From the NCBI GenBank assembly GCA_964640435.1, contig CAZXFJ010000002.1, positions 4,175-68,174 of the forward strand: a stretch of 64,000 nucleotides of DNA, in the 5' to 3' direction. Made by a program: the position numbers and the translations under genes. The notes below the pieces were generated by a model. The model ran no database searches, was not told the DNA's origin, and saw nothing but the letters and a program-made list of their open reading frames with translations. Positions 1 to 64,000 of this stretch are shown one piece after another. The stretch's first letter is position 1, and each line of letters begins with the position of its first letter. This DNA comes from an uncultured Gammaproteobacteria bacterium. GTDB lineage: Bacteria > Patescibacteriota > Microgenomatia > Levybacterales > GWA1-39-11.

Positions 1-558
1 GTTAAAACATTAAATGATGAACTTATAAGTTTACTTAAAAGTCTTACGCCAACTGAAAACTGTATTAAACTTTATTGCAGTTTTGTTATGAAAGCATATA
101 GTGAGAAAATGACAAAGCTTAATAAGGCTAAAAGAATTGCCGACCAAGAAATAGAAAGGCTGAGTGGACTTAGACAAACATTGGTAGAGAAGAATTTAGC
201 AGGAATTTATTCAGATGATATTTTCCGAGAGCAAAACTTCATGATTGAGGAAAAACTAATAGCAGCTCACAATGCTAAGAATGATGAGATTATAGGTAAA
301 TATAATATAGATGCAATAATAGGATTTATTGAAAAAAAGATCTCAAATTTAGCAACGACATATAGAGAATCAAGCCTGAGTCAGTTGCGCTGCCTTCTCG
401 GTTCGATTTTCTTAAAAGGATTAGCATGGGACTATCCGGGGTGTTCGAACCAAGAGATTAGCCCGGTATATCAATCTATTCTCACTATTGAAAAGGCAGG
501 TGTACCTTTAGGTGACCCCATCGGAATTCGAATCCGAGTTTTCAGGATGAGAACCTGA
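1..558 (+). CDS. hypothetical protein, 5'-partial (reading frame open from window edge); coiled-coil-rich C-terminal region
   Basis: Frame 1 has no stop from nt 1 through the ATG at 88 to the stop at 558, so the CDS continues upstream. The last ~48 nt overlap tRNA-Glu on the opposite strand, so the true 3' end is doubtful. No catalytic motif recognised. Confidence 0.35.
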   Translation, partial: VKTLNDELISLLKSLTPTENCIKLYCSFVMKAYSEKMTKLNKAKRIADQEIERLSGLRQTLVEKNLAGIYSDDIFREQNFMIEEKLIAAHNAKNDEIIGKYNIDAIIGFIEKKISNLATTYRESSLSQLRCLLGSIFLKGLAWDYPGCSNQEISPVYQSILTIEKAGVPLGDPIGIRIRVFRMRT

Positions 559-584
559 TGTCCTAACCACTAGACTATGGGGCC
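511..584 (-). tRNA. tRNA-Glu (anticodon CUC)
   Basis: The reverse complement folds as a cloverleaf. Acceptor stem GGCCCCA/TGGGGTC has one G-U pair. D-stem is GTCT/GGAC. Anticodon stem is TCAGG/CCTGA with loop TTCTCAT, giving anticodon CTC. Variable loop is 4 nt. T-stem is TCGGA/TCCGA with the canonical TTCGAAT loop. Discriminator is A followed by CC; the CCA is not fully encoded. Length 74 nt. Confidence 0.85.
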
Positions 585-593
585 GAGGCATAT

Positions 594-623
594 ATTTTAC
601 CTTAAAACTAGCCTCAATCTCAA
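594..623 (-). promoter_or_regulatory. sigma70-like promoter for tRNA-Glu (TTGAGA-N18-TAAAAT, 9 nt before the mature 5' end)
   Basis: On the minus strand TTGAGA (plus 618-623) and TAAAAT (plus 594-599) are separated by 18 nt. The tRNA 5' end is at 584. Confidence 0.4.
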
Positions 624-626
624 GTT

Positions 627-635
627 TGATATAAT
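627..635 (+). promoter_or_regulatory. extended -10 (TGaTATAAT) 6 nt upstream of the ATG at 642; leaderless configuration
   Basis: TGATATAAT at 627-635, a 6-nt spacer, then ATG; no Shine-Dalgarno sequence. Confidence 0.4.
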
Positions 636-641
636 ATCTCT

Positions 642-1133
642 ATGAATACTGAAGAATATATCCGAGATGAATTGGTTTTTCATTTAACCCTTGGCCATGC
701 ACATATGCCGTTTGATGAGGCTATTCACGATTTTCCAACTTCAAAAATTAATGAAAAATTTCTCAATGAAGAATATACATTTTGGCATCTACTTGAACAC
801 ATAAGAAGAACGCAGGCAGATATCTTAAATTTTATGGTAAATCCAGATTATAAAGAGCCTGAATGGCCTAAAGATTATTGGCCAGAAAAGTCTGAAAAGG
901 CAAATCGTGTTCAGTGGGCAAAAACTATTCGGGATTTTAAGAAAGATCAGAAGGAACTAGTAAAACTTGTAAAAGATAATAAGATAGATCTGTATAAAAA
1001 AATTCCTAAAGGAACAGGGCAAACCGTATTTCGAGAAATATTTGTTGTAACAGATCATAATGCATATCACATCGGAGAATTTGCAATTATGAGACAAGCG
1101 CTCAATGCATGGGGAAAAAGCCACAAGAGTTAA
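642..1133 (+). CDS. DinB/YfiT-like (DinB_2) metal-dependent hydrolase-like protein
   Basis: 163 aa. His-rich four-helix-bundle signature: HLTLGHAH, WHLLEHIRRTQ and DHNAYHIGE. Confidence 0.6.
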   Translation: MNTEEYIRDELVFHLTLGHAHMPFDEAIHDFPTSKINEKFLNEEYTFWHLLEHIRRTQADILNFMVNPDYKEPEWPKDYWPEKSEKANRVQWAKTIRDFKKDQKELVKLVKDNKIDLYKKIPKGTGQTVFREIFVVTDHNAYHIGEFAIMRQALNAWGKSHKS

Positions 1134-1669
1134 ATAAAACTGTGAATTGGAGAATAGTAGAGAATAATTCCTAAAATACTTGCCAGGATAAAGCTTAAAA
1201 ACCCATTAATTTTTATAATTTTCGCCATAACTATCATTGAAATAAACACTATCCACGGAATTCCACTTATTAACACACTTTGGCCAATTGATGCAGTTGC
1301 TGAAAAAATAAGTCCAATTGATACAACAGTAATTCCTTTTATTAAATGATTTACAATCTCAACATCTTTAAATTTTTGATAGCCTTTCATCATTGGGATC
1401 ATTAATAATCCAGGAATAATAATAGAAATAGATGAAAGAACTGCTCCAAATGGTCCAAAAAGAAAATATCCAATTGCAGCAATATACAGGTTAACTTGTC
1501 CGGGTGTGACACGTGCTATTGCATATGCGTAAAGTAATTGGTCTTGAGTTATTGCATGATGATTTACAACCAGTGCTTGTTGTAGAAGAGGCAACATTAC
1601 GGGACCATTACCAAATGTGATAATGGTATCAAACATTAATGTCCAAAGAAGATCAATAAGGGAGATCAT
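1130..1669 (-). CDS. chrA: chromate transporter, short-chain ChrA half (CHR family)
   Basis: 179 aa, about 5 TM. Matches the ChrA-domain pattern (FGNGPVMLPLL, PGQVNLYIAAIGYFLFGP). Paired with the adjacent second half, as in SCHR pairs. Confidence 0.7.
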   Translation of the reverse strand: MISLIDLLWTLMFDTIITFGNGPVMLPLLQQALVVNHHAITQDQLLYAYAIARVTPGQVNLYIAAIGYFLFGPFGAVLSSISIIIPGLLMIPMMKGYQKFKDVEIVNHLIKGITVVSIGLIFSATASIGQSVLISGIPWIVFISMIVMAKIIKINGFLSFILASILGIILYYSPIHSFI

Positions 1670-2216
1670 GGCCCCCCTTTACTGTTGAGAAAATTATTAT
1701 TCCTAAAACTCCTCCAGCAATAATAACGAGTGCTACATTAATACTTAATACAAATGTAGCTATAAATGCAGCTGTTGCAAACGCAATTAAAAGAGGAGAG
1801 TGAAAAACATCTTTTCCCATGCTTATCGCTGAAATAAAAATAAGACCAACTGCAGCAGGTAGTACTGAATAATTAATAAGATCAAAGAAATGACTATCTT
1901 TAAGAACTGTATAGAATGCAGCCAAAATTAATGTTAAAGTAAAACCTGGTAACATTACTCCTAAAAGCGCTACTAGAATTCCAAAAAGGTTTTTATATTT
2001 GTATCCAATTCCAATAGCAAGGGCTGTGACCGTGCCACTTGGGACAATCCTTCCAACAGCAAAAAGAGACATAAATTCACTACGACTCATAAATTTATGT
2101 TTTTGAACGAGCTCATGCTCCATTGCAAAGACAACTGCAAGTCCTCCACCTAGGGCAAAACCAGCTTTCAAGAAAATAAAAAATAACTGCCTATATGTCA
2201 TTTCTTTTTTTGTCAT
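1653..2216 (-). CDS. chrA: chromate transporter, short-chain ChrA half (CHR family)
   Basis: ChrA N-domain pattern: FLKAGFALGGGLAVVFAMEHELV and GRIVPSGTVTAL. The ATG at 2216 (MTKKEM...) is preferred over the GTG at 2252 used by the ORF track. Overlaps its partner by 17 nt. Confidence 0.7.
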   Translation of the reverse strand: MTKKEMTYRQLFFIFLKAGFALGGGLAVVFAMEHELVQKHKFMSRSEFMSLFAVGRIVPSGTVTALAIGIGYKYKNLFGILVALLGVMLPGFTLTLILAAFYTVLKDSHFFDLINYSVLPAAVGLIFISAISMGKDVFHSPLLIAFATAAFIATFVLSINVALVIIAGGVLGIIIFSTVKGGHDLPY

Positions 2217-2282
2217 AGGAAAGACCAGGAAGAAGTAACGGGGATGTCTCACTCACAGGTCCAGTATATTATACAAAAAATT

Positions 2283-2291
2283 TGGTAAAAT
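2283..2291 (+). promoter_or_regulatory. extended -10 (TGgTAAAAT) 6 nt upstream of the ATG at 2298; leaderless configuration
   Basis: TGGTAAAAT at 2283-2291, then ttagag, then ATG. Confidence 0.35.
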
Positions 2292-2297
2292 TTAGAG

Positions 2298-3587
2298 ATG
2301 AATAATCCAGAGGTACCAACAGGACGAAGACCCCATGTGGTTGAGCTTCGATATTCTGAAGAGGGGTTAGATACAGAGCAGAAAAAACTTCTTGGAATAT
2401 ATAAGGATGTTGTTGTTGAAACTGGAAATGTTTGGGATTCCTTACTAAAAATTGGTGAGCAACCAGTAGGTTTTTCTCGTGATGAGTTAGCAGGTGTTAC
2501 TAAGCGAAACCCAGGATACAATTTTATATTTGAAGTTGATCAAGGTTCTCTTGGGGCAATGCCATACGAGCTTTTGCTCGCAAAACCTCTTGCTCCAATT
2601 TTGTCATCACTCTCTGAAGCAATTGAGGTGACAAGTGATCCTGATGAAAAAAGATATCTTGAGGGCACAATTGGCGCATTGAGAGACGGACAATATGAAG
2701 ATGGAATGCGTGAATGGATAAATAATAACCCAAAAATTGGACTTACTGTTGGGTATTTTCAATATAAAGATCGGTCTCGTACTGAACATGCTTTATCTGC
2801 ATGGGTTGGAATAAAAGATGATGATATGACTGAGTTAGCAACAAGAATTGGAGACATCTACAAAAGAACATATGGATCTAATGTTAAGGTTGTTAATCGC
2901 GCCGAAAGAAGTGTAATTTTTGGGGGAGACATAGCAGATGCCCCAACAATTCCTGGTGCTGGCGCATTACCAAACGAACAAGGATGGAGAGAAAGACATG
3001 GAACCAAGATAACATTCTTTTTAAATTCAACTGAAAAGACAAATGAGGAAAAGCTTCCAATAACTCGCTCAATATGGGATGAGGCCTCAGAATATACTGA
3101 CGACGAATTTAAGACACTCGGTTTTAAATTGCTTGCAGCGCATGAGAATATGCATCCTGCTACAAGGCATGACAATGACGAGGCAAGACTTACAAACAAC
3201 TTCACGTATATTAGTGAAACACTATGTGATGTTTTAGCGCAAAAATTATCCGGAGATTTAATTGACCAATTAATTTCTAAAAAAGAATTGAGAGCTGCAA
3301 TTCCATCCATTGTATCAACAGCGTTGACACTAAGACGGAAAGGAATGCCACTTAACTACCCGCACATGCAAGGATGGGCAACAATTACAAATTACATGAT
3401 TGAAAATGGCGGAGTAGAAATTGATAATCGAAAGTTAAAGCTAGGTTCAGACGAGCAAATGAGAAGTGCAATTCTTGGCTTAACAGAAAGACTCGAAGAT
3501 ATTATAAGACGCGGAAACAATGAAGACGCAAAAACATTACTTGAAGCTTATGGTGATGCGAGAGTTTTTGATAAGTTAATTAATTAA
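2298..3587 (+). CDS. hypothetical soluble protein with HExxH zinc-metallopeptidase-like motif (family unassigned)
   Basis: 429 aa with no TM. HENMH at residues ~282-286 (nt 3141-3155) and a Glu ~23 residues downstream (ISETL) give gluzincin-like spacing. No match to any peptidase family I can name with confidence. Confidence 0.4.
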   Translation: MNNPEVPTGRRPHVVELRYSEEGLDTEQKKLLGIYKDVVVETGNVWDSLLKIGEQPVGFSRDELAGVTKRNPGYNFIFEVDQGSLGAMPYELLLAKPLAPILSSLSEAIEVTSDPDEKRYLEGTIGALRDGQYEDGMREWINNNPKIGLTVGYFQYKDRSRTEHALSAWVGIKDDDMTELATRIGDIYKRTYGSNVKVVNRAERSVIFGGDIADAPTIPGAGALPNEQGWRERHGTKITFFLNSTEKTNEEKLPITRSIWDEASEYTDDEFKTLGFKLLAAHENMHPATRHDNDEARLTNNFTYISETLCDVLAQKLSGDLIDQLISKKELRAAIPSIVSTALTLRRKGMPLNYPHMQGWATITNYMIENGGVEIDNRKLKLGSDEQMRSAILGLTERLEDIIRRGNNEDAKTLLEAYGDARVFDKLIN

Positions 3588-4146
3588 CTTCGAGAAGATT
3601 CCCGTTGTCTTGAATTTCATATTTTTCTATAACTTCAATATTCGGCTCCATCGACATCGGTGCATTTTCTGGCCTATCCATATAGAAAAGCATGACAAGT
3701 CCATTTTTATATTTAGCTGAATCCTCTATGTTTAGAGATTTTATTTTAATTCTGTCTCCGAGTGGAATGAGCTGTGAATAAACAACTTTCCCATCGATTT
3801 TGGATGCAGTAACTAATGAATAAAAGGTTCCTGATCCACCGGGCGAATCAACAATTATAGCAGCTGCATGATTCCCATCAGGACTTGCTGTTGCATTCAT
3901 AATTAGAGCTACATGTTGCTTGTTGGAACTTTCATAAGCACCCCTTCTAAATGTTATTGGTTCTTCATTAATATTTATTGTAAAGTTATCAAAGCCAAAT
4001 GGTTTTTTCTGCATTGTTTGAATATCTGTTGGTGTTGGAGCAAATGAGTGTTTATGGGTTACAAAGTAACCAATAAGGACAAGTATTAGGAAGGTAATAA
4101 TGATCCAAAAGATTTTCATTTTCTTTTTATTTGTACTTTTTGCCAT
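3580..4146 (-). CDS. hypothetical membrane-anchored protein (N-terminal TM, extracytoplasmic domain)
   Basis: 188 aa. Lys-rich N-terminus followed by a single hydrophobic helix (IFWIIITFLILVLIGYFV). Converges on, and overlaps, the end of the upstream gene. Confidence 0.5.
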   Translation of the reverse strand: MAKSTNKKKMKIFWIIITFLILVLIGYFVTHKHSFAPTPTDIQTMQKKPFGFDNFTININEEPITFRRGAYESSNKQHVALIMNATASPDGNHAAAIIVDSPGGSGTFYSLVTASKIDGKVVYSQLIPLGDRIKIKSLNIEDSAKYKNGLVMLFYMDRPENAPMSMEPNIEVIEKYEIQDNGNLLEVN

Positions 4147-4185
4147 AGTATAAGTATCCTTTTAATTTCGTCTTTTTTCAAGTAT

Positions 4186-4191
4186 TATAAT
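4186..4191 (+). promoter_or_regulatory. -10 box TATAAT 7 nt upstream of the ATG at 4199; leaderless configuration
   Basis: TATAAT at 4186-4191, then ctttgaa, then ATG. Confidence 0.35.
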
Positions 4192-4198
4192 CTTTGAA

Positions 4199-4744
4199 AT
4201 GAGCAAGACTTCAGACCTTCAAAAGATTGCAGTTGATATTGAAAAATGTGAAATTTGTAAGAAAAATAAACATGGGAAAGCTGTCGTTGGTGAGGGAAAT
4301 CCAGATGCTGATGTAATATTTATAGGGGAAGCACCTGGTAGAAACGAAGCCTTAACAGGAAGACCTTTTATAGGAAGATCTGGAAGGTTGCTACGCGAAG
4401 CGATAACAGGTTTGGGATTGAAAGAAGAAGATGTATATATAACAAGTCCTGTTAAGTATCTTCCGGATTATGTTACACCTACAGATGAAGATATAGCCCA
4501 TGGAATGACCCATCTTTCAAAGCAAATTGAGGTTATTGATCCAAAAGTTTTAGTTCTGCTTGGTAGAGTTGCGGTTCGTGGAGTGCTCGGCGACAAAGTT
4601 ATGATTAGCAAGCTTCACGGGGAGTTTGTAAATAAAAATGGACGTACATACTTCATTTCGTATCATCCAGCTGCAGCAATTCGTTTTCAAAAGTTCAGGA
4701 AAGTCTTCTTAGATGATTTTCAAAAAATTAAGGAAGTTTTATGA
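4199..4744 (+). CDS. uracil-DNA glycosylase, family 4 (SPO1 DNA-polymerase-related type)
   Basis: GEGNPDADVIFIGEAPGRNE, PFIGRSGRLL and YHPAAAIR match the family-4 UDG motifs. Only the N-terminal CxxC pair of the usual Fe-S cysteines is evident by eye. Confidence 0.85.
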   Translation: MSKTSDLQKIAVDIEKCEICKKNKHGKAVVGEGNPDADVIFIGEAPGRNEALTGRPFIGRSGRLLREAITGLGLKEEDVYITSPVKYLPDYVTPTDEDIAHGMTHLSKQIEVIDPKVLVLLGRVAVRGVLGDKVMISKLHGEFVNKNGRTYFISYHPAAAIRFQKFRKVFLDDFQKIKEVL

Positions 4745-5802
4745 CATTTCAAGATATTCTTTCTCAAAGACTCGTAAACGAACAGCTTATTAAGACTAAA
4801 TTTAAAACAGCCCGAGATCTTGTCTCATGGTTCGGAGCAGTTCAGTCACAGGATTATCTAGGTGCAAAATGGGCTCTGGGACAACGACTTAACATAAAAG
4901 ATTCTGACATCGAAAAAGAATTTAATGATGGTCGAATCATAAGAACTCATGTAATGCGTCCTACTTGGCATTTTGTGGCTCCGGAGGATATTCTGTGGAT
5001 GCAAGAACTGACCTCTCCGCGTGTTAATAAGATAATGAATTATTACAACAAAAAACTGGGTTTAGATACTGAATTATTTAAAAAGACTAATAAACTTATT
5101 GAAAAAGTCCTAGCTGAAGGAAATTATTTAACAAAAATTGAGATAAAAGATCTCCTTGATAAAGAAAAAATACATACAAATACGCAAACACTTTCTCATG
5201 TTATTTCTACTGCTGAGCTTGAGGGAATTATTTGTAGTGGTCCACGTAAAGGAAATAAATTTACCTATGCATTAATTTCAGATAGGGCACCAAAGGCAAA
5301 AAAACTACCAAGAGAAGATGCGTTAAAAGAACTAGTTAAGCGATATTTTCAGAGTCATGGACCTGCAACGATAAGAGATTTTGTTTGGTGGTCAGGATTA
5401 ACCGTTCTTGATGCAAAGCTCGGAATAGAAGCGAATAAATTAAAATCAGAAACTTTGAAGGGTAAAACTTACTGGTTTTTTGAAATTGGAAAGGTAAATA
5501 TTCCATCTCCGGATTTATATTTACTTCCTAATTATGATGAATTCACTATAGCATATCAGGACCGTGATCCATTTTTAAAACCCGAAGCAATAGAGTATTT
5601 TAAAACACAAGGAAATGCTGCATTTTGGAATGCAGTTATATATAAAGGGGAAATTGCAGGTAAGTGGAAGAAGACAACAGGTAAAAATATATTAAACTTA
5701 CAAGTTAAATTATTTGATGAAGCTAAAAATGAGACAAATAAGCTTGAAAAGGAGATAGTAAAATTAGGAGATTTTTTTGAAGTTGAAATTAAATTTAACT
5801 AG
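4741..5802 (+). CDS. AlkZ/YcaQ-like winged-helix DNA glycosylase (HTH_42 family)
   Basis: 353 aa. N-terminal RLVNEQL and AVQSQDYLGAKWALGQRL carry a Q-x-Q catalytic-type motif. HVMRPTWHFV block. ATGA overlap with the UDG gene and an AGGAAG Shine-Dalgarno sequence upstream. Confidence 0.7.
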   Translation: MTFQDILSQRLVNEQLIKTKFKTARDLVSWFGAVQSQDYLGAKWALGQRLNIKDSDIEKEFNDGRIIRTHVMRPTWHFVAPEDILWMQELTSPRVNKIMNYYNKKLGLDTELFKKTNKLIEKVLAEGNYLTKIEIKDLLDKEKIHTNTQTLSHVISTAELEGIICSGPRKGNKFTYALISDRAPKAKKLPREDALKELVKRYFQSHGPATIRDFVWWSGLTVLDAKLGIEANKLKSETLKGKTYWFFEIGKVNIPSPDLYLLPNYDEFTIAYQDRDPFLKPEAIEYFKTQGNAAFWNAVIYKGEIAGKWKKTTGKNILNLQVKLFDEAKNETNKLEKEIVKLGDFFEVEIKFN

Positions 5803-6946
5803 TGAATCCGATTTCCTTCATGACTCTTTGTGCGCGGTTTAACAACTCTTCTCGATTATTTCCAAAATAAGTTATATGTCCTCTTTTTCTGGGAGGAAAT
5901 TGTTCGCGAGGCCCTTTATGGTACCAATGTACATATCCCCCTTCTGACTCGATGTATTCTTTATCTTCCTCGCTCATCTCTTTATAATCAACGCCTCCAT
6001 TAAGGTTATGCATTAATACTATCTCTCCTGGTTTAGCAACCTCCGCCCTTTCGGGCAAGTGGAGTCCTGCTGCAATTGAGACCATTGCATCAAATTGAGA
6101 AAAATTTGTTCCTTCAATGCTCCAGTGACCTGTATTATGAGTGCGTCCCGCGATTTCATTAATTCGTAACCCAAGGTTTGTATCAAAAATTTCAACTCCA
6201 TATAAACCTTCGCCTTCGAGTACATTAAGTAGCTTATTGCACATTTCAGCTATTTCTTTTTCAAGTTTTTCACCAGCTCCAGAGGGATAAAATGTATGTT
6301 CAAGCATTCCATTCTTATGAACTGATTCAACAGTTGGAAATATAATTCTTCCGCCATACGCATCTTTTCCAATAATTGTGGCGAGCTCTCGAATAAGGGG
6401 TAATCGTCTTTCAACAACCATATCTTGACCTTCAAATTCCTTCCATGCTTCATTTAGATCCTCTAGCGTTGTAACGTGTTTATTTCCGCGTCCATCGAAA
6501 CCACCTTCTGCGGTTTTGACTATCACATCATGATCGAAAACACTATAAGCATCTCTGAGTTCTTTACGACTTATTGCTGGTAGCCAAGGGGCAATTGGTA
6601 TTCCGGCTTCTCTTAATAATTCCTTTTGAGCAATTCTATTCTGGATTATTTTTGTATATTTAGGATTTGGAATTATTGGAATACCTCTTTCATCAAGCTC
6701 AACTAATCCATCAGTATTTATATGGTCGGTATCAAGATTTATAGATCTAACGTTCCCGCCAAATGATATTTGATCTGATTTATTGTTAGGGTCTCCTTCA
6801 AATATATCGGAGGCGAATGATGCTGGACTACCCTTTTTTCCTAAAACCAAAACGGGAATATTTCTGTCGTTTGCTGCCTGTGCAGTCATCAATGCAAGTT
6901 GTCCATCTGAAGCGATGCCTATTGGTTTTTCGGACTCTAAAGTCAT
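5795..6946 (-). CDS. purK: N5-carboxyaminoimidazole ribonucleotide synthase (PurK, ATP-grasp)
   Basis: TAEGGFDGRGN, RINEIAGRTHNTGHWSIEGTNFSQF and HWYHK...RKRGH align block-for-block with E. coli PurK. Confidence 0.85.
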   Translation of the reverse strand: MTLESEKPIGIASDGQLALMTAQAANDRNIPVLVLGKKGSPASFASDIFEGDPNNKSDQISFGGNVRSINLDTDHINTDGLVELDERGIPIIPNPKYTKIIQNRIAQKELLREAGIPIAPWLPAISRKELRDAYSVFDHDVIVKTAEGGFDGRGNKHVTTLEDLNEAWKEFEGQDMVVERRLPLIRELATIIGKDAYGGRIIFPTVESVHKNGMLEHTFYPSGAGEKLEKEIAEMCNKLLNVLEGEGLYGVEIFDTNLGLRINEIAGRTHNTGHWSIEGTNFSQFDAMVSIAAGLHLPERAEVAKPGEIVLMHNLNGGVDYKEMSEEDKEYIESEGGYVHWYHKGPREQFPPRKRGHITYFGNNREELLNRAQRVMKEIGFTS

Positions 6947-6965
6947 GAAGAAATAGTATCAGAAT

Positions 6966-7862
6966 TTATTGCATTGTCAATCTCTTTTGATTCTGTTTCC
7001 AATTGTTTTTGCATGAATCATCACAGAAGGCATATCGGGTTTCACTATCCAGACAATTATCGCAGCAAATATAATGTTTGTGGCATACATCATACATGCA
7101 ATTTACATATGATTCAGATGGTATTCCGCAAAAAGTGCATCTTCCAACGATCTCATGCTCAGGTGAATCAGTGTTAAACCCAATAGTTAAACGTTTATCA
7201 AATACATAAAGTTTCCCTTTAAAGTATTTATTTGGATACCTTTCCATAAATGTTTGTATGCCATCTTTAAGTTGGTATACGTCTTTGAAACCATTTTCAA
7301 CTAAAAAGCCTGATGCTTTTTCGCATCTAACTCCACCTGTGCAAACCGTAACTACAGTTTTTCCCTTTAAATGTGCTAAGCGTGGTAGAACTTCTTTAAG
7401 CTGAAAGAAATTTTTCATTCCCGAAGGAACAAATCCATCAAAATATCCTGACGCATATTCGTAATCATTTCTCATATCAACAATATAGAATTCTTTTTTA
7501 GACTCAAACCAATCAAATAGTTCGTCAGCTGTAAGATATTTTCCTGTAACCTTTGTTGGATTCGTATCAACTTTAGCAGTAACAATTTCAGGACGAACTC
7601 TTACACGAAGCTCAGGAAATGATTTCCCATCACTTTCGCTTCTTTTGTAATTAATCTTAGTAAGAAGAGGATTTTTTTCTGTTTCCCGAATATATTCTTC
7701 TGTTGCTTCAACTGTTCCTTCAAGAGTTCCATTGATTCCTTCATGCGCAACGATAATTCTTCCCATAAGGCCAAGCCTTTCGCAAAGTGCTTTTTGTTCA
7801 TCACGAACTTTAGCTGGATTATCAATATTCACATACTTGTAATAAAGTAAAACTTGAAACAT
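6966..7862 (-). CDS. trhO: tRNA uridine(34) hydroxylase TrhO (YceA/UPF0176, rhodanese domain)
   Basis: LYYKY...AHEGINGT N-terminus, rhodanese active-site CTGGVRCEKAS, and a C-terminal Cys-rich tail, as in YceA. Confidence 0.85.
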   Translation of the reverse strand: MFQVLLYYKYVNIDNPAKVRDEQKALCERLGLMGRIIVAHEGINGTLEGTVEATEEYIRETEKNPLLTKINYKRSESDGKSFPELRVRVRPEIVTAKVDTNPTKVTGKYLTADELFDWFESKKEFYIVDMRNDYEYASGYFDGFVPSGMKNFFQLKEVLPRLAHLKGKTVVTVCTGGVRCEKASGFLVENGFKDVYQLKDGIQTFMERYPNKYFKGKLYVFDKRLTIGFNTDSPEHEIVGRCTFCGIPSESYVNCMYDVCHKHYICCDNCLDSETRYAFCDDSCKNNWKQNQKRLTMQ

Positions 7863-7870
7863 AGAGTTTG

Positions 7871-7879
7871 ATTATACCA
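7871..7879 (-). promoter_or_regulatory. extended -10 (TGgTATAAT on minus strand) 8 nt upstream of the trhO ATG; leaderless configuration
   Basis: Plus-strand ATTATACCA at 7871-7879 reverse-complements to TGGTATAAT. An 8-nt spacer lies between it and the ATG complement at 7860-7862. Confidence 0.4.
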
Positions 7880-7921
7880 AATAGGTTCAATCTTGAATAT
7901 TGAATTAGCAAATTAGCTCGT

Positions 7922-7927
7922 TATAAT
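7922..7927 (+). promoter_or_regulatory. -10 box TATAAT 7 nt upstream of the purB ATG; leaderless configuration
   Basis: TATAAT at 7922-7927, then agcaatt, then the ATG at 7935. Confidence 0.35.
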
Positions 7928-7934
7928 AGCAATT

Positions 7935-9422
7935 ATGACAAACGAAAATGACCGCTCCTCAATTCCGTTCGAAGCAGGAATAAGTCCGAGAAGGAATTGG
8001 AATTGGTTTGAATATCATTCAGCGCTTTCTTATAGATATGCAAGTCCTGAAATGAAAAGGGTTTGGTCGGAAGGACATAAGGCAGAGCTTAGCGCAGATG
8101 TTTGGATTGCTGTAGCAAGTGCGCAAAATAAAGTCGGGTTAGTTACTGACGAGCAACTTGCAGATCTGCAAGAACACAAAAGAGATTTTGTAGCAGGAAT
8201 AGATGAGATGTTGAGCCGTGAAAGAGATAGAAGCAACCCCAATTATAGTGGTCACGATATTATTGCTGCTACATCATGGTATGGCGAGGTGGCAAAAATT
8301 GGAGGAGGTATTGTTCATCGTCCAATGACCTCTGAAGATCTTCTTTCAAATGTTGAAGCCCTTCAGATGAAAGAGGGAACAGCCTTAATTGATAAAAAAA
8401 TGCATTCTGTACTTAAGCATTTTGGCGAGAAGATAGACCAATATAAAGAGCTACCTGCCTTAGGGCAAACTCACATGCAGGCGGGAGAGCCAGTCACCTT
8501 AGGATTAAGATTGGCTGTTCATGCCGTTGATTTTCTTCTTGACTACCAAAAATTACAATTTGTAAATGAGAGAATTTTAGGAAAAGGAATAAAGGGACCG
8601 GTTGGTACTATGGCCGAGGTGGAAACACTCTTAGAAGGTATTGATATGGACCCATTTGAGCACGAAAAGTTAGTTATGGACGAGCTAGGCCTTAGAGCTT
8701 TTCCTGTAACAAATCAAACCTATCCCAGGAAAATGACAGCAGATGTGGTAGGTGCACTAGGAGACATTGGAGTATCGGTTCAGAGATTTGGTTTAAATAT
8801 GAGATTATATCAATCGTCATTGTTTGATGAACTAGCGGAACCCAGAAGCTCTCAGGATAGAGGATCTTCTGCTATGCCCCATAAAAGAAATCCAGTGGGT
8901 GCAGAAAATGCGATGGCATTGGGAAGGGGAATAAGATACAAGCATTCTGAGGCTCAGGAAATTGCAGCAAATGTTGTAATGGAAAGAGGTATTGATGATT
9001 CAGCCGGGAAAAGATCATTTCTACCAGAATCATTTTTAGCTTTGGATGAGGCACTGACTAGGGTCGATAGAATAGTTGCGGGATTAGTTGTGAACGAAAC
9101 CTCTATTTGGAGAAATCTACATACTTTTTCTGAATTTACTATAAGTGCGCCTATCATGGCACTCATGACACGTGAGGGTATAAGTCGTCAAGATGCTCAT
9201 GAAAAACTTGCTGTGCTTGCAGGTGAAGCTTTTGAAACATTTAGGTCAACTAATGTTAATGATTATGGAGATAGACTATTAAATGATCCACTAGTAATGC
9301 AATATGTTACTGCTGCAGAGATAAAGAGAATGATAGATATTGCAGAGAAGCATATTGGTCGGGCACCACAGATTTGTGAGGGATTCCTCAGCGAACACCT
9401 CTACCCAGCACTTGCAAAATAA
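7935..9422 (+). CDS. purB: adenylosuccinate lyase
   Basis: Fumarate-lyase signature GSSAMPHKRNP. N-terminal YRYASPEM block typical of PurB. 495 aa. Confidence 0.9.
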   Translation: MTNENDRSSIPFEAGISPRRNWNWFEYHSALSYRYASPEMKRVWSEGHKAELSADVWIAVASAQNKVGLVTDEQLADLQEHKRDFVAGIDEMLSRERDRSNPNYSGHDIIAATSWYGEVAKIGGGIVHRPMTSEDLLSNVEALQMKEGTALIDKKMHSVLKHFGEKIDQYKELPALGQTHMQAGEPVTLGLRLAVHAVDFLLDYQKLQFVNERILGKGIKGPVGTMAEVETLLEGIDMDPFEHEKLVMDELGLRAFPVTNQTYPRKMTADVVGALGDIGVSVQRFGLNMRLYQSSLFDELAEPRSSQDRGSSAMPHKRNPVGAENAMALGRGIRYKHSEAQEIAANVVMERGIDDSAGKRSFLPESFLALDEALTRVDRIVAGLVVNETSIWRNLHTFSEFTISAPIMALMTREGISRQDAHEKLAVLAGEAFETFRSTNVNDYGDRLLNDPLVMQYVTAAEIKRMIDIAEKHIGRAPQICEGFLSEHLYPALAK

Positions 9423-9451
9423 TTTCAAAACTAGTAAAACTCCTGTATAAT
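9423..9451 (+). promoter_or_regulatory. candidate promoter (TTTCAA-N17-TATAAT) ending 8 nt before the ATG at 9460; head of the glycosylation super-operon
   Basis: -35-like TTTCAA at 9423-9428. TATAAT at 9446-9451. No Shine-Dalgarno sequence. Confidence 0.35.
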
Positions 9452-9459
9452 CAATCCAT

Positions 9460-10206
9460 ATGAAAGTATCCGTTGTTATACCCTCATTTAATGAAATGGG
9501 TAATCTTCGCAAAGGAACTCTGGACCACGTAGAACACTTTTTAGCAAGACAAAAGTTTGATTACGATGTAATTATCGTTGATGATGGATCAAAAGATGGC
9601 TCTAGAGAGTTTGTAAAAAAGTTTGTCGAATCAAACAGGAAATTTAAGCTAATTGAGAATAATCATATGGGTAAAGCTGGGGCTGTAACTACAGGTGTAC
9701 TTGCAGCAAGGGGAGATTACATTTTATTTACTGATATGGATCAAGCAACCCCAATTGAAGAATTAAGCAACTTATTGCCTTTTGTGGAAGATGGATACGA
9801 TATTGCTATTGGTTCTCGGGGAAAAGTTCGTCGGGGAGCTCCCTGGACAAGGCGTTTTATGGGGCAGGGTATGATAGTTTTAAGATCAGTTCTTGTGGGA
9901 TTTCCTGAAATTAAAGACACACAGTGTGGATTTAAGATTTTCAAGAAAAAAGCTGCACATGAAATATTTGAAAAGATTAAAAAAATCCATAATGGATTCA
10001 GAACGATAAAAAGCTCATCTGTCGCAGCAGGTTTTGATGTAGAGCTTTTGTATATTGCTGACAAAATGAAGTTTAAAATAAAAGAGGTTCCAGTCGACTG
10101 GCTATACGTTGAGACAAGGAGAGTTTCTCCACTCAAAGACTCAGTTGAGAGTGTACTCGATTTAGTAAGAATAAGAAAAAATATTTTCAAAGGAACTTAT
10201 GATTAA
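9460..10206 (+). CDS. GT2 polyprenyl-phosphate sugar synthase (DPM1/GtrB/CsbB-like)
   Basis: VVIPSFNE...DDGSKDGS, GKAGA, DMDQATP, DTQCGFKIF and GFDVELLY: the DPM1-like GT2 pattern. 248 aa. Confidence 0.85.
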   Translation: MKVSVVIPSFNEMGNLRKGTLDHVEHFLARQKFDYDVIIVDDGSKDGSREFVKKFVESNRKFKLIENNHMGKAGAVTTGVLAARGDYILFTDMDQATPIEELSNLLPFVEDGYDIAIGSRGKVRRGAPWTRRFMGQGMIVLRSVLVGFPEIKDTQCGFKIFKKKAAHEIFEKIKKIHNGFRTIKSSSVAAGFDVELLYIADKMKFKIKEVPVDWLYVETRRVSPLKDSVESVLDLVRIRKNIFKGTYD

Positions 10207-11344
10207 AAGACTTTTACTTCCTCTCTGGATTTTAGTGGCAATCGCTCTTTTCCTTTATTCCTTCACTCAAGTTGATCTATCTTTGACGTTTTCAAGCGCA
10301 GGAATTTTCCAAACTGTTCAAAAATATTTCCAGTATGTAGGATGGTTTAATAGGCCATTATCTACATATATATATGTAGGTATACTAGTTGCTATTTTTG
10401 CTCTTTATGGAATAACGCTACATTTAATAAACACAAAGAAAATTGAAAGAAAAAAGCTATTAACAATAGTTTTTGCAGTAACAGCTGTTTTATTTTTGTC
10501 ATACTGTGCATTTTCTTATGACATCTTTAACTACATTTTTGATGCAAAAATAATTACTCACTACAACCAGAATCCTTATGAGCATAAAGCTCTAGATTAT
10601 GCCGGTGATCCTATGTTGTCATTTATGAGGTGGACCCACAGAGTTTATCCTTATGGACCTTTCTGGTTAGTATTAACAGTTCCATTGTCATATGTTGGTT
10701 TTGGCATTTTTAGTTTCACGTTTTATTTGTTTAAGCTTCTAATGCTTGCTTCATTTGTGGGGACGGTTTTGCTTATCGAAAGACTTGCTAAAAAGCTTGA
10801 TTTTGATCCCCTTTTTGCTGTAGCAGCTTTTGCGCTTAATCCATTAGTTTTAGTAGAATCATTAGTGTCTTCTCATAATGATATTGTCATGATGTTTTTT
10901 GGACTTCTTGCAATATATCTTTTTTATGAGAAGAGATATATTACATCGTACTTTAGTCTTCTTTTTTCTATTCTAATTAAATTTGCAACGGTACTTGAAA
11001 TCCCCGCAATTCTTGCAAAAAGTATATTTAAGCTCAAAGATGAAAAGTTTTTTTATCTACTCATATTATGTATGATTGGTGGGGCGTTACTTGCGACATT
11101 TAGAACACAGTTTCAGCCCTGGTATCTTATATATCCACTTACATTTGCAGCATTTGTGCAGAAAAAATATTTTATTGCAATTCCAGTGTTTATTATTTCA
11201 ATCGCAGCTCTAATGCAATATATACCATATCTGTATTTGGGTAATTGGGATCCCCCAGTACCTTTTATCCTTAACTCTATAATGCTCGCTTCCGTAGTCC
11301 TCTCCGTGATTGTTATTGGAGGATATAAATTAATTAGAAGATAG
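10199..11344 (+). CDS. polytopic GT-C-like membrane glycosyltransferase (GT87/DUF2029-like)
   Basis: 381 aa with ~9-10 TM. First-loop motif SYDIFNY, then GDPM...YPYGPFW and SSHNDIVMM. A paralog with the same motif order sits at 46596. Confidence 0.5.
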   Translation: MIKRLLLPLWILVAIALFLYSFTQVDLSLTFSSAGIFQTVQKYFQYVGWFNRPLSTYIYVGILVAIFALYGITLHLINTKKIERKKLLTIVFAVTAVLFLSYCAFSYDIFNYIFDAKIITHYNQNPYEHKALDYAGDPMLSFMRWTHRVYPYGPFWLVLTVPLSYVGFGIFSFTFYLFKLLMLASFVGTVLLIERLAKKLDFDPLFAVAAFALNPLVLVESLVSSHNDIVMMFFGLLAIYLFYEKRYITSYFSLLFSILIKFATVLEIPAILAKSIFKLKDEKFFYLLILCMIGGALLATFRTQFQPWYLIYPLTFAAFVQKKYFIAIPVFIISIAALMQYIPYLYLGNWDPPVPFILNSIMLASVVLSVIVIGGYKLIRR

Positions 11345-11357
11345 TCCCAAATTCAGG

Positions 11358-11363
11358 TATAAT
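11358..11363 (+). promoter_or_regulatory. -10 box TATAAT 6 nt upstream of the ATG at 11370 (internal promoter, leaderless configuration)
   Basis: TATAAT at 11358-11363, then ttaatt, then ATG. Confidence 0.35.
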
Positions 11364-11369
11364 TTAATT

Positions 11370-12920
11370 ATGAATTTAAAGAATAAAAAGCTTTTGTTTT
11401 TTGGAAGTGCAATCTTAATAACTGTTCTTTATTTCGCGCTACGTTTATTTCATTTAACCTCACTACCACTTTTTACAGATGAAGCAATCTATATTAGATG
11501 GTCTCAGATTGCTGCACAAGATGCTAACTGGAGATTTATTTCTCTTACTGATGGAAAACAGCCGATGTATGTTTGGATTGCAATGCTACTCTTGAAGATA
11601 TTTAATGATCCACTTTTTGCCGGACGTCTAGTTTCGGTGATCGCTGGTTTTGGAACAGTAATAGGTTTATTTTTCTTAGGAAATGAATTATTCCGTGAGA
11701 AGAAAGAAAAAATATTTTCATTCACACAAAAAACTGTAACTATTGGGTTATTATCGAGCCTGTTTTATGTTATATATCCTTTCGGGTTAGTGTATGACAG
11801 AATGGGTCTTTACGATAGCTTAGTAGGAATGTTTGCTGTTTGGGCTCTTTATCTACTTGTTTTGCTCGTTAGAACCCTGAGGCTCGATGTGGCACTTCTT
11901 GCTGGACTTGTAATCGGTGGTGGGGTTTTAACGAAAACAAATGCATTCTCTTCTATTTATTCTATGCCACTTCTTCTGCTTATTTTTGGTTGGGGTGGAA
12001 AAGGCTTAAAGAATAGGCTTATTAAATTCTTCCTCTTATGTTTAGTTGTTGTAGTTCTTTCAAATGTGATCTACTCAGTATTAAGACTATCTCCATTTTT
12101 CCACATAATTGCACAGAAAAACGCTTTGTTTTTCTATCCAATAGGTGAGTGGATAAAGCATCCATTTACTTATTTATTTAGCAATCTAAGCGCTCTAGTA
12201 AACTGGTTAATGATTTACTTTTCCGTTCCTTTACTTTTGGTCATTGGGTCATTCTTTATCAACAAAAAAGACTTTTTTATAAAGGCAATGTTAGTGCTTT
12301 GGTTCTTGGCACCATTTTCGTTCTTGGCATTTTTTGGAAATACCATTTATCCAAGATTCATATTATTTATGACCTTACCTTTAATTCCGCTCGTTGCTTA
12401 TTCAATCGTTGAGTTGTTTGCGAGATATAAATCAAACATAGTAAGAGGCCTAATATTAATTATTGCTTTTGGCTTCTATATATATTCTGACTTTTTTATA
12501 CTCACGAATTTCGCGGTTGCCCCAATACCAAGAGCTGACAGGATTCAGTATATGAACTCATGGAGTGCCGGAAATGGACTTGCTGAATCAGTTGAGTTCT
12601 TTAAAGAACAATCAAAAGACAAAAAAATATATATCGTTACACAAGGAACATTTGGTCTGATGCCTTTTGGTCTTGAAATGTATTTGGTTGATAACCCAAA
12701 TATCAAAATTAATGCCTTGTGGCCTGTGAATAATACACCACCTGATGAAATAACTGAGATGGCAAAAAAGCTTCCTACTTATGCGATATTTTATCAGCCA
12801 TGTTCTTCGTGTGGAATTAGTGCAGGTAAGTTGCCTCAAGGATGGAACGGAAAACTAATTAATACTTACAGACAAGGAATTTCAGAGGACTACTATAGTA
12901 TTTATCAAATCCTTCCATGA
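11370..12920 (+). CDS. GT-C membrane glycosyltransferase, PMT_2/GT39-GT83 (ArnT/PMT-like)
   Basis: 516 aa, polytopic. First-loop LFTDEAIY... acidic DE motif, and GRLVSVIAGFGTVIGLF, typical of ArnT/PMT-family enzymes. Confidence 0.7.
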   Translation: MNLKNKKLLFFGSAILITVLYFALRLFHLTSLPLFTDEAIYIRWSQIAAQDANWRFISLTDGKQPMYVWIAMLLLKIFNDPLFAGRLVSVIAGFGTVIGLFFLGNELFREKKEKIFSFTQKTVTIGLLSSLFYVIYPFGLVYDRMGLYDSLVGMFAVWALYLLVLLVRTLRLDVALLAGLVIGGGVLTKTNAFSSIYSMPLLLLIFGWGGKGLKNRLIKFFLLCLVVVVLSNVIYSVLRLSPFFHIIAQKNALFFYPIGEWIKHPFTYLFSNLSALVNWLMIYFSVPLLLVIGSFFINKKDFFIKAMLVLWFLAPFSFLAFFGNTIYPRFILFMTLPLIPLVAYSIVELFARYKSNIVRGLILIIAFGFYIYSDFFILTNFAVAPIPRADRIQYMNSWSAGNGLAESVEFFKEQSKDKKIYIVTQGTFGLMPFGLEMYLVDNPNIKINALWPVNNTPPDEITEMAKKLPTYAIFYQPCSSCGISAGKLPQGWNGKLINTYRQGISEDYYSIYQILP

Positions 12921-15313
12921 AGCAAAAAGTAATTATTGTCTTGTTATCCTGCTTCATTGTTTTGGCATTCTTCTATCAATTATTTCAGGGTAAAGTACCG
13001 TTTCCAGGTGACCTACTTGTAAATCAGGAGCCTTATAGATCTGAATCCATCGACGGGTTTGTAGCTGGATCTATTCCTAATAAAGCTCAAGGACCGGATG
13101 TTATTCATGAGCTTCTTCCGTGGAAAAAATTTACTATTGATTCATGGAAAAACTTGCAAATCCCTTTTTGGGATCCTTATAACTTTTCGGGTAATCCATT
13201 AATGGCAAATTATCAAAGTGGCGTTTTTTATCCGGGAAATATAATATTCTTTATTTTAGATTTTTCTGATGCATGGAGTATTTATATCTTTTTAACTCCA
13301 TTCCTTTCAATCCTTTTTACATACCTTTTCTTGAAAAGATTAAAACTGTCGGATGCAGCATCTTTATTTGGTGGCCTTGCTTTTTCGTTCTCTCTTTATA
13401 TGACAGTTTGGATGGAATACGGGAACATAGGGCATACATTTTTATGGCTTCCTCTTATACTTTATTTTACCGATAGATTTGTTGAAAGAAATAATAGAGT
13501 AGCTTTTTTGGGAATTGTATTGTCTTCATTTGCGGCAGCATTAGCTGGATACATTCAAGGCCTTTTCTATATTTATGCAATCACATTTATTTATTTTCTT
13601 TTAAAAAGTAATTCCCTAAAAAAGCCAAACTCACGTAAAATATTCATTTTCATTTCTTCTTTGGCATTACCAATATTTTTAACTGCGTTTCAAATGTTGC
13701 CAACGCTTGAGCTATTTGGTGAGTCAACAAGGGGAAATTATTCCCTGGATCAAATCCAGAAGATGCTTAATCCGCTTTACTATTTGATAACTATAGTTGC
13801 ACCTGATTTTTTTGGAAATCCTGCAAGCAGAAATTTCTGGTTTGATGGTACATATATTGAGAGAGTTTCCTATTTTGGTCTAATACCTTTTGCTTTTGCA
13901 ATACTTGCAATCGTTTCAGTATTTAAACGAGTAGAGGTTAAGGTTTTTTCAATTCTATTTATTTTTTCATTACTTATTTCAACTGATCTTTTCATAACTC
14001 GTTTTTTCTATTTAATACCTATTCCTGTTTTATCAACAACAGTTGCTACAAGAATACTTTCTGTATTTGCTTTTTCAGGTGCGATTCTTGCAGCATTTGG
14101 ATTTGAGCAAGTTTTACAGAGTAAGGATAAGAAGAAAATGTTTATGATTTTTGGATTATTACTTGCAGTAATAATTGTAGCCTTTGTGTTTACTCTTGCT
14201 TACCCAAAGACTTTAAGTGATTTGACAGTAATTTCTCAGCTTGCAACATCAAAGCGTAATTTAATTATTCCTTTAGCGACACTCATTATTTTTGGCGGGT
14301 TAACATTTGTTTTTTATAATTTGAATCTTTTTAAAAAGTATAAAAAGATGATTTACGTATTTGTTATTTTTGCAATAACTTTCGCAGAATTGTTTTATTA
14401 TTTTCAAAAAATTACACCGTTTGCTCCTAAAAATTATATGTACCCAGAAACACCCATTATGTCTTTCCTACAAAAAGATGCGGGTATAAATCGGTTTTGG
14501 GGATATGGTACTGCATATATCGAAAGCAATTTTCAAACTTTTGATAAAACATACTCACCTGAAGGAAATGACCCGCTCCATATAAAAACATATACCGAGC
14601 TTTTATCAGTTAGCAAAGATGGAAAAGTCCCCGCATTACTTCCGAGGCCGGATGCAAATATTGCAAGTGGATATGGTCAGGAAGATCTTTCAAATAACTC
14701 TTATAGACAAAAGATATTAAATATCGTTGGTATTAAGTACGTCCTTAATAGGAGCGAGATTCTAACAGGAGATTATTCTCCCGATACGGTAACTTTCCCA
14801 GAAGAAAAATATAAGCTGGCTTGGCAAAAAGGTCTATGGCAGGCATATGAGAACAAGAATATAACTCAACGAATTTTTATTACAAATAAATATAAAGTTG
14901 TGAATGAAGATAAAGCACTTCAGACTTTATTGAATAAGGACTTTAATGAAAAAGAGACTCTGGTGCTGTATGAAGATCCAAAGATCAAGCAGAGTGATTT
15001 AAAACAAAGTCTAAAAGTTGATTCATATACACCAAATAAAATTACTATTTCAGCAAAAACTTCCTCCGATGCGCTTCTTTATGTGTCAGACAATTATTAT
15101 CCCGGGTGGATTGCAAGTATTGATGGTCAAGACAACAAGATATATTTGGCAAATTATACTTTCCGTGCTGTTGTTGTACCAGCAGGTGACCATAAGGTAG
15201 TTTTTGAATTTAAGCCACAAAGCTTTTATTATGGAATATATATCGCACTTGCCGGTCTAGCGGGACTGGTAATAATGCTTATTATTATTGGTAAAAAAAA
15301 GAATGAAAAGTAA
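12917..15313 (+). CDS. YfhO-family membrane glycosyltransferase (GT-C), paralog 1
   Basis: 798 aa. WDPYNFSGNPLMANYQSGVFYP, the conserved APDFFGNP block and a C-terminal YYPGW motif. Shared with the ORFs at 24050 and 28539. Confidence 0.8.
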   Translation: MKQKVIIVLLSCFIVLAFFYQLFQGKVPFPGDLLVNQEPYRSESIDGFVAGSIPNKAQGPDVIHELLPWKKFTIDSWKNLQIPFWDPYNFSGNPLMANYQSGVFYPGNIIFFILDFSDAWSIYIFLTPFLSILFTYLFLKRLKLSDAASLFGGLAFSFSLYMTVWMEYGNIGHTFLWLPLILYFTDRFVERNNRVAFLGIVLSSFAAALAGYIQGLFYIYAITFIYFLLKSNSLKKPNSRKIFIFISSLALPIFLTAFQMLPTLELFGESTRGNYSLDQIQKMLNPLYYLITIVAPDFFGNPASRNFWFDGTYIERVSYFGLIPFAFAILAIVSVFKRVEVKVFSILFIFSLLISTDLFITRFFYLIPIPVLSTTVATRILSVFAFSGAILAAFGFEQVLQSKDKKKMFMIFGLLLAVIIVAFVFTLAYPKTLSDLTVISQLATSKRNLIIPLATLIIFGGLTFVFYNLNLFKKYKKMIYVFVIFAITFAELFYYFQKITPFAPKNYMYPETPIMSFLQKDAGINRFWGYGTAYIESNFQTFDKTYSPEGNDPLHIKTYTELLSVSKDGKVPALLPRPDANIASGYGQEDLSNNSYRQKILNIVGIKYVLNRSEILTGDYSPDTVTFPEEKYKLAWQKGLWQAYENKNITQRIFITNKYKVVNEDKALQTLLNKDFNEKETLVLYEDPKIKQSDLKQSLKVDSYTPNKITISAKTSSDALLYVSDNYYPGWIASIDGQDNKIYLANYTFRAVVVPAGDHKVVFEFKPQSFYYGIYIALAGLAGLVIMLIIIGKKKNEK

Positions 15314-16859
15314 ATATGTCTTGCTTATTATTTTGATACTTCTTGTTATTCCATCTTTTTGGTTTTTGATAAAACCAGGTTTTATTACAACCGACGATGG
15401 TAATTGGATGATTATCAGATTTTCGGCTTTCTATCAGGCCTTACGTGATGGTCAATTTCCTGTAAGAGTTTTGGATCGTTTAAATTTCGGCTATGGTTAT
15501 CCTGTTACAAACTTCTTATACCCAGGCTTCATGTATTTGGCAGTTCCATTTAAAGCTTTTGGCCTAAGCTTTGTCATGACGATTAAGCTAGTAATAGCTC
15601 TTTGCATGATCGGTTCTGGTGTTTTTATGTATCTTTGGTTGGGCCGACTATACAACAGCGTTTCAGCGTTCTTTGCATCCCTTTTTTACGTTTATGCACC
15701 ATATCATCTTTACGACTTAAGTAGGAGAGGGTCTGTCGGTGAGCTACTTTCATTAGCTGTTTTTCCTTTCACGATGTGGCAAATTGAAAGACAAAGCTTG
15801 TTCTTTTCAGCGATTGGTTTCGCTTTACTTATTATTTCACATAATACACTTGCGATAATGTTTTTGGCATTAATTATTTCGTACGCAGCTGTATCAATCT
15901 ATGCTTCTGAAAATCGTAAATTACTTATGGAGTTTTATTCAAGGTTAATAATTTTTGGACTTGGGATTTCTGCCTTTTTCTGGCTACCAGCCTTATTTGA
16001 ATTACAAAATACAGCTTTTTCTAAAACAAAAATTTCTGACTTCTCCAAATATTTTGCAGACTACAATCTTATTGGATTAACAACTATTTTGATTTTTGTT
16101 GGAACAATTATTGTTTTTATTATAAAGACAAGTTTAATAAAAAAAGAATACAAAACGATTTTAATGCTGACTTTGGGAATTGTTACAGCATTTTTAGCAA
16201 GTAATTTAAGTGAGGTGCTATGGCATGTTCTTCCGGTATCATTTATTCAATTTCCGTTTAGGATGCTTTCAGTAACAATTATTGCAGCATCTTTTGTACT
16301 TGCTTTCTGTCTCTCTCAAGTCGAGATGAGGATAAGAATAGCAGTTGGTATCGTTTTTATTGCTGTGACAATTGTTTTATCTTACAAACTTTTAATTCCA
16401 ACTTCTTTTAATTTAGAACAAGATGGTTTTTATTCCACAAATGAGGCAACGACAACAGTTCTTGATGAATATATGCCAGTTTGGGTTAAGGATAAGCCTT
16501 TGGGACATTTCGAAGAGAAAGTAAAAGTTATTCAAGGAGAAGGTGGAATACAAAATGTTTCCGCTAATTCAAAAAATATTTCATTTAATTTTGTATCAAA
16601 TTCTCCAGCAGTTGTGAGCGTATCAACTATTTATTATCCTGGATGGAAGGCATATGCAAATGGAAAAGAAAAGGCAATATTTTTTGATAACAGGAATGGG
16701 TTGATTGAGTTAAAACTTGAGGGAAGGAATCAAAAGGTAGAATTAAATTTTGGAGAAACTACAATGAGATTACTTGCAGATATTGTTTCTATTCTCTCTC
16801 TTATTTTGCTCTTCACTATAACTTTATACAAACCTGTTTTAAAATATATAAATAAATGA
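15303..16859 (+). CDS. short YfhO-related GT-C-like membrane protein (H-D-G motif family), member 1
   Basis: ATG at 15303 is preferred over the TTG at 15288. N-terminal TDDGNWMIIRF...FPVRVLDRLNFGYGYP motif and C-terminal YYPGWKAY. Confidence 0.6.
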   Translation: MKSKYVLLIILILLVIPSFWFLIKPGFITTDDGNWMIIRFSAFYQALRDGQFPVRVLDRLNFGYGYPVTNFLYPGFMYLAVPFKAFGLSFVMTIKLVIALCMIGSGVFMYLWLGRLYNSVSAFFASLFYVYAPYHLYDLSRRGSVGELLSLAVFPFTMWQIERQSLFFSAIGFALLIISHNTLAIMFLALIISYAAVSIYASENRKLLMEFYSRLIIFGLGISAFFWLPALFELQNTAFSKTKISDFSKYFADYNLIGLTTILIFVGTIIVFIIKTSLIKKEYKTILMLTLGIVTAFLASNLSEVLWHVLPVSFIQFPFRMLSVTIIAASFVLAFCLSQVEMRIRIAVGIVFIAVTIVLSYKLLIPTSFNLEQDGFYSTNEATTTVLDEYMPVWVKDKPLGHFEEKVKVIQGEGGIQNVSANSKNISFNFVSNSPAVVSVSTIYYPGWKAYANGKEKAIFFDNRNGLIELKLEGRNQKVELNFGETTMRLLADIVSILSLILLFTITLYKPVLKYINK

Positions 16860-18388
16860 AAAAAATTCTAACAAATAACTGGGCACTTATTGGCTTTTTT
16901 TTAATCTCAATTTTTTCTGTTTTACCATTTTTTCAAAGTGGCTTTTTTCAGATTCATGATGATGTTCAGGTCGCACGAGTCTATGAGATGGGAAAAAGTC
17001 TTTCTTTAGGAATGTTTCCTGTGAGATGGGTTATAGATCTTGGATATGGGTTTGGATACCCTATTTTTAATTTCTATTCGGTCCTACCATATTATTTAGG
17101 TGGTACATTAACGCTTTTTGGTTTTGATGCGCTTCTAGCTACTAAAATAATTTTTGTGATAGCCATCATTGGATCTGGTATATCCATGTACTATTTGGTT
17201 AATTCTTTTTTTGGTAAAGCTGCAGCACTTACATCTGCGCTTGTTTATCTTTATTTTCCTTACCACGCTGTAAACATTTATGTAAGAGGAGATTTGGCAG
17301 AGCTCTGGGCATATATGTTTTTGCCCTTGGTATTTTTAAGCTTTTTCAAAATTTACCAAGAAAAAAACTTATCAAAAAAATATATTGTTATTGGTGCATT
17401 ATCTATGGCAGCAGTTATTATTTGTCATAATCTATCTGCATTCATGCTTTTTATTTTCCTTGGTATTTTTTCGTTGTTTAGTTTACTAACTGGGACAAAC
17501 AAAAAAAATATATTTACTTCATGTGTACTTGTTTTTGGGTTAGCCTTTATGTTGTCTGCATTTTACGCAGTTCCAGCAACAATTGAGGCAAGTTTAACGA
17601 ATGTTTTAACTCAGGTTGGCGGTGGAGCAGATTTTGCTAAAAACTTTGTATGCATCAGACAGTTATGGGATGGTCCATGGGGATTTGGTGGGTCAGTTGC
17701 AGGATGTGTTGATGGCCTTAGTTTTAAACTTGGAAAATCAAATATTATTTTTGCCGTGATCGCCATTTTACTAGCAATTTTTTACTTCTCAAAATTAAAA
17801 GAGAACAGAGTAATAATTGTGTTTTCAATAGTCTTTTTAATTCTTTCTGTTTTTATGACTTTGCCAATATCAAATTTTATCTGGGAATTACCATTTATGG
17901 ACTTTTTGCAGTACCCTTGGAGATTCTTGAACTTTACGGGGGTATTTATAAGTATTGTAATAGGATCAGGGGTGTGGATTGTTTCTCAGCAATTTGAAAA
18001 GAAAGCTGAATATGTTGCTGTAATAGTAATAATACTTTCCACCTTATTTATAAACGGTAAGCTATTCGTGCCTCAAAGATACCTTGATCGAAGTTCTGAC
18101 TACTATACAAATAAAATGTATCTTAATTGGACAGCTTCAAAGATTTCTGATGAGTATCTTCCTAAAGGTTTTGTAAGACCTACATCTTACGAGCAAATCT
18201 CAAAATACAAACTGAACTATAATAATAGTCTGTATAAGGCTGAGCCTCTTCCAAAACCTCATTTTATGATGAATCAAACATTGGTTCAAAAGGTTTCAAA
18301 TGCGATTTCTCTTATTGGTGTTTTAGGTTTGATTACTGTTATAATAAGTAAATTCGGGAAGAAAGAAAAAAGTTCTAAAAATGGCTAA
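16856..18388 (+). CDS. short YfhO-related GT-C-like membrane protein (H-D-G motif family), member 2
   Basis: IHDDVQVARVYEM...FPVRWVIDLGYGFGYP. 510 aa, polytopic. ATGA overlap with the upstream gene. Confidence 0.6.
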   Translation: MKKILTNNWALIGFFLISIFSVLPFFQSGFFQIHDDVQVARVYEMGKSLSLGMFPVRWVIDLGYGFGYPIFNFYSVLPYYLGGTLTLFGFDALLATKIIFVIAIIGSGISMYYLVNSFFGKAAALTSALVYLYFPYHAVNIYVRGDLAELWAYMFLPLVFLSFFKIYQEKNLSKKYIVIGALSMAAVIICHNLSAFMLFIFLGIFSLFSLLTGTNKKNIFTSCVLVFGLAFMLSAFYAVPATIEASLTNVLTQVGGGADFAKNFVCIRQLWDGPWGFGGSVAGCVDGLSFKLGKSNIIFAVIAILLAIFYFSKLKENRVIIVFSIVFLILSVFMTLPISNFIWELPFMDFLQYPWRFLNFTGVFISIVIGSGVWIVSQQFEKKAEYVAVIVIILSTLFINGKLFVPQRYLDRSSDYYTNKMYLNWTASKISDEYLPKGFVRPTSYEQISKYKLNYNNSLYKAEPLPKPHFMMNQTLVQKVSNAISLIGVLGLITVIISKFGKKEKSSKNG

Positions 18389-19100
18389 AAAATTATCGGA
18401 ATTATCCATATTTTTCCCCTTCTGGAATGAAGAAAACAATATCCAAAAAGTAGTTTTGGATGCTATTCCTGTTGCAGAAAAATCAGCTGATAAGTGGGAG
18501 ATAATAATGGTTGATGATGGATCCAGTGACAGAACAGGTGAAATAGCTGAGGATTTAGTTAAGACAAACAAAAACCTAAAAGCGGTAAGACTCCACCCAA
18601 ACAGGGGGTATGGTGCTGCATTAAGATCGGGGTTTGAACACGCAAAATACAAATATGTTGTGTTTACTGATGGCGATCTCCAGTTTGATTTCTCAGAGCT
18701 AGATAGATTTATAGAAAAGATTGATGAAGCAGATATAGTTATAGGTTACAGAAAGACAAGGCGTGACGAGAAGATCTTTAAAAGATTGCTTCTCATGAAT
18801 CTCTTAAAAATTTGGGATTTCATTCTTTTTGGTTTCCATTTTAAGGATATAGATTGCGGATTTAAAATGTTCAAGCGTGAAGCTGTGAAGGAGTTAATGC
18901 CTCTTAGATCAGAAGGCGCTATGATAACAACTGAGATTTTGGCAAAAGCAAAAAAGAAAAAGCTAAAGATAGTTCAGGTTGGAGTTGAGCATTATCCACG
19001 CCAGCATGGAGTTCAAACAGGAGCAAACCTCTTTGTAATCATCAGGGCAGTTCTCGAAAGCCTTATACTCTGGTCTGATATTCACAATGGTCGAGTATAG
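18381..19100 (+). CDS. GT2 polyprenyl-phosphate sugar synthase (DPM1/GtrB-like)
   Basis: MVDDGSSDRT, NRGYGAALRSG, FTDGDLQFD and DIDCGFKMF. 239 aa. Confidence 0.85.
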   Translation: MAKKLSELSIFFPFWNEENNIQKVVLDAIPVAEKSADKWEIIMVDDGSSDRTGEIAEDLVKTNKNLKAVRLHPNRGYGAALRSGFEHAKYKYVVFTDGDLQFDFSELDRFIEKIDEADIVIGYRKTRRDEKIFKRLLLMNLLKIWDFILFGFHFKDIDCGFKMFKREAVKELMPLRSEGAMITTEILAKAKKKKLKIVQVGVEHYPRQHGVQTGANLFVIIRAVLESLILWSDIHNGRV

Positions 19101-19103
19101 TTT

Positions 19104-20561
19104 ATGGATGAGTTTAATTTTGAAGTTGTCGCTGTAAAGTCAATAAAAGGTGTTTTTGCTCTTTTTACTAGAACTTTCTTTATTCAAGTACTCTCGGTTG
19201 TAGCAAGTTTCATTTTAACCGTTTATCTATCTCCTGCAAACTACGGAGTTTTCTTCATAGTTTCATCAATAATTGTTTTCCTAACTTATTTTCAAGATAT
19301 AGGTCTTGCAGCGGCGCTTATTCAGAAAAAAGAAGAAGTTACAGTTGAAGAATTGAGAACAACGTTTACCCTTCAGCAGCTTTTAGTTGGTGGTTTGATA
19401 ATAATCGCACTTATTCTATCAAAACCAATAACCTCAATTTATCATTTGGACACACCGGGGTATATGCTGTTTTTAGCTCTGCTTTTTTCGTTTTTTATAA
19501 CTTCGCTTCGAACAATTCCCACGATCATGATGGAGAGGAAGCTGGACTACAAACGATTAGTAATACCTGAGATCGCTGAAAGTCTTACATACAACATTAT
19601 ATTAATTGTAATGGCTGTAGGTGGTTTTGGTTTGGCAACATTTACTTTTGCAGTTCTTGCTCGATGTGTTGTTGGGCTTATTGCAACTTATGTTGTTCAG
19701 CCTTGGCCGATTGGTATATCTTTTCATTTCAACTCAATCAAGAGACTATTTTCTTTTGGTGTGCCATATCAGGCAAATACATTTCTTGCGTTGTTTAAAG
19801 ACAATTTAATAACAATTTATATAGGAGGAATACTTCCAGCAGCTCAGGTTGGGTATATAGGTTTTGCTGAAAAATGGGCATATATGCCTTTACGACTTGT
19901 AATGGATAACGTTATTAGGATTGCGTTTCCTTCAATGAGTCGACTTCAACACGATAAGCCATCGCTTAGAACTGCTATTGAAAAATCTTTGTTTTTAGTA
20001 TCATTTTTCATTTTTCCTATTGTTGTTTGCATAATTCACTTCGCACCATTCTTGGTTGAATTTATTCCTCGTTACGGCAAATGGCAGCCAGCACTTCTAG
20101 CACTATCCTTTTATGCATTAAATACCGTTTTTTCATCTATCTCAACGCCTCTTACAAATTTCCTTACGGCAATAGGAAAAGTGAAGATAACTTTTTACTT
20201 TATGATTCTTTGGACGGTTGGAATTTGGGTATTAACTCCGCTTTTCATTATGAAATTTGGATTTAACGGAGTCGCTGCTGCATCGTTTATTGTTTCTACA
20301 TCTTCGATTCTGGTTTTTGTTGTTGCAAGGCGATACATAGAGTTTTCATTCACCAAACCAGTTTTAAGACAATTTTTAGCTGCAATTGTTATGTTTATCT
20401 TTATATATCTGACACGTGGCATGATAACTAATTTTCCGACCTTAATTGTTAATGCGTTGCTTGCGGCAGTTGTTTACGTAGGATTTTTAATCCTTATAGC
20501 ACGAGAGGAGCTTATAAAAACATTTTCATTTATAATTATAAGTATAAGAAAGAAGGCCTAA
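19104..20561 (+). CDS. Wzx-like oligosaccharide/polysaccharide flippase (MOP superfamily)
   Basis: 485 aa with ~12-14 TM. Typical polysaccharide-biosynthesis-protein N-terminus (LSPANYGVF...IQDIGLAAALIQ). Confidence 0.7.
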   Translation: MDEFNFEVVAVKSIKGVFALFTRTFFIQVLSVVASFILTVYLSPANYGVFFIVSSIIVFLTYFQDIGLAAALIQKKEEVTVEELRTTFTLQQLLVGGLIIIALILSKPITSIYHLDTPGYMLFLALLFSFFITSLRTIPTIMMERKLDYKRLVIPEIAESLTYNIILIVMAVGGFGLATFTFAVLARCVVGLIATYVVQPWPIGISFHFNSIKRLFSFGVPYQANTFLALFKDNLITIYIGGILPAAQVGYIGFAEKWAYMPLRLVMDNVIRIAFPSMSRLQHDKPSLRTAIEKSLFLVSFFIFPIVVCIIHFAPFLVEFIPRYGKWQPALLALSFYALNTVFSSISTPLTNFLTAIGKVKITFYFMILWTVGIWVLTPLFIMKFGFNGVAAASFIVSTSSILVFVVARRYIEFSFTKPVLRQFLAAIVMFIFIYLTRGMITNFPTLIVNALLAAVVYVGFLILIAREELIKTFSFIIISIRKKA

Positions 20562-21485
20562 ATGAATAAGTTATCTGTTGTTATTTCAGCATACAATGAA
20601 GAGAAAAATATTAAAGACTGCTTGGAATCTATTAAAGAATTAGCAGATGAAATTATAGTAGTTAATAATTCGTCAACTGATAAAACCGAGGAGATATCTA
20701 AAAAATACACTAAGAAAATTTTTAACCAAGAAAATAACCCATTAAAAATTGACCTCCAGAAGAATTTTGGTTTTTCTAAAGCAACTGGCGATTGGATATT
20801 AAGTCTTGATGCTGATGAAAGAGTAACATCTGAGCTTGCAGGTGAAATTAAAACTGTGATTGAGAATGACGCTAATGAAGGATATTGGATCCCTCGAAAA
20901 AATATGATTTTTGGGAAATGGATAAAAAGCGATATGTGGTGGCCAGATTATCAGCTTAAGTTATTCAAAAATGGAAAGGGTAAATTTGAAAAAAGTACCA
21001 TACATAAGGCTCTTCAAGTAGCTGGTCAAACAGAAAAATTGGAGAATTATCTTATCCACAACAATTATACTTCCGTTTCCCAATTTGTAATAAGACTTAA
21101 TAGTTACACAGATCTAGAAGCCGAGAATCGTGTATCGGATGGGTATCGCTTTAGTGCATTTGATGCCATACGCTTTCCTGTAGATGATTTTGTTAAAACA
21201 TACTTTTTACAGAAAGGTTACCAAGATGGATTACATGGACTTGTTCTTAGTATACTGCAGGCATTTTATATGGAGGTTGTATTTGCAAAATTATGGGAGA
21301 AAAAAGACTTTGAAGATGTATCTGATCCTGGTTTTACTAATGGTGTTCAGAAAGAATTTATTAATTCAGGAAATAAAGTGAAATACTGGGTTAAGACAAT
21401 CCTCATTGATAGTTCAAAAAATCCAGTGCGAAAAATTTTGCTTAAGACTTCACGAAAAATTACATCCTCTAAAATAAAAGAATAG
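20562..21485 (+). CDS. GT2 glycosyltransferase (WaaE-like subgroup)
   Basis: LSVVISAYNEEKNI...ADEIIVVNNSSTDKT and DADE acidic motif. Paralogs at 26387 and 44308. Confidence 0.8.
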   Translation: MNKLSVVISAYNEEKNIKDCLESIKELADEIIVVNNSSTDKTEEISKKYTKKIFNQENNPLKIDLQKNFGFSKATGDWILSLDADERVTSELAGEIKTVIENDANEGYWIPRKNMIFGKWIKSDMWWPDYQLKLFKNGKGKFEKSTIHKALQVAGQTEKLENYLIHNNYTSVSQFVIRLNSYTDLEAENRVSDGYRFSAFDAIRFPVDDFVKTYFLQKGYQDGLHGLVLSILQAFYMEVVFAKLWEKKDFEDVSDPGFTNGVQKEFINSGNKVKYWVKTILIDSSKNPVRKILLKTSRKITSSKIKE

Positions 21486-21486
21486 T

Positions 21487-22398
21487 ATGAAAAAAGTTTT
21501 TATAGTGGTTTTAAATTACAATGGATATAAGTCTACTATTGAATGTCTTGAATCATTAAATAGACTAAATAATAAAGGCATCGAGATAGAAACATTGGTA
21601 GTTGATAATGATTCACAGGATGGATCGGTAGAAAAAATAAGAGATAAGTTTCCAAAGCTTACAATAATTGAAAACCAAGAGAATCAGGGCTTTTCCGGAG
21701 GATGTAATGAAGGCATTCGTTATGCCCTTAAAGGAGATGCAAGTCACATAATGGTACTCAATAATGATACTAGGGTTGATGCTGATTTAATTATTAATCT
21801 TGTTGAGGCTTCAGAAGAAGAAGGGGTTGCAGGAGTAGTGCCCAAAATATATTTTGAAAAAGGATTTGAATTCCATAAGGATAAATATGATAAATCTGAT
21901 TTAGGTAAAGTTATTTGGTACGCAGGTGGAAAAATGGATTGGCAAAATTTGATTGGGAAAAATATTGGCGTTGATGAGGTTGATAATGGACAATTTGAGG
22001 AGAAGAGAAGGACTGAACTTGCAACTGGCTGTTGTTTTTTAATCAAAGCAGAAGTACTAAAAAAAATTGGATTGTTTGATCATAGATATTTTCTTTATTA
22101 TGAAGATGCTGATTTATCAGAAAGAATAAGAAAAGCAGGTTACTCAATAATATTTGAACCAAAAGCAGTTCTTTGGCATAAGAATGCTGAGTCAAGTGGA
22201 GGATCAGGATCTGGCTTGCAAGATTATTATATAAGTAGGAATCGTTTATTATTTGGAATGACATATGCTCCACTGAAGACAAGGCTAGCGCTCTTTCGAG
22301 AAAGCCTGGCATTGCTCAAAGGGGGAAGAGCATGGCAGAAAATTGGCGTTCGTGATTACTATATTAAGAAGTTTGGTAAGGGAAGCTATAAAAAATAA
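21487..22398 (+). CDS. GT2 glycosyltransferase (rhamnosyltransferase/WbbL-like)
   Basis: VVLNYNGYKST...VVDNDSQDGS, ENQGFSGGCN and YYEDADLSERI. Confidence 0.8.
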   Translation: MKKVFIVVLNYNGYKSTIECLESLNRLNNKGIEIETLVVDNDSQDGSVEKIRDKFPKLTIIENQENQGFSGGCNEGIRYALKGDASHIMVLNNDTRVDADLIINLVEASEEEGVAGVVPKIYFEKGFEFHKDKYDKSDLGKVIWYAGGKMDWQNLIGKNIGVDEVDNGQFEEKRRTELATGCCFLIKAEVLKKIGLFDHRYFLYYEDADLSERIRKAGYSIIFEPKAVLWHKNAESSGGSGSGLQDYYISRNRLLFGMTYAPLKTRLALFRESLALLKGGRAWQKIGVRDYYIKKFGKGSYKK

Positions 22399-22400
22399 AA

Positions 22401-24053
22401 ATGAAATTATTAAAATCGCAATGGGGATTGTTACTGGTTTTTTTTCTTTGTTTAATTCCTTTATATCCTTTGTTGCATTCGGGTTTACCCATAACTCATG
22501 ATGGGCAAGACCATGTGGCAAGAATTGCTAACTTTTACCAAAGCCTAATGGAAGGTGTTATCGTGCCTAGGTGGGCAGGAAACCTAAATTGGGGGTATGG
22601 ACATCCGATTTTGATGTTTTTATATCCGGCATCTTCATATTCTACCTCCCTAATACATTTACTCGGCTTCGGATTAGTTGATTCAGTAAAAATTACATTT
22701 GGTTTATCCTTCATTTTGAGCGGTGTTTTTATGTATTTATGGTTGCGAGAATATTTAAGCAATGAAGCTGCAGTAGTTGGGGCAATTTTATATAACTTTG
22801 CACCTTATAGATTTGTAGATCTATATGTTCGGGGTGCAATAGGGGAGCATGTAGCTTTTGTATTTTTGCCACTAGTTTTATTTTTTCTGTTAAAAATTTC
22901 AAGATCTGAGAACTTTAACAGGTTCTATTTTTCATTTGCATCAATTTCAATTGCAGGATTACTCCTCGCCCATAATGCTATAAGTATTATGTTTCTACCC
23001 TTTATATTAATTTATGCGATTTATCTTGTATACATTAATAAAAAAAGGCTTAAAGAATTATTGGCACAATATATAGGCGTATTAGCATTAGGATTTGGGC
23101 TATCTTCCTTTTTCCTTGTGCCAGCTTTTATAGAGGGAAAATATACATTAAGAGATATTGTTACCGGAAGTGATGCTTTAAAGCGCTTTATTGATTTTAA
23201 AGATATCATTTATAGCCCGTGGGGGTATGGTGTTAGTGGCAATTTTTCTGTTCAGCTTGGGATATTTCAATGGATTTCAGTTTTAGCTTTTCCTTTTGTT
23301 TTATATTTTTTACATAAGAAAAAGAACAAGGATTGGATTTTCTACTTAATAACTTTTGTATATTTTCTGGGAAGTATTTTCATTATGTTACCATTGTCGG
23401 ATTTTGTTTGGAGAATAATAACAACCCTTCAAAAGTTTCAGTTCCCATGGAGATTCCTATCTATCTCTGTATTTACCTCAGCAGTGTTGGGAGCATATTT
23501 AATTTTTATTCTTCCCCAAAGATTTGTAAAGCCAGTTGTGATTATATTTATATTACTAACATTGGGAATTAGCTATACGTATTGGCAACCAAAGGGATAT
23601 CTTGAGGAGCCCACAAGTTTTTATACGGGTATATATAAGGGTACAACAGACACGGGTGAAAGTGCCCCGATTTGGTCAGTAAGATTTATGGAGAAGCAAG
23701 CAAAGGCACCAATTGAGGTTATAAAAGGAAAAGCTAATATAAAACAAATCAGTAAGTCATCAACAAATCACGTCTATATTATTACCTCTGACGAAAAAGT
23801 TCAATTGAAAGAGAATACTTTGTATTTTCCTGGATGGAGAATTTATGTTGATGGCGTGCAAGATTCCAATGTTCAATTTCAAGATACAAACAATCGTGGA
23901 TTAATGACATTTTATGTTCCAGAAGGAAAGCATAATGTTGAAATTAAATTTGGTGATACCAGACTAAGAACGTTATCAAATTATTTGTCGCTTGCTTCTC
24001 TAATAATTTTATTTGGAGTCATCTTTAGTACGTTTAAAGTTTCTAAAAAATGA
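22401..24053 (+). CDS. short YfhO-related GT-C-like membrane protein (H-D-G motif family), member 3
   Basis: PITHDGQDHVARIANFY...PRWAGNLNWGYGHP and C-terminal YFPGWRIY. 550 aa. Confidence 0.6.
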   Translation: MKLLKSQWGLLLVFFLCLIPLYPLLHSGLPITHDGQDHVARIANFYQSLMEGVIVPRWAGNLNWGYGHPILMFLYPASSYSTSLIHLLGFGLVDSVKITFGLSFILSGVFMYLWLREYLSNEAAVVGAILYNFAPYRFVDLYVRGAIGEHVAFVFLPLVLFFLLKISRSENFNRFYFSFASISIAGLLLAHNAISIMFLPFILIYAIYLVYINKKRLKELLAQYIGVLALGFGLSSFFLVPAFIEGKYTLRDIVTGSDALKRFIDFKDIIYSPWGYGVSGNFSVQLGIFQWISVLAFPFVLYFLHKKKNKDWIFYLITFVYFLGSIFIMLPLSDFVWRIITTLQKFQFPWRFLSISVFTSAVLGAYLIFILPQRFVKPVVIIFILLTLGISYTYWQPKGYLEEPTSFYTGIYKGTTDTGESAPIWSVRFMEKQAKAPIEVIKGKANIKQISKSSTNHVYIITSDEKVQLKENTLYFPGWRIYVDGVQDSNVQFQDTNNRGLMTFYVPEGKHNVEIKFGDTRLRTLSNYLSLASLIILFGVIFSTFKVSKK

Positions 24054-26374
24054 AAAAAATACTTTTAGCTTTTTGGCCTGTTATTTTTATTTTCTTTATT
24101 TGGGGAATATTTGCATCACCCTATTTTTTAAAAAATGAAGTTCCTTTCCCATCAACATATTTAGTAACTAACTTTGGCCCATGGAATAACTATGTTGGAT
24201 ATTTAGGTCCTGTCAAAAATAGTGCAACACCTGATGTAATAAGTCAGATATTTCCGTGGAAAAATCTGGTGATAGAATCTTGGAAGAGTGGACAGGTACC
24301 TTTATGGAATACATATGTATTTTCGGGTACACCTCTTCTTGCTAACTATCAGTCAGCCGCATTAACTCCATCTAACTTGATCTATTTTATTCTTCCTTTT
24401 ATAGATGCATGGAGTCTGCAGGTGCTTTTTCAACCACTGCTTGCCGGACTATTTATGTATTTCTTTGTAAGGTCTTTGAAGCTTTCTCATTCGGCAAGTC
24501 TTATATCATCACTGGCATTTATGTTCTGTGGGTTCATAACAACTTGGGGCCTTTATGGGGCTTTAGGCTATGCAATTCTCTTTCTTCCTTTATCTCTTTT
24601 TGCTTTGGAGAAATTTTATCAAGAGAAAAAATGGTATTACCTAGTTCTTCTAGCACTTACTATTCCTTTATCTTTTTTTGCAGGTCATTTCCAAACAAGT
24701 CTGTATTTCCTTTTGATAGTTGGGGCTTACAGCATTTTCAAGTTAATTCAGGTAAAAGATATTAAAACTTTTTCTTACAGCATTTTCTCAATTATTTTCG
24801 GTTTGCTTCTATGTGCTCCTCAGCTACTCCCGTCGATTGAGTTCTATCAAGAATCTGTAAGAAGTGCGATATTTCAAAAAATTGAAGCAATTCAATGGAC
24901 TTATTTGCCATCTTTTATAGCCCCTGATTTTTTTGGAAATCCTGTTACCGCCAACAATTGGTTCGGACACTATGCTGAATGGAATTCATACATTGGAATA
25001 ATACCTTTTATTTTAGGATTTTACTCTCTACGAAAAAGAAGTATCTATGTCCTATTTTTTGGAATTGTAGCTTTAGTAAGCCTACTATTAGCATTTGATA
25101 CTCCGTTATTAAACTTATTGATAGCATTGAAGATACCAGTACTATCCACGAGTGCTGCGAGTAGGATTATTGTTTTATTTAGTTTATCAATGTCTGTTCT
25201 CGCGGGATTTGGATTTGATAAATTGATGGCTGATTTAGAAAATAAAAAAAATACGCCAATTGTTTCTCTAATTGCCATATTTGCAGTGGTGTTTGGAGTT
25301 ATTTGGTTTTGTTTGATAACGAAGGTGTTTATTGATCCAGAAAAAGTATCCATTTCTCTTTCTAATTTTCGTTTGCCAACAATAATCTTTGCTGTATTTG
25401 CCGCTTCAGTACTGGCAAATAAATTTGTAAAGAATAAAAAAATACTAATTGGGGTAGGAGCATTAATAATCCTTTTAACTGCATTCGATCTTTTAAGATT
25501 TACCACAAAGTGGTATCCATTCGAGTCAAGGGATTATGTCTATCCTAAAATATCTATATCAAATCAGCTGAATTCTATGGCAGGTTACAATAGGGAATTT
25601 GGAAACTTTGACCAACAGGCATCAGAGATGTATAAGATACCAAATCTGGAAGGTTACGATCCACTATATATTCAAAGATATGGAGAATTTCTAGCTGCAG
25701 GGAAAGACGGAAAATATCACACGCCAGAAAGATCTGTTGTTACTTTATCAAAAAACGGGGATTATACCGGAAAAATTTTAAACTTTCTTGGCGTTAAGTA
25801 TATTATTCACAAACTAGCCGATGGACAAAATGTGTGGGCATTTCCGTTTTGGGAGTATCCTGCTGACCAATTTAAGGAGATTTTTAAAGACAATGTGTAT
25901 CAGGTTTTTAATAACGATAAAGTACTTCCTCGTGCATTTATCGTGGGTGATGTAAAAGTTGTCGTAGATAAGCAAGATGCAATTAAAGAATTATTTAAAG
26001 ATAGCTTGGATTTTTCGAAAACAGTAGTATTGGAAGAAAATCCTGGGGATAATATTATAAATGGTGCTACAGGATCAGCATCAATAGTATCATATAGCCC
26101 AAATGAAATAAAAATAGATGTTTTATCGAGTGGTTCAGGAATTTTAATTCTTTCAGATCCTTATTATCCAGGTTGGAAAGCATATGTTGATGAAAAACAG
26201 ACTAAAATCTATCGATCTAATTATGCATTTCGTGGCATAGTAATTCCTGATGGAAAACACGCGGTAGTTTTTCGATATGAGCCTGATAGTTTTAGAAATG
26301 GTTTGATTATTGCTTTTGGTGGAGTTATTGGAATAGTAATATTAAGCTTGTATCTAAAGTTTGGTAAAAAGTAA
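24050..26374 (+). CDS. YfhO-family membrane glycosyltransferase (GT-C), paralog 2
   Basis: 774 aa. WNTYVFSGTPLLANYQSAAL, APDFFGNP and C-terminal YYPGWKAYVDEKQ. Confidence 0.8.
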   Translation: MKKILLAFWPVIFIFFIWGIFASPYFLKNEVPFPSTYLVTNFGPWNNYVGYLGPVKNSATPDVISQIFPWKNLVIESWKSGQVPLWNTYVFSGTPLLANYQSAALTPSNLIYFILPFIDAWSLQVLFQPLLAGLFMYFFVRSLKLSHSASLISSLAFMFCGFITTWGLYGALGYAILFLPLSLFALEKFYQEKKWYYLVLLALTIPLSFFAGHFQTSLYFLLIVGAYSIFKLIQVKDIKTFSYSIFSIIFGLLLCAPQLLPSIEFYQESVRSAIFQKIEAIQWTYLPSFIAPDFFGNPVTANNWFGHYAEWNSYIGIIPFILGFYSLRKRSIYVLFFGIVALVSLLLAFDTPLLNLLIALKIPVLSTSAASRIIVLFSLSMSVLAGFGFDKLMADLENKKNTPIVSLIAIFAVVFGVIWFCLITKVFIDPEKVSISLSNFRLPTIIFAVFAASVLANKFVKNKKILIGVGALIILLTAFDLLRFTTKWYPFESRDYVYPKISISNQLNSMAGYNREFGNFDQQASEMYKIPNLEGYDPLYIQRYGEFLAAGKDGKYHTPERSVVTLSKNGDYTGKILNFLGVKYIIHKLADGQNVWAFPFWEYPADQFKEIFKDNVYQVFNNDKVLPRAFIVGDVKVVVDKQDAIKELFKDSLDFSKTVVLEENPGDNIINGATGSASIVSYSPNEIKIDVLSSGSGILILSDPYYPGWKAYVDEKQTKIYRSNYAFRGIVIPDGKHAVVFRYEPDSFRNGLIIAFGGVIGIVILSLYLKFGKK

Positions 26375-26380
26375 TATAAT
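26375..26380 (+). promoter_or_regulatory. -10 box TATAAT 6 nt upstream of the ATG at 26387 (internal promoter, leaderless configuration)
   Basis: TATAAT at 26375-26380, then ttaaag, then ATG. Confidence 0.35.
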
Positions 26381-26386
26381 TTAAAG

Positions 26387-27151
26387 ATGGATAAAATTTC
26401 AGTTCTTATAATTACAAAAAATGAAGAGGATGTTATAGGTGATTGTATAAAATCAGTTAAAGATTTTGCATCAGAGGTTATAGTTATAGATGGCGGTTCA
26501 ACTGATAATACAATAAAAATAGCTGATAAGCTTGGTGCAAAGGTTATTAAGAATCCATTTAAAAATTTCTCCGATCAGCGAAACTTAGCACTCTCAGCCG
26601 CACATGAAAAATGGATTTTTTATATTGACTCAGATGAGCGAGCAAGCGATGAATTTGCTGCGGAGTTAAAAGAAAAGATTGCATTATTCGATGATCAAGA
26701 TGATGTCGCGGGTTTTTGGGTGGAAAGAAAAACTTTTTATTTAGGTCGCGATTGGCATCTTAAAGATCGGGTTCAAAGGGTTTTTAAAAAGGACAAGTTA
26801 AAAGAATGGCATGGAGTTGTACATGAAACACCAGATGTTAATGGTAAATTATTTGAGATAGCTTCACCAATTCTTCATTATACCCATCGAAATATCGAGC
26901 AAATGTTAGCGAAAACAAATGAATGGTCAGAATATGAGGCAGAATTAAGATTTCGTGCTGGACATCCAAAAATGAGCTGGTGGCGTTTTCCACGAGTAAT
27001 GATCAGTGCCTTCTTTGGATCGTACCTTCTAAATAATGGTTTTAGAAACGGTACAGCGGGATTAATTGAAGCTATATTTCAAAGCTACTCAATGTATATA
27101 ACATATGCAAAGCTTTGGGAACTTCAAAACGGTAGAACTTCAAGTAGATAA
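26387..27151 (+). CDS. GT2 glycosyltransferase (WaaE-like subgroup)
   Basis: ISVLIITKNEEDVI...VIVIDGGSTDNT and DSDE motif. 254 aa. Confidence 0.8.
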   Translation: MDKISVLIITKNEEDVIGDCIKSVKDFASEVIVIDGGSTDNTIKIADKLGAKVIKNPFKNFSDQRNLALSAAHEKWIFYIDSDERASDEFAAELKEKIALFDDQDDVAGFWVERKTFYLGRDWHLKDRVQRVFKKDKLKEWHGVVHETPDVNGKLFEIASPILHYTHRNIEQMLAKTNEWSEYEAELRFRAGHPKMSWWRFPRVMISAFFGSYLLNNGFRNGTAGLIEAIFQSYSMYITYAKLWELQNGRTSSR

Positions 27152-27156
27152 TTTGC

Positions 27157-27390
27157 CTACTTACTTGGCATCCAGGATTTAATTTCTTTTACTGTTAGAG
27201 GTTTTGTAGCGAACTTAAATAAGTATATGATTTCAAGGATGCCAACAGTATTTAATACTAAAATTGCTATAAACCAATTACGTTGTTTAAGATGAGCAGA
27301 TCGCCATAGAGCAAAACCTTTCCACAGAAGAGACCAAATATACAAGATTAAAAAGAGATAGGGTGAATTTAATACAAAGTTACCATCCAT
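27157..27390 (-). CDS. small 2-TM membrane protein of unknown function
   Basis: 77 aa. Two hydrophobic helices flanking WKGFALWRSAHLKQRNW. Only minus-strand gene inside the glycosylation block. Confidence 0.5.
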   Translation of the reverse strand: MDGNFVLNSPYLFLILYIWSLLWKGFALWRSAHLKQRNWFIAILVLNTVGILEIIYLFKFATKPLTVKEIKSWMPSK

Positions 27391-27396
27391 AAGGAC

Positions 27397-27405
27397 AATA
27401 TATCA
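27397..27405 (-). promoter_or_regulatory. extended -10 (TGaTATATT on minus strand) 6 nt upstream of the small-protein ATG; leaderless configuration
   Basis: Plus-strand AATATATCA at 27397-27405 reverse-complements to TGATATATT. Confidence 0.35.
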
Positions 27406-27418
27406 CAATAAACCTTAA

Positions 27419-27460
27419 TTTAACAACTATTTAGGTTGTTATGCAGTACTTTAGTTGTTA
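27419..27460. promoter_or_regulatory. operator-like repeat set between divergent promoters
   Basis: TAACAACTA at 27421-27429 is the exact reverse complement of TAGTTGTTA at 27452-27460. A third near-copy, TAGGTTGTTA, lies at 27432-27441. The distal half-site overlaps the -10 box of the downstream operon. Confidence 0.4.
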
Positions 27461-27464
27461 GAAT
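27456..27464 (+). promoter_or_regulatory. extended -10 (TGtTAGAAT) 8 nt upstream of the ATG at 27473; leaderless configuration
   Basis: TGTTAGAAT at 27456-27464, then taaatatc, then ATG. Confidence 0.35.
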
Positions 27465-27472
27465 TAAATATC

Positions 27473-28534
27473 ATGCGTATTGGAATATTTGACCCATATT
27501 TAGACGATCTTGGGGGTGGAGAAAAATATATGATGACAGTGGCATCATGCTTATCTCAAAATAATGATGTTACGGTATTTTGGAATAGTAAAGAGGATGT
27601 TGATGCTGTTTCAAAGCGATTTTCTTTGGATTTATCCAAAGTTAATGTTTCTGCAAATATTTTTTCACCCCATGTTAGCTTTATTAAGCGAATGATGGTA
27701 TCAAAAAATTATGACGTAATAATATATTTATCAGATGGAAGTGTTCCAACCGTTCTTTCTAGGAAATTATTTCTACACATACAGCAACCACTTACTAATA
27801 TTCATCCCAATATTAAATTGCGCCTTAAAATGAAAAAGGTCAACAAAATATTTGTAAATTCATTCTTTACAAAAGACTTTGTTGATAAGGAGTTCGGAAC
27901 TAATAGCGTTGTGGTATATCCGCCTGTAGAAATACATCATAAAAAAATTAAAAAAGAAAATTTCATATTACATGTTGGAAGGTTCAGGATTAAAGGATTT
28001 ACCAACTTTAAAAAGCAAGACGTTTTAGTTGAGCAATTTAAGAAATTAGAGAAAGACGGGCTTAAGAACTGGAAGCTACTAATGGCTGTTTCTGTAAATC
28101 CTGGTGACGAAGAGTTATTTGAAGAGTTTAGAAAGAGTGCTAATGGGGGCAATATTGAATTTCTTGTTAATAAGACAAACACGGAGCTATGGGAAATATA
28201 TTCTGCCTCAAAAATATATTGGCATGCATCTGGTTTTGGCGAAGATCTAGATAAAAATCCCGAGATGGCTGAGCATTTTGGAATTTCAACTGTTGAAGCA
28301 ATGGGATCAGGTTGTGTTCCTGTTGTTATTAACGCAGGTGGACAAAAAGAAATTGTCGAGGATAATGTTACAGGATTTTTATGGAACACGCTGGAAGAGT
28401 TACGCGAGAAAACACTTTTGCTTACAAATGAGGATAAAATCCGAGAGACCATGGCCGAAGAGGGGATAAAGCGCGCAAAGGATTTTTCAGATAAACGTTT
28501 TTATGAAGATATCGATAATCTGGTAGGAAGATAA
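27473..28534 (+). CDS. GT4 (GT-B) glycosyltransferase
   Basis: EHFGISTVEAMGSGCVPVVINAGGQKEIVEDNVTGFLW matches the GT4 E-x7-E region. ATG at 27473 is preferred over the TTG at 27455. Confidence 0.8.
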   Translation: MRIGIFDPYLDDLGGGEKYMMTVASCLSQNNDVTVFWNSKEDVDAVSKRFSLDLSKVNVSANIFSPHVSFIKRMMVSKNYDVIIYLSDGSVPTVLSRKLFLHIQQPLTNIHPNIKLRLKMKKVNKIFVNSFFTKDFVDKEFGTNSVVVYPPVEIHHKKIKKENFILHVGRFRIKGFTNFKKQDVLVEQFKKLEKDGLKNWKLLMAVSVNPGDEELFEEFRKSANGGNIEFLVNKTNTELWEIYSASKIYWHASGFGEDLDKNPEMAEHFGISTVEAMGSGCVPVVINAGGQKEIVEDNVTGFLWNTLEELREKTLLLTNEDKIRETMAEEGIKRAKDFSDKRFYEDIDNLVGR

Positions 28535-28538
28535 ATGT

Positions 28539-30809
28539 ATGGAATTTATTAAAAGGAATGTTTTTCTAATTGTATTAGTAGTTTTATGTCTAGCGTTTTT
28601 CAATAAGACAATTTTGTCAGGCCTTTTACCAATACCTGCTGATACGATTGTTGGACTGTATTATCCTTTTCGCGACAATTATGTTAAAACAAATCCAAAC
28701 GGATTACCATACAAAAATTTTTTAATAACAGATCCCGTTAGGCAAACCTATCCTTGGAAGAATTTATCTATTAATTTAATTAAGAAAGCGCAACTGCCTT
28801 TATGGAATCCTTATAATTTTTCAGGAACACCGTTACTAGCTAATTTCCAATCATCAGTTTTTTATCCATTTAATCTTCTCCTCCTTATCCTGCCATTTTC
28901 CATGGGTTGGGGTACATTAATCATTTTACAGCCTATTTTAGGGGGAATATTCATGTTCTTATACTTGAAGAATTTGAGATTAAAAAATGAATCAAGCTTC
29001 TTGGGTTCAATTGTGTTTTCTTTTAGCGGGTTTTCAATAGCATGGCTTGAATGGGGAACTATATTTCAGACCGCCCTCTGGTTGCCATTAATACTTCTAT
29101 CTGTTGATAAGATTATAAATAGAGAAGAAAAAATAAAAATAAAAGACTTAATAGTTTGGACTACAATATTAACTCTTTCACTTTCCTTTTCATTTTTTGC
29201 AGGTCATCTTCAAACATTCTTTTATATATTTATTATTTCTGTCGCGTATATACTTTTCCGTTCCTTTGAACAAAAAAGTAAATTCAAATCATTACTATTT
29301 TTCATAATCCCATATCTACTATTTGTTTTACTAACTTTTATTCAGTGGTATCCTACATTACAGTTTATTTTACTCTCGGCAAGAGATGCTGACCTTGTTT
29401 CATATAAAACTGTCGGATGGTTTATTCCTCTGCAGAATATTATTCAATTTATCGCACCAGACTTTTTTGGTAATCCATCAACATTAAATTACTTTGGTGA
29501 ATGGAATTATGGTGAGTTTATTGGATATGTTGGCATCATTCCCCTTATATTTGCTTTGTTTGCTATAGCTTTTAATAAAACAAAAGAGACACTTTTTTTC
29601 TTGATAGTACTTTTAATTGCTTTAATTTTTGCTTTTCCAAATCCAGCTTCACAGATCCCCTTTATGCTAAATTTACCTTTTATTTCTACTGCTCAACCTA
29701 CAAGGTTAATATTTTTAGCTGATTTTGCATTAGCAATTCTTGCCGCGGTTGGATTGGAAGAATATCTTAAAAGAAGTCGAAAAATTATTTTTATTCTTCC
29801 TATTTTTATTTTAATTATTGCATGTCTTTGGGGTTTTACTCTAGCTCAAGGATTTGGTTTAGTTACAGCAGAAAATTTACAGGTAATAAAACAAAATTTA
29901 AAACTTCCAACTTTACTTGTATTTGCTTCAGTACTTATTCTTACTCTTCCAGTTATTAAAATTATCAATAAAGAAAAAAAGATATTGACTTTATTAGTAG
30001 TTGCTATTCTAGCAATATCAATATTTGATCTTTTCAGATTTGGTTGGAAATTTGAATCTTTCTCTCCAGCTAGCTATCTTTTTCCCAATACCAAAGTAAT
30101 ATCATATATACAAAACCAGCCTGGTATTTATCGAACAATGTCTACAGACAGTAGAATATTTCCTCCTAATTTTTCTGTTATGTACAATATATATTCTCCA
30201 GACGGTTATGATCCTTTATATCTCAGACGGTACGGTGAATTAATCGCAGCATATGCTCGGAATAAGCCGGATATTGCAACACCTCTTGGTTTTAACAGAA
30301 TAGTTACACTTCAAAATCCTGATTCAAGGATAGTCGATCTTTTAGGAATAAAATATGTTTTATCATTCGATGACCCACAGGTATCAAAACTATCAAAAGT
30401 CTACTCTGACGGAATTGTAAGCGTTTATCAGAATAATAGTGCACTCGAAAGAATATTCTTTGTTCCAACAACTAAGTTTGTGAATACTAATCAGGAAGCC
30501 ATTGCTGAAATGTTTGATATTAACTATTCATTTGACAAAAGAGCAATTGTCCAAGGTATGAGAACCCAAAACTATAAAAATAATTGGGATGTAGGAAAAG
30601 TGAAGATTAATGACTATACTCCCAATAAGGTTAATATAGCCACCAGCAATAAAGGAGATGGATTCCTTGTCTTAACAGACGCCTATTATCCTACATGGAG
30701 TGCAACGATCGATGGAGAGCCAGCTCAAATATTTATAACAGACTATGCATTTAGGGGAATAATTGTGCCAAAGGGTAATCATATAATAGAATTTATTAAT
30801 GGTCTATGA
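28539..30809 (+). CDS. YfhO-family membrane glycosyltransferase (GT-C), paralog 3
   Basis: 756 aa. WNPYNFSGTPLLANFQSSVFYP, APDFFGNP and C-terminal YYPTWSATIDGE. AGGAAG Shine-Dalgarno sequence 9 nt upstream. Confidence 0.8.
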   Translation: MEFIKRNVFLIVLVVLCLAFFNKTILSGLLPIPADTIVGLYYPFRDNYVKTNPNGLPYKNFLITDPVRQTYPWKNLSINLIKKAQLPLWNPYNFSGTPLLANFQSSVFYPFNLLLLILPFSMGWGTLIILQPILGGIFMFLYLKNLRLKNESSFLGSIVFSFSGFSIAWLEWGTIFQTALWLPLILLSVDKIINREEKIKIKDLIVWTTILTLSLSFSFFAGHLQTFFYIFIISVAYILFRSFEQKSKFKSLLFFIIPYLLFVLLTFIQWYPTLQFILLSARDADLVSYKTVGWFIPLQNIIQFIAPDFFGNPSTLNYFGEWNYGEFIGYVGIIPLIFALFAIAFNKTKETLFFLIVLLIALIFAFPNPASQIPFMLNLPFISTAQPTRLIFLADFALAILAAVGLEEYLKRSRKIIFILPIFILIIACLWGFTLAQGFGLVTAENLQVIKQNLKLPTLLVFASVLILTLPVIKIINKEKKILTLLVVAILAISIFDLFRFGWKFESFSPASYLFPNTKVISYIQNQPGIYRTMSTDSRIFPPNFSVMYNIYSPDGYDPLYLRRYGELIAAYARNKPDIATPLGFNRIVTLQNPDSRIVDLLGIKYVLSFDDPQVSKLSKVYSDGIVSVYQNNSALERIFFVPTTKFVNTNQEAIAEMFDINYSFDKRAIVQGMRTQNYKNNWDVGKVKINDYTPNKVNIATSNKGDGFLVLTDAYYPTWSATIDGEPAQIFITDYAFRGIIVPKGNHIIEFINGL

Positions 30810-31771
30810 AAATTGATATAGTAATTCCTAATTATAATGGAGCAGAGCTAATTAAAAAAAATCTTCCGGATCTAATAGATGCTGTCGAAAAATATGATAT
30901 TGGCAAGATAATTATAAGTGATGATTGTTCTCATGCAGAGGATTTTAAAAACCTTTCTGAATTTTTAAATATAGTTCGTCAAAAGACAAAAATAAAAATA
31001 GAGTTAATTGAAAATCTTAGAAATGTTGGTTTCTCTTCAAATGTAAATGTAGGTGTATCAAAGACCACAGCGGATTTTGTACTATTACTAAATACAGACG
31101 TATCTGCTAACGCTAAATTCCTGGATGCTGCATTAAAAGATCTTGAGAATAATGAAAACTTATTTGGCGTTGGACTTATGGACAAGAGTGAAGAGAGAGG
31201 TAAAGTTGTTTTAAGGGGAAGAGGTTTAGCAACATGGAAAAGAGGGTTTTTAGTTCATAGAAGGGGTGAGGTTGATTCGAAAGATACCTTCTGGATTAGC
31301 GGTGGAAGTTGTATATTTAGAAGAGAATTGTTCATAAGGCTTGGGGGATTTGACCAAAGCTATAACCCATTCTATTGGGAAGATATCGATTTGTCATACA
31401 GGGCGAGAAAATCAGGTTATGAGGTAATGTTTGAGCCCGAAAGCGAAGTAATTCATAGGCATGAAGAGGGAACTATTAAGAGACATTTTAAGTCATCCCA
31501 TATCAAAAAAATTGCATATCGAAATCAATTTGTTTTTGTTTGGAAAAATATAACAGACATAAAGCTTTTAATTTCGCACTTTTTCTGGCTTCCCGTCCAT
31601 TTGATAAAAGCGATTTTACGAATGGACCTTGCTTTCATAGCTGGATTTTTTGCTGCAATTAATAAAATTCCTGCTATAATCGGAAAACGAAGAAAGCAAA
31701 AAAAACTATACAAGAAAAAAGACGTAGAAATTATCCCAAATGAAATTATCAATACTAATTCCGGTATATAA
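30806..31771 (+). CDS. GT2 glycosyltransferase
   Basis: [35 protein letters not shown] and [11 protein letters not shown]. 321 aa. Confidence 0.75.
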
Positions 31772-32453
31772 CGAAGAAAAAACTATTAAAGCTGTATTAA
31801 AAAGTGTAGCAAAAGTAGAAATAAAAAAAACTCCTATAGAAATTGTAATTGTTGATGATGGATCATCAGATAAAACAGTTTCCTATATTAAAAAAATATT
31901 ACCAAAGCTTAAGAGAGCTAAATTGATAATTCACCCAAAGAATAAAGGAAAAGGTTCTGCCTTAAGGACGGGAATTAAAAAGGCTCGAGGAGACTATATT
32001 ATTATTCAAGATGCTGACTTAGAGTACGATCCAAAATATATTCCAGAGCTTTTTAAGAACATAAAAACACGAGAAGAGGTAATTTACGGCACTCGGTTAA
32101 ATAGAATGCCTCATTTTGATAATGAAGAAAGAAGAGCTCAATTTCTTTTACACTATATTGGAAACAGGTTTTTAAGTTTAGTAACAAGCATTTTGTATGG
32201 GCAATGGTTAACTGATATTGAGACATGTTATAAGCTCTTCCCCAAAAAAGCTGTGCTAAAGATTAAAATAAGAGCTAAGGGATTTGAATTTGAACCTGAA
32301 ATTACTGCTAAACTTATTAAACAGGGATATAGAATTAAAGAAGTACCAATAACTACTAAACCGCGTGGTTATGATGAAGGTAAAAAATTACAAACAGTAC
32401 GAGATGGCTATAAAGCTCTTTATTCTCTAATAAAGTACAGGTTTACAGACTAA
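31740..32453 (+). CDS. GT2 polyprenyl-phosphate sugar synthase (DPM1/GtrB-like)
   Basis: [32 protein letters not shown] and DADLEYDP. Overlaps the upstream gene by 32 nt. Confidence 0.8.
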
Positions 32454-32467
32454 AAAACTTATTTTAT

Positions 32468-32473
32468 TATAAT
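32468..32473 (+). promoter_or_regulatory. -10-like TATAAT 15 nt upstream of the ATG at 32489
   Basis: TATAAT at 32468-32473 in an AT-rich spacer. Confidence 0.25.
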
Positions 32474-32488
32474 AATCGATAACAAAAA

Positions 32489-34423
32489 ATGAATTTATTA
32501 AGTGTCGATTTTATTGCATCATTTTTTTATTTTTTACTAGCTATTTTTATCTCTTTTTATCTTCCTGGCTTTTTCTTTATCTCAAGGTTAAATTTACATA
32601 AATCTCAAGAAGTAATATTAAGCATAACTACCGGCATGGTTTTGTTTGCTTTTCAGGGATTTATATTTGGGTACTTAAACTTACGTTTATTAACTTATGT
32701 ATATCTTCTCCTATTCATTGGGCTATATATTTGGAAAAAAAGAGCTAAAAAAATTTCTCTACCTTCACTGGATATAAAAAATGCAGACTATTTATTATTA
32801 TTTATTTTGTTTGCCGGGGTTTTAACTCAAATTTTTTCAGTTTGGTTTAATGGGATAAAAATTTCGGAAGGACTTTATTTTTGTTGTGGATCAGTTCAGG
32901 ATAGTGTTCTTCATCTTGCAATCACAGATGAAATAGTTAAGAGATTTCCTCCAAATGAACCCGGCATGTATGGACAACTGCTTACAAATTATCATTATTG
33001 GGGGAGTTTGGTTATCGGAGAACTGATAAGAATATTTAAGTTACCTCTAATATCAACAAACTATCAGTTTATGACAATATTTGTCTCCTTGATGCTTGGT
33101 TTAAATGCTTTGGTTTTTGCAAGTGTACTCAAAATAGGTAAGGGATTCGGTAGATGGTTATTATTCTTTCTTTATTTTGGATCGGATTTCATATGGGGTA
33201 TTGTTGCAATTTTTAATAGAGATTCAATTTTCTTTATGCGTCCACTTGAAAGTGGAGCACAGTTTTTAGAGAATTTACCTCGAGCATTTGCTGTTGTTGT
33301 TTTCTTCGCAGCATTTTCATTATTTTTGATATGGATAAAGAAAAAGGATTTGTATGTTGGACTTATTATGTCATTTCTTTTAGCAAGTCTTTTAGTTTTT
33401 AAAGTAAATATTGGAGTATTTGCATTTTCTGGTTTGGCATTTTTGGGAATATACTACCTTTACAAAAGAGAGTACAAGATGTTGATACCACTGATCGTCG
33501 CTGTAATAATAGGTGCGATTATTTATTTGCCAACAAACTCATCGTCAGGAGGTCTTTATTATACGGGCTTTTGGAGATTTGAGAATTTCGTTGTACAGCC
33601 ATCGTTTAAATTGGATAGATTAGAATTAGCACGTTTAATTTATCTGCAACATGGAAATACACTTCGAGTGATTCAGTACGAGCTAATGTACATTTTCATC
33701 TTTATATTGGCTGTGTTTGGGACAAAGTTATTAGGATTTATTCAAACAAAAAAGTCTTTATCTCTTTTTCCAATCCAAATACATATAGTTTTTATACCAG
33801 CAATAATCATTAGTTTTATTGCTGGAGCATTTTTTTCGCAGACGTCAGGAGGTTCTAATAGTTTTAACTTTATAGTCTCCGTTTATATTCTTGGTTCTAT
33901 ATATACCGCTCTTGCATGTTTTTATTGGCTAAAAGGAAGAAATTTAATAAAAATATTACTAATAGTTTTGATTGTTGGATTAACACTCACGAGAAGTGTA
34001 GTTCAAACATATTCATATATAGACGATATTTTGAATAAACGTGGCTATTTAATAAAAAATGAAGAACTAGCCGCTATAAACTATTTTTCATCTTTACCTT
34101 CAGGTTTAGTGATTGTAGATCCTAATCTTGAAATTGATAAGAATAGCCCGTACTTAACTTTTTTAACAGGGCACAGGATGTATTTATCAGGAATTATTAA
34201 TGAGCTTGAGGCACACAATATAGACTATAAAGATAGGTTAACAATTAGAGATGAAATTTTTAAGTCAAAAAATCCTGACAAAGTTGCTGATTTAATTGCT
34301 GAGAATGATATAAGATATATATATCTTAAAAATAAAACAAAGCTTACAGCAACTGACTCGGCTAAGTTTTTGCCTGTAATTTTTCATAACGATATGATAA
34401 AAATTTTGGAGTTTAAAAAGTAA
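32489..34423 (+). CDS. large polytopic membrane protein, unassigned family (candidate GT-C-like), C-terminal soluble domain
   Basis: 644 aa with ~13 TM, followed by a ~170-aa hydrophilic C-terminal domain. No motif I can assign. Confidence 0.45.
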   Translation: MNLLSVDFIASFFYFLLAIFISFYLPGFFFISRLNLHKSQEVILSITTGMVLFAFQGFIFGYLNLRLLTYVYLLLFIGLYIWKKRAKKISLPSLDIKNADYLLLFILFAGVLTQIFSVWFNGIKISEGLYFCCGSVQDSVLHLAITDEIVKRFPPNEPGMYGQLLTNYHYWGSLVIGELIRIFKLPLISTNYQFMTIFVSLMLGLNALVFASVLKIGKGFGRWLLFFLYFGSDFIWGIVAIFNRDSIFFMRPLESGAQFLENLPRAFAVVVFFAAFSLFLIWIKKKDLYVGLIMSFLLASLLVFKVNIGVFAFSGLAFLGIYYLYKREYKMLIPLIVAVIIGAIIYLPTNSSSGGLYYTGFWRFENFVVQPSFKLDRLELARLIYLQHGNTLRVIQYELMYIFIFILAVFGTKLLGFIQTKKSLSLFPIQIHIVFIPAIIISFIAGAFFSQTSGGSNSFNFIVSVYILGSIYTALACFYWLKGRNLIKILLIVLIVGLTLTRSVVQTYSYIDDILNKRGYLIKNEELAAINYFSSLPSGLVIVDPNLEIDKNSPYLTFLTGHRMYLSGIINELEAHNIDYKDRLTIRDEIFKSKNPDKVADLIAENDIRYIYLKNKTKLTATDSAKFLPVIFHNDMIKILEFKK

Positions 34424-36066
34424 TGAAAAAATACTTAAAACCAAGTCTAATATTATTACTAATTTTCTTTCTAGGTTTATTTTTAAGGCTTTATCAATTA
34501 GGAACTACCCCTGCAGGATTTCATGCGGATGAAGCTGCATTTGGTTACAATGCATATTCGATTATCGAAACAGGTAAAGATGAATATGGGAAAACATTGC
34601 CATTAGTGCTTAAGTCATTTGGTGATTATAAAGGGGCACTATATGCATATTTATCAATTCCTTTTGTCTTGTTATTTGGTTTAAATCCATTTGGAGTCAG
34701 ATTTGCTTCTGCAATTATTTCTGCTCTAACAATAGTAGTTATCTACTTATTCGCCAAAAAGCTTTTTAATAACACAACCATCTCACTAGTTTCGGCATTT
34801 TTGTTTGCTATATCCCCCTGGGATATTATTATTTCAAGGGTAACCGGTGATGTAGAAGTAGGACTTTTTTTCACCCTCCTAATGTCCTATCTTCTTTTAT
34901 TTTTAAATGAAAAAAAGAGTAGTTTTTATTTTGTACTTGCTTTACTTTTTGGATTTCTTGCAACCATATCTTATGCCCCATATAGATTCTATGTAATTTT
35001 AATACCACTTATTTTCTTAGTGTTCTCAGCGGAGAAGATAAAAGGAAAAATAAATTTTAACAAAAAAGTATTATTTTTTATCATCTCAATAATTCTAGTT
35101 GGAATAATATATAGTTTTATTGCTCCTACAGAAAGACTTTCTCAGATTTCTATATTTACTAATCAAAATACTCAGTTAGTTTTAGATGAGCAGGTAAGGG
35201 AGGATGCAACCTCTCAAACATATGTGACTAGAATATTTCATAACAAAGTTGTTAATTACACTAGAACATTACTTGAGAATGCTGGACAATATTTTACTCT
35301 TGACTACCTTTTCCTAAATGGTGGTTTTCCATTAAGAGAAAGAATTCCTGCCAGTGGGCTTTTTTATATTTGGCAGTCTCCATTTTTGTTGTTTGGTTTG
35401 TATTTGATAATCCGAAAGAAAGAAAGAAGTGGATTTATTCTAATTGCGTGGTGGATTATTTTACTAATCCCTACAATTTTTACTTTTGATGAAATCCCAA
35501 ACGTACATAGAAATTTAATAATAAACCCTGCGATTCTTTTAATAATCTCGATAGGTATAGCGGATTTCCTAAAAATAAGAAAAGAAGTAATAGGAAAAAT
35601 TGCGTTAGGAGTTCTTATTGTTGTTGGATTATTTGAGTTTGCGTATTTCTTTCATCAATATTTCGCACACCAAAATGTTCATAGACCTTGGTATAGAGGA
35701 TTTGCATACGAAGAACTCGTTAGCGAGGTTAACAAAATATCGGGAGATTACAAAAAAGTTATCGTAACAAAAGGAAATCAAAGTCCATATATTTACTTCT
35801 TATTCTACTCAAAATACTCGCCTGTTGAATATCAGAAACAAGGTTCACCACGAGATCTTGATTATAAAGGCTTTGATAAATATACATTCGTTCCCTTGGG
35901 TTGTCCTCCTGTGGTAAAAGAAAAAGATATCGCCACAATTAAGGGAGATAAGGACACTTTGTATATTGATATGGGTACATGCGATTTGCCAGCCAATGCA
36001 AAAATAATTAAAACTATTAACTGGCAAGATGGTTCATCTGCATTTAAGATAATTGATTTTAGATAG
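34423..36066 (+). CDS. GT-C membrane glycosyltransferase, PMT_2/GT39-like, tandem paralog A
   Basis: GFHADEAAFGYNAYSI...GKDEYGKTLPLV..FGDYKGALYAYL aligns along its N-terminus with the ORFs at 38119 and 39774. Confidence 0.75.
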   Translation: MKKYLKPSLILLLIFFLGLFLRLYQLGTTPAGFHADEAAFGYNAYSIIETGKDEYGKTLPLVLKSFGDYKGALYAYLSIPFVLLFGLNPFGVRFASAIISALTIVVIYLFAKKLFNNTTISLVSAFLFAISPWDIIISRVTGDVEVGLFFTLLMSYLLLFLNEKKSSFYFVLALLFGFLATISYAPYRFYVILIPLIFLVFSAEKIKGKINFNKKVLFFIISIILVGIIYSFIAPTERLSQISIFTNQNTQLVLDEQVREDATSQTYVTRIFHNKVVNYTRTLLENAGQYFTLDYLFLNGGFPLRERIPASGLFYIWQSPFLLFGLYLIIRKKERSGFILIAWWIILLIPTIFTFDEIPNVHRNLIINPAILLIISIGIADFLKIRKEVIGKIALGVLIVVGLFEFAYFFHQYFAHQNVHRPWYRGFAYEELVSEVNKISGDYKKVIVTKGNQSPYIYFLFYSKYSPVEYQKQGSPRDLDYKGFDKYTFVPLGCPPVVKEKDIATIKGDKDTLYIDMGTCDLPANAKIIKTINWQDGSSAFKIIDFR

Positions 36067-36075
36067 ATCTGATGG

Positions 36076-36084
36076 TGTTATAAT
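36076..36084 (+). promoter_or_regulatory. extended -10 (TGtTATAAT) 6 nt upstream of the ATG at 36091; leaderless configuration
   Basis: TGTTATAAT at 36076-36084, then catcta, then ATG. Confidence 0.4.
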
Positions 36085-36090
36085 CATCTA

Positions 36091-38097
36091 ATGCGTTTTC
36101 GAAGTCTACTCTTTGGTGCGTTTTTTCTATTATTATCGGCAAGTAATGTTTTTGCTGATAACTCCTACATAACAATCGTAAATCCTGTAAGAATTTCAGA
36201 ATATACGAAAGATATAGTAGTCAACCTTAAGACCCAATACGAAGAATTAAATAAAAGAGAACTTCCAGCAACTTGGTTACTGACCTATGAAGTAATTACA
36301 AAAAAAGAAGCAGTTGAAGCAATAAAAAAATTTAATAAAAGACAAGAAGTAGGGGTATTTCTTGAAATAACTCCAGAAATATCTAAGGCTTCTGGGGTTT
36401 CTTACAATGAAACTAATGCTTGGCATAGGGCAACCTCAATTTTTTTATCAGGTTACACACAAAAAGATAGAAGAAAACTGATTGACACATTTTTTTCAGC
36501 ATTCAAAGATAAATTTGGATATTATCCAAAGTCGGTAGGATCCTGGTGGACAGATGCATATTCGCTTTCCTACATGAAAGAAAAATACAATATTACAGGA
36601 ACGCTTGGAGTGTCTGATCAGTATGATTTAGATGGGTATCAGGTTTGGGGTACATTTTGGAGTGTACCATATTACCCATCGAAGGTTAATGCAGGTATGC
36701 CAGCTCAAGCGGCTGAAGATAAAATAAATGTTGTCACCTTTAGATGGGCTGCAAGAGATCCTATTAATGGATACGCGAGCCCTTCTGATAAAGAAGCAAG
36801 TCTATATAGTACACAAGATTATTCTTCATTTGGTTTAGTTAATGATTATTACAATTATCTTATTGAGACATTTTCAATGCAAAACGAATTTAATAAATTT
36901 GGACAAATAACTCTTGGTCTTGAGGCAGATTATGCACCAGAAACATATACATCACAATTCGCAGAGTGGCTAGATATTGTTAAGAATAGAGAAGCTGAAG
37001 GGGAAAAAATAACAAACATGTCAGAGTTCTCTGATTGGTATATTAATGAGTTTAAATCTATTTCCCCACAGCAAATCATAGTATCGGATGATTATTTAGG
37101 GACAGGAAAGAAAGTGTATTGGATAAATAACTCCAGGTATAGAGTGGGTCTAGTCGATGACGGAAAAAATACAGCAATGATTGATTTTCGGACCTATCCT
37201 GAAAATTTTATTGAGCCATTTTATGTTGCACCAAACAAGCAATACAATTTATCTATAAACCTTCCATATGTAATTGATTCGCATATAAACAAAAAAAGTT
37301 CTTGGATTCTATCAAGCGAAAGTATTGAATCAGTTGAAAGCACTTTAGGAAATTTATCTGTGAAGTTAAAAAAAGGAAGCTTATTATTCTCTCCTAATTC
37401 AATTACAGTTCGTGATATTAAAATTCCTATTGCAATTGGCAAGAGCACTTATTTAAAAGTTGAAAAAAATGAAAATCATCAAATTATTTATCCAATCAAA
37501 AACGACCCGATCAGTCCAGATGGAATACTTTATAGCGAATACTCTTTAAGACTCCCTTTTACCATAGAAAGAAGAATAGACCCTATAAAAGTGTTTATTT
37601 ATCCGACTGCAATTATTTTAATCTGCATAATTTCAACCCTATTAATTATTAGATTTAAAAGAAGAGGAGTATTAATTTTGTTTTCATTAGCCATAATTTT
37701 AGTAATATTTTTCGTTGTTCGTGGACAAGCAAAATATTACATAAGTCAAACAGAAATGGATGCGTTATCCGTGCTGAGTGATTTGCCTCAGGGGAGAGTA
37801 CTCGTTTATGAGAAGGATTGTTTAAAATGTACATTTCAAACAATAAGGCCAGCAGCAGCCGCAGGAAGAAAGGGATACGTTGAAAAGTACGGTAAGCAAA
37901 AAATGTTACTTGATCTAAATTTCCAAATAGCTGCAAGTAGTAAGCTTGGCGCAGAGATGTTAAAAGAAAGAAAAGTTAAATATATTTACTTAAGTAAATA
38001 TGAAGACTATATTGAAACACTTCCGTATTTGCCTCAAGATTTAGGCTTAAAGCGAGTATATGAAAATGCTAACGCTCAAATTTGGGAAGTGTTGTAG
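36091..38097 (+). CDS. exported/membrane-anchored hypothetical protein (signal peptide, large extracytoplasmic domain, two C-proximal TM helices, short cytoplasmic tail domain)
   Basis: 668 aa. Signal-peptide-like N-terminus (MRFRSLLFGAFFLLLSASNVFA). TM helices near residues 510-560. Inserted between GT39-like paralogs. Confidence 0.5.
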   Translation: MRFRSLLFGAFFLLLSASNVFADNSYITIVNPVRISEYTKDIVVNLKTQYEELNKRELPATWLLTYEVITKKEAVEAIKKFNKRQEVGVFLEITPEISKASGVSYNETNAWHRATSIFLSGYTQKDRRKLIDTFFSAFKDKFGYYPKSVGSWWTDAYSLSYMKEKYNITGTLGVSDQYDLDGYQVWGTFWSVPYYPSKVNAGMPAQAAEDKINVVTFRWAARDPINGYASPSDKEASLYSTQDYSSFGLVNDYYNYLIETFSMQNEFNKFGQITLGLEADYAPETYTSQFAEWLDIVKNREAEGEKITNMSEFSDWYINEFKSISPQQIIVSDDYLGTGKKVYWINNSRYRVGLVDDGKNTAMIDFRTYPENFIEPFYVAPNKQYNLSINLPYVIDSHINKKSSWILSSESIESVESTLGNLSVKLKKGSLLFSPNSITVRDIKIPIAIGKSTYLKVEKNENHQIIYPIKNDPISPDGILYSEYSLRLPFTIERRIDPIKVFIYPTAIILICIISTLLIIRFKRRGVLILFSLAIILVIFFVVRGQAKYYISQTEMDALSVLSDLPQGRVLVYEKDCLKCTFQTIRPAAAAGRKGYVEKYGKQKMLLDLNFQIAASSKLGAEMLKERKVKYIYLSKYEDYIETLPYLPQDLGLKRVYENANAQIWEVL

Positions 38098-38104
38098 AAT
38101 AATA

Positions 38105-38110
38105 TATAAT
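38105..38110 (+). promoter_or_regulatory. -10 box TATAAT 8 nt upstream of the ATG at 38119; leaderless configuration
   Basis: TATAAT at 38105-38110, then cttaagaa, then ATG. Confidence 0.35.
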
Positions 38111-38118
38111 CTTAAGAA

Positions 38119-39771
38119 ATGAGCAAAAAGGTTTTATTCTCGTTACTATCTCTTATTGTCCTCCTTGCAGCATTTCTCCGTTTCTATAAAATAGGTACAA
38201 ATCCTTCTTCTCTCACCTGGGATGAGGTTGCTTGGGGTTACAATTCATACACTCTTGGGATTGATGGTAAAGATGAATTTGGAAGATTTCTTCCAATCAC
38301 ATATCTTGAATCATTCGGTGATTTTAAACCACCTGTTTATGCATATCTGGGAGTATTGCCAGTTAAGATATTTGGCTTAAACGAGTTTGCAACGAGATTT
38401 CCATCTGCTTTTTTTGGGACTTTGACAGTGTTACTAACATTCTTCTTAGTTAAGCGCATCTTTTGGCAGAAGAAAGAGGCAGAGGTTGTGGGTCTTTTAG
38501 CTGCATTTTTCCTAGCCATATCTCCATGGCATATTATGCTCTCGAGAGCTGCTTTTGAAGCAAATGTCTCCACGTTTTTTGTTGTTGCAGGAGTATTAAC
38601 ATTTCTCGCTGGGGTACAGGATAAAAAATGGTTTTTAATTCTTTCTGCGATATCTTTTACTCTTTCAATGTATACATTCAACACTGCAAGAATTGTAAGT
38701 CCGATTCTTGTTTTAATTCTTGCTTTCGCTTTTCGTGACAAGCTTCTTAAGATTAAAAAAGAAGTAATTATTGCAGCAATTGTTGGTTTAATAATAATGC
38801 TCCCTGCTATCCCATTTCTTCTTTCTCCGCAGGCAAGTCTTCGTTTTAAAGAAGTTAATATTTTTTCTGACCCTGAAGTTGTTAAGTTGGCAAATCAGCA
38901 AATTGAAAATGATAACAATGCTGTATGGTCAAAGATTCTCCACAATAGAAGAGTCCTTTATGGACTTGAGTATATAAAGCATTATTTTGATAACTTAAGC
39001 CCGAGCTTTCTATTTATAAAAGGAGATGGGAATCCAAAGTTTTCGACACAAAATGTTGGTCAAATGTATATCTTTGACATCGTATTTTTAGTTAGTGGTT
39101 TATTGCTATTAATAAGGAAACGTGATGGTAATTGGTGGCTTATACCAATATGGATATTAGTTGGAATAATTCCTGCGGCAACGGCACGAGAAACACCTCA
39201 TGCATTGAGAATTGAGACAACTTTACCCATGTTTCAAATCCTAACTGCTTATGGCGCATATTGGATAGGTAAATGGGTATTGGGTATTAGGAAAAAAATT
39301 GTTGGTGTTAAGTTAGGCCCAGCTGTAATTGGATTAGCAAGCCTATTGTTACTCTTTAATTTTGTTTACTTCTGGCATGATTTAATGGGTAATTACAATT
39401 ATCTTTATTCCTCGCAGTGGCAATATGGATACAAGGATTCAATCGATTATGTAAATGCGAACGCTGATAAGTATGATAGAGTTCAGATAACTCAGCAGTT
39501 GGGAAGACCGTACATTTACTACCTTTTCTACAATAAAACAAATCCTGAAGAATTCAGAAATACAGCAAAAATACATCGGGATTCATTTGGATTTGTAGAT
39601 ATTGAAGGATTTGGAAAATACACATTTCCTAAAGATTATCAGGTAGATAAGAAGGATGGGGAAAAGGTTTTGTATATTGCTACACCGTATCATCTCCCTG
39701 AAGGAGCAAAAATTTTAAAAACATTTAAATTGCTTAATGGAGAAGCTGTTTTTGTTGCATATACTATATAA
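38119..39771 (+). CDS. GT-C membrane glycosyltransferase, PMT_2/GT39-like, tandem paralog B
   Basis: LTWDEVAWGYNSYTL..GKDEFGRFLPI..FGDFKPPVYAYL. 550 aa. Confidence 0.75.
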   Translation: MSKKVLFSLLSLIVLLAAFLRFYKIGTNPSSLTWDEVAWGYNSYTLGIDGKDEFGRFLPITYLESFGDFKPPVYAYLGVLPVKIFGLNEFATRFPSAFFGTLTVLLTFFLVKRIFWQKKEAEVVGLLAAFFLAISPWHIMLSRAAFEANVSTFFVVAGVLTFLAGVQDKKWFLILSAISFTLSMYTFNTARIVSPILVLILAFAFRDKLLKIKKEVIIAAIVGLIIMLPAIPFLLSPQASLRFKEVNIFSDPEVVKLANQQIENDNNAVWSKILHNRRVLYGLEYIKHYFDNLSPSFLFIKGDGNPKFSTQNVGQMYIFDIVFLVSGLLLLIRKRDGNWWLIPIWILVGIIPAATARETPHALRIETTLPMFQILTAYGAYWIGKWVLGIRKKIVGVKLGPAVIGLASLLLLFNFVYFWHDLMGNYNYLYSSQWQYGYKDSIDYVNANADKYDRVQITQQLGRPYIYYLFYNKTNPEEFRNTAKIHRDSFGFVDIEGFGKYTFPKDYQVDKKDGEKVLYIATPYHLPEGAKILKTFKLLNGEAVFVAYTI

Positions 39772-39773
39772 AC

Positions 39774-41429
39774 ATGTTCAAAAATAAGAAAACACTTTGG
39801 ATAATTTTAGGACTAATTATTGCACTTGCTGCAATCTTGAGGTTGTGGCAGCTCGGTAATATCCCTCCATCTCCAGATTGGGATGAGGCGGCTTTAGGGT
39901 ATGATGCTTATTCGTTAATGACGACGGGTAAGGATGAATTCGGTAAGTTTCTACCTGTTGTATTGAGGTCTTTTGATGATTATAAGCCGGCGCTTTATGC
40001 ATATCTTGCAATACCATCTGTTGCTATTTTTGGCTTAAACACATTTGCCGTAAGGCTTCCCTCGGCTATTTCAGGAATCTTAATGGTTCTAGTTGTGTTT
40101 TATTTAATTCGTGAATTGTTTAAGGATTATAAATATAGGGATTATTTATCTCTTGCGGGAGCCTTTCTGTATGCAATTTCCCCCTGGTCAATTCAATTCT
40201 CGCGAGTCGCATTTGAGTCAAATGTGGGAGTTTTTCTAAATGCTCTAACTGTGTTGTTTTTTGTTAAAGGTTTAAAGCGCCCATGGATGTTAATGCTTTC
40301 TGCAGTCTTTGCTGCTCTTGGACCTTATGTATATCAAAGTGAAAAAGTCTTTACACCTCTTTTAGTATTAGTGCTTGTTTTAATTTATTGGAAGCAATTA
40401 TTTAAACTTCCAAAATTAAACATAATCATGGCCGTTATCGCTGGAATTATTGTAATTGCACCAATGGCATTTTATATATTGACGGATCAAGGAGCATTGC
40501 TTCGCGTAAAGGGTACGAGTATTTTTTCCTATCAAACAGAACTGCTTAAGGATAATACCATTAAGCTTGAGAGGGATAGAGAGGTAGGGGATAAATTAGG
40601 CTTAGTCCTTGATAATAGAAGATTAGTTTATCTTAAAACAGTTATAGGGGGTTATCTTTCTCATTTTGATCTGAATTGGTTATTTACGAGAGGTGATATA
40701 GCTCGTCACCATGCGCCTGGTATGGGTTTGCTTTACTTATTTGAACTTCCTTTGATTCTTGTCGGTATTTATAAACTTATTTTTGGAGAATTTAAATTAC
40801 AGTCGAAGTTAACAATATTTGGATGGTTTTTAATTGCTGCTATTCCTGCATCGGTAACTACAGGAGTTCCACATGCTGTTCGTACACTTAACTTTCTACC
40901 AACGTATCAAATAATTGGTGGGTTGGGTTTGGTGATAATACTAATTTGGTTATCTAGGATAAAAATGAACTTGTTCAAATATACTGCGCTTTTCATAATT
41001 GGTGTTTTTGTTTTATTCAATTTTGTTTACTATCTAAATCAATACTTTGTTCAATACAATTACTATGATTCTGAAGATTGGCAATATGGTTATGAGCAGG
41101 CTGCAAATTACACAATTGAGAATAGTCATAAGTATGACAAAATAATAGTTTCTGATAGGCAGCCTATGGATAAATCTTACATGTTTTTCTTGTTCTATTT
41201 AAAATATCCACCAGAAAAATATCAAGAGATTGGTAAGAATAGTTCTGGTAGCTTTGTATCGCATCATTCATTTGATAAATATGAGTTTAGGCCAATAGAC
41301 TGGAGTAAGGATTCATCAACTCCAAATGTTTTATATATCGGTACTCAGGATGAAATACCATCTAGAGTTTCTAAAAAAACTATAAATAACCTAGATGGTA
41401 CACCAGCAATTAGAATTGCTGGAACATGA
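39774..41429 (+). CDS. GT-C membrane glycosyltransferase, PMT_2/GT39-like, tandem paralog C
   Basis: PDWDEAALGYDAYSL..GKDEFGKFLPV..FDDYKPALYAYL. 551 aa. Confidence 0.75.
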   Translation: MFKNKKTLWIILGLIIALAAILRLWQLGNIPPSPDWDEAALGYDAYSLMTTGKDEFGKFLPVVLRSFDDYKPALYAYLAIPSVAIFGLNTFAVRLPSAISGILMVLVVFYLIRELFKDYKYRDYLSLAGAFLYAISPWSIQFSRVAFESNVGVFLNALTVLFFVKGLKRPWMLMLSAVFAALGPYVYQSEKVFTPLLVLVLVLIYWKQLFKLPKLNIIMAVIAGIIVIAPMAFYILTDQGALLRVKGTSIFSYQTELLKDNTIKLERDREVGDKLGLVLDNRRLVYLKTVIGGYLSHFDLNWLFTRGDIARHHAPGMGLLYLFELPLILVGIYKLIFGEFKLQSKLTIFGWFLIAAIPASVTTGVPHAVRTLNFLPTYQIIGGLGLVIILIWLSRIKMNLFKYTALFIIGVFVLFNFVYYLNQYFVQYNYYDSEDWQYGYEQAANYTIENSHKYDKIIVSDRQPMDKSYMFFLFYLKYPPEKYQEIGKNSSGSFVSHHSFDKYEFRPIDWSKDSSTPNVLYIGTQDEIPSRVSKKTINNLDGTPAIRIAGT

Positions 41430-41437
41430 GTTGAAAA

Positions 41438-42958
41438 ATGAAGAAAAAGAAGTTTAAGTTTTCGAATTTATTCACGCCAACACTTATAATACTTTACGTA
41501 TTAATTATCATAGGGTCCTATTTAAGACTCGAAGGTATTTTCGACAATTCTTTTGCCTTTACTTACGATGTGGGACGCGATCTAATAGCCGTTGGCGATA
41601 TAGTTACAGGACAAAAACTTTCTTTAATTGGTCCAACTTCAGGTTTACCAGGAGTATTTTATGGACCCTGGTGGTATTTAATGCTTGCTCCATTTTTTGT
41701 TTTATCTTCTGGAAATCCACAAGGAATTGCATTTTTTATGAGTTTACTGGGAATTTTATTAATCCCCTTATCATTTTATTTTGGTAAAAGACTTAATGGT
41801 GATTTTTTAGCTCTAAGCCTTGCAGGACTTGCAGCAGTTTCACCATCATTAATTTCCTTATCTTCTCAAATTTGGAGTCCTAATATCGCACCTGTCTTCG
41901 TTTTACTTTCATTTATTTTGCTCTACAAGATTTACTCCGGAAAAGATAATCCAATAATATATTTTTTACTAGGTTTTGTTACATTCTTAAATTCTGAAGC
42001 AGAAATAATATTTGGAGTTCTGTTTACTGGTGGAGTTGTTATATCAGTAATTTTAATTAAAAAATTAACATTAAAGCCAATTTCAGTTATCGCCTTTTTA
42101 CTAGGTACGGTTATTGTTATCTCACCAAAAATACTTTTTGAAGTTAAGCACAATTTCTTGATGACTCAATCATTTATAAAATATTTTCAGTCAGGTGCAG
42201 AGAAAGATATGGTGAGTGGAGGAGTTGTAGATATATTAATAAATCGATTAGACATATTTATAAATGAATTTTCATATGCTGTTGCATTTGGCAATAAGGT
42301 AGCTGGAATAATTTTACTAGTCGCCACAATTATCTCAATTATCTATTTCTATAAAAGAATATCTTCAAATGAAAAAAAATTGATAATTACCTCGACTATT
42401 ATTTTAATAGTATTTTTCGCAGGAACTCTATTTTTTGCGCACAATATTTGGCCTCATTATTTAGTTGGGCTTCCTATAATATATATATTGTTGGTTTCTA
42501 TTGCCTTAGCAAATTTGAAATTTAAACTTAAGTCTTATACGATTTCGTATATAGTTTTATTTCTTTTAATTGTTATTAATCTTAATCCTATTTCAGTTTA
42601 TCAATCATTTAGTACCAGCTGGGAAGGAAATGCGGCAGTTTATAGAAATCAGCTAAATGTAGTCGACAGTATTTATGCTCAAACTAAAAACAAAAGATTT
42701 AAATATGTTGTTTATACACCACCACTTCACGATTATACGTATAGATATCTTTTTGAATGGAGAGGAAAGAAGTATAACATGAAGCCATCTATCCAAGCAG
42801 ACACGGCATACTTTATTTTAGAGCCAGATCCAGAGGACCCATCAAGGCTTACTAGATGGCTACAAGAAAGAGCAGGAGATGGTAAAATTAAAAAAAGTAA
42901 GAAATACGATGGTGGAATCATTGTTCAAGAAAGATTTGTAGGAAATGAAAAAAACTAA
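41438..42958 (+). CDS. polytopic GT-C-like membrane protein (ArnT-like), pair member 1
   Basis: 506 aa. First-loop FTYDVGRDLIAVGDIVTGQKL...GPWWY mirrors the next ORF (FGYDQVDNAWAAKNIVADGRYPL...GPLYYY). Confidence 0.5.
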   Translation: MKKKKFKFSNLFTPTLIILYVLIIIGSYLRLEGIFDNSFAFTYDVGRDLIAVGDIVTGQKLSLIGPTSGLPGVFYGPWWYLMLAPFFVLSSGNPQGIAFFMSLLGILLIPLSFYFGKRLNGDFLALSLAGLAAVSPSLISLSSQIWSPNIAPVFVLLSFILLYKIYSGKDNPIIYFLLGFVTFLNSEAEIIFGVLFTGGVVISVILIKKLTLKPISVIAFLLGTVIVISPKILFEVKHNFLMTQSFIKYFQSGAEKDMVSGGVVDILINRLDIFINEFSYAVAFGNKVAGIILLVATIISIIYFYKRISSNEKKLIITSTIILIVFFAGTLFFAHNIWPHYLVGLPIIYILLVSIALANLKFKLKSYTISYIVLFLLIVINLNPISVYQSFSTSWEGNAAVYRNQLNVVDSIYAQTKNKRFKYVVYTPPLHDYTYRYLFEWRGKKYNMKPSIQADTAYFILEPDPEDPSRLTRWLQERAGDGKIKKSKKYDGGIIVQERFVGNEKN

Positions 42959-44273
42959 TAAAAACAAACATAAGGCTAAAAAGTTTAATTTACTTCTGTG
43001 GATTAAGAATAATAAGTTTCTAATATTGGCGTTTGCAGTTTTTTTAGTAATGCTCTTTACCAGATTTTACCAACCAGAAATTAAAAATCCTTTCGGTTAT
43101 GATCAGGTTGATAACGCATGGGCTGCAAAAAATATTGTCGCTGATGGAAGATACCCACTTGTTGGAATGGTTGCAAAAGGGAACTCAGGAATATATATAG
43201 GTCCTCTATATTATTACTTCGCTGCATTTTTCTATTTCCTTTCAGGACTTGATCCTATTGCTTCAGTAATGATTGCTGGGGTAAGCGCAATAATAAGCTT
43301 TTGGATTATTTATTTCTTTACTAAAAAACTATTTAACGAGTATGTTGCATTAATAGCAGTTGTAATAAATACATTTGCTCTACCTGCGATAATATTTGAC
43401 AGAATACAGTGGCCCGTTGATTTTATTCCTGCATTTTCTCTTGTTATATTCTACCTTTTGTATAAAGTTATTACTGGTGAGGTTAAAAAACTTTTATGGC
43501 TGGCCGTTGTAGTTGGCTTAATGTTCAATATTCATTTTACTGCAATCTTTTTTCCCTTGATAGTTCTTTTTTGCTTACCATTATTCCCTAGAACCCGGGA
43601 AACTATTAAATATATATTATTCGCAATCCCATTGTTTATTATTTTCATCATTCCGAATGCAATATATATGTTAACTTCAAAGTCTTCTGGTTCAAATATT
43701 TCTTACCTTGATAGTAACTTTCATGGTTTTCATTTACGACGAATGATGCAGCTGGTCGGGGATGCTTTTATTCAGTTCGATCCATATGTAGTATTTGACT
43801 GGCTTAAAAAAATAAAAATTTTCATCCCTCTAATTTTTGTTGTTATATATTTATGGCAAACCGCTGATAAAAATAAGTATAAATTTATTTATCTTGTTGC
43901 ACTTTTTTTTATGATACCCTGGATAGTATTTACTACTTATTCTGGAGAAATAAGCGATTACTATTTCGCAGTTAACCGCTACATTGTTCTATTTATAATT
44001 TCTTATCTTTTTTATTCTGTTGGAAAAATTAGTTTTAAAAATAAAATACTAAATGTAGTACCTAAGATATTCGTTGTATTGGTATTGGCCTATTATTGTA
44101 TATATAACTTAACGAACTTTTTACCATATAAAGATGTTGGACTTAAAAAAAGATTTGAAAATGCTCAGCCTTCTGTCGATCATAATGTTCGTATTGAATT
44201 TCAAATGGGTGTTCCAGAGTCATATATCTATTATTATTTAATGCTTAAAAAGACTGGAAAAGACGTTTATTAG
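42945..44273 (+). CDS. polytopic GT-C-like membrane protein (ArnT-like), pair member 2
   Basis: 442 aa. Paralogous N-terminal architecture to the ORF at 41438. Confidence 0.5.
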   Translation: MKKTNKNKHKAKKFNLLLWIKNNKFLILAFAVFLVMLFTRFYQPEIKNPFGYDQVDNAWAAKNIVADGRYPLVGMVAKGNSGIYIGPLYYYFAAFFYFLSGLDPIASVMIAGVSAIISFWIIYFFTKKLFNEYVALIAVVINTFALPAIIFDRIQWPVDFIPAFSLVIFYLLYKVITGEVKKLLWLAVVVGLMFNIHFTAIFFPLIVLFCLPLFPRTRETIKYILFAIPLFIIFIIPNAIYMLTSKSSGSNISYLDSNFHGFHLRRMMQLVGDAFIQFDPYVVFDWLKKIKIFIPLIFVVIYLWQTADKNKYKFIYLVALFFMIPWIVFTTYSGEISDYYFAVNRYIVLFIISYLFYSVGKISFKNKILNVVPKIFVVLVLAYYCIYNLTNFLPYKDVGLKKRFENAQPSVDHNVRIEFQMGVPESYIYYYLMLKKTGKDVY

Positions 44274-44293
44274 TCGTAAAATCAAGCAATTTG

Positions 44294-44302
44294 TGTTAGT
44301 AT
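44294..44302 (+). promoter_or_regulatory. extended -10-like (TGtTAGTAT) 5 nt upstream of the ATG at 44308
   Basis: TGTTAGTAT at 44294-44302. The spacer is slightly short. Confidence 0.3.
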
Positions 44303-44307
44303 AAATT

Positions 44308-45096
44308 ATGAAAAAACAAACTGTTTCGGTTGTTTTAGCAACCTATAATGAAGAAAAAAACTTAGCGAAATGTTTGGAGACAGTAAAAGATATCGCTGAT
44401 GAAATTGTTATAGTAGATGGAACTTCTACAGATAGAACGCGTGAAATTGCAAAAGAATTTGGAGCAAGAGTAATTAAAACCACGAATAAGCCAAATTTCC
44501 ACATAAATAAGCAGATGGGGATCGAAGCCGCAAAATGCGATTGGATCCTTCAAATGGATGCTGACGAGCATGTTTCACCAGCTCTTGCAAAGGAAATAGA
44601 AGAAAAAATTAATGATCCGAAGCTTGATTTCGACGGATACTGGATGCCTAGGAAGAACTACTTTTTAGGTCGTTTTCTTATGAAGGGTGGTCAGTATCCT
44701 GATTATACGCTAAGACTTTATAAAAATGGTAAAGGAAGGCTACCTATGAAAGATGTTCATGAGCAGGCAGTTGTTGAAGGTAAGGTTGGTTATCTTAAAG
44801 AAGCATTATTGCATTATCCCTACGAAGACTTTGCTTTTTATCTTAAAAAGTGGGATAGATATAATACATTTATAGCGGGGCAGATAAGAGACGACCTGAA
44901 ACATAAAGGAAAATTAAGAAGAGGGGTTTTTGGTGCCGAATATCTTGTTTTCAGGCCAGCACATTGGCTTCTTACAACATATGGCCGACACAAGGGCTTT
45001 ATGGATTCTTGGCAAGGGTTTACTTTTTCACTTTTTTCAGCTCTTCGATTTCCGGTTTCTTATATCAAATATTTGAAAGGTGAAGACAAGAAATGA
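44308..45096 (+). CDS. GT2 glycosyltransferase (WaaE-like subgroup)
   Basis: VSVVLATYNEEKNL...ADEIVIVDGTSTDRT and MDADE motif. 262 aa. Confidence 0.8.
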   Translation: MKKQTVSVVLATYNEEKNLAKCLETVKDIADEIVIVDGTSTDRTREIAKEFGARVIKTTNKPNFHINKQMGIEAAKCDWILQMDADEHVSPALAKEIEEKINDPKLDFDGYWMPRKNYFLGRFLMKGGQYPDYTLRLYKNGKGRLPMKDVHEQAVVEGKVGYLKEALLHYPYEDFAFYLKKWDRYNTFIAGQIRDDLKHKGKLRRGVFGAEYLVFRPAHWLLTTYGRHKGFMDSWQGFTFSLFSALRFPVSYIKYLKGEDKK

Positions 45097-46064
45097 CAGT
45101 TTTAGTTACAGGTGGAGCAGGATACATTGGAAGCTTCATGACTCGCGCACTCCTTGATCGAGGATACGATGTTATTGTATTTGATAATCTAAAAAGAGGA
45201 CACCAAGACTATATTGATAGCCGTGCAAAATTTGTAAAAGGGGATCTAGCAATTATTGAGGATTTAAATAAATTATTCGAAGAAAATAAGATTGATGCTG
45301 TTTTGCATTTTGCTGGTCTTATTGCAGTCGGGGAGTCAGAAAAAGAGCCTGAGCTATACTATAAAAATAATGTGGATGGATCTAAAAACTTGTTCAAGAC
45401 TGCAAATAAAAATGGAGTTAGGAAATACATTTTCTCTTCAACAGCAGCGGTATACGGAAACCCTCAGCAAATTCCAATCCCTGAAGACCATGCGAAAAAC
45501 CCTACAAGTGAATATGGAAAGAATAAGCTAGATATAGAGCATTTGCTTGAGAATTTAGCTAAGGAAAATGATGCAATTAGTTTTGCAGCTTTAAGATATT
45601 TTAATGCTTCAGGTGCAGCGCTCGATGGGTCATTCGGAGAAAATCATGATCCTGAAACACATATTATTCCACTAGCGATGAAGGCCGTTATAAATGACTC
45701 AGAATTTGGTCTTTTTGGAGCTGATTATGATACTCCTGATGGAACATGCATTCGTGATTATATTCATGTACTGGATTTAGTCGAGGCACATATCTTGGCA
45801 CTTAACAAAATTGAAAATGAAAATGGTGGATTTGTATACAATGTAGGTACTGGAAATGGGTATTCTAATCGCGAGGTTATAGCAGAAATTGAAAAGATAA
45901 GTGGTAAAAAAATAAATGTTGTAGAAAAACCTCGTCGCGAGGGGGATGCGGATAGACTTGTTGCAGACGCAAGTAAAATAATGAATGATTTAGGTTTTTC
46001 TCCCAAATATTCCGATCTAACCTCAATAGTAAAAAGCGCTTGGGCCTGGCATAGTAAGCAATAA
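45093..46064 (+). CDS. galE: UDP-glucose 4-epimerase
   Basis: VLVTGGAGYIGSF Rossmann motif, conserved S...YGKNK (YxxxK) block and FGADYDTPDGTCIRDYIHV, as in GalE. ATGA overlap with the upstream GT2. Confidence 0.85.
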   Translation: MTVLVTGGAGYIGSFMTRALLDRGYDVIVFDNLKRGHQDYIDSRAKFVKGDLAIIEDLNKLFEENKIDAVLHFAGLIAVGESEKEPELYYKNNVDGSKNLFKTANKNGVRKYIFSSTAAVYGNPQQIPIPEDHAKNPTSEYGKNKLDIEHLLENLAKENDAISFAALRYFNASGAALDGSFGENHDPETHIIPLAMKAVINDSEFGLFGADYDTPDGTCIRDYIHVLDLVEAHILALNKIENENGGFVYNVGTGNGYSNREVIAEIEKISGKKINVVEKPRREGDADRLVADASKIMNDLGFSPKYSDLTSIVKSAWAWHSKQ

Positions 46065-46080
46065 ATCTGAATTTATCCAA

Positions 46081-46599
46081 ATGAGAATTTATTTTGTTAG
46101 TCTTATATTAATTCTCTTTTTTGTTTTTCCTTCAAAAGCCCTCGCGGAATCACCTTACGTATTACCATATCCCCAAACAATGCCTGGTAGCACATGGTAT
46201 AAGCTAGACTTGATAAAAGAAGAATTGATGAGATATTGGTATTTCGGTGATTTTGGGCAATTTGAATTCGCCCTAAAGGAGTCAGATAAATATTTGGTAG
46301 AGGCTAAAACCCTTTTTGAATACAAGCAATATCTACTAGGTTCTAGCGCACTGCAAAAGTCAGATAGTTATTTTAAAAAGGCTTGGCCAGCTCTTATAAG
46401 AGCTGAGAAAAATGGAAAAAATATTGAAGAGAATAAAATAATTTTAAAAAATGCCTCTGAAAAGCATATAGAGATACTAAACGAGTTAAAGAATAAAGTA
46501 CCAAAAGAATTTAATTGGACACCTGAAAAATCTAGTCCTAGTAATCTTAAATTGGGAGACTCAATTATTAGATCCATAAATATAAGGGCGCATTTATGA
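46081..46599 (+). CDS. secreted hypothetical protein (signal peptide)
   Basis: 172 aa. N-terminal hydrophobic segment ending ...SKALA-ES. Hydrophilic, helical remainder. Confidence 0.45.
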   Translation: MRIYFVSLILILFFVFPSKALAESPYVLPYPQTMPGSTWYKLDLIKEELMRYWYFGDFGQFEFALKESDKYLVEAKTLFEYKQYLLGSSALQKSDSYFKKAWPALIRAEKNGKNIEENKIILKNASEKHIEILNELKNKVPKEFNWTPEKSSPSNLKLGDSIIRSINIRAHL

Positions 46600-47708
46600 A
46601 AAAGATTCTATTAATATACTCCTCATTTTTTATACTATTTTCCTTTATTTCATTTTTTTACATAGATCAGAACTTTATATATCTCAATTTTTTATATACT
46701 GGTTTCTCTTTAAATTTCAGAATTTTATCTGCGATTCTTTATTTTCTTTTTATAACTGTATTCTTCGTAATTTACTATTTCTTATTAACCCAAAAAGATA
46801 TCGATATAAAAAAATTAAGATGGTATCTTTTAGTTCCATGTGTCGGGTTGTTTGCATACCCTGCGATACTATCGTTTGACATCTTTAATTACGTGACAAC
46901 TTCTAAAGTTGCTTTTCACTATCTTGAAAATCCATATATTATTATGCCAATAGATTTTCAGGGGGATCCAGTCTTGATGTTTACTCGTGCCGCAAATAAA
47001 ACAGCACTTTACGGTCCTTTATGGGTGGGATTAACTTCGGTGCCATTTTATTTATCCTTGGGTAATTATCTTTTTTCAATAGTTCTTTTTAAGTTGTTGG
47101 TCGCTTTTTTCTATTTTGGAATTTTATATATTATTTGGAAAAGTACCAAGACTCCATTCAATGTTGTATTTTTTGCGGCAAGTCCATTAGTACTTATTGA
47201 AACGTTTATTTCTGGTCACAATGATGTGGTAATGATGTTCTTGGCAGTTGCTTCAATTTTTGCATTAAGACGAAAAAGAATTTTTATTGCAATTTCTCTT
47301 TTAATTATGTCGGTATTAATAAAATACGCCACAATATTTTTAGTTCCACTTTTCATTTACTACTTCTATTTGAGGTTTAAAAATAAACAAATTGACTGGG
47401 ATAGTGTTTATTTTACTGGCTTTATATTGATGACAATAATATTTTTTCTTTCAGCTTTCAGAGAAGAGATATATCCGTGGTATGCTATATGGCCCTTAGC
47501 ATTTATCTCTTTTATCGCAGATAAAAAGAAATATTTGAGATTATTTGTCATTTTTTTCTCATATTGTCTTATGTTGAGATATCTTCCATTTATGGCTACT
47601 GGAAATTATTTTGGAATAACTCCTGCGATTAAGATTGTAATAACATTTATATTCCCAGGTATTTTTATATTTATTCTTTTTCTTAGAAAGAATTTTAAGG
47701 TAAAATGA
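46596..47708 (+). CDS. polytopic GT-C-like membrane glycosyltransferase (GT87/DUF2029-like), paralog of the ORF at 10199
   Basis: SFDIFNY, GDPVLMF...LYGPLW and SGHNDVVMMF in the same order as in the ORF at 10199. 370 aa. Confidence 0.5.
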   Translation: MKKILLIYSSFFILFSFISFFYIDQNFIYLNFLYTGFSLNFRILSAILYFLFITVFFVIYYFLLTQKDIDIKKLRWYLLVPCVGLFAYPAILSFDIFNYVTTSKVAFHYLENPYIIMPIDFQGDPVLMFTRAANKTALYGPLWVGLTSVPFYLSLGNYLFSIVLFKLLVAFFYFGILYIIWKSTKTPFNVVFFAASPLVLIETFISGHNDVVMMFLAVASIFALRRKRIFIAISLLIMSVLIKYATIFLVPLFIYYFYLRFKNKQIDWDSVYFTGFILMTIIFFLSAFREEIYPWYAIWPLAFISFIADKKKYLRLFVIFFSYCLMLRYLPFMATGNYFGITPAIKIVITFIFPGIFIFILFLRKNFKVK

Positions 47709-49513
47709 TTGGATTCCTTTATTTAGTATCTGTCCTCTTCGTAGGTGCAATAGCTCACGAATTATTTATTGACAAAAAATTCATAATAAATAAGTTTGCA
47801 AGCTCATTTTTGCTTGGATCATTGATTAGCGTGACAATATGCTTTGTTTTGCTATTAATCTTACGAAATCTTAGTTCAGCCTTGTTGGTATATTTTGTAT
47901 TAGTCATACTTTCCTCACCATTTATCTACAAACGAATTAGAGTCTCATTTACCAAGAATACAATCTTCACTGTTGCTATTTTGGCGTTTTCTTTTTTATT
48001 GTTTCAAAAAGCATTTAATTACAATACAGTGGAAAATGTTTTTTTAATTCAAACTAACTTGTATCAAGATATGGGCGCACATATTCCTTTCATAAGATAC
48101 TTCTCAGACGGTGGAATCTTTCCAGAAGCACCTTTTTTTGCAGGTAAAAACTTGTTTTATCATTTTATGTTTGATTTCTATGCTTCAATACTTGAATATT
48201 TAGGATTAAGAATAAATATAGCATTTAATCTCATAAGTGCGCTTACTTTAACATCTCTATTTTTGACTATTAATTCATTATCAAAATTTCTTTTTAAAAA
48301 TAAATATGTAGGAATTTTAGCGTGCATAATGCTACTGTTTAATAGTGACTTGTCCTTTATTGATTTATTTCGTTCATATGGTATTTCTCCTGGTGGGCTG
48401 CTATCAATTTACCATCACAATGCATACCCAATAGGCAACATTTTTAATCTGCAAGTAAGTCAAAACTTCTTAAATATTAATGTGTATTTAAATCAAAGAC
48501 AGTTGATATTCGGTTTGCTTTGGTTTTTTTATCTAATTTATTTGTTCTTATATTCAAATGGGAAAATTAGTTTGAGTTTAGGATTGTTAATTATTTTTTC
48601 AATTTGTGCTTTTCCATTTTGGAATTTACCTATCTTGATTTCGTTTTATATTGTGTTGGTAGGTATTATTACCTTGTTTAAAGAATATAGAAAGAGTGGA
48701 GCTGCTTTAGTAATTTTGTCATTACCTTTTGTTGGCATTCAGGTTTTATTAATTAAGCTTAATTCATTAAACAATATTATATTTCATCCAGGGTTTGTAC
48801 TTGCTGAAAAATTAAGTTTAATAAACTTTTCGCTTTTCTGGATTTGGAATCTTGGAATAATTATTCCACTTCTTATATATGCTTTTATAAAATCAAATAT
48901 TTATCAAAGAAAAATCTTTTTAGTTTTTGTAAGTATTTTTATAATAGCTAATTTATTTCAATTCTCTCGAGATCCATTTGATAATCATAAGTTCTTTAAT
49001 GTTTGGATAGTTTTAGCCAATATTTATGCAGGATATTCACTTTTGCAAATTTTTAAAATAGGCAAATGGGGAAGAGTGGCAGCAGTAATATTATTTTTCC
49101 TAGCAACACTCTCAGGCATGTTGCATTTTTTAGTAGTTAAAAATGATCTTTATGCGAAAATTTCTGACTCATCCAAATTTAATATTTATGGATGGATAGA
49201 GAATAATACAAAAAAAGAAGATATATTTTTAACTAACGGTGAAATATATGATCCTGTAGGCATAATGGGCCGAAGAATATTCTTAGGAAGACCTCAGTAT
49301 GTATATTTATATGGAAATGACCCATCTGGACGTCTAAGAATCAAAGAAAGCGTACTTAAAGGTGAAATTAAAAGTGAAAAGAAGCAATTAAGCTATATTA
49401 TAATTTATAAAGATAATAAGCTGCCAAATATTTATAAAGCTGATACTAAGAAACTTGGCAGTTTATATAAAAAAGTTTATGAAGACAATTTCGGCATTAT
49501 TTACAAACTATAA
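47705..49513 (+). CDS. large polytopic membrane protein, unassigned family (candidate GT-C-like)
   Basis: 602 aa with ~14 TM and a C-terminal ~110-aa hydrophilic domain. No assignable motif. Confidence 0.45.
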   Translation: MIGFLYLVSVLFVGAIAHELFIDKKFIINKFASSFLLGSLISVTICFVLLLILRNLSSALLVYFVLVILSSPFIYKRIRVSFTKNTIFTVAILAFSFLLFQKAFNYNTVENVFLIQTNLYQDMGAHIPFIRYFSDGGIFPEAPFFAGKNLFYHFMFDFYASILEYLGLRINIAFNLISALTLTSLFLTINSLSKFLFKNKYVGILACIMLLFNSDLSFIDLFRSYGISPGGLLSIYHHNAYPIGNIFNLQVSQNFLNINVYLNQRQLIFGLLWFFYLIYLFLYSNGKISLSLGLLIIFSICAFPFWNLPILISFYIVLVGIITLFKEYRKSGAALVILSLPFVGIQVLLIKLNSLNNIIFHPGFVLAEKLSLINFSLFWIWNLGIIIPLLIYAFIKSNIYQRKIFLVFVSIFIIANLFQFSRDPFDNHKFFNVWIVLANIYAGYSLLQIFKIGKWGRVAAVILFFLATLSGMLHFLVVKNDLYAKISDSSKFNIYGWIENNTKKEDIFLTNGEIYDPVGIMGRRIFLGRPQYVYLYGNDPSGRLRIKESVLKGEIKSEKKQLSYIIIYKDNKLPNIYKADTKKLGSLYKKVYEDNFGIIYKL

Positions 49514-51143
49514 GTATTTAATTGTAGTTATATTATTTTCTGTTTTAGGATCTTTGGATCTTTTGCATTACGGCATCCCGCCTACTCATGATGGCGAATA
49601 CCACATAATGCGTTTTTGGCAATTTTATGAAACATTAAGCTCAGGTGTATTATACCCACGTTGGGCGCCAGATTTTAACAATGGGTTTGGGATACCAATA
49701 TTTAGTTATGTATATCCTCTTCCAAATTATGCTGCTTCATTATTTCATTTTATGGGCTTCAGTTATATAGAGTCTCTTAAGTTAAACATGGCAGTAGCAT
49801 CCATAGTTGGAGCATTTTTTTTCTATTTATGGAGTAGGCGTTACTGGGGTGAGCTTGGGGGAGTTGTTTCATCTGTATTCTATACCTTTGCGCCATATCA
49901 CTTTTTGGATATTTATGTCCGTGGGTCTGTAGGAGAAGTTTGGAGTCTGGCAATTGCACCCGGTTTATTATGGGCGTATTTAGCTTTTACACAAAACAAT
50001 AAAAAGTTATATTTTAGTTTGTCATGCTTGCTGCTTGGTTTACTTGTCTTCGCACATAATATTTTAGCTTTAGTTTTCTTTTCATTTTTTATTCTCTATT
50101 CGGTATTCATTATTTTAGAATCTAAAGATAAAAAGTATTTAATTGTTAACACTTTACTTATTTGTATTCTTGGTCTTGGTTTATCGGCGCCTTTCTGGTT
50201 GCCTGCAATTATTGAAACAAAATATGTTCAAGGCCTTCAGATATTCAATCCTACGGCATACTTTCCAAAATTATATCAACTCATTTATTCCTCATGGGGA
50301 TATGGTTTTGCTGGTGTTGATCCTAAACCTGGTGAGGGACAAATGTCATTTCAAATTGGTATACCAAATTTAATTGTAACTTCAATTGTATTTTTATTTT
50401 TAGTATTTAGTAAAAAATTAAAGTACAAAAAGATTATTATTTTCTCAGTTGCATTACTTTTGTTTTTTGTATTTTTAATAACGCCTTTTTCTGAAATTTT
50501 TTGGAAAATTGTTCCAGGAGTTTCATTTATTCAGTTTCCCTGGAGACTACTCAGTGTAGTAATTTTAATCTGCGCATTTTTAGCAGGAAGCATTATAGAA
50601 GATTCTTTATTTAAGGGAAAAAAGAAACTTCAGCTTGTTGTTTCGCTAATCATGATTCTAATCGTTGTGATATATGGAATTAGATACGCCAGAGAACCTT
50701 TTTATCATAAACGACCGGATAACCATTACTTATCGCGGTCTAATTTTACAGATGGAACAAATAGTCCCGGTGATGTTTTTAATACTAAATGGTTAAAATC
50801 TATTCCCCCTAAAGCGCGACAAAAAATTGAAATAATAAAAGGACAGGGTAAAATAGAGAACGTTTACCAGTATCCGCAGCAAGTTAAATTTAGTGCGATC
50901 ATTGAGAAAAAATCAAAAATTCTAGTCAATATTGCATATTTTCCGGGATGGACAGCTACTTCGAACAACAAAAATATTCGAGTAGAAAATTATAACGGAA
51001 AGATAAGTTTGAGGCTCAATAACGGTAAACAAAATATAAACTTATATTTAGCTAACACTCTGATTCAGAATTGGTCTTATGTCTATTTTTTGATAGCTAT
51101 TTTGGCTATAATTTATTATAAACCTTATGAAGATCGCAGTTGA
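49479..51143 (+). CDS. short YfhO-related GT-C-like membrane protein (H-D-G motif family), member 4
   Basis: ATG at 49479 is preferred over the TTG at 49455. PPTHDGEYHIMRFWQFY...PRWAPDFNNGFGIP and C-terminal YFPGW. Confidence 0.6.
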   Translation: MKTISALFTNYKYLIVVILFSVLGSLDLLHYGIPPTHDGEYHIMRFWQFYETLSSGVLYPRWAPDFNNGFGIPIFSYVYPLPNYAASLFHFMGFSYIESLKLNMAVASIVGAFFFYLWSRRYWGELGGVVSSVFYTFAPYHFLDIYVRGSVGEVWSLAIAPGLLWAYLAFTQNNKKLYFSLSCLLLGLLVFAHNILALVFFSFFILYSVFIILESKDKKYLIVNTLLICILGLGLSAPFWLPAIIETKYVQGLQIFNPTAYFPKLYQLIYSSWGYGFAGVDPKPGEGQMSFQIGIPNLIVTSIVFLFLVFSKKLKYKKIIIFSVALLLFFVFLITPFSEIFWKIVPGVSFIQFPWRLLSVVILICAFLAGSIIEDSLFKGKKKLQLVVSLIMILIVVIYGIRYAREPFYHKRPDNHYLSRSNFTDGTNSPGDVFNTKWLKSIPPKARQKIEIIKGQGKIENVYQYPQQVKFSAIIEKKSKILVNIAYFPGWTATSNNKNIRVENYNGKISLRLNNGKQNINLYLANTLIQNWSYVYFLIAILAIIYYKPYEDRS

Positions 51144-52170
51144 CATATCTCCAATTAGTAAGGGTTCAACGTCCGCACACAAAGTTCGCGGTGTGGGTGC
51201 ATACATTAATATGCTCGTTAATAATCTTTCTGAGATAGATACAAAAAACGAATATAAATTTGTAGAAAATAATGAATTTGCTGATGCTGATTTAGTTCAT
51301 TTTCCATACTTTGATCCTTTTTTCCGCACGCTTCCATTTGGTTTGAATAAAAAGTTTGTCGTAACTGTGCATGATTTAACACCGTTGGTTTTTCCTAACC
51401 ATTTCCCTGCAGGAGTAAAAGGCAAAGTTAATTGGCAGTTTCAGAAACTGAATTTAAAAAAAGCTTCAAAGGTAGTCGTTGACTCTAATTGTTCGGCAAA
51501 AGATGTACAGAGAATTGCTGGTGTTGATAAAGATAAAATTGTAACAGTTTATCTTTCAGCCTCAGAAAGTTTTAAAAAATTGATGTCTGGTTCGTGGGAA
51601 AAAGAGACAATCAAGAAGTATAATTTACCAGATAACTTCCTTTTGTATGTGGGCGATGCTACTTGGAATAAAAATTTACCAAGACTTATTGAGGCTGTAA
51701 AAAATACTAACCATAAGATTGTTATGGTAGGAAAAGTTTGGGAAACAGAAATTATAAGTGATAACCCATGGAATGATGATCTAAAACATGTAATGCTTGA
51801 GATAGATAAAAATCCTCAATTTATTAATTTAGGATTTGTTGATGATGATGATGTAGTTAGGCTTTATAATTTAGCAACTGCGCTTGTTATGCCCTCCTTA
51901 TATGAGGGTTTTGGTTTACCCGTACTAGAGGCGATGAAATGTGCTTGTCCGGTAATTTCCTCAAAAGGAGGCTCATTGCCAGAAATTGGTGGGGACGCTG
52001 TTGAGTATATCGATGAATATAATATAGAGAGTATTGTTGAAGCTATAAATCGTGTTATGGCATCAAAAAGCCTACAGGAAAGTTTGTCAAAAAAAGGTCT
52101 TTTGCAAGCAAAAAATTTTACTGTCGAAAAAAGTATTAACGATCTTGTTGCCGTCTATAATTCAATTTAA
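51127..52170 (+). CDS. GT4 (GT-B) glycosyltransferase
   Basis: YEGFGLPVLEAMKCACPVISSKGGSLPEIGGDAVEY GT4 signature. 347 aa. Confidence 0.8.
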   Translation: MKIAVDISPISKGSTSAHKVRGVGAYINMLVNNLSEIDTKNEYKFVENNEFADADLVHFPYFDPFFRTLPFGLNKKFVVTVHDLTPLVFPNHFPAGVKGKVNWQFQKLNLKKASKVVVDSNCSAKDVQRIAGVDKDKIVTVYLSASESFKKLMSGSWEKETIKKYNLPDNFLLYVGDATWNKNLPRLIEAVKNTNHKIVMVGKVWETEIISDNPWNDDLKHVMLEIDKNPQFINLGFVDDDDVVRLYNLATALVMPSLYEGFGLPVLEAMKCACPVISSKGGSLPEIGGDAVEYIDEYNIESIVEAINRVMASKSLQESLSKKGLLQAKNFTVEKSINDLVAVYNSI

Positions 52171-53429
52171 TGAAAAAGGCTTTATCTTTACTCAAAAACA
52201 ATAATTTCCTATCTGCTTCTTTTTGGGTTTTTCTAGGAACTGGTTTTCTAAATTTTGGAAGTTATCTTTACCACTTGATGATGGGAAGATTATTGGGTCC
52301 CTCTTCATATGGTGCTCTAGAGGGTGCAATTTCTGTGTTATATATCCTATTCGTTCCGACCGCAACTTTATCTTTGATAGTTGTGAAATTTGTCTCATCA
52401 TATCTTGGTAAAAAAGATTATAAAAAAATCAATGAAATCTATAATTATCTTTTTAGTAAAGTATTAATTTTTGGAGCAGCTATAACAATAATTTTACTTT
52501 TAATTTCTCCTTTGCTAACTAAGTTTTTGAGATTTCCAAATATTTATATTTCGATATTTATAGCAATCACATTTTTAGTCAATCTGTTCTATATCCTGGA
52601 CAAAAGTGTGGTTCAAGGTTTAACAAAGTTTTTTAAATTCTCATTTCTAAATGTTATTGAAACATCTGTAAAGTTGTTTCTAGGTATTACTCTTGTATAT
52701 TTAGGTTTTTCAGTTGATGGAGCATTTGCAGGAGTTGGAATTGGTTTGCTGGCAGCACTCTTTGTCTCACAAGTATTTGTAAAGCAATCAGTTAAGGTAA
52801 AGCTAAATTTGAAAGCAGATTTTTCTGAAAAAAAAGAATTATGGAAGTTTGCGATCCCAACATTTATTACAACGCTTGCATTAACATCTATTTTTACAAC
52901 AGATATTATTCTGGTTAGACATTTCTTCCATGGCGCAGAGTCAGGATACTATTCCGCGATTTCCGTACTCGGAAAAGTAATATATTTTGCAGCATCTCCA
53001 GTTATTTTTGTCGTCTTTCCTTTGGCATCAGAATTTCATGCAAAAGGTGGAAAATTTGAGAAATTTTTGTACCAAGGAGTGGCACTAGCTGGTTTTGTAT
53101 GTATTTTAATAACATCAATATACTTTTTAGTGCCAAACTTAATGGTTTCACTACTTTTCGGTCCATCTTATCTTCCTATAGTTTCATATCTTGGGATTTT
53201 TGGCGTTTTTATTTCTCTGTATACGATTTGTGCTTTGATCGCCAATTTCTATCTTTCAATTCATAAAACAACATCATCATATTTAGTTCTTTTTGCAGCA
53301 ATATTACAAATAGTATTAATTATTTTATTCCATAACTCATTAACTGAAGTTATTTATGTTTCGATACTTTCTTGTATTGTGCTTCTAATTTCCCTTTTGC
53401 TATACTATCCGCATGCAAAAAGAAGATAA
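52170..53429 (+). CDS. Wzx-like oligosaccharide flippase (MOP superfamily)
   Basis: 419 aa with ~12 TM. LGPSSYGALEGAISVLYI polysaccharide-biosynthesis-protein N-terminus. Confidence 0.7.
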   Translation: MKKALSLLKNNNFLSASFWVFLGTGFLNFGSYLYHLMMGRLLGPSSYGALEGAISVLYILFVPTATLSLIVVKFVSSYLGKKDYKKINEIYNYLFSKVLIFGAAITIILLLISPLLTKFLRFPNIYISIFIAITFLVNLFYILDKSVVQGLTKFFKFSFLNVIETSVKLFLGITLVYLGFSVDGAFAGVGIGLLAALFVSQVFVKQSVKVKLNLKADFSEKKELWKFAIPTFITTLALTSIFTTDIILVRHFFHGAESGYYSAISVLGKVIYFAASPVIFVVFPLASEFHAKGGKFEKFLYQGVALAGFVCILITSIYFLVPNLMVSLLFGPSYLPIVSYLGIFGVFISLYTICALIANFYLSIHKTTSSYLVLFAAILQIVLIILFHNSLTEVIYVSILSCIVLLISLLLYYPHAKRR

Positions 53430-54192
53430 AATCAAACTAATTTCTCTGGTTGTTCCGGCATATAAACAACAAAAAACAATATTAAAAAATGTTGAAGTTT
53501 TAATGGATGAGCTGTCAAAATTGCCTTATAAATCTGAGTTACTGATTGTTATAGATGGAAATCTCGATAATACGTCACAAAAACTTGAAAAATTAAAGAA
53601 AAAAAACATATTTGTATATCAGTATGAAAGGAATGAAGGAAAAGGATATGCAGTTCGCTATGGAGTATTAAGAGCAAAAGGGGATTTAATAGGGTTTATT
53701 GATGCGGGTATGGATCTTGATCCTTCGGAAATATCCTTGATGATTGATACCATGCTATGGAAGGATGCAGATGTCGTTGTAGGAAGCAAGCTACATCCAG
53801 ATTCGAAAGTAAATTATCCATATGTGAGAAAAATTTTGTCTTGGGGTTATAGAACATTCACGCATTTACTTTTTGGCTTTTCAGTTAGAGATACACAAGT
53901 TGGTTTAAAATTTTTTAGGAGGCAAGTTGCTAAAGATGTATTCCCAAGATTACTAGTTAAACGATTTGCATTTGATGTAGAAGTTTTAGCTCTTGCTTAT
54001 GCACTTGGCTATAAGAAAATTTATGAGTCTCCCGTAAAGTTAAGGTTTAGAAATAACAGTACCATTACTTCAAAGAGTTTCTGGAAAGAAATTTCAAATA
54101 TGCTTTGGGATACGGCGGCAGTTTTTTATAGAGTTAGAATTCTAAAATACTATAGAAGAAGTAATAAAGAAAATTGGCTTAATATAGAATGA
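53413..54192 (+). CDS. GT2 polyprenyl-phosphate sugar synthase (DPM1/GtrB/ArnC-like)
   Basis: NEGKGYAVRYG, GFIDAGMDLDP, DTQVGLKFF and AFDVEVLALA. 259 aa. Confidence 0.8.
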   Translation: MQKEDKIKLISLVVPAYKQQKTILKNVEVLMDELSKLPYKSELLIVIDGNLDNTSQKLEKLKKKNIFVYQYERNEGKGYAVRYGVLRAKGDLIGFIDAGMDLDPSEISLMIDTMLWKDADVVVGSKLHPDSKVNYPYVRKILSWGYRTFTHLLFGFSVRDTQVGLKFFRRQVAKDVFPRLLVKRFAFDVEVLALAYALGYKKIYESPVKLRFRNNSTITSKSFWKEISNMLWDTAAVFYRVRILKYYRRSNKENWLNIE

Positions 54193-55289
54193 ACATATTA
54201 ATTTTAAATTGGCGGGATATAAAACACCCGCTTGCTGGTGGTGCCGAAATCTCACTTTTTGAACATGCTAAAAAATGGAAGGAGAGTGGTGCAAATGTTA
54301 TCTGGTTTTCATCTGCCTTTTCATACTACAAAAAGGAGGAGGAGATTGACGGAATCAAGTTTATTAGATCAGGCAGCCAAATAACTGTGCATATAACTGC
54401 TTTTTTTGTCTTTTTGTTTGGAAAACTTGGTAGGCCTGATATTGTTATAGACTCGTTTCATTTTCTTCCATTCTTTTCGCCATTATATATTTTTAAAGCA
54501 AAGAAAATAGCACTTATAAATGAGGTGGCCGGTAAACTTTGGTTTTCAAATATAATTTTTCCTATTTCACTGATTGGATTTTTTCTTGAAAAAATTTCAT
54601 TTATTTTTTATAAAAAAAGTACATTTATTACAGCATCAAAATCAACTGAAAATGACCTTTTAAAAATAGGAATCGATAAGAAGCGGGTTCACACCATTTT
54701 GAATGGAGTAACATTGGTTAAATTAAAGAAGAGAGTAGAAAAAGAAAAAAATCCTACCATTATTTTCCTGGGGAGAATCTCTGATGACAAAGGGATAAAA
54801 GATGCATTTAAAGCATTCGAACAAGTTTATATATCAAATAATAAAGTTGAATTTTTTATAGCAGGCAAAGAAGAAAAAAAGGGTATTATAGATAATTTAA
54901 TAAATTCATTAGATAAATCATGTCGTAGGAACGTTAAATATTTTGGGTTTGTTAGTGAAGAAAAAAAATTTGAACTGTTGCGAAAGGCTTGGATACTTAT
55001 TCATCCTTCAATGAAAGAAGGGTGGGGGTTAAATGTTATAGAGGCTGCATCTCAACAGACTCCGACGGTTGGTTACGATGTAGAGGGTTTAAGAGATTCT
55101 ATCATTGATTCCAAAACTGGTATACTTTCACAACCAAATTCGTTATCACTTGCAGAAGATATTATGAAAATACTAAATGATGACAAATTAAGATACAAAT
55201 TAAGTAAAAATGCACAAGAATGGTCAAAAAATTTTAATTGGGAAAAAAGTGCTACCAAGAGTTGGAAAGTGATAACTTCAGATGAATAG
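54189..55289 (+). CDS. GT4 (GT-B) glycosyltransferase
   Basis: PLAGGAEISLFE N-terminus and EGWGLNVIEAASQQTPTVGYDVEGLRD GT4 signature. Confidence 0.8.
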   Translation: MNILILNWRDIKHPLAGGAEISLFEHAKKWKESGANVIWFSSAFSYYKKEEEIDGIKFIRSGSQITVHITAFFVFLFGKLGRPDIVIDSFHFLPFFSPLYIFKAKKIALINEVAGKLWFSNIIFPISLIGFFLEKISFIFYKKSTFITASKSTENDLLKIGIDKKRVHTILNGVTLVKLKKRVEKEKNPTIIFLGRISDDKGIKDAFKAFEQVYISNNKVEFFIAGKEEKKGIIDNLINSLDKSCRRNVKYFGFVSEEKKFELLRKAWILIHPSMKEGWGLNVIEAASQQTPTVGYDVEGLRDSIIDSKTGILSQPNSLSLAEDIMKILNDDKLRYKLSKNAQEWSKNFNWEKSATKSWKVITSDE

Positions 55290-56133
55290 TATAAAGAATA
55301 AAAAGCATATACTGTCCGTCGATTTTGAGTCCTGGATTTTCTCAAAAAAAATAAATAGTCAGAACTTGTCAATTTCAGATCTTAAAAAGCTTGATGCTGG
55401 TTATTCTCCTAAAGCGTTGAAAACAATGCTAAAAGCTCTCAAAAAAAATAATCAAAAAATTACTTTCTTTGTTGTAAGCAAGCTTGAACAAATATACCCA
55501 GGAATTATTGAAACAATACTTGAGGATGGACATGAAGTGGGATGGCACTCCCATACTCACGTTGTAATGCATGAGCTTGACACTTTAAAAAAAGAACTGG
55601 ATATGGGAAGTGAGATAATTACTAAATACAAGATGAAAGGATTCCAGGCGCCAAATATCGTTTTCATGAAAAAAGGCTATAAATATTTAAAGGACTACGG
55701 TTTCACATATTCTTCATCGATATATGGCAATAGTAATAAGATTTATAAATTCAATGATGTTTTTGAAATACCTGTTACCTCACATAAGAAAGATCAGTCT
55801 CATGCGGAAATCGAATTTCCGACTACGCTTTTAAGAAGCTTACTAAAAAGAGAAGTTCCTTTGGGTTCAAGTTTCTTTTGGGGTTTACTAGGAGGCAAGT
55901 TTTATCATAAGAAGTTATCTTCCTTAAGAAATAAAGGGGAGATAATAAATATGTTTATTCATGACTGGCAAATCTTAACACCAAAATCTGAAATTTATAA
56001 AAAGGATGTTGGATTTTTTTGGAACCCCCTCTTTCTTCCCTACAAAATAAACGTTAGAAAGATGTTTGAAGAACTTGTGTCAAAACATGAATTCACAAGA
56101 TTTGATAAATTTATAAAAGATTTTAATAAGTGA
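55282..56133 (+). CDS. polysaccharide deacetylase-like (CE4) protein
   Basis: DGHEVGWHSHTH (H-S-x-x-H metal motif). 283 aa with a divergent NodB-type arrangement. Confidence 0.55.
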   Translation: MNSIKNKKHILSVDFESWIFSKKINSQNLSISDLKKLDAGYSPKALKTMLKALKKNNQKITFFVVSKLEQIYPGIIETILEDGHEVGWHSHTHVVMHELDTLKKELDMGSEIITKYKMKGFQAPNIVFMKKGYKYLKDYGFTYSSSIYGNSNKIYKFNDVFEIPVTSHKKDQSHAEIEFPTTLLRSLLKREVPLGSSFFWGLLGGKFYHKKLSSLRNKGEIINMFIHDWQILTPKSEIYKKDVGFFWNPLFLPYKINVRKMFEELVSKHEFTRFDKFIKDFNK

Positions 56134-56945
56134 AAAGAAAATTAAGAATTTATTGTATTCTCGCTGACGAAAATTTATTCCATCCTCATTATTTTAATGG
56201 AATAATAAAGGGGCTTAGTAAAAAAGGTTATAAGGTTGTTGGTTTAACACTTGCGCTGGATAAATATAAAAGGGGTTTTGCAAATGCTGTATTTGAACAA
56301 ATATACTTATGGGGCTTATTACCATTTGCATTTATTGCTACAAACTCATTAGTCAGAACCGGTCTCTTTCGGTTAGGTTTATTAAGGCATAAGACTGTTC
56401 GTGGAGTCGCTTTACTACATAATATACCTGTTTACGAAACTTTTAATGTAAATGATAAGACGCACCTCTCTTATCTATCCAAAAAAAATATAGATATCAT
56501 TATTTCTTCAAATGGACAAATTTTTAAGAAAGATTTACTTAAGCTTCCTAAAGTTGCTGCAATAAATAGGCACTCTGCATTGTTACCCTCTTATGGAGGG
56601 GTATTGCCAATCTTTTGGGCTATGAAAAAAAAGGAGAAAAAGCTTGGAACTAGTGTACATTATATGGTTGAAAAGATAGATAAAGGTGATATTCTAGCAC
56701 AATATTCGTTTGAGAACGAAAAGGGGAGTTCACTATTCGAGAACTATATGTACGCATTCAATTTAAGTATTCCTGCGACTATCGATGCAATTGAAAATAT
56801 TTTAAACAAGAAAACGATAAAAAAGTTTAGACACAATAAGAATGAATATTTTTCTTTTCCAGAGAGAAAAATGATAAAAATGTTTAAGAAAACCAACAAG
56901 CCTTTTAGACTGAAAGATGTTATGAAATTTTATACAATATATTAA
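56130..56945 (+). CDS. sugar N-formyltransferase (Fmt/ArnA-FT-like formyl_trans_N domain)
   Basis: NRHSALLPSYGG...HYMVEKIDKGDILAQ matches the N-x-H...SLLP-x-Y-R-G...H...D-x-G catalytic core. GTG start overlapping the upstream stop. Confidence 0.7.
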   Translation: MKRKLRIYCILADENLFHPHYFNGIIKGLSKKGYKVVGLTLALDKYKRGFANAVFEQIYLWGLLPFAFIATNSLVRTGLFRLGLLRHKTVRGVALLHNIPVYETFNVNDKTHLSYLSKKNIDIIISSNGQIFKKDLLKLPKVAAINRHSALLPSYGGVLPIFWAMKKKEKKLGTSVHYMVEKIDKGDILAQYSFENEKGSSLFENYMYAFNLSIPATIDAIENILNKKTIKKFRHNKNEYFSFPERKMIKMFKKTNKPFRLKDVMKFYTIY

Positions 56946-58273
56946 TGCTTAAACTTATCCGTACTAATGTATACCTGTTGTTACTTCTTGCTATACTTGC
57001 TCTAGGCTTGATGCTTAGGACAAATAACTTGTATACCTGGCCAAGACTTGGGGCAACATTTGATGAATACGCTTGGACTTGGCAAGGAATGAATATTATA
57101 CAAAAAGGAGTTCCTATCTCTTGGTCACCACATCCTCAATATAAAAATGCAAAAGATATAATTTATCAACGAACTCATTTCAGAATTGTTACACCATTTT
57201 TAGAACACCCGCCAATATTTGGTTTAGTTGCAGGATCGTTTGCAATTATTAATGGAGCGGACGACATGTATCATTTAACTATCGAAAATATTCGGCCTCT
57301 TGCGGTTATTCTTGGCCTCTTATCAATATTAATGGTGTTTCTCTTAACGTCTGAAGTATATGACAAAAAAACTGGTCTAATCGCCTCACTTATTTACACG
57401 ATTATTCCAACGATTGCTGTAGGTTCGCGAATTGTTCAGAATGAAAACTTTTTTATTCCTTTTTGGCTTCTCTCTCTTTGGCTAATTGTTAAATATATAA
57501 AAAATAAAAGGTCTCTCTATATGTATTTTGCTGCAATAATCTGCGCATTACTTGTTCTTGCAAAGATACCCTGGATTGCCGCTGCTGGATCTATATTTTT
57601 AATCTTTATGTACTTGAAGCAATACAAAAACGCATTTATCTTTTTCATGATTCCTATTATCTCGCTCGTCATGTTTGTCATATACGGCTTCTATTTTGAT
57701 AAAGACGTTTTTATTAATCTATGGGCACTTCAATTAAATCGATACGATATAGCTTTTAATAGCATTTTTGCTCTTTTTACTGAGCCTTTTTTGGCAGATA
57801 GATATACAGTTGATGGGTGGATCTATTTTGGATGGTTTGCCTTCATTTTATTACTCGTATCTGATTTTAAGAAAAATTATCCCGTTATTTTGGGGCTACT
57901 CGCGTACTTTTCAATCTTTATCTTCGCCATCCCCAATGAAGCTGGACATGGTTGGTATAGATATCCGTTTTATCCCTTCCTTGCTATTTCGCTAGCAATT
58001 TTTCTGAAAGAGTATTACAAGAAAAACATTCTACTTACGTTCTTTTTTATTGTTTTTGTTGTAACTTCGCTTTTACAACTTTCATATGGTGTAAGCGTGG
58101 GCTTCTCATTTAAAATTTTTAGAGTTTTTCTACTATCTACAACTCTTATACTTCTCCCTCTGTTCTTTACGAATAAAAATTTAGTTAAACTCTCGCATTT
58201 ATATTGTAATGCAATGCTTGGTGTAATTTTACTGTTAAGTATTTGGTCAATTCTAAACTATAATGAGCAATAA
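56945..58273 (+). CDS. GT-C membrane glycosyltransferase, GT39/GT83 (ArnT/PMT-like)
   Basis: 442 aa, polytopic. First-loop TFDEYAWTWQG acidic DE motif. Confidence 0.6.
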   Translation: MLKLIRTNVYLLLLLAILALGLMLRTNNLYTWPRLGATFDEYAWTWQGMNIIQKGVPISWSPHPQYKNAKDIIYQRTHFRIVTPFLEHPPIFGLVAGSFAIINGADDMYHLTIENIRPLAVILGLLSILMVFLLTSEVYDKKTGLIASLIYTIIPTIAVGSRIVQNENFFIPFWLLSLWLIVKYIKNKRSLYMYFAAIICALLVLAKIPWIAAAGSIFLIFMYLKQYKNAFIFFMIPIISLVMFVIYGFYFDKDVFINLWALQLNRYDIAFNSIFALFTEPFLADRYTVDGWIYFGWFAFILLLVSDFKKNYPVILGLLAYFSIFIFAIPNEAGHGWYRYPFYPFLAISLAIFLKEYYKKNILLTFFFIVFVVTSLLQLSYGVSVGFSFKIFRVFLLSTTLILLPLFFTNKNLVKLSHLYCNAMLGVILLLSIWSILNYNEQ

Positions 58274-59114
58274 TATGAAAATATTAATTACAGGTGGGGA
58301 TGGTCAATTGGCAAAATCTATAGCTGGATTTTATCCAGATGAAAATCTTGTTCTTGTAAGTAAAAAAGATCTTGATGTTACTGATAGGGATGGTGTTTTT
58401 CAAAAAATATCTGAACAAAAACCTGATATAGTATTTCATTTTGCATCACTTACTCGAGGGGATGAATGCACTAAAAATCCTGAGCTGGCGCATAAAATAA
58501 ATGTTGTGGGCACGGAAAATGTTGTAAAGGCAGTAAAGAGGTTAGGTATTGAACTGGTTTTTGTAAGTACTAACGAAGTTTTTGACGGGGAGAAAAAAGA
58601 TCCTTATACTGAAGATGATTCACCAAATCCAATAACCGTTGTTGGTGAAACGAAATATGATGCTGAAAAGAAAATTAGGGAAAATTTGGAAAAGTACTAC
58701 ATTATTAGAACTTCCTGGCTATTTAGTAAATGGAGTAACAATTTTCTCCAGGCCATATTTAAAAAAGCAAAAGATAAGAAAAGGGTGGAGCTTGTCGTAG
58801 ATGAAGTAAGTTCACCTACATATTCAATAGATCTTGCAAAAGCTATTAAAGAGCTTGTTGATACAGGTAAATATGGGATATATAACCTGGCAAATTCGGG
58901 ACAAGCATCACGCCTTGAGTTTGCAAAAAAAGCATTTGAGTTAAAAGGACTATCTGATGTTGAAATTAATCCTTTACCTTTAGCCTCTTTTAATAGGTTA
59001 TCAAAGCCACCTCTTTTTACTCCGTTGTCTATTAAGAAGGCAAACGGCTTAGGTATTAATATCAGAGACTGGGAAAGTGCATTAGCTGAATTTCTTTCAG
59101 AGAACAATATATGA
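58263..59114 (+). CDS. dTDP-4-dehydrorhamnose reductase-like (RmlD-type) nucleotide-sugar reductase
   Basis: ILITGGDGQLAK Rossmann motif. Catalytic block TKYDAEKK (Y-x3-K) and STNEVFDG. The alternative start at 58275 gives MKILITGG. Confidence 0.7.
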   Translation: MSNNMKILITGGDGQLAKSIAGFYPDENLVLVSKKDLDVTDRDGVFQKISEQKPDIVFHFASLTRGDECTKNPELAHKINVVGTENVVKAVKRLGIELVFVSTNEVFDGEKKDPYTEDDSPNPITVVGETKYDAEKKIRENLEKYYIIRTSWLFSKWSNNFLQAIFKKAKDKKRVELVVDEVSSPTYSIDLAKAIKELVDTGKYGIYNLANSGQASRLEFAKKAFELKGLSDVEINPLPLASFNRLSKPPLFTPLSIKKANGLGINIRDWESALAEFLSENNI

Positions 59115-59956
59115 AAAAAAATAAATTAATTTCTATTGTTATTCCTACTCGAAATTCTGCAATAGTTTTGGAGAATTGTCTCAAAAGCATAAAAGAGCAA
59201 AATTATAAACCCGTAGAAGTGATTATTGCTGATGGTAGATCCACTGATAATGTTCGTGAACTTGCTGAAAAATATAATTGTCGATATTTTAAGTACAAAA
59301 CACACTTACGTGAAGTCTATTTTGATGCGCCTCACAAAATTAATTTTGGTGCGTCCAAAGCCAGGGGAGATTATATATATTGGTTAGATGCTGATATGGA
59401 ATTAACCCCCAATCTTCTCGCAGAAGCGGTAAGGCTTTGTGAAGAGGGGGCTGGTGCTGTAATTTTACCTGAAGATTCATTCGGAGAAGGGATTTGGGCA
59501 AAAGCGAAACAACTTGAAAGAAGATGTTATTGGGGTGATGATTCTGTAGAATCTCCAAGATTTTTCAAAAAAAGTGTCTGGGAGGAGATTGGTGGATTTG
59601 ATTTATCCCTTGGTGCTGGAGGAAATGACTGGGATCTACATATACAAGTTCTTGAACATGGATACAAAGTTGCTCGAACAAAAAATATTGTACGACATAA
59701 TGAAGGAAATTTAAATCTAATAAAACTTTTTAAAAAAAGATTTATGTATGGTAGAGAAGCAGTTAAGTATATTGGTAAAAGACCCAAAGCGAGTTTTGCC
59801 AACTTCTTTCCGATAAGGTATTCCTATATTAAAAACTGGAGAAGTTTCGCCAAGCAGCCAATAACTACTGGCGCTTTTGTAGTAATGCGTACGGTTGAGT
59901 ATACTGGAGGATTTTTGGGAATTGTTACTAATTCAATGGAGAAGAAGAAAAAATAA
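59111..59956 (+). CDS. GT2 glycosyltransferase
   Basis: ISIVIPTRNSA...IIADGRSTDN and LDADMELTP. 281 aa. Confidence 0.75.
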   Translation: MKKNKLISIVIPTRNSAIVLENCLKSIKEQNYKPVEVIIADGRSTDNVRELAEKYNCRYFKYKTHLREVYFDAPHKINFGASKARGDYIYWLDADMELTPNLLAEAVRLCEEGAGAVILPEDSFGEGIWAKAKQLERRCYWGDDSVESPRFFKKSVWEEIGGFDLSLGAGGNDWDLHIQVLEHGYKVARTKNIVRHNEGNLNLIKLFKKRFMYGREAVKYIGKRPKASFANFFPIRYSYIKNWRSFAKQPITTGAFVVMRTVEYTGGFLGIVTNSMEKKKK

Positions 59957-60034
59957 AAAGCTCAATGTTGCTTTTTAATAAATTTTGAATATAATTTTAT
60001 ACGTAATAGTGGTATTTTATCTTATTATACCGCT

Positions 60035-60040
60035 ATAATA
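60035..60040 (+). promoter_or_regulatory. -10-like TATAAT in the AT-rich 99-nt gap upstream of the GME-like gene
   Basis: TATAAT at 60035-60040, 15 nt before the ATG at 60056. This is the only sizeable intergenic gap in the right half of the locus. Confidence 0.3.
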
Positions 60041-60055
60041 GTTAGTTATTCTTAT

Positions 60056-61057
60056 ATGATAAAGAAAACAAAAAAAACTATAAAATCGAGAGGTAAAACA
60101 GCGCTAGTTTTAGGTGCCGGAGGTTTTATAGGTAACCACTTAGTAAAAAGGCTTAAATCCGAAGGGTACTTTGTTAGAGGAGCTGATATCAGAAAACCAG
60201 AATACGGAAAAAGTCTTGCCGATGAATTTATGATTGTTGATCTTCGAAGGCAAAAAAGCTTTGAGAAGGTTATGGATAAGCCATTTGATGAGGTATATCA
60301 GCTTGCAGCAGATATGGGTGGGGCTGGTTATATTTTCACTGGTGAACATGATGCAGATGTAATGCATAATTCTGCATTAATTAATCTAAATGCTCTTCAG
60401 TATGGACAAAAAGCAGGAATAAGGAAAATATTTTTCTCCTCATCTGCATGTATATATCCTGAACACAATCAAGTTGATCCTGATAATCCAAACTGCGAAG
60501 AATCTTCAGCTTACCCAGCAAATCCGGATAGTGAATATGGTTGGGAGAAGTTGTTTAGCGAGAGAATGTTTCTTGCATATCATAGAAATTATGGCATGAA
60601 TATTAGAATAGCAAGATTCCATAATATTTTTGGTCCAGAGGGAGCTTGGAATAATGGTAAAGAAAAGTCACCAGCAGCAATATGCAGGAAAATTGCGCAA
60701 GCACCTGATGGTGGAACAATTGAGATGTGGGGTGACGGCGAACAAACACGCACATACCTATATATAGATGAGTGCCTGGAAGGTGTAAGACGATTAATGG
60801 ACTCAGACTTTACAGGACCAGTTAACTTAGGTTCAGATGAAATGGTAAGTCTTAACGAGCTTGCTGAAATGGTAATGAAGATTGCAGGCAAAAAAGTTAA
60901 AATTAAACACATTAAGGGGCCCTTAGGTGTGAGAGGTAGAACTTCTGATAATAAGCTAATTAAAAAGAAATTAGGTTGGAAACCTAAGCAACCACTTGTT
61001 GACGGTATGACAAAGACATATGAGTGGATAAATGAACAAGTTAGGAAAGCAAAATAA
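60056..61057 (+). CDS. GDP-mannose 3,5-epimerase-like NAD-dependent nucleotide-sugar epimerase
   Basis: LAADMGGAGYI, FSSSACIYPE, RFHNIFGP, SPAAICRK, MWGDGEQTR, YIDECLEGV and GSDEMVSLNE reproduce the block order of plant GME. Confidence 0.8.
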   Translation: MIKKTKKTIKSRGKTALVLGAGGFIGNHLVKRLKSEGYFVRGADIRKPEYGKSLADEFMIVDLRRQKSFEKVMDKPFDEVYQLAADMGGAGYIFTGEHDADVMHNSALINLNALQYGQKAGIRKIFFSSSACIYPEHNQVDPDNPNCEESSAYPANPDSEYGWEKLFSERMFLAYHRNYGMNIRIARFHNIFGPEGAWNNGKEKSPAAICRKIAQAPDGGTIEMWGDGEQTRTYLYIDECLEGVRRLMDSDFTGPVNLGSDEMVSLNELAEMVMKIAGKKVKIKHIKGPLGVRGRTSDNKLIKKKLGWKPKQPLVDGMTKTYEWINEQVRKAK

Positions 61058-61059
61058 AT

Positions 61060-61872
61060 ATGATTAAAAATTTGGTAATTGGTTCTGATGGATTTATTGG
61101 TAAACCTTTTTGTGAGTATCTATCACAAAAAGGGGAAGAAGTTATTCGTTTTGACATTAAGCGAAACAGTAAGGAAGATGGTAGAAGCTATAAATTTGAT
61201 CTTAAAAAAATAGACAGGGTATATTTTTTAGCTTGGGATGTTGGGGGTTCAAAATACTTATACGATAAAAAACTTCAAATGGGGCAACTTAAGTGGAACC
61301 TCGACTTAATGCGTAATGTGTTTGACGCAATAGAGAAAGAGAAAAAAGATTTCCTTTTTGTTTCTAGTCAATTGGCTGAGGAATGTGACACAGTATACGG
61401 CGTAACTAAAAGACTTGGCGAAGTATGGACTAGTGAACTTGGAGGAGTTTGTGTTAGGGTTTGGAATGCGTATGGTTATATGGAGCCAAACGATGTTAAA
61501 AGTCATGTGATATCCGATTTTGTTCATCAAGCTCTCACCACAAAAAAAATAAAAATGATGACAAAAGGAGAGGAGTCAAGACAGTTTACTCATATAAATG
61601 ATCTCTCAAAATCATTTCATATGGCACTTTCTTTGAAAAATCGTACTCGAACAGTATTTGACGCAAGTAGCTACGAGTGGGCTAGGATTATAGATATTGC
61701 AAATATAATAGCAGAATTAACAGGTGCAAAAGTAATTCAAGGAAAGAGTAATGGGCATGATCCATTACCTTCAAAAAACATGGGTAGAGTTCCCGGATGG
61801 CTTCCCGGTATCACCCTGCGCGATGGAATAAGCGCGATGATTGATCAGGCCAAAAGTATAAATAATGGCTAG
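61060..61872 (+). CDS. short SDR-family NAD(P)-dependent epimerase/reductase
   Basis: IGSDGFIG glycine-rich loop and YGVTK (Y-x3-K). 270 aa. Confidence 0.55.
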   Translation: MIKNLVIGSDGFIGKPFCEYLSQKGEEVIRFDIKRNSKEDGRSYKFDLKKIDRVYFLAWDVGGSKYLYDKKLQMGQLKWNLDLMRNVFDAIEKEKKDFLFVSSQLAEECDTVYGVTKRLGEVWTSELGGVCVRVWNAYGYMEPNDVKSHVISDFVHQALTTKKIKMMTKGEESRQFTHINDLSKSFHMALSLKNRTRTVFDASSYEWARIIDIANIIAELTGAKVIQGKSNGHDPLPSKNMGRVPGWLPGITLRDGISAMIDQAKSINNG

Positions 61873-63103
61873 CAAAGTTAATAACCCTCTTTCAAAGAAT
61901 TCAACTATCCTCTTCTTAACATTTTCAAGATGGGTTGATGGAAAGCGTCTTCCTACAACAGGTAGTCTTGATCCCTTAAGAGATTATTTGGTTCCTAAAA
62001 TTAAAAAACTAGTGATTATTGACCAGGTTCATCCAGGGAGTGATAGGGTAATGCCAATAATTGAGGAGTATAAAGATCAAAGTGGAAAGGTTAAGCTTCA
62101 CAAGTCTTCATGGGTAGTATATTTATTAAAACCATTCTTGCCTTTAAATGGAACTCAGAAGACCCAAATTTCATATAAGTTAAGAGATTTTCTTTCAGTA
62201 ATAGATTGGTCTTTCCGAGATAAAACCAAATTCGATTACTATATCTGCCTTGAAAGTATTAATGCCATAGCAGCTATTTTGATGAGAAAAATGGGAAGAG
62301 TAAAAAAAGTAGTTTATTATGTTTCTGATTACTCCCCTAAAAGATATCCAAGTAAATGGTTTAATTACGTATATCTAATGCTCGATCGATTTGCAGCAAT
62401 GCATTCTGATTACATATGGGATGTATCACCAGCAATGCAGAAAGCACGTATTAGCATAGGACTTGATCCTAAAAAATCTGCTCCAGTGATCGATGTTCCT
62501 AATGGTTTATATCCTGCACAGATTGAAGCAAATCCTATTTCTAAAATTGATAAACACTCTTTTATATATATGGGTACAGTCGGAGCTGAGAATGGACCTG
62601 ATATTGCTATAAAAGCTTTGGCAATTGTTAGAAAAAAATTTAAAGATGCAAAACTTCATATAATTGGAGGTACAGAAAAAGATTTTGAGTGGCTTGCAAA
62701 ACTTGTAAAAAAATTAAAACTTGAAAAAGCAGTAATTTCACATGGTTTTGTTGAAGATGGACTTGAAATGTCTAGAATCATAAGATCTTGTGCGATAGGA
62801 GTTGCTCCGTATCGTGATATTCCTGGTTCAATAAGGCACTATGCAGATGCTGGTAAAATTAGAGCATATTGTGCATCAGGTTTGCCAGTCGTAAGTTCCC
62901 ATGTTCCTCCGCTTGGCTTAGAAGTTGCAAAAAAGGGAGCAGCAATCGTTGTTAAAGATACTCCGGAGGAATTTGCAGATGCAATAATGGATATTTTTTC
63001 AAATAATTCTTTGTATTTAAAATTAAGGAAAAATGCTATTCTTTTTGGTAAAAATAACACATGGAATAATACATTTAAAAATGCATTCTCAAAAATGAAA
63101 TGA
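61865..63103 (+). CDS. GT-B glycosyltransferase (GT4-like)
   Basis: 412 aa. C-terminal Rossmann domain with IYMGTVGAENG...HIIGGTE and VAPY...ASGLPVV. TGA stop. Confidence 0.6.
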   Translation: MASKVNNPLSKNSTILFLTFSRWVDGKRLPTTGSLDPLRDYLVPKIKKLVIIDQVHPGSDRVMPIIEEYKDQSGKVKLHKSSWVVYLLKPFLPLNGTQKTQISYKLRDFLSVIDWSFRDKTKFDYYICLESINAIAAILMRKMGRVKKVVYYVSDYSPKRYPSKWFNYVYLMLDRFAAMHSDYIWDVSPAMQKARISIGLDPKKSAPVIDVPNGLYPAQIEANPISKIDKHSFIYMGTVGAENGPDIAIKALAIVRKKFKDAKLHIIGGTEKDFEWLAKLVKKLKLEKAVISHGFVEDGLEMSRIIRSCAIGVAPYRDIPGSIRHYADAGKIRAYCASGLPVVSSHVPPLGLEVAKKGAAIVVKDTPEEFADAIMDIFSNNSLYLKLRKNAILFGKNNTWNNTFKNAFSKMK

Positions 63104-63999
63104 AGAAATCTATCAAGAAGCAACAAGGCGGACACGATTTTAACTATGAAGAAGTTATTATGGGTGTGTTTCAGGGGAGAAAAAAAGGTTTTGCAAAGGA
63201 GATTTACCAGAAAAAACCTGAACTTCGAAGAGTTGTGGATATGGTCAAAATTAAAAAAGGAAGATTACTTGATATTGGTTGTGGAGGAGGGTATGTTACA
63301 GAGTGTCTTCCAAAATATTACCCAAAAGTAAAAATATATGGTTGTGATGTAAGTGCCACAGCAATAAAATATGCGAAGAAGTTTGGAACAGGCAAAGTAT
63401 CATACAAAGTTATGCAAAAAAAGCTTCCATACCCCTCCAATTATTTTGACGCAATAACTTGTCTTGATGTTCTGGAGCATATTCCAGACGTTGATTTTTT
63501 TATTCGTGAGGTAAGAAGAGTATTGAAAAAAGATGGTGTATTTTTCGGTGCAATTCCATGTGAAGGACAACCATTTACATTTAGTTGGTTTTTTAGAAAA
63601 GTAGGTTTTTGGGGTGATCTAACATATAAACATGTTGGGCACATTCATCCCGAGTTTACTCATAAGTACGTCATGGATCTTTTCACAAAAAAAGGTTTTG
63701 AAGTTGTTGATAAAAGATATGCAGAGAGACTTCCCGTACAATTTCTCCGATATTTCCAATTCATGATTCCTAAAGAAATTTTCGAACTTTTCGTAGGTGA
63801 GAAAAAGGCTTCTGCATATTACGACAGAAGCATTGCTGTGAGTAAAGTTGTAAAAAAAGATCCTTTTATGTTTTTGAGAAATTCATGTTATAAAATTCGC
63901 GACTACACAAAAATAATTGATGATATTGATGCCGAGAAATTTAAAAATTCCTCTTTTGGGGCTTGGAAAATAAACTTACTCGTATCTGTTAAAAAATAA
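63100..63999 (+). CDS. class I SAM-dependent methyltransferase
   Basis: LDIGCGGGYVT motif I, YGCDVS and LDVLEHIPD. 299 aa. Confidence 0.8.
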   Translation: MKKSIKKQQGGHDFNYEEVIMGVFQGRKKGFAKEIYQKKPELRRVVDMVKIKKGRLLDIGCGGGYVTECLPKYYPKVKIYGCDVSATAIKYAKKFGTGKVSYKVMQKKLPYPSNYFDAITCLDVLEHIPDVDFFIREVRRVLKKDGVFFGAIPCEGQPFTFSWFFRKVGFWGDLTYKHVGHIHPEFTHKYVMDLFTKKGFEVVDKRYAERLPVQFLRYFQFMIPKEIFELFVGEKKASAYYDRSIAVSKVVKKDPFMFLRNSCYKIRDYTKIIDDIDAEKFKNSSFGAWKINLLVSVKK

Positions 64000-64000
64000 G

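What the first reader, a model, noticed from the sequence alone, without database searches (positions are those of the whole stretch)
12917..30809. Three full-length YfhO paralogs in one operon
The ORFs at 12917 (798 aa), 24050 (774 aa) and 28539 (756 aa) share the YfhO hallmarks. These are an N-terminal W-x-P-Y-x-F-S-G-x-P-L-(M/L)-A-N-(Y/F)-Q-S block, a strictly conserved A-P-D-F-F-G-N-P block mid-protein and a C-terminal Y-Y-P-(G/T)-W motif. They are otherwise diverged; no nucleotide-level repeat is visible, so these are old duplications. YfhO enzymes glycosylate lipoteichoic or wall-teichoic-type polymers with C55-P-sugar donors. Three divergent copies imply three distinct sugar or acceptor specificities on one surface polymer.
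Basis: partly seen in the sequence, partly recalled or inferred. Interest (0 to 1): 0.55.

Follow-up and report, generated by a model that had tools for sequence, protein, structure and literature searches.

The report
Three YfhO glycosyltransferase paralogs in Levybacteria
Three old, diverged copies of a membrane sugar-transferase (YfhO family) sit in a very large, conserved cell-surface glycan gene cluster of an ultrasmall Levybacteria (CPR) bacterium; the family call is right and already routine, but nothing links them to teichoic acids.

Summary
ORFs 12917-15313, 24050-26374 and 28539-30809 are full-length paralogs (31-34% identity). All three score above the Pfam YfhO threshold. An AlphaFold model (pLDDT 91.7) matches only GT-C glycosyltransferases (AftD, STT3, ArnT).

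The source is a Levybacteria (Patescibacteria/CPR) genome. Each copy has its own orthogroup. The same gene order recurs in dozens of Levybacteria species, so the duplications are ancient and lineage-wide. Homologues are already annotated "YfhO family protein".

The three genes are a minority in a >54 kb co-directional array. It holds about 19 putative GT-C enzymes, 10 GT2s (four small and soluble, resembling polyprenyl-phosphate-sugar synthases), two Wzx-type flippases, GalE and RmlD.

- The window has no teichoic-acid gene and no GtrA/GtcA flippase.
- A conserved antisense gene splits the "one operon".
- Characterised YfhO enzymes also O-glycosylate proteins, so family membership does not fix the acceptor.

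Most likely the three enzymes transfer sugars from lipid-phosphate donors outside the membrane. The acceptor is probably a rhamnose-containing wall glycan or lipoglycan, or surface proteins.

Verdict: a new member of a known kind, with a partly supported interpretation and modest interest.

The parts
12917..15313 (+). YfhO paralog 1 (798 aa, orthogroup G1). About 13 TM helices, a long first outer loop with invariant D61, a C-terminal beta-rich outer domain and a terminal TM anchor.
   Evidence: Pfam PF09586 89.1 bits. AF2 pLDDT 91.7, pTM 0.92. Foldseek top hits AftD, STT3 and ArnT. Orthologs at 46-65% identity.
24050..26374 (+). YfhO paralog 2 (774 aa, orthogroup G2), with the same architecture as copy 1.
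   Evidence: Pfam PF09586 82.1 bits. Orthologs at 50-62% identity. In many Levybacteria loci it lies about 10-11 kb downstream of a G1 gene.
28539..30809 (+). YfhO paralog 3 (756 aa, orthogroup G3). It lacks the C-terminal TM anchor.
   Evidence: Pfam PF09586 105 bits. Orthologs at 52-66% identity. 0 of 68 G3 proteins have a TM-like tail, against 97-98% in G1 and G2.
9460..10206 (+). Small soluble GT2 (248 aa, no TM). Candidate polyprenyl-phosphate-sugar synthase at the head of the module that contains copy 1.
   Evidence: Pfam GT2. No TM predicted. Sub-threshold NCBIfam similarity to PgfS, ArnC, PpgS and AglJ. Kept upstream of G1 in 59 of 78 loci.
18381..19100 (+). Small soluble GT2 (239 aa), immediately upstream of a Wzx-type flippase.
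19104..20561 (+). Wzx/MOP-type flippase (485 aa, 12 TM).
   Evidence: Pfam Polysacc_synt_3 E 5e-46. NCBIfam MOP flippase 130 bits, below its cutoff.
31740..32453 (+). Small soluble GT2 (237 aa). It follows copy 3 and a 321-aa GT2. This trio is conserved in relatives.
   Evidence: Pfam GT2 E 1.7e-37. Best NCBIfam similarity is to AglJ and dolichyl-phosphate hexose transferase. Synteny in L002 and L003.
53413..54192 (+). Fourth small soluble GT2 (259 aa), next to the second Wzx-like protein (52170-53429).
52170..53429 (+). Second Wzx/MOP-like flippase (419 aa, 11 TM).
   Evidence: Pfam Polysacc_synt_3 E 1.8e-20.
15288..18388 (+). Two PTPS_related (PF10131) GT-C proteins (523 and 510 aa). They are short remote homologues of the YfhO membrane core.
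   Evidence: Pfam. hhalign of the YfhO profile against the PTPS_related profile: probability 97.6%, E 3e-12.
22401..24053 (+). PTPS_related GT-C (550 aa) directly upstream of copy 2. It also shares the C-terminal domain with YfhO.
   Evidence: The custom YfhO HMM hits it at E 2.5e-17, with stretches in both the N-terminal core and the C-terminal domain.
26387..28534 (.). GT2 (26387-27151, +), antisense DUF5652 (27157-27390, -) and GT4 (27455-28534, +). This is the conserved linker between copies 2 and 3.
   Evidence: The same order is seen in L002 and L003.
9460..64000 (+). The whole co-directional envelope-glycan cluster. It holds about 19 putative GT-C proteins (3 YfhO, 4 PTPS_related, 6 PMT_2, 2 MptA/B-like, plus 3-4 unassigned multi-TM ORFs), 10 GT2, 4 GT4, 2 Wzx-like flippases, GalE and RmlD. 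It runs off the window end.

Best explanation
The three ORFs are active, anciently diverged YfhO-family GT-C glycosyltransferases of a Levybacteria (Patescibacteria/CPR) bacterium. They are three of about 19 GT-C enzymes in a lineage-conserved envelope-glycan cluster of more than 54 kb.

Inferred mechanism:
- Small soluble GT2 enzymes (9460, 18381, 31740, 53413) load single sugars onto a polyprenyl phosphate at the inner face of the membrane.
- The adjacent Wzx-type proteins (19104, 52170) flip these lipid-linked sugars. This resembles the S. pyogenes GacI/GacK/GacL scheme.
- Each YfhO paralog then transfers a sugar at the outer face. It uses the invariant Asp (D61) in its first outer loop, and its large C-terminal outer domain (YYPGW motif) handles the acceptor.

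The acceptor is most likely a core, non-teichoic envelope glycoconjugate: a rhamnose/galactose-containing wall polysaccharide or lipoglycan built stepwise outside the membrane. Surface proteins are the main alternative.

Shown here: family membership, fold, conservation of the catalytic residue, orthogroup structure and synteny. Inferred: donor, flippase role, acceptor and the distinct specificity of each copy.
For: - Family and fold. Pfam YfhO is above threshold for all three. The AF2 model has pLDDT 91.7. All 12 Foldseek PDB matches with E <= 0.001 are polyprenyl-phosphate-dependent GT-C enzymes: AftD, STT3/OST and ArnT.
- Catalytic core. D61, R272, E315, R379 and the other core residues are invariant in 71 sequences from all three groups. 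D61 and YYPGW are also kept in Bacteroidota YfhO proteins. The first outer loop is the most conserved region between paralogs (41-45% identity). Group-specific conserved substitutions flank the shared motifs.
- Ancient duplication. There are three clean orthogroups. All three occur on the same contigs in several genomes.
- Conserved cluster. The gene order around copy 1 through copy 2 recurs across dozens of species-level Levybacteria genomes.
- Donor pathway. Four paralogous GT2s of about 240-260 aa have no TM helix. They resemble PgfS, AglJ, ArnC and PpgS. Two of them abut the Wzx-type flippases. No GtrA gene can fit in the window.
- Sugars. GalE and RmlD score above their NCBIfam cutoffs.
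- Precedent. A soluble GT-A plus Wzx-type flippase plus GT-C system is described in PMC8035078. Rhamnose wall polysaccharide has been proposed in place of teichoic acid in Patescibacteria (PMC11809585).
Against: - No biochemical data exist for any CPR YfhO.
- The GT2 assignments are sub-threshold similarities.
- The Wzx-type proteins could instead flip Und-PP-oligosaccharide units.
- No priming phosphoglycosyltransferase, Wzy polymerase, ligase or LCP enzyme was identified in the window, so the acceptor pathway is not defined.
- The best NCBIfam similarities of copies 1 and 2 are to the protein O-glycosyltransferases PgfM1 and PgfM2. These matches are weak and confined to the C-terminal domain.
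- Only 64 kb of the genome was available.
Confidence: 0.65

Rival explanations
1. Protein O-glycosylation. The YfhO paralogs transfer sugars from polyprenyl-phosphate-sugar onto Ser/Thr-rich regions of surface or membrane proteins (S-layer, pilins, adhesins), as S. pyogenes GtrB/PgtC2 and S. mutans PgfS/PgfM1/PgfM2 do.
For: - The only NCBIfam similarities of copies 1 and 2 are to PgfM1 and PgfM2.
- The small GT2s score best, or near best, against PgfS.
- A GalE-type epimerase is in the cluster, as PgfE is in the Pgf operon.
- Six PMT_2 proteins, a family named after protein mannosyltransferases, are in the same cluster.
- YfhO-family protein glycosylation is experimentally shown in streptococci (PMC12041528).
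- Pilin glycosylation has been predicted in Saccharibacteria but remains unexplored (PMC11623550).
Against: - The PgfM matches are tiny (22-29 bits against cutoffs of 1400-1500), cover only the C-terminal domain, and are absent for copy 3.
- No Ser/Thr-rich candidate acceptor gene was identified in the cluster.
- The number of glycosyltransferases (about 19 GT-C plus 14 GT2/GT4) and two flippases is far more than known protein O-glycosylation systems need.
Confidence: 0.22
2. The three enzymes decorate a lipoteichoic or wall teichoic acid polymer with three different sugars or at three positions, as CsbB/GtcA/YfhO do in B. subtilis, S. aureus and L. monocytogenes.
For: - The best-characterised YfhO enzymes glycosylate LTA or WTA (PMC5836110, PMC8035078).
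- All three ORFs are family members.
- CPR bacteria are monoderm-like, with a peptidoglycan wall (PMC11809585).
Against: - No LtaS, TagB/D/F, Tar or LCP family hit appears among the 58 ORFs scanned, and there is no GtrA/GtcA gene.
- The neighbouring GT2s lack the membrane anchor of CsbB/GtrB-type enzymes.
- Family membership does not fix the acceptor (PMC12041528).
- A published genome analysis of a Patescibacterium infers rhamnose wall polysaccharide rather than teichoic acid (PMC11809585).
- My literature searches found no report of teichoic acids in CPR.
Confidence: 0.08
3. One or more copies are redundant or catalytically dead remnants of duplication, not enzymes with distinct roles.
For: - Copy 3 lacks the C-terminal TM anchor.
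- Large paralog arrays often contain decaying copies.
Against: - All three retain every residue that is invariant across the family sample, including D61.
- Each orthogroup is maintained at 50-60% identity across many species, in conserved positions.
- Loss of the TM anchor is uniform across orthogroup 3. It is therefore a fixed design and not decay.
Confidence: 0.05

Closest known systems
CsbB-GtcA-YfhO three-component glycosylation of lipoteichoic acid (B. subtilis, S. aureus) and wall teichoic acid (L. monocytogenes Lmo1079)
   Same: The Pfam family is the same (PF09586). The predicted GT-C architecture and the logic are also the same: a GT2 makes a lipid-phosphate-sugar, a flippase moves it, and a GT-C transfers it outside the membrane (PMC8035078, PMC5836110).
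   Different: - The sequences are distant (82-105 bits to the Pfam model, in two stretches).
- The partner GT2s are soluble and not membrane-anchored.
- There is no GtrA/GtcA flippase and there are no teichoic-acid genes in the window.
- The host is a CPR bacterium.
- There are three paralogs (four in some relatives) and not one.
Streptococcal YfhO-family protein O-glycosyltransferases (S. pyogenes/S. pneumoniae PgtC2; S. mutans PgfM1/PgfM2 with PgfS and PgfE)
   Same: The family is the same. More than one YfhO paralog sits in one cluster (PgfM1 and PgfM2) together with a GT2 and an epimerase. The catalytic acidic motif lies in an outer loop (PMC12041528). There are weak C-terminal NCBIfam matches.
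   Different: The scores are far below the equivalog cutoffs, so these are not orthologs. No acceptor adhesin or Ser/Thr-rich protein is evident in the cluster. The surrounding gene set is much larger.
S. pyogenes GacI/GacJ/GacK/GacL decoration of the rhamnose wall polysaccharide (the 'type b' multi-component system)
   Same: A soluble GT-A sits next to a Wzx-type flippase and a GT-C transferase. A rhamnose pathway gene (RmlD) is in the cluster (PMC8035078).
   Different: GacL is a PMT_2-type GT-C and not a YfhO. No GacJ-like helper was identified, and the 77-aa DUF5652 is an untested candidate. No rhamnan synthesis or ABC-export genes were recognised.
Mycobacterial extracytoplasmic glycan assembly by arrays of GT-C enzymes (MptA/MptB, AftA-D, EmbA-C) fed by polyprenyl-phosphate-mannose or -arabinose (comparison from general knowledge)
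   Same: Many different GT-C enzymes work from a few lipid-phosphate monosaccharide donors. Two MptA/B-like ORFs are in the cluster (L001 gene call PF26314; weak AftD and GT87 hits). AftD is the top structural match of copy 1.
   Different: There is no sequence-level orthology and no evidence for what polymer is made. The YfhO family is not known to take part in chain extension.

Membership tests
YfhO family (Pfam PF09586) | Match to the family HMM above the curated gathering score | tested here: met
   89.1, 82.1 and 105 bits against a 28.5-bit cutoff, with two matched stretches each. Database homologues carry PF09586 and the NCBI name 'YfhO family protein'.
YfhO family (Pfam PF09586) | GT-C fold: N-terminal multi-helix membrane domain with a conserved acidic residue in the first outer loop | tested here: met
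   AF2 pLDDT 91.7. All 12 Foldseek matches with E <= 0.001 are GT-C enzymes. D61 is invariant in 71 sequences and in two Bacteroidota YfhO proteins. The 3D proximity of the conserved residues could not be inspected.
YfhO family (Pfam PF09586) | Large C-terminal extracytoplasmic domain with the YYPGW motif, followed by a terminal TM helix | tested here: met
   The domain and motif are present in all three and in the Bacteroidota members. The terminal TM helix is present in copies 1 and 2 but absent from copy 3 and from its whole orthogroup.
PgfM1 / PgfM2 equivalogs (NCBIfam NF047589 / NF047590) | Score above the equivalog cutoff | tested here: not met
   22-29 bits against cutoffs of 1400-1500. 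Only the C-terminal domain matches, and copy 3 has no hit.
CsbB-GtcA-YfhO teichoic acid glycosylation system | Partner membrane-anchored GT2 of the CsbB/GtrB type | tested here: not met
   The small PgfS/AglJ-like GT2s (9460, 18381, 31740, 53413) have no predicted TM helix. All NCBIfam matches are far below cutoff.
CsbB-GtcA-YfhO teichoic acid glycosylation system | GtrA/GtcA-type small flippase | tested here: not met
   There is no such Pfam hit in the window, and no intergenic gap is longer than 99 bp. The gene could lie elsewhere in the genome, as gtcA does in B. subtilis. That was not testable.
CsbB-GtcA-YfhO teichoic acid glycosylation system | A teichoic acid acceptor: LtaS, TagB/D/F or Tar genes in the genome | not testable with these tools
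   None is present among the 58 ORFs scanned in the window.
GacI/J/K/L-type multi-component glycosylation system | Soluble GT-A adjacent to a Wzx-type flippase, plus a GT-C enzyme | tested here: met
   The pairs are 18381 (GT2) with 19104 (Polysacc_synt_3), and 52170 (Polysacc_synt_3) with 53413 (GT2). GT-C genes flank both.
GacI/J/K/L-type multi-component glycosylation system | Small membrane helper (GacJ) and a rhamnan acceptor | tested here: inconclusive
   RmlD is above its cutoff (232 against 224 bits). No rhamnan polymerase or export genes and no GacJ homologue were recognised. DUF5652 (77 aa, two hydrophobic segments) is untested.

The most novel reading that the evidence does not exclude
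Levybacteria, with genomes under about 1 Mb, devote more than 54 kb to a lineage-conserved extracytoplasmic assembly line. In it about 19 GT-C enzymes, fed by four polyprenyl-phosphate-sugar synthases and Wzx-type flippases, build a core envelope heteroglycan or lipoglycan outside the membrane. This would be a CPR counterpart of mycobacterial arabinogalactan/LAM assembly. The three (or four) YfhO paralogs would then act as chain-building enzymes with fixed, ordered roles and not as optional decorators of teichoic acid.
Probability: 0.3. Interest if true: 0.6.

Novelty: new member of a known kind. Interest (0 to 1): 0.3.

Why it matters
On its own the finding is a correct but routine family call. 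Homologues in Levybacteria MAGs are already labelled YfhO family proteins.

The context is what matters. An ultrasmall, probably symbiotic CPR bacterium keeps a very large, tightly conserved cluster dominated by outward-facing GT-C glycosyltransferases. This suggests an elaborate and so far uncharacterised surface glycan or glycoprotein coat, which could mediate host attachment or phage defence.

The finding also carries a caution. YfhO membership cannot be read as "teichoic acid glycosylation" outside Firmicutes.

Tried and rejected
- A PDB sequence search with the three-paralog profile found nothing at E <= 1. No YfhO structure is available as a reference.
- Promoter and terminator scans gave no more sites than shuffled sequence: fewer promoter-like sites in both stretches, and terminator-like sites below the shuffles in one stretch and within one standard deviation in the other. 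They say nothing about operon boundaries.
- tblastn against plasmids found only C-terminal-domain matches in Bacteroidota and one Microvirga, and none in Firmicutes. A phylogeny with characterised YfhO enzymes was not possible because their sequences could not be fetched.
- I tested whether the unassigned multi-TM ORFs 32489 (644 aa) and 47705 (602 aa) are hidden extra YfhO paralogs. ORF 32489 occupies the slot where relatives carry a fourth YfhO. The custom HMM and hhalign were both negative.
- Literature searches for CPR/Patescibacteria with GT-C, teichoic acid or glycosylation returned nothing direct.
- Recent duplication or assembly artefact is rejected. Nucleotide similarity is limited to short motif patches, and each copy has its own orthologs in other genomes.


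Full report
**Observation.** The three ORFs exist exactly as stated: 12917-15313 (798 aa), 24050-26374 (774 aa) and 28539-30809 (756 aa), all on the + strand.

They align over their full length. Identity is 31-34%, with BLASTP E values of 4e-124, 3e-110 and 2e-113.

The quoted motifs are present:
- APDFFGNP is identical in all three.
- The C-terminal motif reads YYPGW, YYPGW and YYPTW.

At the DNA level only 35-117-nt patches, 70-89% identical, are shared. They lie at motif-coding positions. These are old duplications, not a repeat or an assembly artefact.

**Family membership.** All three exceed the Pfam YfhO (PF09586) gathering score: 89, 82 and 105 bits against 28.5.

An AlphaFold2 model of copy 1, built on a 71-sequence alignment, is confident (pLDDT 91.7, pTM 0.92). 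It shows:
- an N-terminal helical membrane domain;
- a long first outer loop;
- a C-terminal beta-rich domain;
- a terminal TM helix.

All 12 Foldseek matches to the PDB with E <= 0.001 are GT-C glycosyltransferases that use polyprenyl-phosphate-linked donors: AftD, STT3/OST and ArnT. AglB, DPY19 and Emb proteins follow at weaker E values. No YfhO structure exists in the PDB copy by sequence search.

D61 in the first outer loop is invariant across 71 sequences, as are R272, E315, R379 and others.

Comparison with two Bacteroidota proteins annotated as YfhO family (20-21% identity) separates family-wide from subfamily features. D61, the W..F(S/G)G.P core and YYPGW are family-wide. APDFFGNP is specific to this subfamily, and only P...G is shared.

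**Organism and evolutionary status.** Database homologues come from Levybacteria/Levyibacteriota and "Patescibacteria group" MAGs. Many are already named "YfhO family protein". The lineage is Patescibacteria > Microgenomates > Levyibacteriota. The window matches a contig of about 73 kb seen in several runs of one study.

Each paralog has its own set of orthologs at 46-66% identity, with no overlap between the three hit lists. In a neighbour-joining tree of 90 sampled sequences the three groups are reciprocally monophyletic. Identity is about 33% between groups and 50-60% within. One caveat applies: the sample is the top hits of each query.

All three orthologs occur on the same contigs in several genomes, judged by matching contig lengths. 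Two neighbourhoods were read directly.

Across 80 species-level loci the following order recurs: GT2, MptA/B-like, PMT_2, YfhO-1, PTPS_related, PTPS_related, GT2, Wzx, GT2, GT2, (PTPS_related or GT2), YfhO-2. In 59 of 78 loci the upstream trio is kept, and many of the remaining loci are cut by contig ends.

Downstream, the order YfhO-2, GT2, antisense DUF5652, GT4, YfhO-3, GT2, GT2 is identical in two relatives. Those relatives then carry a fourth YfhO where this window has an unrelated 644-aa membrane ORF.

Orthogroup 3 uniformly lacks the C-terminal TM anchor: 0 of 68 proteins, against 97-98% in the other two groups.

**Context.** The three genes are a minority component of a co-directional array that is 99% coding. 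It runs from 9460 to beyond the window end.

| Component | Number | ORF starts or note |
|---|---|---|
| YfhO | 3 | 12917, 24050, 28539 |
| PTPS_related | 4 | remote homologues of the YfhO core (hhalign 97.6%, E 3e-12) |
| PMT_2 | 6 | 11370, 34423, 38119, 39774, 42945, 56945 |
| MptA/B-like | 2 | 10199, 46596 |
| Unassigned multi-TM ORFs | 3 | 32489, 41438, 47705 |
| GT2 | 10 | four are small and soluble |
| GT4 | 4 | 27455, 51127, 54189, 61865 |
| Wzx/MOP-type flippases | 2 | 19104, 52170 |
| GalE, RmlD | 1 each | both above their NCBIfam cutoffs |
| Further sugar-nucleotide enzymes | several | epimerase/dehydratase-family ORFs at 60056 and 61060 |

Together with ORF 36091 (two TM helices, a weak DUF3863 match), these make the roughly 19 putative GT-C proteins.

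Four GT2s of about 240-260 aa (9460, 18381, 31740, 53413) are mutual paralogs without TM helices. They resemble polyprenyl-phosphate-sugar synthases (PgfS, AglJ, ArnC, PpgS), though below the equivalog cutoffs. Two of them directly abut the two Wzx-type genes.

There is no GtrA/GtcA-type flippase and no space for one. No ORF hits a teichoic-acid synthesis family.

The "one operon" is interrupted by a conserved antisense 77-aa DUF5652 gene (27157-27390). Copies 1 and 2 and copy 3 are therefore probably on different transcripts. The promoter and terminator scans were uninformative.

**Mechanism.** The best-supported reading is a multi-component transmembrane glycosylation scheme of the type with a soluble GT-A and a Wzx flippase, as described for S. 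pyogenes GacI/J/K/L (PMC8035078). The steps would be:
1. The small GT2s make polyprenyl-phosphate monosaccharides.
2. Wzx-type proteins flip them.
3. The GT-C enzymes, including the three YfhO paralogs, transfer the sugars at the outer face.

All three copies keep the full set of invariant residues. They differ at positions that are conserved within each orthogroup and lie next to the shared motifs. This fits the same chemistry with different donor or acceptor preference, but that is inference.

The acceptor is unknown. Characterised YfhO enzymes act on several acceptors:
- LTA in B. subtilis and S. aureus (PMC5836110, PMC8035078);
- WTA in L. monocytogenes (PMC5836110, PMC8035078);
- Ser/Thr-rich protein regions, by S. 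pyogenes PgtC2 and S. mutans PgfM1 (PMC12041528).

Family membership therefore does not decide the acceptor.

Three observations favour a core non-teichoic wall glycan or lipoglycan: the lineage-wide conservation of the cluster, the presence of RmlD and GalE, and the number of GT-C enzymes. The published inference that Patescibacteria may use rhamnose wall polysaccharide in place of teichoic acid (PMC11809585) points the same way. Protein O-glycosylation is the main rival, and teichoic acid decoration is the least supported.

**Verdict.** The family assignment is correct but already routine for these genomes. The teichoic-acid interpretation is not supported, and the "three specificities on one polymer" idea remains an untested inference.

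The more notable feature is the conserved array of about 19 GT-C enzymes in a reduced CPR genome. I found no description of it in the searchable literature.

Noticed in passing
window 27157-27390 (- strand): A 77-aa protein with two hydrophobic segments, DUF5652 (Pfam E 4.8e-23). It is the only antisense gene inside the 54-kb glycan array. It is kept at the same position (between the 250-aa GT2 and the GT4) in two other Levybacteria genomes. It might be a small membrane helper of the GacJ kind. This is untested.
   Followed up: partly
window 9460-64000: About 19 putative GT-C membrane glycosyltransferases from at least four Pfam families lie in one co-directional, 99%-coding array. This is a large share of a genome that is probably under 1 Mb. 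The front part of the array is syntenic across dozens of Levybacteria species.
   Followed up: partly
L002 18281-20689; L003 19195-21663 (- strand): Related Levybacteria carry a fourth YfhO paralog (802 and 822 aa, weakly G1-like) after the GT2-GT2 pair that follows copy 3. In this window that slot holds an unrelated 644-aa, 12-TM ORF (32489-34423) with no Pfam or NCBIfam hit.
   Followed up: partly
window 53413-58273: A GT2 (ArnC/PpgS-like), a GT4, a polysaccharide deacetylase, a formyltransferase (ArnA N-terminal-like, 69 bits, below cutoff) and a PMT_2 GT-C lie in a row. This loosely recalls the Arn (aminoarabinose) lipid-sugar modification pathway. No aminotransferase was seen in the window.
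   Followed up: partly
window 36091-38097: A 668-aa ORF with a roughly 500-aa non-membrane N-terminal part and two TM helices near residues 502-545. Its only match is a weak, sub-threshold DUF3863 hit. Its function is unknown, and it is embedded among PMT_2 genes.
   Followed up: no
window 46081-46599: A 172-aa protein with an N-terminal TM helix and a near-threshold DUF5667 match. It lies between GalE and an MptA/B-like GT-C.
   Followed up: no
loci L004, L005, L011 and others: Many TPA MAG records titled 'uncultured Gammaproteobacteria bacterium' carry this Levybacteria-type cluster at 50-65% protein identity. The organism names in those records look like placeholders or mislabels.
   Followed up: no
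window 1-9422: Housekeeping and repair genes lie upstream of the cluster: a split chromate transporter pair (1130-2252, - strand), a UDG-family glycosylase (4199), an AlkZ-like DNA glycosylase (4741), PurK (5795, - strand), a rhodanese/UPF0176 protein (6966, - strand) and an adenylosuccinate-lyase-like gene (7935). The lyase-like gene directly precedes the glycan array on the same strand.
   Followed up: no

Follow-up and report, generated by a model that had tools for sequence, protein, structure and literature searches.

Four PF10131 paralogs in a Levybacterales glycan gene cluster as likely GT-C glycosyltransferases of the cell surface

Given four similar membrane proteins encoded in the window (the whole 64,000-nucleotide stretch analysed here), we asked whether they represent a new lineage of glycosyltransferases, as a reading of the sequence alone had proposed, and which function they might serve. 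The four genes, termed paralogs A to D, are as follows:

15303-16859, + strand: paralog A, 518 aa, ATG start, PF10131/GT-C (Pfam 33.3 bits)
16856-18388, + strand: paralog B, 510 aa, ATG start, PF10131/GT-C (Pfam 59.8 bits)
22401-24053, + strand: paralog C, 550 aa, ATG start, PF10131/GT-C (Pfam 42.9 bits)
49479-51143, + strand: paralog D, 554 aa, ATG start, PF10131/GT-C (Pfam 40.1 bits)

For A and D, upstream TTG codons (15288 and 49455, respectively) give longer starts in the automatic ORF listing; the ATG starts were preferred because the N-termini of the paralogs read MK followed by a hydrophobic helix. Pairwise identities among the four are 26–33% (BLASTP, E 7e-32 to 2e-72), a similarity far beyond chance, and by sequence comparison they are true paralogs. 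Related loci were found in Levybacteria/Levyibacteriota, Gottesmanbacteria and other Patescibacteria (best locus 62% identical), where orthologs share 43–51% identity versus the 26–33% between paralogs. A-type orthologs (median identity 43%) are preceded by a YfhO gene in Levybacteria loci; the order A-B-...-C recurs in 14 loci, and in at least 27 a D-type ortholog lies 3–6 kb downstream of a C-type gene. Judged by these comparisons, A to D represent ancient orthogroups whose synteny is maintained in Levybacteria. A recent tandem duplication was rejected given the low identity between paralogs and the separate orthologs of each.

All four proteins score above the gathering threshold of the Pfam family PF10131 (PTPS_related; 33–60 bits versus 26.4). 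The alignments span about positions 1–317 of the 621 in the profile and start at protein residues 71–93, past the N-terminal motif described below, so A-D are divergent, shorter members of PF10131, and their C-terminal part is instead a YfhO-type beta-sandwich with an anchor helix. PF10131 had already been placed in the GT-C clan CL0111, with unknown function (PMC7801869). The proposal of a divergent GT-C lineage was supported in its core, by the structural models and the homology to YfhO, with the qualification that the family was already catalogued (the PTPS-related family had itself been named among the comparators) and that A-D are additional members of a known superfamily, not a new lineage. 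Equally, they are not ordinary members of a characterised family with variable motif positions, since PF10131 is catalogued yet uncharacterised, the motif is conserved, and the modelled fold is that of GT-C enzymes. No NCBIfam model matches the four proteins, and our literature search for functional studies of PF10131, PTPS_related or COG5617, or of GT-C enzymes in CPR, returned two passing mentions only. The family is nonetheless very large: a profile built from A-D matches 19,175 clusters (50% identity) at E<=0.001, of which 6,733 still match at E<=1e-30.

Because the PF10131 model begins after the first transmembrane helix (TM1) and the first loop, the N-terminal HD...R...PRW...GYGxP motif lies outside the Pfam definition. 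We expressed it as [HD]D-x5-7-R-x14-17-R[WV]-x3-8-G[YF]GxP, and it occurs at the following positions:

15393-15503, + strand: paralog A first-loop motif, DDGNW..R..PVRV..GYGYP (regex match), candidate catalytic Asp32 at 15396-15398
16955-17062, + strand: paralog B first-loop motif, HDDVQVAR..PVRW..GFGYP, Asp35 at 16958-16960
22497-22607, + strand: paralog C first-loop motif, HDGQDHVAR..VPRW..GYGHP, Asp34 at 22500-22502
49587-49697, + strand: paralog D first-loop motif, Asp38 at 49590-49592

Of the window's 57 ORFs with 150 aa or more, the pattern matches A-D and no others, in agreement with the earlier observation of four plus-strand ORFs with a common N-terminal motif. Across the window and 80 related loci it matches 116 of 1,151 ORFs, all 116 of which are family members by HMM. 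The second half of the motif had been placed about 15 residues downstream; instead, L-N-x-G-Y-G-x-P begins 4 residues past R-W. The motif is distinctive in being confined to family ORFs, although its G-x-x-P-x-W...G-x-P part is common to the first loop of YfhO.

Conservation was assessed in 147 diverse homologs (at most about 50% mutual identity; numbering of paralog C). Near-invariant positions comprise D34 (98%), R57 (99%), G67 (99%) and P69 (99%) in the motif region, R144 (97%), E149 (97%), H191 (99%) and P241 (99%) further on, and S333 (100%), P349 (100%) and R351 (99%). Residue D34 is preceded by H in 86% of the 147 sequences and by D in 9%. The motif set of D34, R57, GxGxP, R144, E149, H191 and QxPWR is 93–100% conserved and lies entirely on the extracytoplasmic side, as do all 50 of the positions with at least 80% conservation, which fall in extracytoplasmic loops or the outer parts of TM helices (relative depth 0.43–1.0 toward the outside). 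D34, R57, G67 and P69 lie in the first extracytoplasmic loop, and the motif His/Asp may have the catalytic or metal-binding role that had been suggested. D34 itself is found 9 residues beyond TM1, at the outer face, in the first extracytoplasmic loop.

In GT-C enzymes, the catalytic acidic residue sits in the first extracytoplasmic loop, and D34 is a conserved acidic residue of that loop in keeping with the DxD, DD, DE or DxxD types. The invariant Asp of PMT_2 proteins aligns opposite D37, three residues from D34, and in a deep alignment D32 of YfhO aligns two residues away from it. From topology and these approximate alignments, D34 would be the approximate counterpart of the known catalytic Asp. 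In Listeria GtlB, the first-loop residues D35 and D38 are essential to function (PMC5836110; review PMC8035078).

Structural models point the same way. AF2 models of C (pLDDT 89.9) and B (pLDDT 89.4), with pTM 0.91, have 12 TM helices, within the 8–13 or more of GT-C enzymes, and both adopt a GT-C fold. About ten helices had been counted after the first; TM1 is indeed followed by ten, and a final anchor helix after the beta domain brings the number up to 12. According to the models, both termini of A-D are inside, and the cytoplasmic loops carry 8 K/R versus 1 D/E, a positive-inside bias. In a Foldseek search the best 27 matches were all GT-C glycosyltransferases, STT3 first (best E 9e-6). Sequence searches of the PDB with 4-sequence and 40-sequence profiles gave no relevant match, so the family is tied to solved structures by fold comparison only. 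The C-terminal elements map as follows:

23712-23951, + strand: paralog C extracytoplasmic beta-sandwich, residues 438-517 (AF2 strands), with YFPGW at 23823-23837
23961-24032, + strand: paralog C anchor helix TM12, following the beta-sandwich
50937-50951, + strand: paralog D YFPGW

The relationship to YfhO, part of the original proposal, was upheld over the full length of the proteins: an hhalign comparison of the 147 family sequences with 122 YfhO sequences gave 99.7% probability (E 2.7e-25, 507 columns). Aligned on its own, the C-terminal YFPGW beta domain also proved homologous to the end of YfhO (97.6%, E 3.9e-12). Shallow N-terminal sub-alignments (PF10131 residues 1–90 versus YfhO 1–125) yielded nothing (1% probability), and the kinship of the first loops is visible only with deep alignments. 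Likenesses include the G-x-x-P-x-W...G-x-P element of the first loop, the C-terminal YYPGW...G-x-H beta domain with its terminal TM helix, and location in the same operons. As predicted, the YYPGW/YFPGW domain is present in three of the four (A, C and D) and is missing from B, which retains the last TM helix. Also as predicted, A-D lack the APDFFGNP block (loop after TM7), which appears in hhalign as a YfhO-specific insert; PDFFGNP was found just in the three YfhO genes. A-D are furthermore about 250 residues shorter, without the 34-residue first-loop insert of YfhO and without the extra TM helices and large periplasmic region that YfhO has between TM11 and the beta domain, and they have a single conserved first-loop Asp, whereas YfhO has two (D32 and D61). 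None of the four matches PF09586 at E<=1 (gathering threshold 28.5 bits), in contrast to three neighbouring genes at 82–105 bits, and some orthologs of A-D have weak precomputed PF09586 matches. A-D are in effect the neighbouring YfhO enzymes in compact form, built on a common TM core, beta-sandwich and anchor helix. Profile homology extends to the PMT_2 genes of the window (96.5%, E 1e-9), but A-D have no PMT or PMT_2 Pfam match, differ in their conserved motif set from PMT/PMT_2 types (yeast Pmt1/2/4, ArnT, Listeria GtlB, GacL), and lack a MIR or ArnT-type periplasmic domain.

Gene context would link the paralogs to lipid-linked sugar transfer. The neighbouring genes are:

12917-15313, + strand: YfhO-family GT-C gene, 798 aa, PF09586 89.1 bits, PDFFGNP and YYPGW, immediately upstream of A
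18381-19100, + strand: short GT2, 239 aa, Glycos_transf_2 104 bits, overlaps the end of B, candidate polyprenyl-phosphate-sugar synthase
19104-20561, + strand: Wzx/MOP-type flippase, Polysacc_synt_3 157.7 bits, between B and C
20562-21485, + strand: GT2 gene, Glycos_transf_2 84.8 bits, upstream of C
21487-22398, + strand: GT2 gene, Glycos_transf_2 77 bits, directly upstream of C
24050-26374, + strand: YfhO-family GT-C gene, 774 aa, PF09586 82.1 bits, immediately downstream of C

The upstream YfhO gene and the start of A have 11 nt in common, A and B join in an ATGA overlap, and a further ATGA joins the stop of C to the start of the YfhO gene that follows. Each copy had been thought to lie beside a YfhO or a GT2 gene, and this applies to A (after YfhO), B (before GT2) and C (between GT2 and YfhO) but not to D, which has an unannotated membrane protein of 602 aa on one side and a GT4 (Glycos_transf_1) on the other. 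Among the 80 related loci, a GT2 gene directly follows 60 of 147 family genes. The short GT2s at 9460, 18381, 31740 and 53413 most resemble polyprenyl-phosphate-sugar synthases, with their best NCBIfam similarities to PgfS, AglJ, ArnC and PpgS, far below the cut-offs. A clear match was seen only beside a distant homolog carried by a Roseomonas plasmid: the GT2 that overlaps this homolog by 4 nt aligns full-length to the PgfS profile (274 bits, E 1e-81) and to ArnC (E 2e-47), and the two are a classic GT-A/GT-C pair. The surrounding glycan biosynthesis cluster exceeds 50 kb and holds, besides A-D, three YfhO, six PMT_2 and two GT87-like genes, with at least 13 GT-C genes having Pfam support. 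Relatives of the source organism have genomes under 1 Mb.

YfhO proteins (PF09586) of B. subtilis, S. aureus and L. monocytogenes (Lmo1079) add GlcNAc to LTA/WTA from C55-P-GlcNAc. In B. subtilis YfhO, the large extracellular loop has two DXD motifs, which a 2018 study reportedly found not to be conserved. Both YfhO and the C55-P-sugar synthase CsbB are genetically required for GlcNAc addition to LTA/WTA (PMC5836110; review PMC8035078). We consider it likely that A-D are PF10131 GT-C membrane glycosyltransferases, which would take sugars from polyprenyl-phosphate donors and pass them to an acceptor at the cell surface. A small GT2 of the cluster would make the polyprenyl-phosphate-sugar in the cytoplasm, the donor would then be flipped, and A-D, working on the outside of the cytoplasmic membrane, would transfer its sugar to a secondary cell-wall polymer or surface protein. 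The near-invariant first-loop Asp (D34 in paralog C) may act as the catalytic base, and the conserved basic and polar residues R57, K97, R144, H191 and R351 at the outer membrane boundary may bind the lipid phosphate. Since each paralog type forms a separate orthogroup with a fixed cluster position, the four are probably distinguished by the sugar, the linkage or the acceptor.

Two observations count against a monophosphate donor. Several of the top structural neighbours are oligosaccharyltransferases, enzymes that use diphosphate-linked donors, and the flippases encountered are only of the Wzx type: the window has two Wzx/MOP-type genes, and no GtrA-type flippase was found among the ORFs of at least 120 aa scanned against Pfam. 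Wzx flippases usually carry diphosphate-linked oligosaccharides. A-D might resemble en-bloc oligosaccharyltransferases or ligases that move a preassembled oligosaccharide from undecaprenyl-diphosphate to a protein or polymer, rather than adding single sugars from monophosphate donors, which we regard as unlikely. The WWD (WWDYG-type) motif of STT3/AglB/PglB (GT66) is missing in all four, as is the STT3 C-terminal domain, identity in structural alignments is about 12–15%, and the STT3 Pfam model matches C alone, below threshold (15.4 bits versus 24.5; no match for A, B and D). Less probable still is that A-D are inactive GT-C-fold scaffolds, serving the adjacent YfhO or PMT_2 enzymes as acceptor-binding partners or lipid-carrier handlers, for which the non-catalytic GT-C fold of PIG-U/GAB1 in the GPI transamidase provides a precedent.

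Orthologs are named '6-pyruvoyl-tetrahydropterin synthase-related protein' at NCBI, and this name, like that of the Pfam family, is all that favours a kinship with such synthases and a role in pterin or queuosine metabolism. That role was rejected on fold, domain content and gene context, and its chance is negligible: there is no soluble PTPS-like domain, the whole protein consisting of 12 TM helices and a beta-sandwich; the structural neighbours are all GT-C glycosyltransferases; and the genes lie within the glycan cluster. 'PTPS_related' is a misnomer with no tie to pterin synthesis.

Going beyond the likely role of A-D as surface glycosyltransferases, we speculate that the PF10131 paralogs and the YfhO, PMT_2 and GT87-like genes could form an extracytoplasmic assembly line that uses polyprenyl-phosphate donors to build up a complex envelope glycan one sugar at a time. 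Each orthogroup would make one specific linkage, and the A-YfhO and C-YfhO pairs, which are translationally coupled, would act as heteromeric enzymes like Pmt1-Pmt2. Mycobacterial arabinan/LAM synthesis and the ER-lumenal ALG steps offer parallels. If this tentative picture were true, PF10131 would deserve a CAZy family to itself, and the glycan could play a central part in the attachment of these epibiotic bacteria to hosts.

Current concepts of GT-C enzyme action are unchanged by these findings. For the family, they remove a misleading annotation, the 'pterin-synthase-related' proteins here being likely surface glycosyltransferases, and they give a very large uncharacterised family candidate active-site residues outside its Pfam model; comparison with PF10131 also singles out D32 and D61 of the YfhO first loop as candidate catalytic residues. 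Given the strikingly large, syntenic block of GT-C genes in their genomes, the envelope glycans of Levybacteria-type cells are probably elaborate and important for a host-dependent life.

The four membrane-protein genes picked out by the sequence-only reading (paralogs A to D) are all present as open reading frames (ORFs) with ATG starts and single terminal stops. They are listed here with the three YfhO (PF09586) genes of the window.

15303-16859, + strand: paralog A
16856-18388, + strand: paralog B
22401-24053, + strand: paralog C
49479-51143, + strand: paralog D
12917-15313: YfhO gene
24050-26374: YfhO gene
28539-30809: YfhO gene, without YYPGW

Pairwise identities among A-D were 26-33% by BLASTP (E 7e-32 to 2e-72), and A aligned with the other three over its whole length (24-31% identity). 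Of the 57 ORFs in the window with 150 aa or more, a regular expression for the N-terminal HD...R...P-R-W...GYGxP motif matched A-D alone; when 80 related loci were added to the window (1151 ORFs in total), every one of its 116 matches was a family member. YYPGW/YFPGW was described previously for three of the four; it occurs in A, C and D and is missing from B. The paralogs lack the APDFFGNP block, as described, PDFFGNP being confined to the three YfhO genes. Two details required correction: GYGxP starts four residues after R-W instead of about 15, and D lies between a GT4 gene and the gene of a membrane protein that has no annotation, not beside a YfhO or GT2 gene.

The G+C content of the window is low (31-37%). 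From approximately 7.9 kb (7935-64000), genes form a near-unbroken + strand run: practically all ORFs of 150 aa or longer lie on that strand, and start/stop overlaps of 4 nt or longer are frequent. The cumulative GC skew shows a monotonic rise over the window. This pattern fits one replichore carrying co-oriented, translationally coupled genes.

We assessed whether A-D belong to a catalogued family. All four passed the gathering threshold (26.4 bits) of Pfam PF10131, "PTPS_related" (A 33.3, B 59.8, C 42.9 and D 40.1 bits), and no NCBIfam model matched them. PF10131 is a member of GT-C clan CL0111, with its function listed as unknown (PMC7801869). Our literature search on PF10131 found, besides that clan listing, only one mention, as the name of a gene in a table of Clostridium transcriptome data, and no experimental work on the family. 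The proposal of a divergent GT-C lineage is upheld as to GT-C, but the lineage is not an unrecognised one. The Pfam model begins at residues 71-93 of A-D, so the N-terminal motif lies outside the Pfam definition, and only the first half of the model is matched, making A-D divergent, short members. The family itself is very large, since a four-paralog profile search of 1.84 billion representatives matched 19,175 clusters defined at 50% identity with E<=0.001, and 6,733 with E<=1e-30. Public orthologs are annotated either as "6-pyruvoyl-tetrahydropterin synthase-related protein" or as "hypothetical protein" and come from Patescibacteria, chiefly Levybacteria/Levyibacteriota and Gottesmanbacteria. 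A pterin-synthase role for A-D was excluded by fold and gene context.

Outside the window, some predicted proteins (P0121, P0122, P0123 and P0125) consist of PF10131 modules fused in tandem, from two to about five of them; examples are a pair of full modules within 1093-1116 aa and one 3329-aa protein containing several. The 12-TM, N-in/C-in topology would permit real fusions, but gene-calling artefacts are also possible.

Confident AlphaFold2 models were obtained for C, from a 40-sequence alignment, and for B, from 42 sequences (pLDDT 89.9 and 89.4, respectively; pTM 0.91). In C, TM1 leads into a first loop of 66 residues that contains two helices; ten more TM helices, a beta-sandwich (438-517) and a last TM helix follow. 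B has the same layout minus the beta-sandwich. Although no related solved structure was detectable by sequence alone, Foldseek agreed with the GT-C fold suggested earlier (STT3, E 9e-6, TM-score ~0.45). Cytoplasmic loops contain 8 K/R versus 1 D/E. All 50 positions conserved at >=80% fall in extracytoplasmic loops or the outer TM part (relative depth 0.43-1.0 outward on the model helices), as expected for a GT-C active site located at the outer surface of the membrane. The N-terminal motif positions proved to be conserved, with D34 at 98% and R57 and G67/P69 at 99%.

Conservation across 147 sequences (the four paralogs and 143 representatives with no more than ~50% mutual identity; numbering of paralog C)
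H33 86%, D34 98%
R41 96%
G52 93%
R57 99%, W58 80%
G65 84%, G67 99%, P69 99%
K97 97%
Y131, P135, Y136 94-97%
R144 97%, G145 92%, E149 97%
P157 99%
H191 99%, N192 93%
P241 99%, E245 93%
S333 100%, W337 95%
Q347, P349, W350, R351 93-100%
F476, P477, W479 86-97%

Shallow alignments related the family to the window YfhO genes (98.9%, E 1.4e-17, TM2-TM8 region) and PMT_2 genes (96.5%, E 1e-9, TM1-TM6). The claimed relationship to YfhO was substantiated by a deep hhalign comparison of 147 family and 122 YfhO sequences (99.7%, E 2.7e-25, 507 columns), spanning C residues 4-547 and YfhO 1-794. The beta domain (YFPGW...GKH) and anchor helix were separately homologous (97.6%, E 3.9e-12), bearing out the YfhO-like C-terminus. 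Compared with A-D, YfhO has a 34-residue first-loop insert, the APDFFGNP insert and, separating TM11 from the beta domain, a long insertion that contributes additional helices and a periplasmic region. The family G-x-x-P-x-W...G-x-P aligns with YfhO Q-I-P-F-W...S-G-N-P, so this part of the motif, previously considered distinctive, is shared.

The defining feature of GT-C enzymes is an extracellular loop bearing a DxD-like motif. In GtlB, D35 and D38 of the first loop are needed for function (PMC5836110). For B. subtilis YfhO, a 2018 study (PMC5836110) found no conservation of the two DXD motifs in its large extracellular loop. By contrast, D32 (97%) and D61 (100%) are conserved in the first extracytoplasmic loop across the YfhO family (n = 122), making these Asp residues candidates for the YfhO catalytic residue. 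D32 aligns two residues off D34, and D61 falls inside the first-loop insert with a D61-P83 spacing identical to that of D34-P56 (22 residues); judging from these alignments, either may be the counterpart of D34.

The window represents a glycan cluster of >50 kb in which four PF10131, three YfhO and six PMT_2 genes are accompanied by two GT87-like membrane proteins. The cluster also contains ten or more GT2 genes, GT4 genes, sugar-nucleotide enzymes and two flippases of the Wzx type. Four of the GT2s are short (237-259 aa) and were nearest to the polyprenyl-phosphate-sugar synthases PgfS, AglJ, ArnC and PpgS, at scores well under curated cut-offs. The same gene families recur in the 80 related loci, where every paralog type has its own orthologs (43-51% identity) and a GT2 gene lies directly downstream of 60 of the 147 family genes. 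The order YfhO-A-B-(GT2, Wzx, GT2, GT2)-C-YfhO...YfhO is conserved in 14 loci, and C is followed by D in at least 27. Approximately half of the 80 loci (L002, L004, L007, L008 and many more) are titled "uncultured Gammaproteobacteria bacterium" in GTDB records; these show Levybacteria-type synteny with proteins 50-60% identical, and the taxonomy in the titles appears to be a placeholder or incorrect.

Beyond the family, fold, topology and conservation demonstrated here, cluster context and GT2 coupling lead us to infer that A-D would move sugars from polyprenyl-phosphate donors onto an extracytoplasmic acceptor, with D34 as putative catalytic residue and conserved Arg, Lys and His residues as likely phosphate ligands. 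En-bloc oligosaccharide transfer is a possible alternative, suggested by the Wzx genes of the cluster and by structural neighbours that resemble OST, but it is disfavoured, as A-D lack the WWD motif and YfhO is their closer kin. A non-catalytic role is disfavoured, as the conservation resembles an active site.

Distant family homologs, annotated "hypothetical protein", occur on alphaproteobacterial plasmids of Roseomonas haemaphysalidis (L081 4796-7620, NZ_CP061179) and Sphingobium (L082, AP027335). The Roseomonas homolog (24% identity) had no Pfam PF10131 match at E<=0.01; it retains D34, R57, GxGxP, Y..PY, R144, E149, H191, P241 and QxPxR, and is without R41, K97, N192 and E245. It overlaps by 4 nt with a GT2 whose full length aligns to the profiles of PgfS and ArnC, and the Sphingobium homolog adjoins a divergently transcribed "glycosyl transferase" and a methyltransferase.

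Elsewhere in the cluster, 53413-58273 looks like an Arn-like module.

53413-54192: GT2, ArnC/PpgS-like similarity
54189-55289: GT4
55282-56133: polysaccharide deacetylase family protein (cf. ArnD)
56130-56945: formyltransferase-domain protein (cf. ArnA N-domain)
56945-58273: PMT_2 GT-C (cf. ArnT)

By analogy, this arrangement points to a pathway for a lipid-linked amino sugar that is formylated or deformylated. Two paralogous membrane proteins (10199-11344 and 46596-47708; 370-381 aa, 33% identity, E 5e-45) matched no Pfam family above threshold. Both have weak GT87 matches (the first also a weak AftD-GT-C match) and a common DIFNY...H(Y)..NPY...GDP...YGP motif, and they are probably additional, GT87-like GT-C glycosyltransferases. 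Four large polytopic or membrane-associated ORFs (47705-49513, 602 aa; 41438-42958, 506 aa; 32489-34423, 644 aa; 36091-38097, 668 aa) had no significant Pfam match, with only weak DUF3863 similarity in the last. The 506-aa ORF is located within the PMT_2 array and did not match the PMT_2 HMM; PMT_2-adjacent ORFs in related loci matched weakly (~26-60 bits).

B has lost the C-terminal beta-sandwich by internal deletion and retains the terminal TM helix. Its orthologs are mostly 555-581 aa long, with a YFPGW-like motif in only 4 of 16, so decay or divergence of the beta domain seems to be under way in this orthogroup.

Overall, A-D are new members of a catalogued family in a well-known superfamily. 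What they add is modest: a residue-level signature beyond the Pfam model, the placement of PF10131 as a compact YfhO relative, and conserved multi-paralog synteny in Levybacteria.

Follow-up and report, generated by a model that had tools for sequence, protein, structure and literature searches.

In a 64,000-nucleotide stretch of DNA (hereafter, the window) from the Levybacteria-like genome of an ultra-small bacterium (Microgenomates, CPR), a gene for a large exported protein, X, is inserted between the first two of three PMT_2-type GT-C glycosyltransferase genes, A, B and C. The question raised by this arrangement is whether X is an accessory subunit or an acceptor substrate of these enzymes, as suggested in the original prediction, or has a function of its own. 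The reading that we favor, with a probability of roughly 0.6, is that the window carries a multi-component transmembrane glycosylation cluster, with X as an added, GT-C-partnered glycan-processing module.

A glycan assembly cluster rich in GT-C genes

The genes in question (Table 1) belong to a single-strand cluster of at least 54 kb, of the cell-surface glycan assembly type, that includes at least 15 GT-C genes of four or five families, namely, PMT_2 (six or seven genes), YfhO (three), PTPS_related (four), and the gene U located upstream of A. The originally proposed total of five PMT_2/GT39-like genes is too low: six (11370, 34423, 38119, 39774, 42945 and 56945) exceed the Pfam threshold, and 41438 (gene D) is a distant seventh. 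Pfam and NCBIfam searches with the D protein yield no family match; this protein is similar to the product of E (blastp E 6e-6) and probably represents a diverged GT-C enzyme of the PMT_2-like type. The E protein itself lacks the large C-terminal domain, and its DE motif reads D-Q, with the Asp kept. The YfhO-family genes (28539, 12917 and 24050) share 31-34% identity over ~750-790 aa.

Table 1. Genes and the putative promoter element in the locus, in order of position in the window
Feature	Coordinates	Strand	Basis
YfhO-family GT-C glycosyltransferase, upstream of the same gene run	28539..30809	+	Pfam YfhO, 105 bits
GT2 (GT-A fold), candidate polyprenyl-phosphate-sugar synthase, Dpm1/GtrB/AglJ/PpgS-like	31740..32453	+	Glycos_transf_2, 129 bits
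U, GT-C-fold membrane glycosyltransferase (~14 TMs) with C-terminal globular domain (predicted)	32489..34423	+	AF2 model, Foldseek
A, PMT_2-type GT-C glycosyltransferase, 547 aa	34423..36066	+	PMT_2 43.9 bits, PMT 30 bits, multi-TM
Extended -10-like box TGtTATAAT (putative)	36076..36084	+	Consensus match in sequence
X, membrane-anchored exported protein, 668 aa	36091..38097	+	AF2 model, profile comparison
B, PMT_2-type GT-C glycosyltransferase, 550 aa	38119..39771	+	PMT_2 49.3 bits, PMT 44.9 bits
C, PMT_2-type GT-C glycosyltransferase, 551 aa	39774..41429	+	PMT_2 44.2 bits
D, multi-TM protein (several TM peaks)	41438..42958	+	Distant relative of E
E, shorter PMT_2-type GT-C glycosyltransferase, 442 aa	42945..44273	+	PMT_2 36.3 bits (threshold 26.1)
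GT2 enzyme, conserved downstream neighbor of PMT_2 arrays across Microgenomates	44308..45096	+	Pfam GT2

Sequence comparison identifies three paralogs of the GT2 gene 31740 within the window (9460, 18381 and 53413). Among solved structures, its product is closest to the Pyrococcus dolichol-P-mannose synthase (5mlz; residues 1-233 matched with E 1e-17), with GtrB and ArnC next, and the top NCBIfam models are AglJ, PgfS, dolichyl-P-hexose transferase and PpgS, with every score below the equivalog cut-off. This protein is likely to make the lipid-linked donor for the GT-C enzymes encoded downstream. Two Wzx-type flippases are encoded in the window (19104 and 52170), where neither a GtrA-type flippase nor an initiating phosphoglycosyltransferase was seen. 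The second GT2 enzyme, 44308, has GmaR (E 2e-18) and SunS as the best solved relatives, and the order in which two or three PMT_2 genes are followed by a 44308-like gene is repeated in ~30 loci.

Protein X is linked to GT-C proteins, primarily to U

The stop codon of U and the start codon of A share 1 nt (TAATG). The U protein gives no match in Pfam and NCBIfam searches, and all its 161 homologs are named 'hypothetical'. A Foldseek search started with the AF2 model of U (pLDDT 88, pTM 0.89) identifies DPY19 (E 9e-8), STT3, AglB, PglB and AftA, and the C-terminal domain resembles that of AglB (3vu0). The protein models as a GT-C-fold glycosyltransferase of a family that is represented in neither Pfam nor NCBIfam. 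Its C-terminal domain is also similar to that of X (hhalign probability 95%, E 2.8e-8).

Gene fusions point in the same direction. In Daviesbacteria, the X domain and a full-length U, in this order, are encoded in one ORF in 10 of 10 loci; additional fusions include more X+U proteins, one Wzx+X+U and one in which X is joined to a GT-C protein of the 47705 type (47705-like+X). Furthermore, four fusions of X with PMT_2 proteins were identified (P0481, P0480, P0470 and P0448). In P0470 and P0448, a D-like N-terminal part (E 5e-11 and 2e-6, respectively) is followed by the X domain, and the P0481 gene runs without interruption within a glycan cluster on a contig of 33 kb.

Among the 58 well-flanked X loci, 47 lie in glycan clusters, whereas in the remaining 11, which lack glycosylation genes within 10 kb, the neighbors are housekeeping genes (class-I tRNA synthetase, glmS, L25). 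A PMT_2 gene immediately adjoins X in only 4 of the 58 loci, and U adjoins X or is fused to it in 11, so that no single GT-C partner is obligatory. The commonest synteny places X after an ArnC/PpgS-like GT2 gene (53413-like). The position between A and B, which had been considered meaningful, is lineage-specific, and the closest tie of X is to the upstream gene U rather than to A, B or C. Of the two roles originally proposed for X, the accessory one gains support from the fusions, which argue for a functional link with GT-C enzymes; the acceptor role does not (see below).

Domain architecture and predicted activity of X

The predicted layout of X, with a signal peptide (aa 1-22, cleavage after MRFRSLLFGAFFLLLSASNVFA and before DN), a large ectodomain (~475 aa) and two TM helices, is confirmed, and a C-terminal domain can be added to it. 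The ectodomain consists of a seven-stranded beta/alpha barrel (aa ~25-320) and a beta-sandwich (aa ~328-481); the adjacent helices (~500-522 and ~525-545) form a TM hairpin, followed by the U-type, oligosaccharyltransferase (OST)-like domain (aa ~549-668) with an invariant CxxC.

A Foldseek search with the AF2 model of X (pLDDT 83.5, pTM 0.83) yields 3lm3, a DUF3863 protein, as the best match (E 2.8e-15, TM 0.67 on target), followed by CE4 and GH57 enzymes, the similarity to GH57 being at the fold level alone (TM ~0.3). In agreement with this result, 3lm3 is the sole solved relative detectable by sequence with the family profile (E 8e-10). The similarity is remote: X scores 19.7 bits against Pfam DUF3863 (gathering score 27), and none of the 23 family members scanned reaches the gathering score. 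The search for CE4 or GH folds that had been suggested for this protein therefore gave a positive answer, in that the ectodomain models as a barrel of the glycoside hydrolase/deacetylase superfamily. X does not correspond to any known housekeeping enzyme.

The X family comprises 967 clusters, mainly from Microgenomates. Across ~130-150 representatives with at most 50% mutual identity, the invariant residues are R34, E92, Q177, D181, W219, R222, D243, E278 and D365. From the two invariant Glu, the several invariant Asp and Arg, the invariant Trp and the lack of a conserved His, we infer a catalytic barrel with glycoside hydrolase or transglycosylase activity, which is more likely than the metal-dependent deacetylation of a CE4-type enzyme.

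In a doubtful but serious alternative, X would have no catalytic role and would serve as an accessory subunit, either a pseudoenzyme or a lectin-like module, that recognizes and holds the acceptor polymer for the small GT-C enzymes (U and A-E), which have no large carbohydrate-binding domains. Such a protein could well score below the threshold of all curated enzyme families searched, as X does, and have a barrel devoid of the CE4 Asp-His-His triad. The OST-like domain common to X and U and the fusions with three GT-C families would fit generic acceptor handling, and the possibility that small GT-C enzymes depend on another protein to bind the acceptor has been raised explicitly as a speculation (PMC8035078). 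However, the pattern in ~150 sequences, with two Glu, three Asp and two Arg absolutely conserved and the Trp near-invariant, is seen more typically in active sites than on surfaces that bind ligands, and the nearest folds are all enzymes. Moreover, when a GT-C enzyme carries a fused binding module, as AftD and Emb do, this is usually a CBM with a beta-sandwich fold instead of a barrel.

Less probable still is an extracytoplasmic de-N-acylase, a functional analog of ArnD or PgaB that would expose the amino sugar of an intermediate, either lipid-linked or polymer-bound, ahead of the GT-C transfer or following it. The superfamily includes CE4, with several peptidoglycan and polysaccharide deacetylases ranking just behind 3lm3; the gene that precedes X in the commonest synteny is ArnC/PpgS-like; and the window contains an Arn-like row (53413-58273) of genes for an ArnC-like GT2, a CE4 enzyme, an ArnA-N-like formyltransferase and a PMT_2 protein. 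Nevertheless, no His is conserved at 90% or more anywhere in the X domain, which means that X lacks both the metal and the acid motifs of CE4, Polysacc_deac_1 is not matched in Pfam searches, and a canonical CE4 gene (55282) is already present in the cluster.

It is quite improbable that X is an acceptor glycoprotein O-glycosylated by the flanking PMT-like enzymes, and X is probably not a target of A, B or C. Apart from its export and its location between PMT_2 genes, the Ser+Thr content of X is elevated (13.8% compared to the window mean of 10.5%, ~2 SD above), and incidental glycosylation is possible for any exported protein. However, X lacks tracts rich in Ser/Thr/Pro (at most 37% within 30 aa) and has an enzyme-superfamily fold with enzyme-like conserved polar and aromatic residues; neither the rarity of PMT_2 adjacency nor the housekeeping surroundings in 11 of the 58 loci fit this role, and a domain fused to the transferases themselves is unexpected in a substrate. 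In addition, A, B and C fail the equivalog model of bacterial protein O-mannosyltransferases (16.7 bits against 800).

The paralogs A, B and C are ancient

The four ORFs at 34423, 36091, 38119 and 39774 (547, 668, 550 and 551 aa, respectively) are present as predicted, all on the forward strand, and the assignment of A, B and C to PMT_2 holds, with 44-49 bits against the gathering score of 26.1 bits; A and B also pass the gathering score of PF02366 (PMT), whereas C falls below it. The TM profiles of these proteins are multi-TM. The motifs (A/W)DE(A/V)A(F/W/L)GY, GKDE(Y/F)G(K/R) and F(G/D)D(Y/F)K(G/P)xxYAYL are found in the three proteins as quoted. The alignment, which had been described for the first ~110 aa, extends over the full length, with similarity far beyond chance: A and C are 34% identical over 563 aa (E 1.5e-73), A and B 30% over 554 aa (E 1.7e-66), and B and C 36.5% over 551 aa (E 7.6e-98). 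The loop-1 Asp-Glu motif (D36-E37 in A) is kept in 81 of 84 A/B/C-type proteins, in which D52, R93, R143, E147, R242 and R364 are conserved as well.

Each of the three genes has its own ortholog clade. B is the most conserved, with more than 2,465 homologs at E<=1e-10, of which the 119 best non-self matches listed are 62-81% identical; the proteins of this type are named 'glycosyltransferase family 39 protein' by NCBI and 'ArnT-like' by JGI. Orthologs of C in the genomes L002-L004 are 52-55% identical, and these genomes carry an extra C-like copy downstream. A is the least conserved across Levybacteria (36-42% identity to the orthologs in L003 and L004). Given these separate clades and the recurrence of PMT_2 triplets across Microgenomates, including Woese-, Davies- and Amesbacteria, the duplication must be ancient, with each of the three PMT_2-type GT-C glycosyltransferases conserved in its own right; the triplication stands, but not as a recent event. 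The contention that the three are recent tandem duplicates undergoing neofunctionalization of acceptor specificity through diverged C-terminal domains, to which the tandem arrangement, equal length and 47-57% identity of residues 1-110 lend some color, is hardly tenable and was rejected, considering the overall identity of only 30-36%, the separate orthologs of each copy in other Levybacteria, the more than 100 orthologs at 62-81% identity for B alone, the positional triplets of other classes, and the better conservation of the C-terminal domain (35-38%) compared to the TM core (residues 111-415, 26-32%).

A -10-like box upstream of X

The putative extended -10 box, a perfect match to the consensus, ends 6 nt ahead of the X start codon, and no Shine-Dalgarno sequence was found for this gene; judging from the sequence, the box would allow a leaderless transcript to begin at 36091. 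The part of the original prediction that considered this promoter X's own is weaker, because a -10 box located 6-8 nt ahead of the start codon is not peculiar to X: a TAnnAT box starting at -14 to -10 is found in 17 of the 54 window genes, including B and C (4.6-fold positional enrichment; in B, TATAAT starts 14 nt before the ATG), but in only 5 of 80 X orthologs.

Proposed mechanism

Under the preferred reading, the Dpm1/GtrB-like GT2 enzymes (31740 and its paralogs) would make a polyprenyl-phosphate-sugar donor that is flipped across the membrane before the GT-C step. A, B and C would act at the outer face of the membrane, assuming the predicted topology, with each enzyme moving a single sugar from the polyprenyl-phosphate-sugar to a growing surface glycopolymer or a surface protein. 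This scheme would follow the logic of the multi-component transmembrane glycosylation systems of Gram-positive bacteria, but with many GT-C enzymes acting in series. X would be a free-standing version, anchored in the membrane, of an extracytoplasmic module, repeatedly coupled to GT-C proteins in Microgenomates, that consists of the barrel remotely related to DUF3863, the beta-sandwich and, after the TM hairpin, the U-type C-terminal domain, and might trim, cut or re-attach the glycan built by the GT-C enzymes.

Comparison with known systems

Multi-component transmembrane glycosylation systems combine a GT-A C55-P-sugar synthase, a flippase and a PMT_2 or YfhO GT-C enzyme (reviewed in PMC8035078), as exemplified in Gram-positive bacteria by CsbB/GtcA/YfhO, GtlA/GtlB, GacI/GacK/GacL, Csd and Gts (PMC8035078; Rismondo 2018, PMC5836110). 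The window resembles these systems in encoding GT-A/GT2 synthases (31740 and three paralogs), Wzx-type flippases, and PMT_2 and YfhO GT-C enzymes that carry an acidic motif in one of the outer loops. Pentofuranose three-component systems reportedly belong beside them. In contrast to the single GT-C gene per described system, at least 15 from four or five families are found here in one cluster; furthermore, there is no visible GtrA-type flippase in the window, and the ecto-module X of the GH/CE superfamily has no counterpart in the described systems. Synthesis of teichoic acids is not known in CPR bacteria.

ArnT (GT83) is the sole solved structure found by sequence for A, B and C (5ezm), with a marginal score (E 0.1), and the row at 53413-58273 parallels the Arn pathway. 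However, A, B and C score 19-23 bits against the ArnT equivalog cut-off of 567, and the general view is that CPR Microgenomates have neither an outer membrane nor lipid A. With the GT39 PMTs (eukaryotic PMT1/2 and actinobacterial Pmt), the common features are the PF02366 match of A and B and the loop-1 Asp-Glu motif; PMT1 and PMT2 form heterodimers, which the possibly cooperating paralogs in this locus bring to mind. Unlike bacterial Pmt, the three proteins fall far short of the equivalog model, C misses PF02366, and neither PMT_4TMC nor MIR domains were detected in them with Pfam. The U model matches the GT-C_A-type TM core of the STT3/PglB/AglB oligosaccharyltransferases and the DPY19 C-mannosyltransferase, and its C-terminal globular domain is similar to that of AglB, but the TM-scores are ~0.4-0.5, the sequence identity is ~10-14%, and there is no Pfam STT3 match.

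For X, the counterpart is 3lm3 (PF12979; BDI_3119 of Parabacteroides distasonis), deposited as 'putative glycoside hydrolase/deacetylase', with which it shares the motifs Q-x-x-x-D-G, P(Y/F)YPS, PAQ and W-x-x-R and a conserved Glu near strand 7; a literature search on the function of DUF3863 found nothing. Compared with DUF3863, X is found mainly in Microgenomates and has three additional elements, namely, the signal peptide, the TM hairpin and the C-terminal domain of the GT-C type. The 7-stranded barrel of X is of the same fold class as those of the CE4 polysaccharide deacetylases and GH57 alpha-glucan enzymes, without the conserved His-His-Asp triad of CE4. PgaB, PelA, BcsZ and PslG are periplasmic hydrolases or deacetylases that are encoded together with, and needed beside, a membrane glycosyltransferase; these systems employ GT2 synthases and nucleotide sugars rather than GT-C enzymes, and we know of none of the four fused to a GT-C protein. 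The concept, a polymer-processing ectoenzyme, is the same as the one proposed here for X.

The glycan gene cluster

From the GT2 gene at 9460 to the end of the window (GC content ~33%), the plus strand carries an unbroken run of at least 54.5 kb with ~44 glycan-related genes (see the table). At least 15 of these encode GT-C-type membrane glycosyltransferases, namely six or seven of the PMT_2 type, three YfhO, four PTPS_related and U, a GT-C-fold protein encoded upstream of A. The three PMT_2-type paralogs (A, B and C) and the 668-aa exported protein X, encoded between A and B, are found exactly where the original prediction placed them, all on the plus strand. The U-A-X-B-C order is also present in the related locus L004. 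The stop codon of U and the start codon of A share one base, which suggests that the two genes are translationally coupled.

Coordinates of the features discussed (positions in the window; single numbers are gene starts)
Feature	Position	Strand	Remarks
U	32489-34423	+	GT-C-fold protein
TAATG	34421-34425	+	U stop/A start overlap
A	34423-36066	+	ORF, 547 aa
TGtTATAAT	36076-36084	+	-10 box ahead of X
X	36091-38097	+	ORF, 668 aa
CxxC of X	37819-37830	+	C577, C580
B	38119-39771	+	ORF, 550 aa
Antisense ORF	38337-38741	-	134 aa, nested in B
C	39774-41429	+	ORF, 551 aa
D, E	41438, 42945	+	GT-C genes downstream of C
PMT_2-positive genes	11370, 34423, 38119, 39774, 42945, 56945	+	Pfam PMT_2 above gathering score
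YfhO GT-C genes	12917, 24050, 28539	+	three genes
PTPS_related GT-C genes	15288, 16856, 22401, 49455	+	four genes
Wzx-type flippases	19104, 52170	+	two genes
Small GT2 paralogs	9460, 18381, 31740, 53413	+	candidate donor synthases
GT2 downstream of PMT_2 array	44308-45096	+	GmaR/SunS-like
Gene 47705	47705-49513	+	602 aa, ~12 TMs
Arn-like module	53413-58273	+	in a row: 53413 ArnC/PpgS-like GT2, 54189 GT4, 55282 CE4 deacetylase, 56130 ArnA-N-like formyltransferase, 56945 PMT_2 GT-C
Further gene types (totals for the cluster)		+	about ten GT2, four GT4, nucleotide-sugar epimerases and reductases; one CE4 deacetylase, one formyltransferase, one methyltransferase
Paralog pair	10199, 46596	+	weak AftD/GT87 matches
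AlkZ-like DNA glycosylase	4741-5802		183 bits; just outside the glycan cluster
purK-like; adenylosuccinate lyase	5795; 7935		purine biosynthesis, around the AlkZ-like gene
Genes with TAnnAT box (examples)	642, 2298, 5795, 6966, 7935, 9460, 11370, 26387, 36091, 38119, 39774, 44308, 51127, 52170, 56945		box starts 10-14 nt ahead of ATG

A BLASTP comparison identifies a family of four small GT2 paralogs in the window. Among solved structures they are nearest to dolichol-phosphate-mannose synthase, GtrB and ArnC, and in NCBIfam they come closest to AglJ, PgfS, dolichyl-phosphate hexose transferase and PpgS, which makes all four candidate polyprenyl-phosphate-sugar synthases that could feed the GT-C transferases. 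A polyprenyl-phosphate-linked sugar donor for A, B and C would fit this context, the cluster having four Dpm1/GtrB/PpgS-like GT2 genes, one of which (31740) lies just upstream. The composition of the Arn-like module suggests a route to a lipid-linked donor through a formylated or deformylated amino sugar. The GT2 gene at 44308 is a conserved downstream neighbor of PMT_2 arrays across Microgenomates; among solved structures its product is closest to GmaR, which transfers O-GlcNAc to flagellin, and to SunS. Both act on proteins or peptides, and protein glycosylation by part of the cluster is thereby weakly hinted at.

The proteins of the window also occur in Logan run SRR14271361, and their closest relatives are labeled Candidatus Levybacteria or Levyibacteriota, within Microgenomates (CPR). 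Many public MAG records that contain X (L007, L009, L010, L013-L015 and others) are titled "uncultured Gammaproteobacteria bacterium"; the gene content and closest relatives of these records are those of Microgenomates, and the title is probably a placeholder or a mislabel.

The PMT_2-type paralogs

An all-against-all BLASTP search of the 54 window proteins aligns A with C (34% identity over 563 aa, E = 1.5e-73), A with B (30% over 554 aa, E = 1.7e-66) and B with C (36.5% over 551 aa, E = 7.6e-98). The similarity originally described for the first ~110 residues is therefore real, and the consensus motifs quoted for it are present, but it extends over the whole length of the proteins. Identity is 47-57% in residues 1-110, 26-32% in the membrane core and 35-38% in the C-terminal domain. 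The C-terminal domains, to which divergence and neofunctionalization had been attributed, are accordingly better conserved than the membrane core, and on these values they were rejected as the drivers of divergence among the three copies. The comparison was made domain by domain because proteins only 30-36% identical are saturated at synonymous sites.

All three proteins exceed the gathering threshold of PMT_2 (PF13231, 26.1 bits) with 43.9, 49.3 and 44.2 bits for A, B and C, respectively, a result on which the original prediction had made its family assignment depend; A (30.0 bits) and B (44.9 bits) also score above threshold with PF02366 (PMT), for which C is not listed. The PMT_2 threshold is passed as well by the products of 11370 (46.1 bits), 42945 (E, 36.3 bits) and 56945 (51.6 bits), so that the window contains six PMT_2-positive genes, plus 41438 (D) as a distant relative of 42945, and not the five counted originally. 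Narrower assignments are not supported. The bacterial Pmt equivalog NF058602 (cut-off 800 bits) gives 16.7 bits for B and no match for A and C, and Pfam detects neither a PMT_4TMC nor a MIR domain in A, B or C at E ≤ 0.01; the missed equivalog and the absence of PMT_4TMC argue against GT39 protein O-mannosyltransferases. The ArnT equivalog NF009784 (cut-off 567 bits) yields 22.8 bits for A and 18.7 bits for B, and the only PDB match of an A/B/C profile is the marginal one to ArnT 5ezm (E = 0.1 over 80 residues), which likewise speaks against ArnT (GT83).

Each of the three proteins shows at least eight hydropathy peaks and an Asp-Glu pair following TM1, in the predicted first outer loop, as expected of polytopic GT-C enzymes with an acidic motif in this loop, the topology itself being predicted. 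This Asp-Glu pair is retained in 81 of the 84 A/B/C-type proteins, together with D52, R93, R143, E147, R242 and R364 (B numbering), so that A, B and C all look catalytically competent. The antisense frame within B was treated as spurious because it is nested in a conserved gene.

At E ≤ 1e-10, B retrieves upward of 2,465 homologs; among the matches listed, the best 119 other than B itself are 62-81% identical, and the names they already carry are "glycosyltransferase family 39 protein" or "ArnT-like glycosyltransferase". Separate orthologs of A (~36-42% identity), B (53-61%) and C (52-55%) are present in the nearest genomes (L002-L005), and in a neighbor-joining tree of 87 proteins each falls into its own clade, which excludes a recent duplication. 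Tandem triplets are also found in Woese-, Davies- and Amesbacteria and sort by position in this tree, the deep nodes of which are short and unsupported, so that one-to-one orthology across classes is not established. The PMT_2 triplet is an old, ordinary and already annotated kind of gene that is abundant in Patescibacteria.

X belongs to the glycoside hydrolase/deacetylase superfamily by fold

The architecture originally proposed for X, a signal peptide followed by an extracytoplasmic domain of ~500 aa and two TMs, is borne out: cleavage is predicted after VFA22, the ectodomain comprises ~475 residues, and the TMs span residues ~500-522 and ~525-545. In addition, the TM hairpin is predicted to bring a 120-residue C-terminal domain back outside. 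This extracytoplasmic domain contains an invariant CxxC (C577 and C580) that may represent a disulfide or a metal site. The clustered database contains at least 477 homologs, every one annotated as hypothetical; the family is present in at least 177 species-representative genomes of Levy-, Davies-, Woese-, Ames- and Blackburnbacteria and, clustered at 50% identity, falls into 967 groups, of which 540 reach E ≤ 1e-30.

An AlphaFold2 model of X built from 23 sequences is confident (pLDDT 83.5, pTM 0.83) and shows a seven-stranded beta/alpha barrel (residues ~25-320, seven beta-alpha units) followed by a beta-sandwich. The best Foldseek match in the PDB is 3lm3 (E = 2.8e-15, TM-score 0.67 normalized to the target), the founder of DUF3863, deposited as "putative glycoside hydrolase/deacetylase"; it is followed by CE4 deacetylases (HP0310, PdaC and others) and GH57 branching enzymes, and the top 18 matches consist of 3lm3, CE4 enzymes, GH57 enzymes and the allantoinase PuuE. 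The likeness to GH57 is at the level of the fold only (E = 5.6e-6, TM-score 0.24-0.30). GH57 enzymes are defined by five conserved sequence regions with a Glu nucleophile and an Asp acid/base; the X family has invariant Glu and Asp residues of its own, which may or may not be their counterparts. The structural prediction that had been recommended for X, with CE4, GH or carbohydrate-binding folds in mind, thus points to the glycoside hydrolase/deacetylase superfamily of seven-stranded beta/alpha barrels.

Profile comparison agrees with the structural match, the X family profile aligning with 3lm3 over X residues 146-390 (E = 8.3e-10). With 19.7 bits, X misses the gathering threshold of Pfam DUF3863 (PF12979, 27 bits). 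None of the 23 family members scanned reaches this threshold; six match at E ≤ 0.01, the best E-value, 4e-4, being that of the 19.7-bit match of X itself, and some X homologs carry a precomputed PF12979 label. Given the profile and fold matches to 3lm3 below the family threshold, X is a remote, unannotated relative of DUF3863, a family without an assigned function or literature (a search retrieved no paper that mentions it).

Among ~130-150 representatives with at most 50% mutual identity, R34, G88, E92, Q177, D181, G187, W219, R222, D243, G276, E278 and D365 are invariant, and W62, W152, D176, W186 and D223 nearly so; judged by the secondary structure of the model, most of these residues sit where barrel strands end on their C-terminal side, or immediately beyond. 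No histidine is conserved at 90% or more in 23 close or ~150 diverse relatives, so that the metal triad of CE4 is absent, and X has no match to PF01522 (Polysacc_deac_1). A CE4 polysaccharide deacetylase was rejected on these grounds. Two invariant glutamates together with aspartates, arginines and tryptophans are what the cleft of a glycosidase or transglycosylase would be expected to show, and X may have such an activity.

Genomic neighborhoods, fusions and the U family

The open reading frames of 80 related loci were compared with the window proteins; 58 of these loci extend at least 3 kb on each side of X. A PMT_2 gene directly adjoins X in 4 of the 58 and lies within 6 kb in 25. The most common immediate neighbors are a 53413-like GT2 gene upstream (21 loci) and a 54189-like GT4 gene downstream (15 loci), and in most other Microgenomates X stands between the two. 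In the window, 53413 is followed directly by 54189 without an intervening X, and the A-X-B-C order is therefore confined to a small Levybacteria group (L002-L005, possibly L070).

In 11 of the 58 loci (L006, L008, L009, L011, L012, L014, L015, L032, L033, L035 and L063), all from one Levybacteria subgroup, X (~610-695 aa) occurs without any glycan genes. In the two such loci examined, L011 and L015, it immediately follows a gene for a class-I tRNA synthetase and has a ribosomal protein L25 gene nearby; in L011 it is followed by glmS (glucosamine-6-phosphate synthase), encoded on the other strand. Obligate linkage of X to PMT_2 genes is ruled out by these loci and by the rarity of direct adjacency.

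Gene fusions provide the stronger evidence on the partners of X. Ten Daviesbacteria-type loci encode proteins of ~1,140 aa in which residues ~20-410 correspond to the X barrel (37-43% identity, E about 1e-90) and residues ~500-1,140 to a full-length homolog of U (E = 1e-24 to 1e-49). An example of a natural X-U fusion is found at L078:9929-13399. Other fusions, identified in a search of family representatives, combine X with a Wzx flippase and U (P0417), with PMT_2-type GT-C proteins that are B-like (P0481, E = 1e-17), score 36 bits with Pfam PMT_2 (P0480) or are D-like (P0470 and P0448), and with a homolog of the 47705 protein (P0491, E = 2e-36). The P0481 gene is uninterrupted (1,067 aa) and lies within a glycan cluster on a 33-kb contig. 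The 47705 protein has no Pfam or NCBIfam match; since its homolog is fused ahead of the X domain in P0491, it is probably a further unclassified GT-C-like partner of the X module. The X barrel is thus a module that in Microgenomates has become joined, time and again, to GT-C glycosyltransferases, and these belong to three families or more.

U itself has no match in Pfam or NCBIfam, and its homologs (at least 160) are all annotated as hypothetical. Its model (pLDDT 88, pTM 0.89) matches only GT-C enzymes in the PDB at E ≤ 0.001 (DPY19, STT3, AglB, PglB and AftA), and the C-terminal domain matches the globular domain of AglB, which gives the model of U a GT-C fold with a transmembrane core and an outer C-terminal domain. 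The C-terminal domain of X is homologous to that of U (BLASTP E = 8e-5; hhalign probability 95%, E = 2.8e-8 over 116 columns); a relationship to those of A, B and C is rejected (hhalign probability 0.2%). By these comparisons X is partnered with GT-C enzymes as a class, U being the closest. In the window X is a separate membrane-anchored protein; its gene has six GT-C genes around it, U and A on one side and B, C, D and E on the other, and lies downstream of the donor-synthase candidate 31740.

Start regions

The original prediction gave X its own extended -10 leaderless promoter. The box is there, ending 6 nt ahead of the ATG with no Shine-Dalgarno sequence, but it is not special to X: a TAnnAT box starts 10-14 nt ahead of the ATG in 17 of the 54 window genes, B and C included. 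The motif occurs 3.6 times per position at this offset vs 0.78 further upstream, a 4.6-fold enrichment, and Shine-Dalgarno-like motifs are scarce across the window. Only 5 of 80 X orthologs have the box at the same offset. These counts suggest that leaderless-type starts of transcription and translation are widespread in this genome and that the cluster contains many internal promoters; they reveal nothing specific to X. A generic sigma-70 scan finds sites no more frequently than in shuffled sequence, and the literature searched for glycosyltransferases and for leaderless mRNAs of CPR bacteria gave nothing specific.

A possible mechanism

The gene identities, folds, fusions, conservation and neighborhoods described here can be brought together in a tentative scheme. 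Dpm1-like GT2 enzymes would load polyprenyl phosphate with sugars, the lipid-linked sugars would be flipped to the outer face, and GT-C enzymes including A, B and C would there add them singly to a surface polymer or protein. X would act on the GT-C product or acceptor on the same face, most likely as a carboxylate-dependent glycan hydrolase or transglycosylase, with its membrane hairpin and U-type C-terminal domain keeping it close to the transferases. A more novel reading, to which we give a probability of roughly one in three, is that the X barrel may be a new, unnamed carbohydrate-active family that works only with GT-C partners, either as a separate protein or fused to U-, PMT_2- or 47705-type GT-C proteins or Wzx, in outer-face "build-and-process" machines that assemble a CPR-specific surface polymer; U would then represent a further new family, of the GT-C type, within such machines.

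As the chief alternative, X would be a subunit without catalytic activity that binds the acceptor, and a separate subunit of this kind has been anticipated for small GT-C enzymes (PMC8035078). That X is instead the substrate of A, B and C, as the original prediction proposed in making it a candidate acceptor, is a weak explanation and was rejected, because X adjoins PMT_2 genes at so few loci, lacks a Ser/Thr/Pro-rich tract, shows an enzyme-like pattern of invariant residues and has its domain fused to the transferases themselves.

Testable roles now exist for two families without a Pfam or NCBIfam model, X (~970 clusters at 50% identity) and U (at least 160 homologs). CPR genomes are typically about 1 Mb in size (about 1.08-1.13 Mb in two complete relatives), and a surface-glycan cluster of at least 54 kb is a large investment for such a genome. 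CPR organisms, whose surface biology is almost unstudied, are presumed to live in attachment to other cells; the dominance of extracytoplasmic GT-C enzymes in the cluster points to an elaborate envelope polymer. The fusions offer a clear, testable hypothesis on CPR envelope glycan assembly. Because the X barrel recurs in fusions with several GT-C families, they suggest, in the Rosetta-stone manner, how small GT-C enzymes might handle an acceptor polymer, a question raised in the teichoic-acid glycosylation field (PMC8035078).

Comparison with known transmembrane glycosylation systems

Multi-component transmembrane glycosylation systems consist of a co-encoded GT-A polyprenyl-phosphate-sugar synthase, flippase and GT-C transferase (PMC8035078). 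A further mark of such systems is that single sugars are transferred outside the cytoplasm to a defined wall polymer. The window similarly co-encodes synthase candidates (9460, 18381, 31740 and 53413), Wzx flippases (19104 and 52170) and GT-C genes; no GtrA-type flippase is found among the window proteins scanned. The cluster is of an ordinary kind, though unusually large and GT-C-rich. What is new is X, as a remote relative of DUF3863, and U, with its GT-C fold, two families without curated models, and their recurrent physical coupling. Unlike the known systems, the locus adds an ecto-module of the GH/CE superfamily, X, and thus amounts to a variant of transmembrane glycosylation systems extended by such a module.
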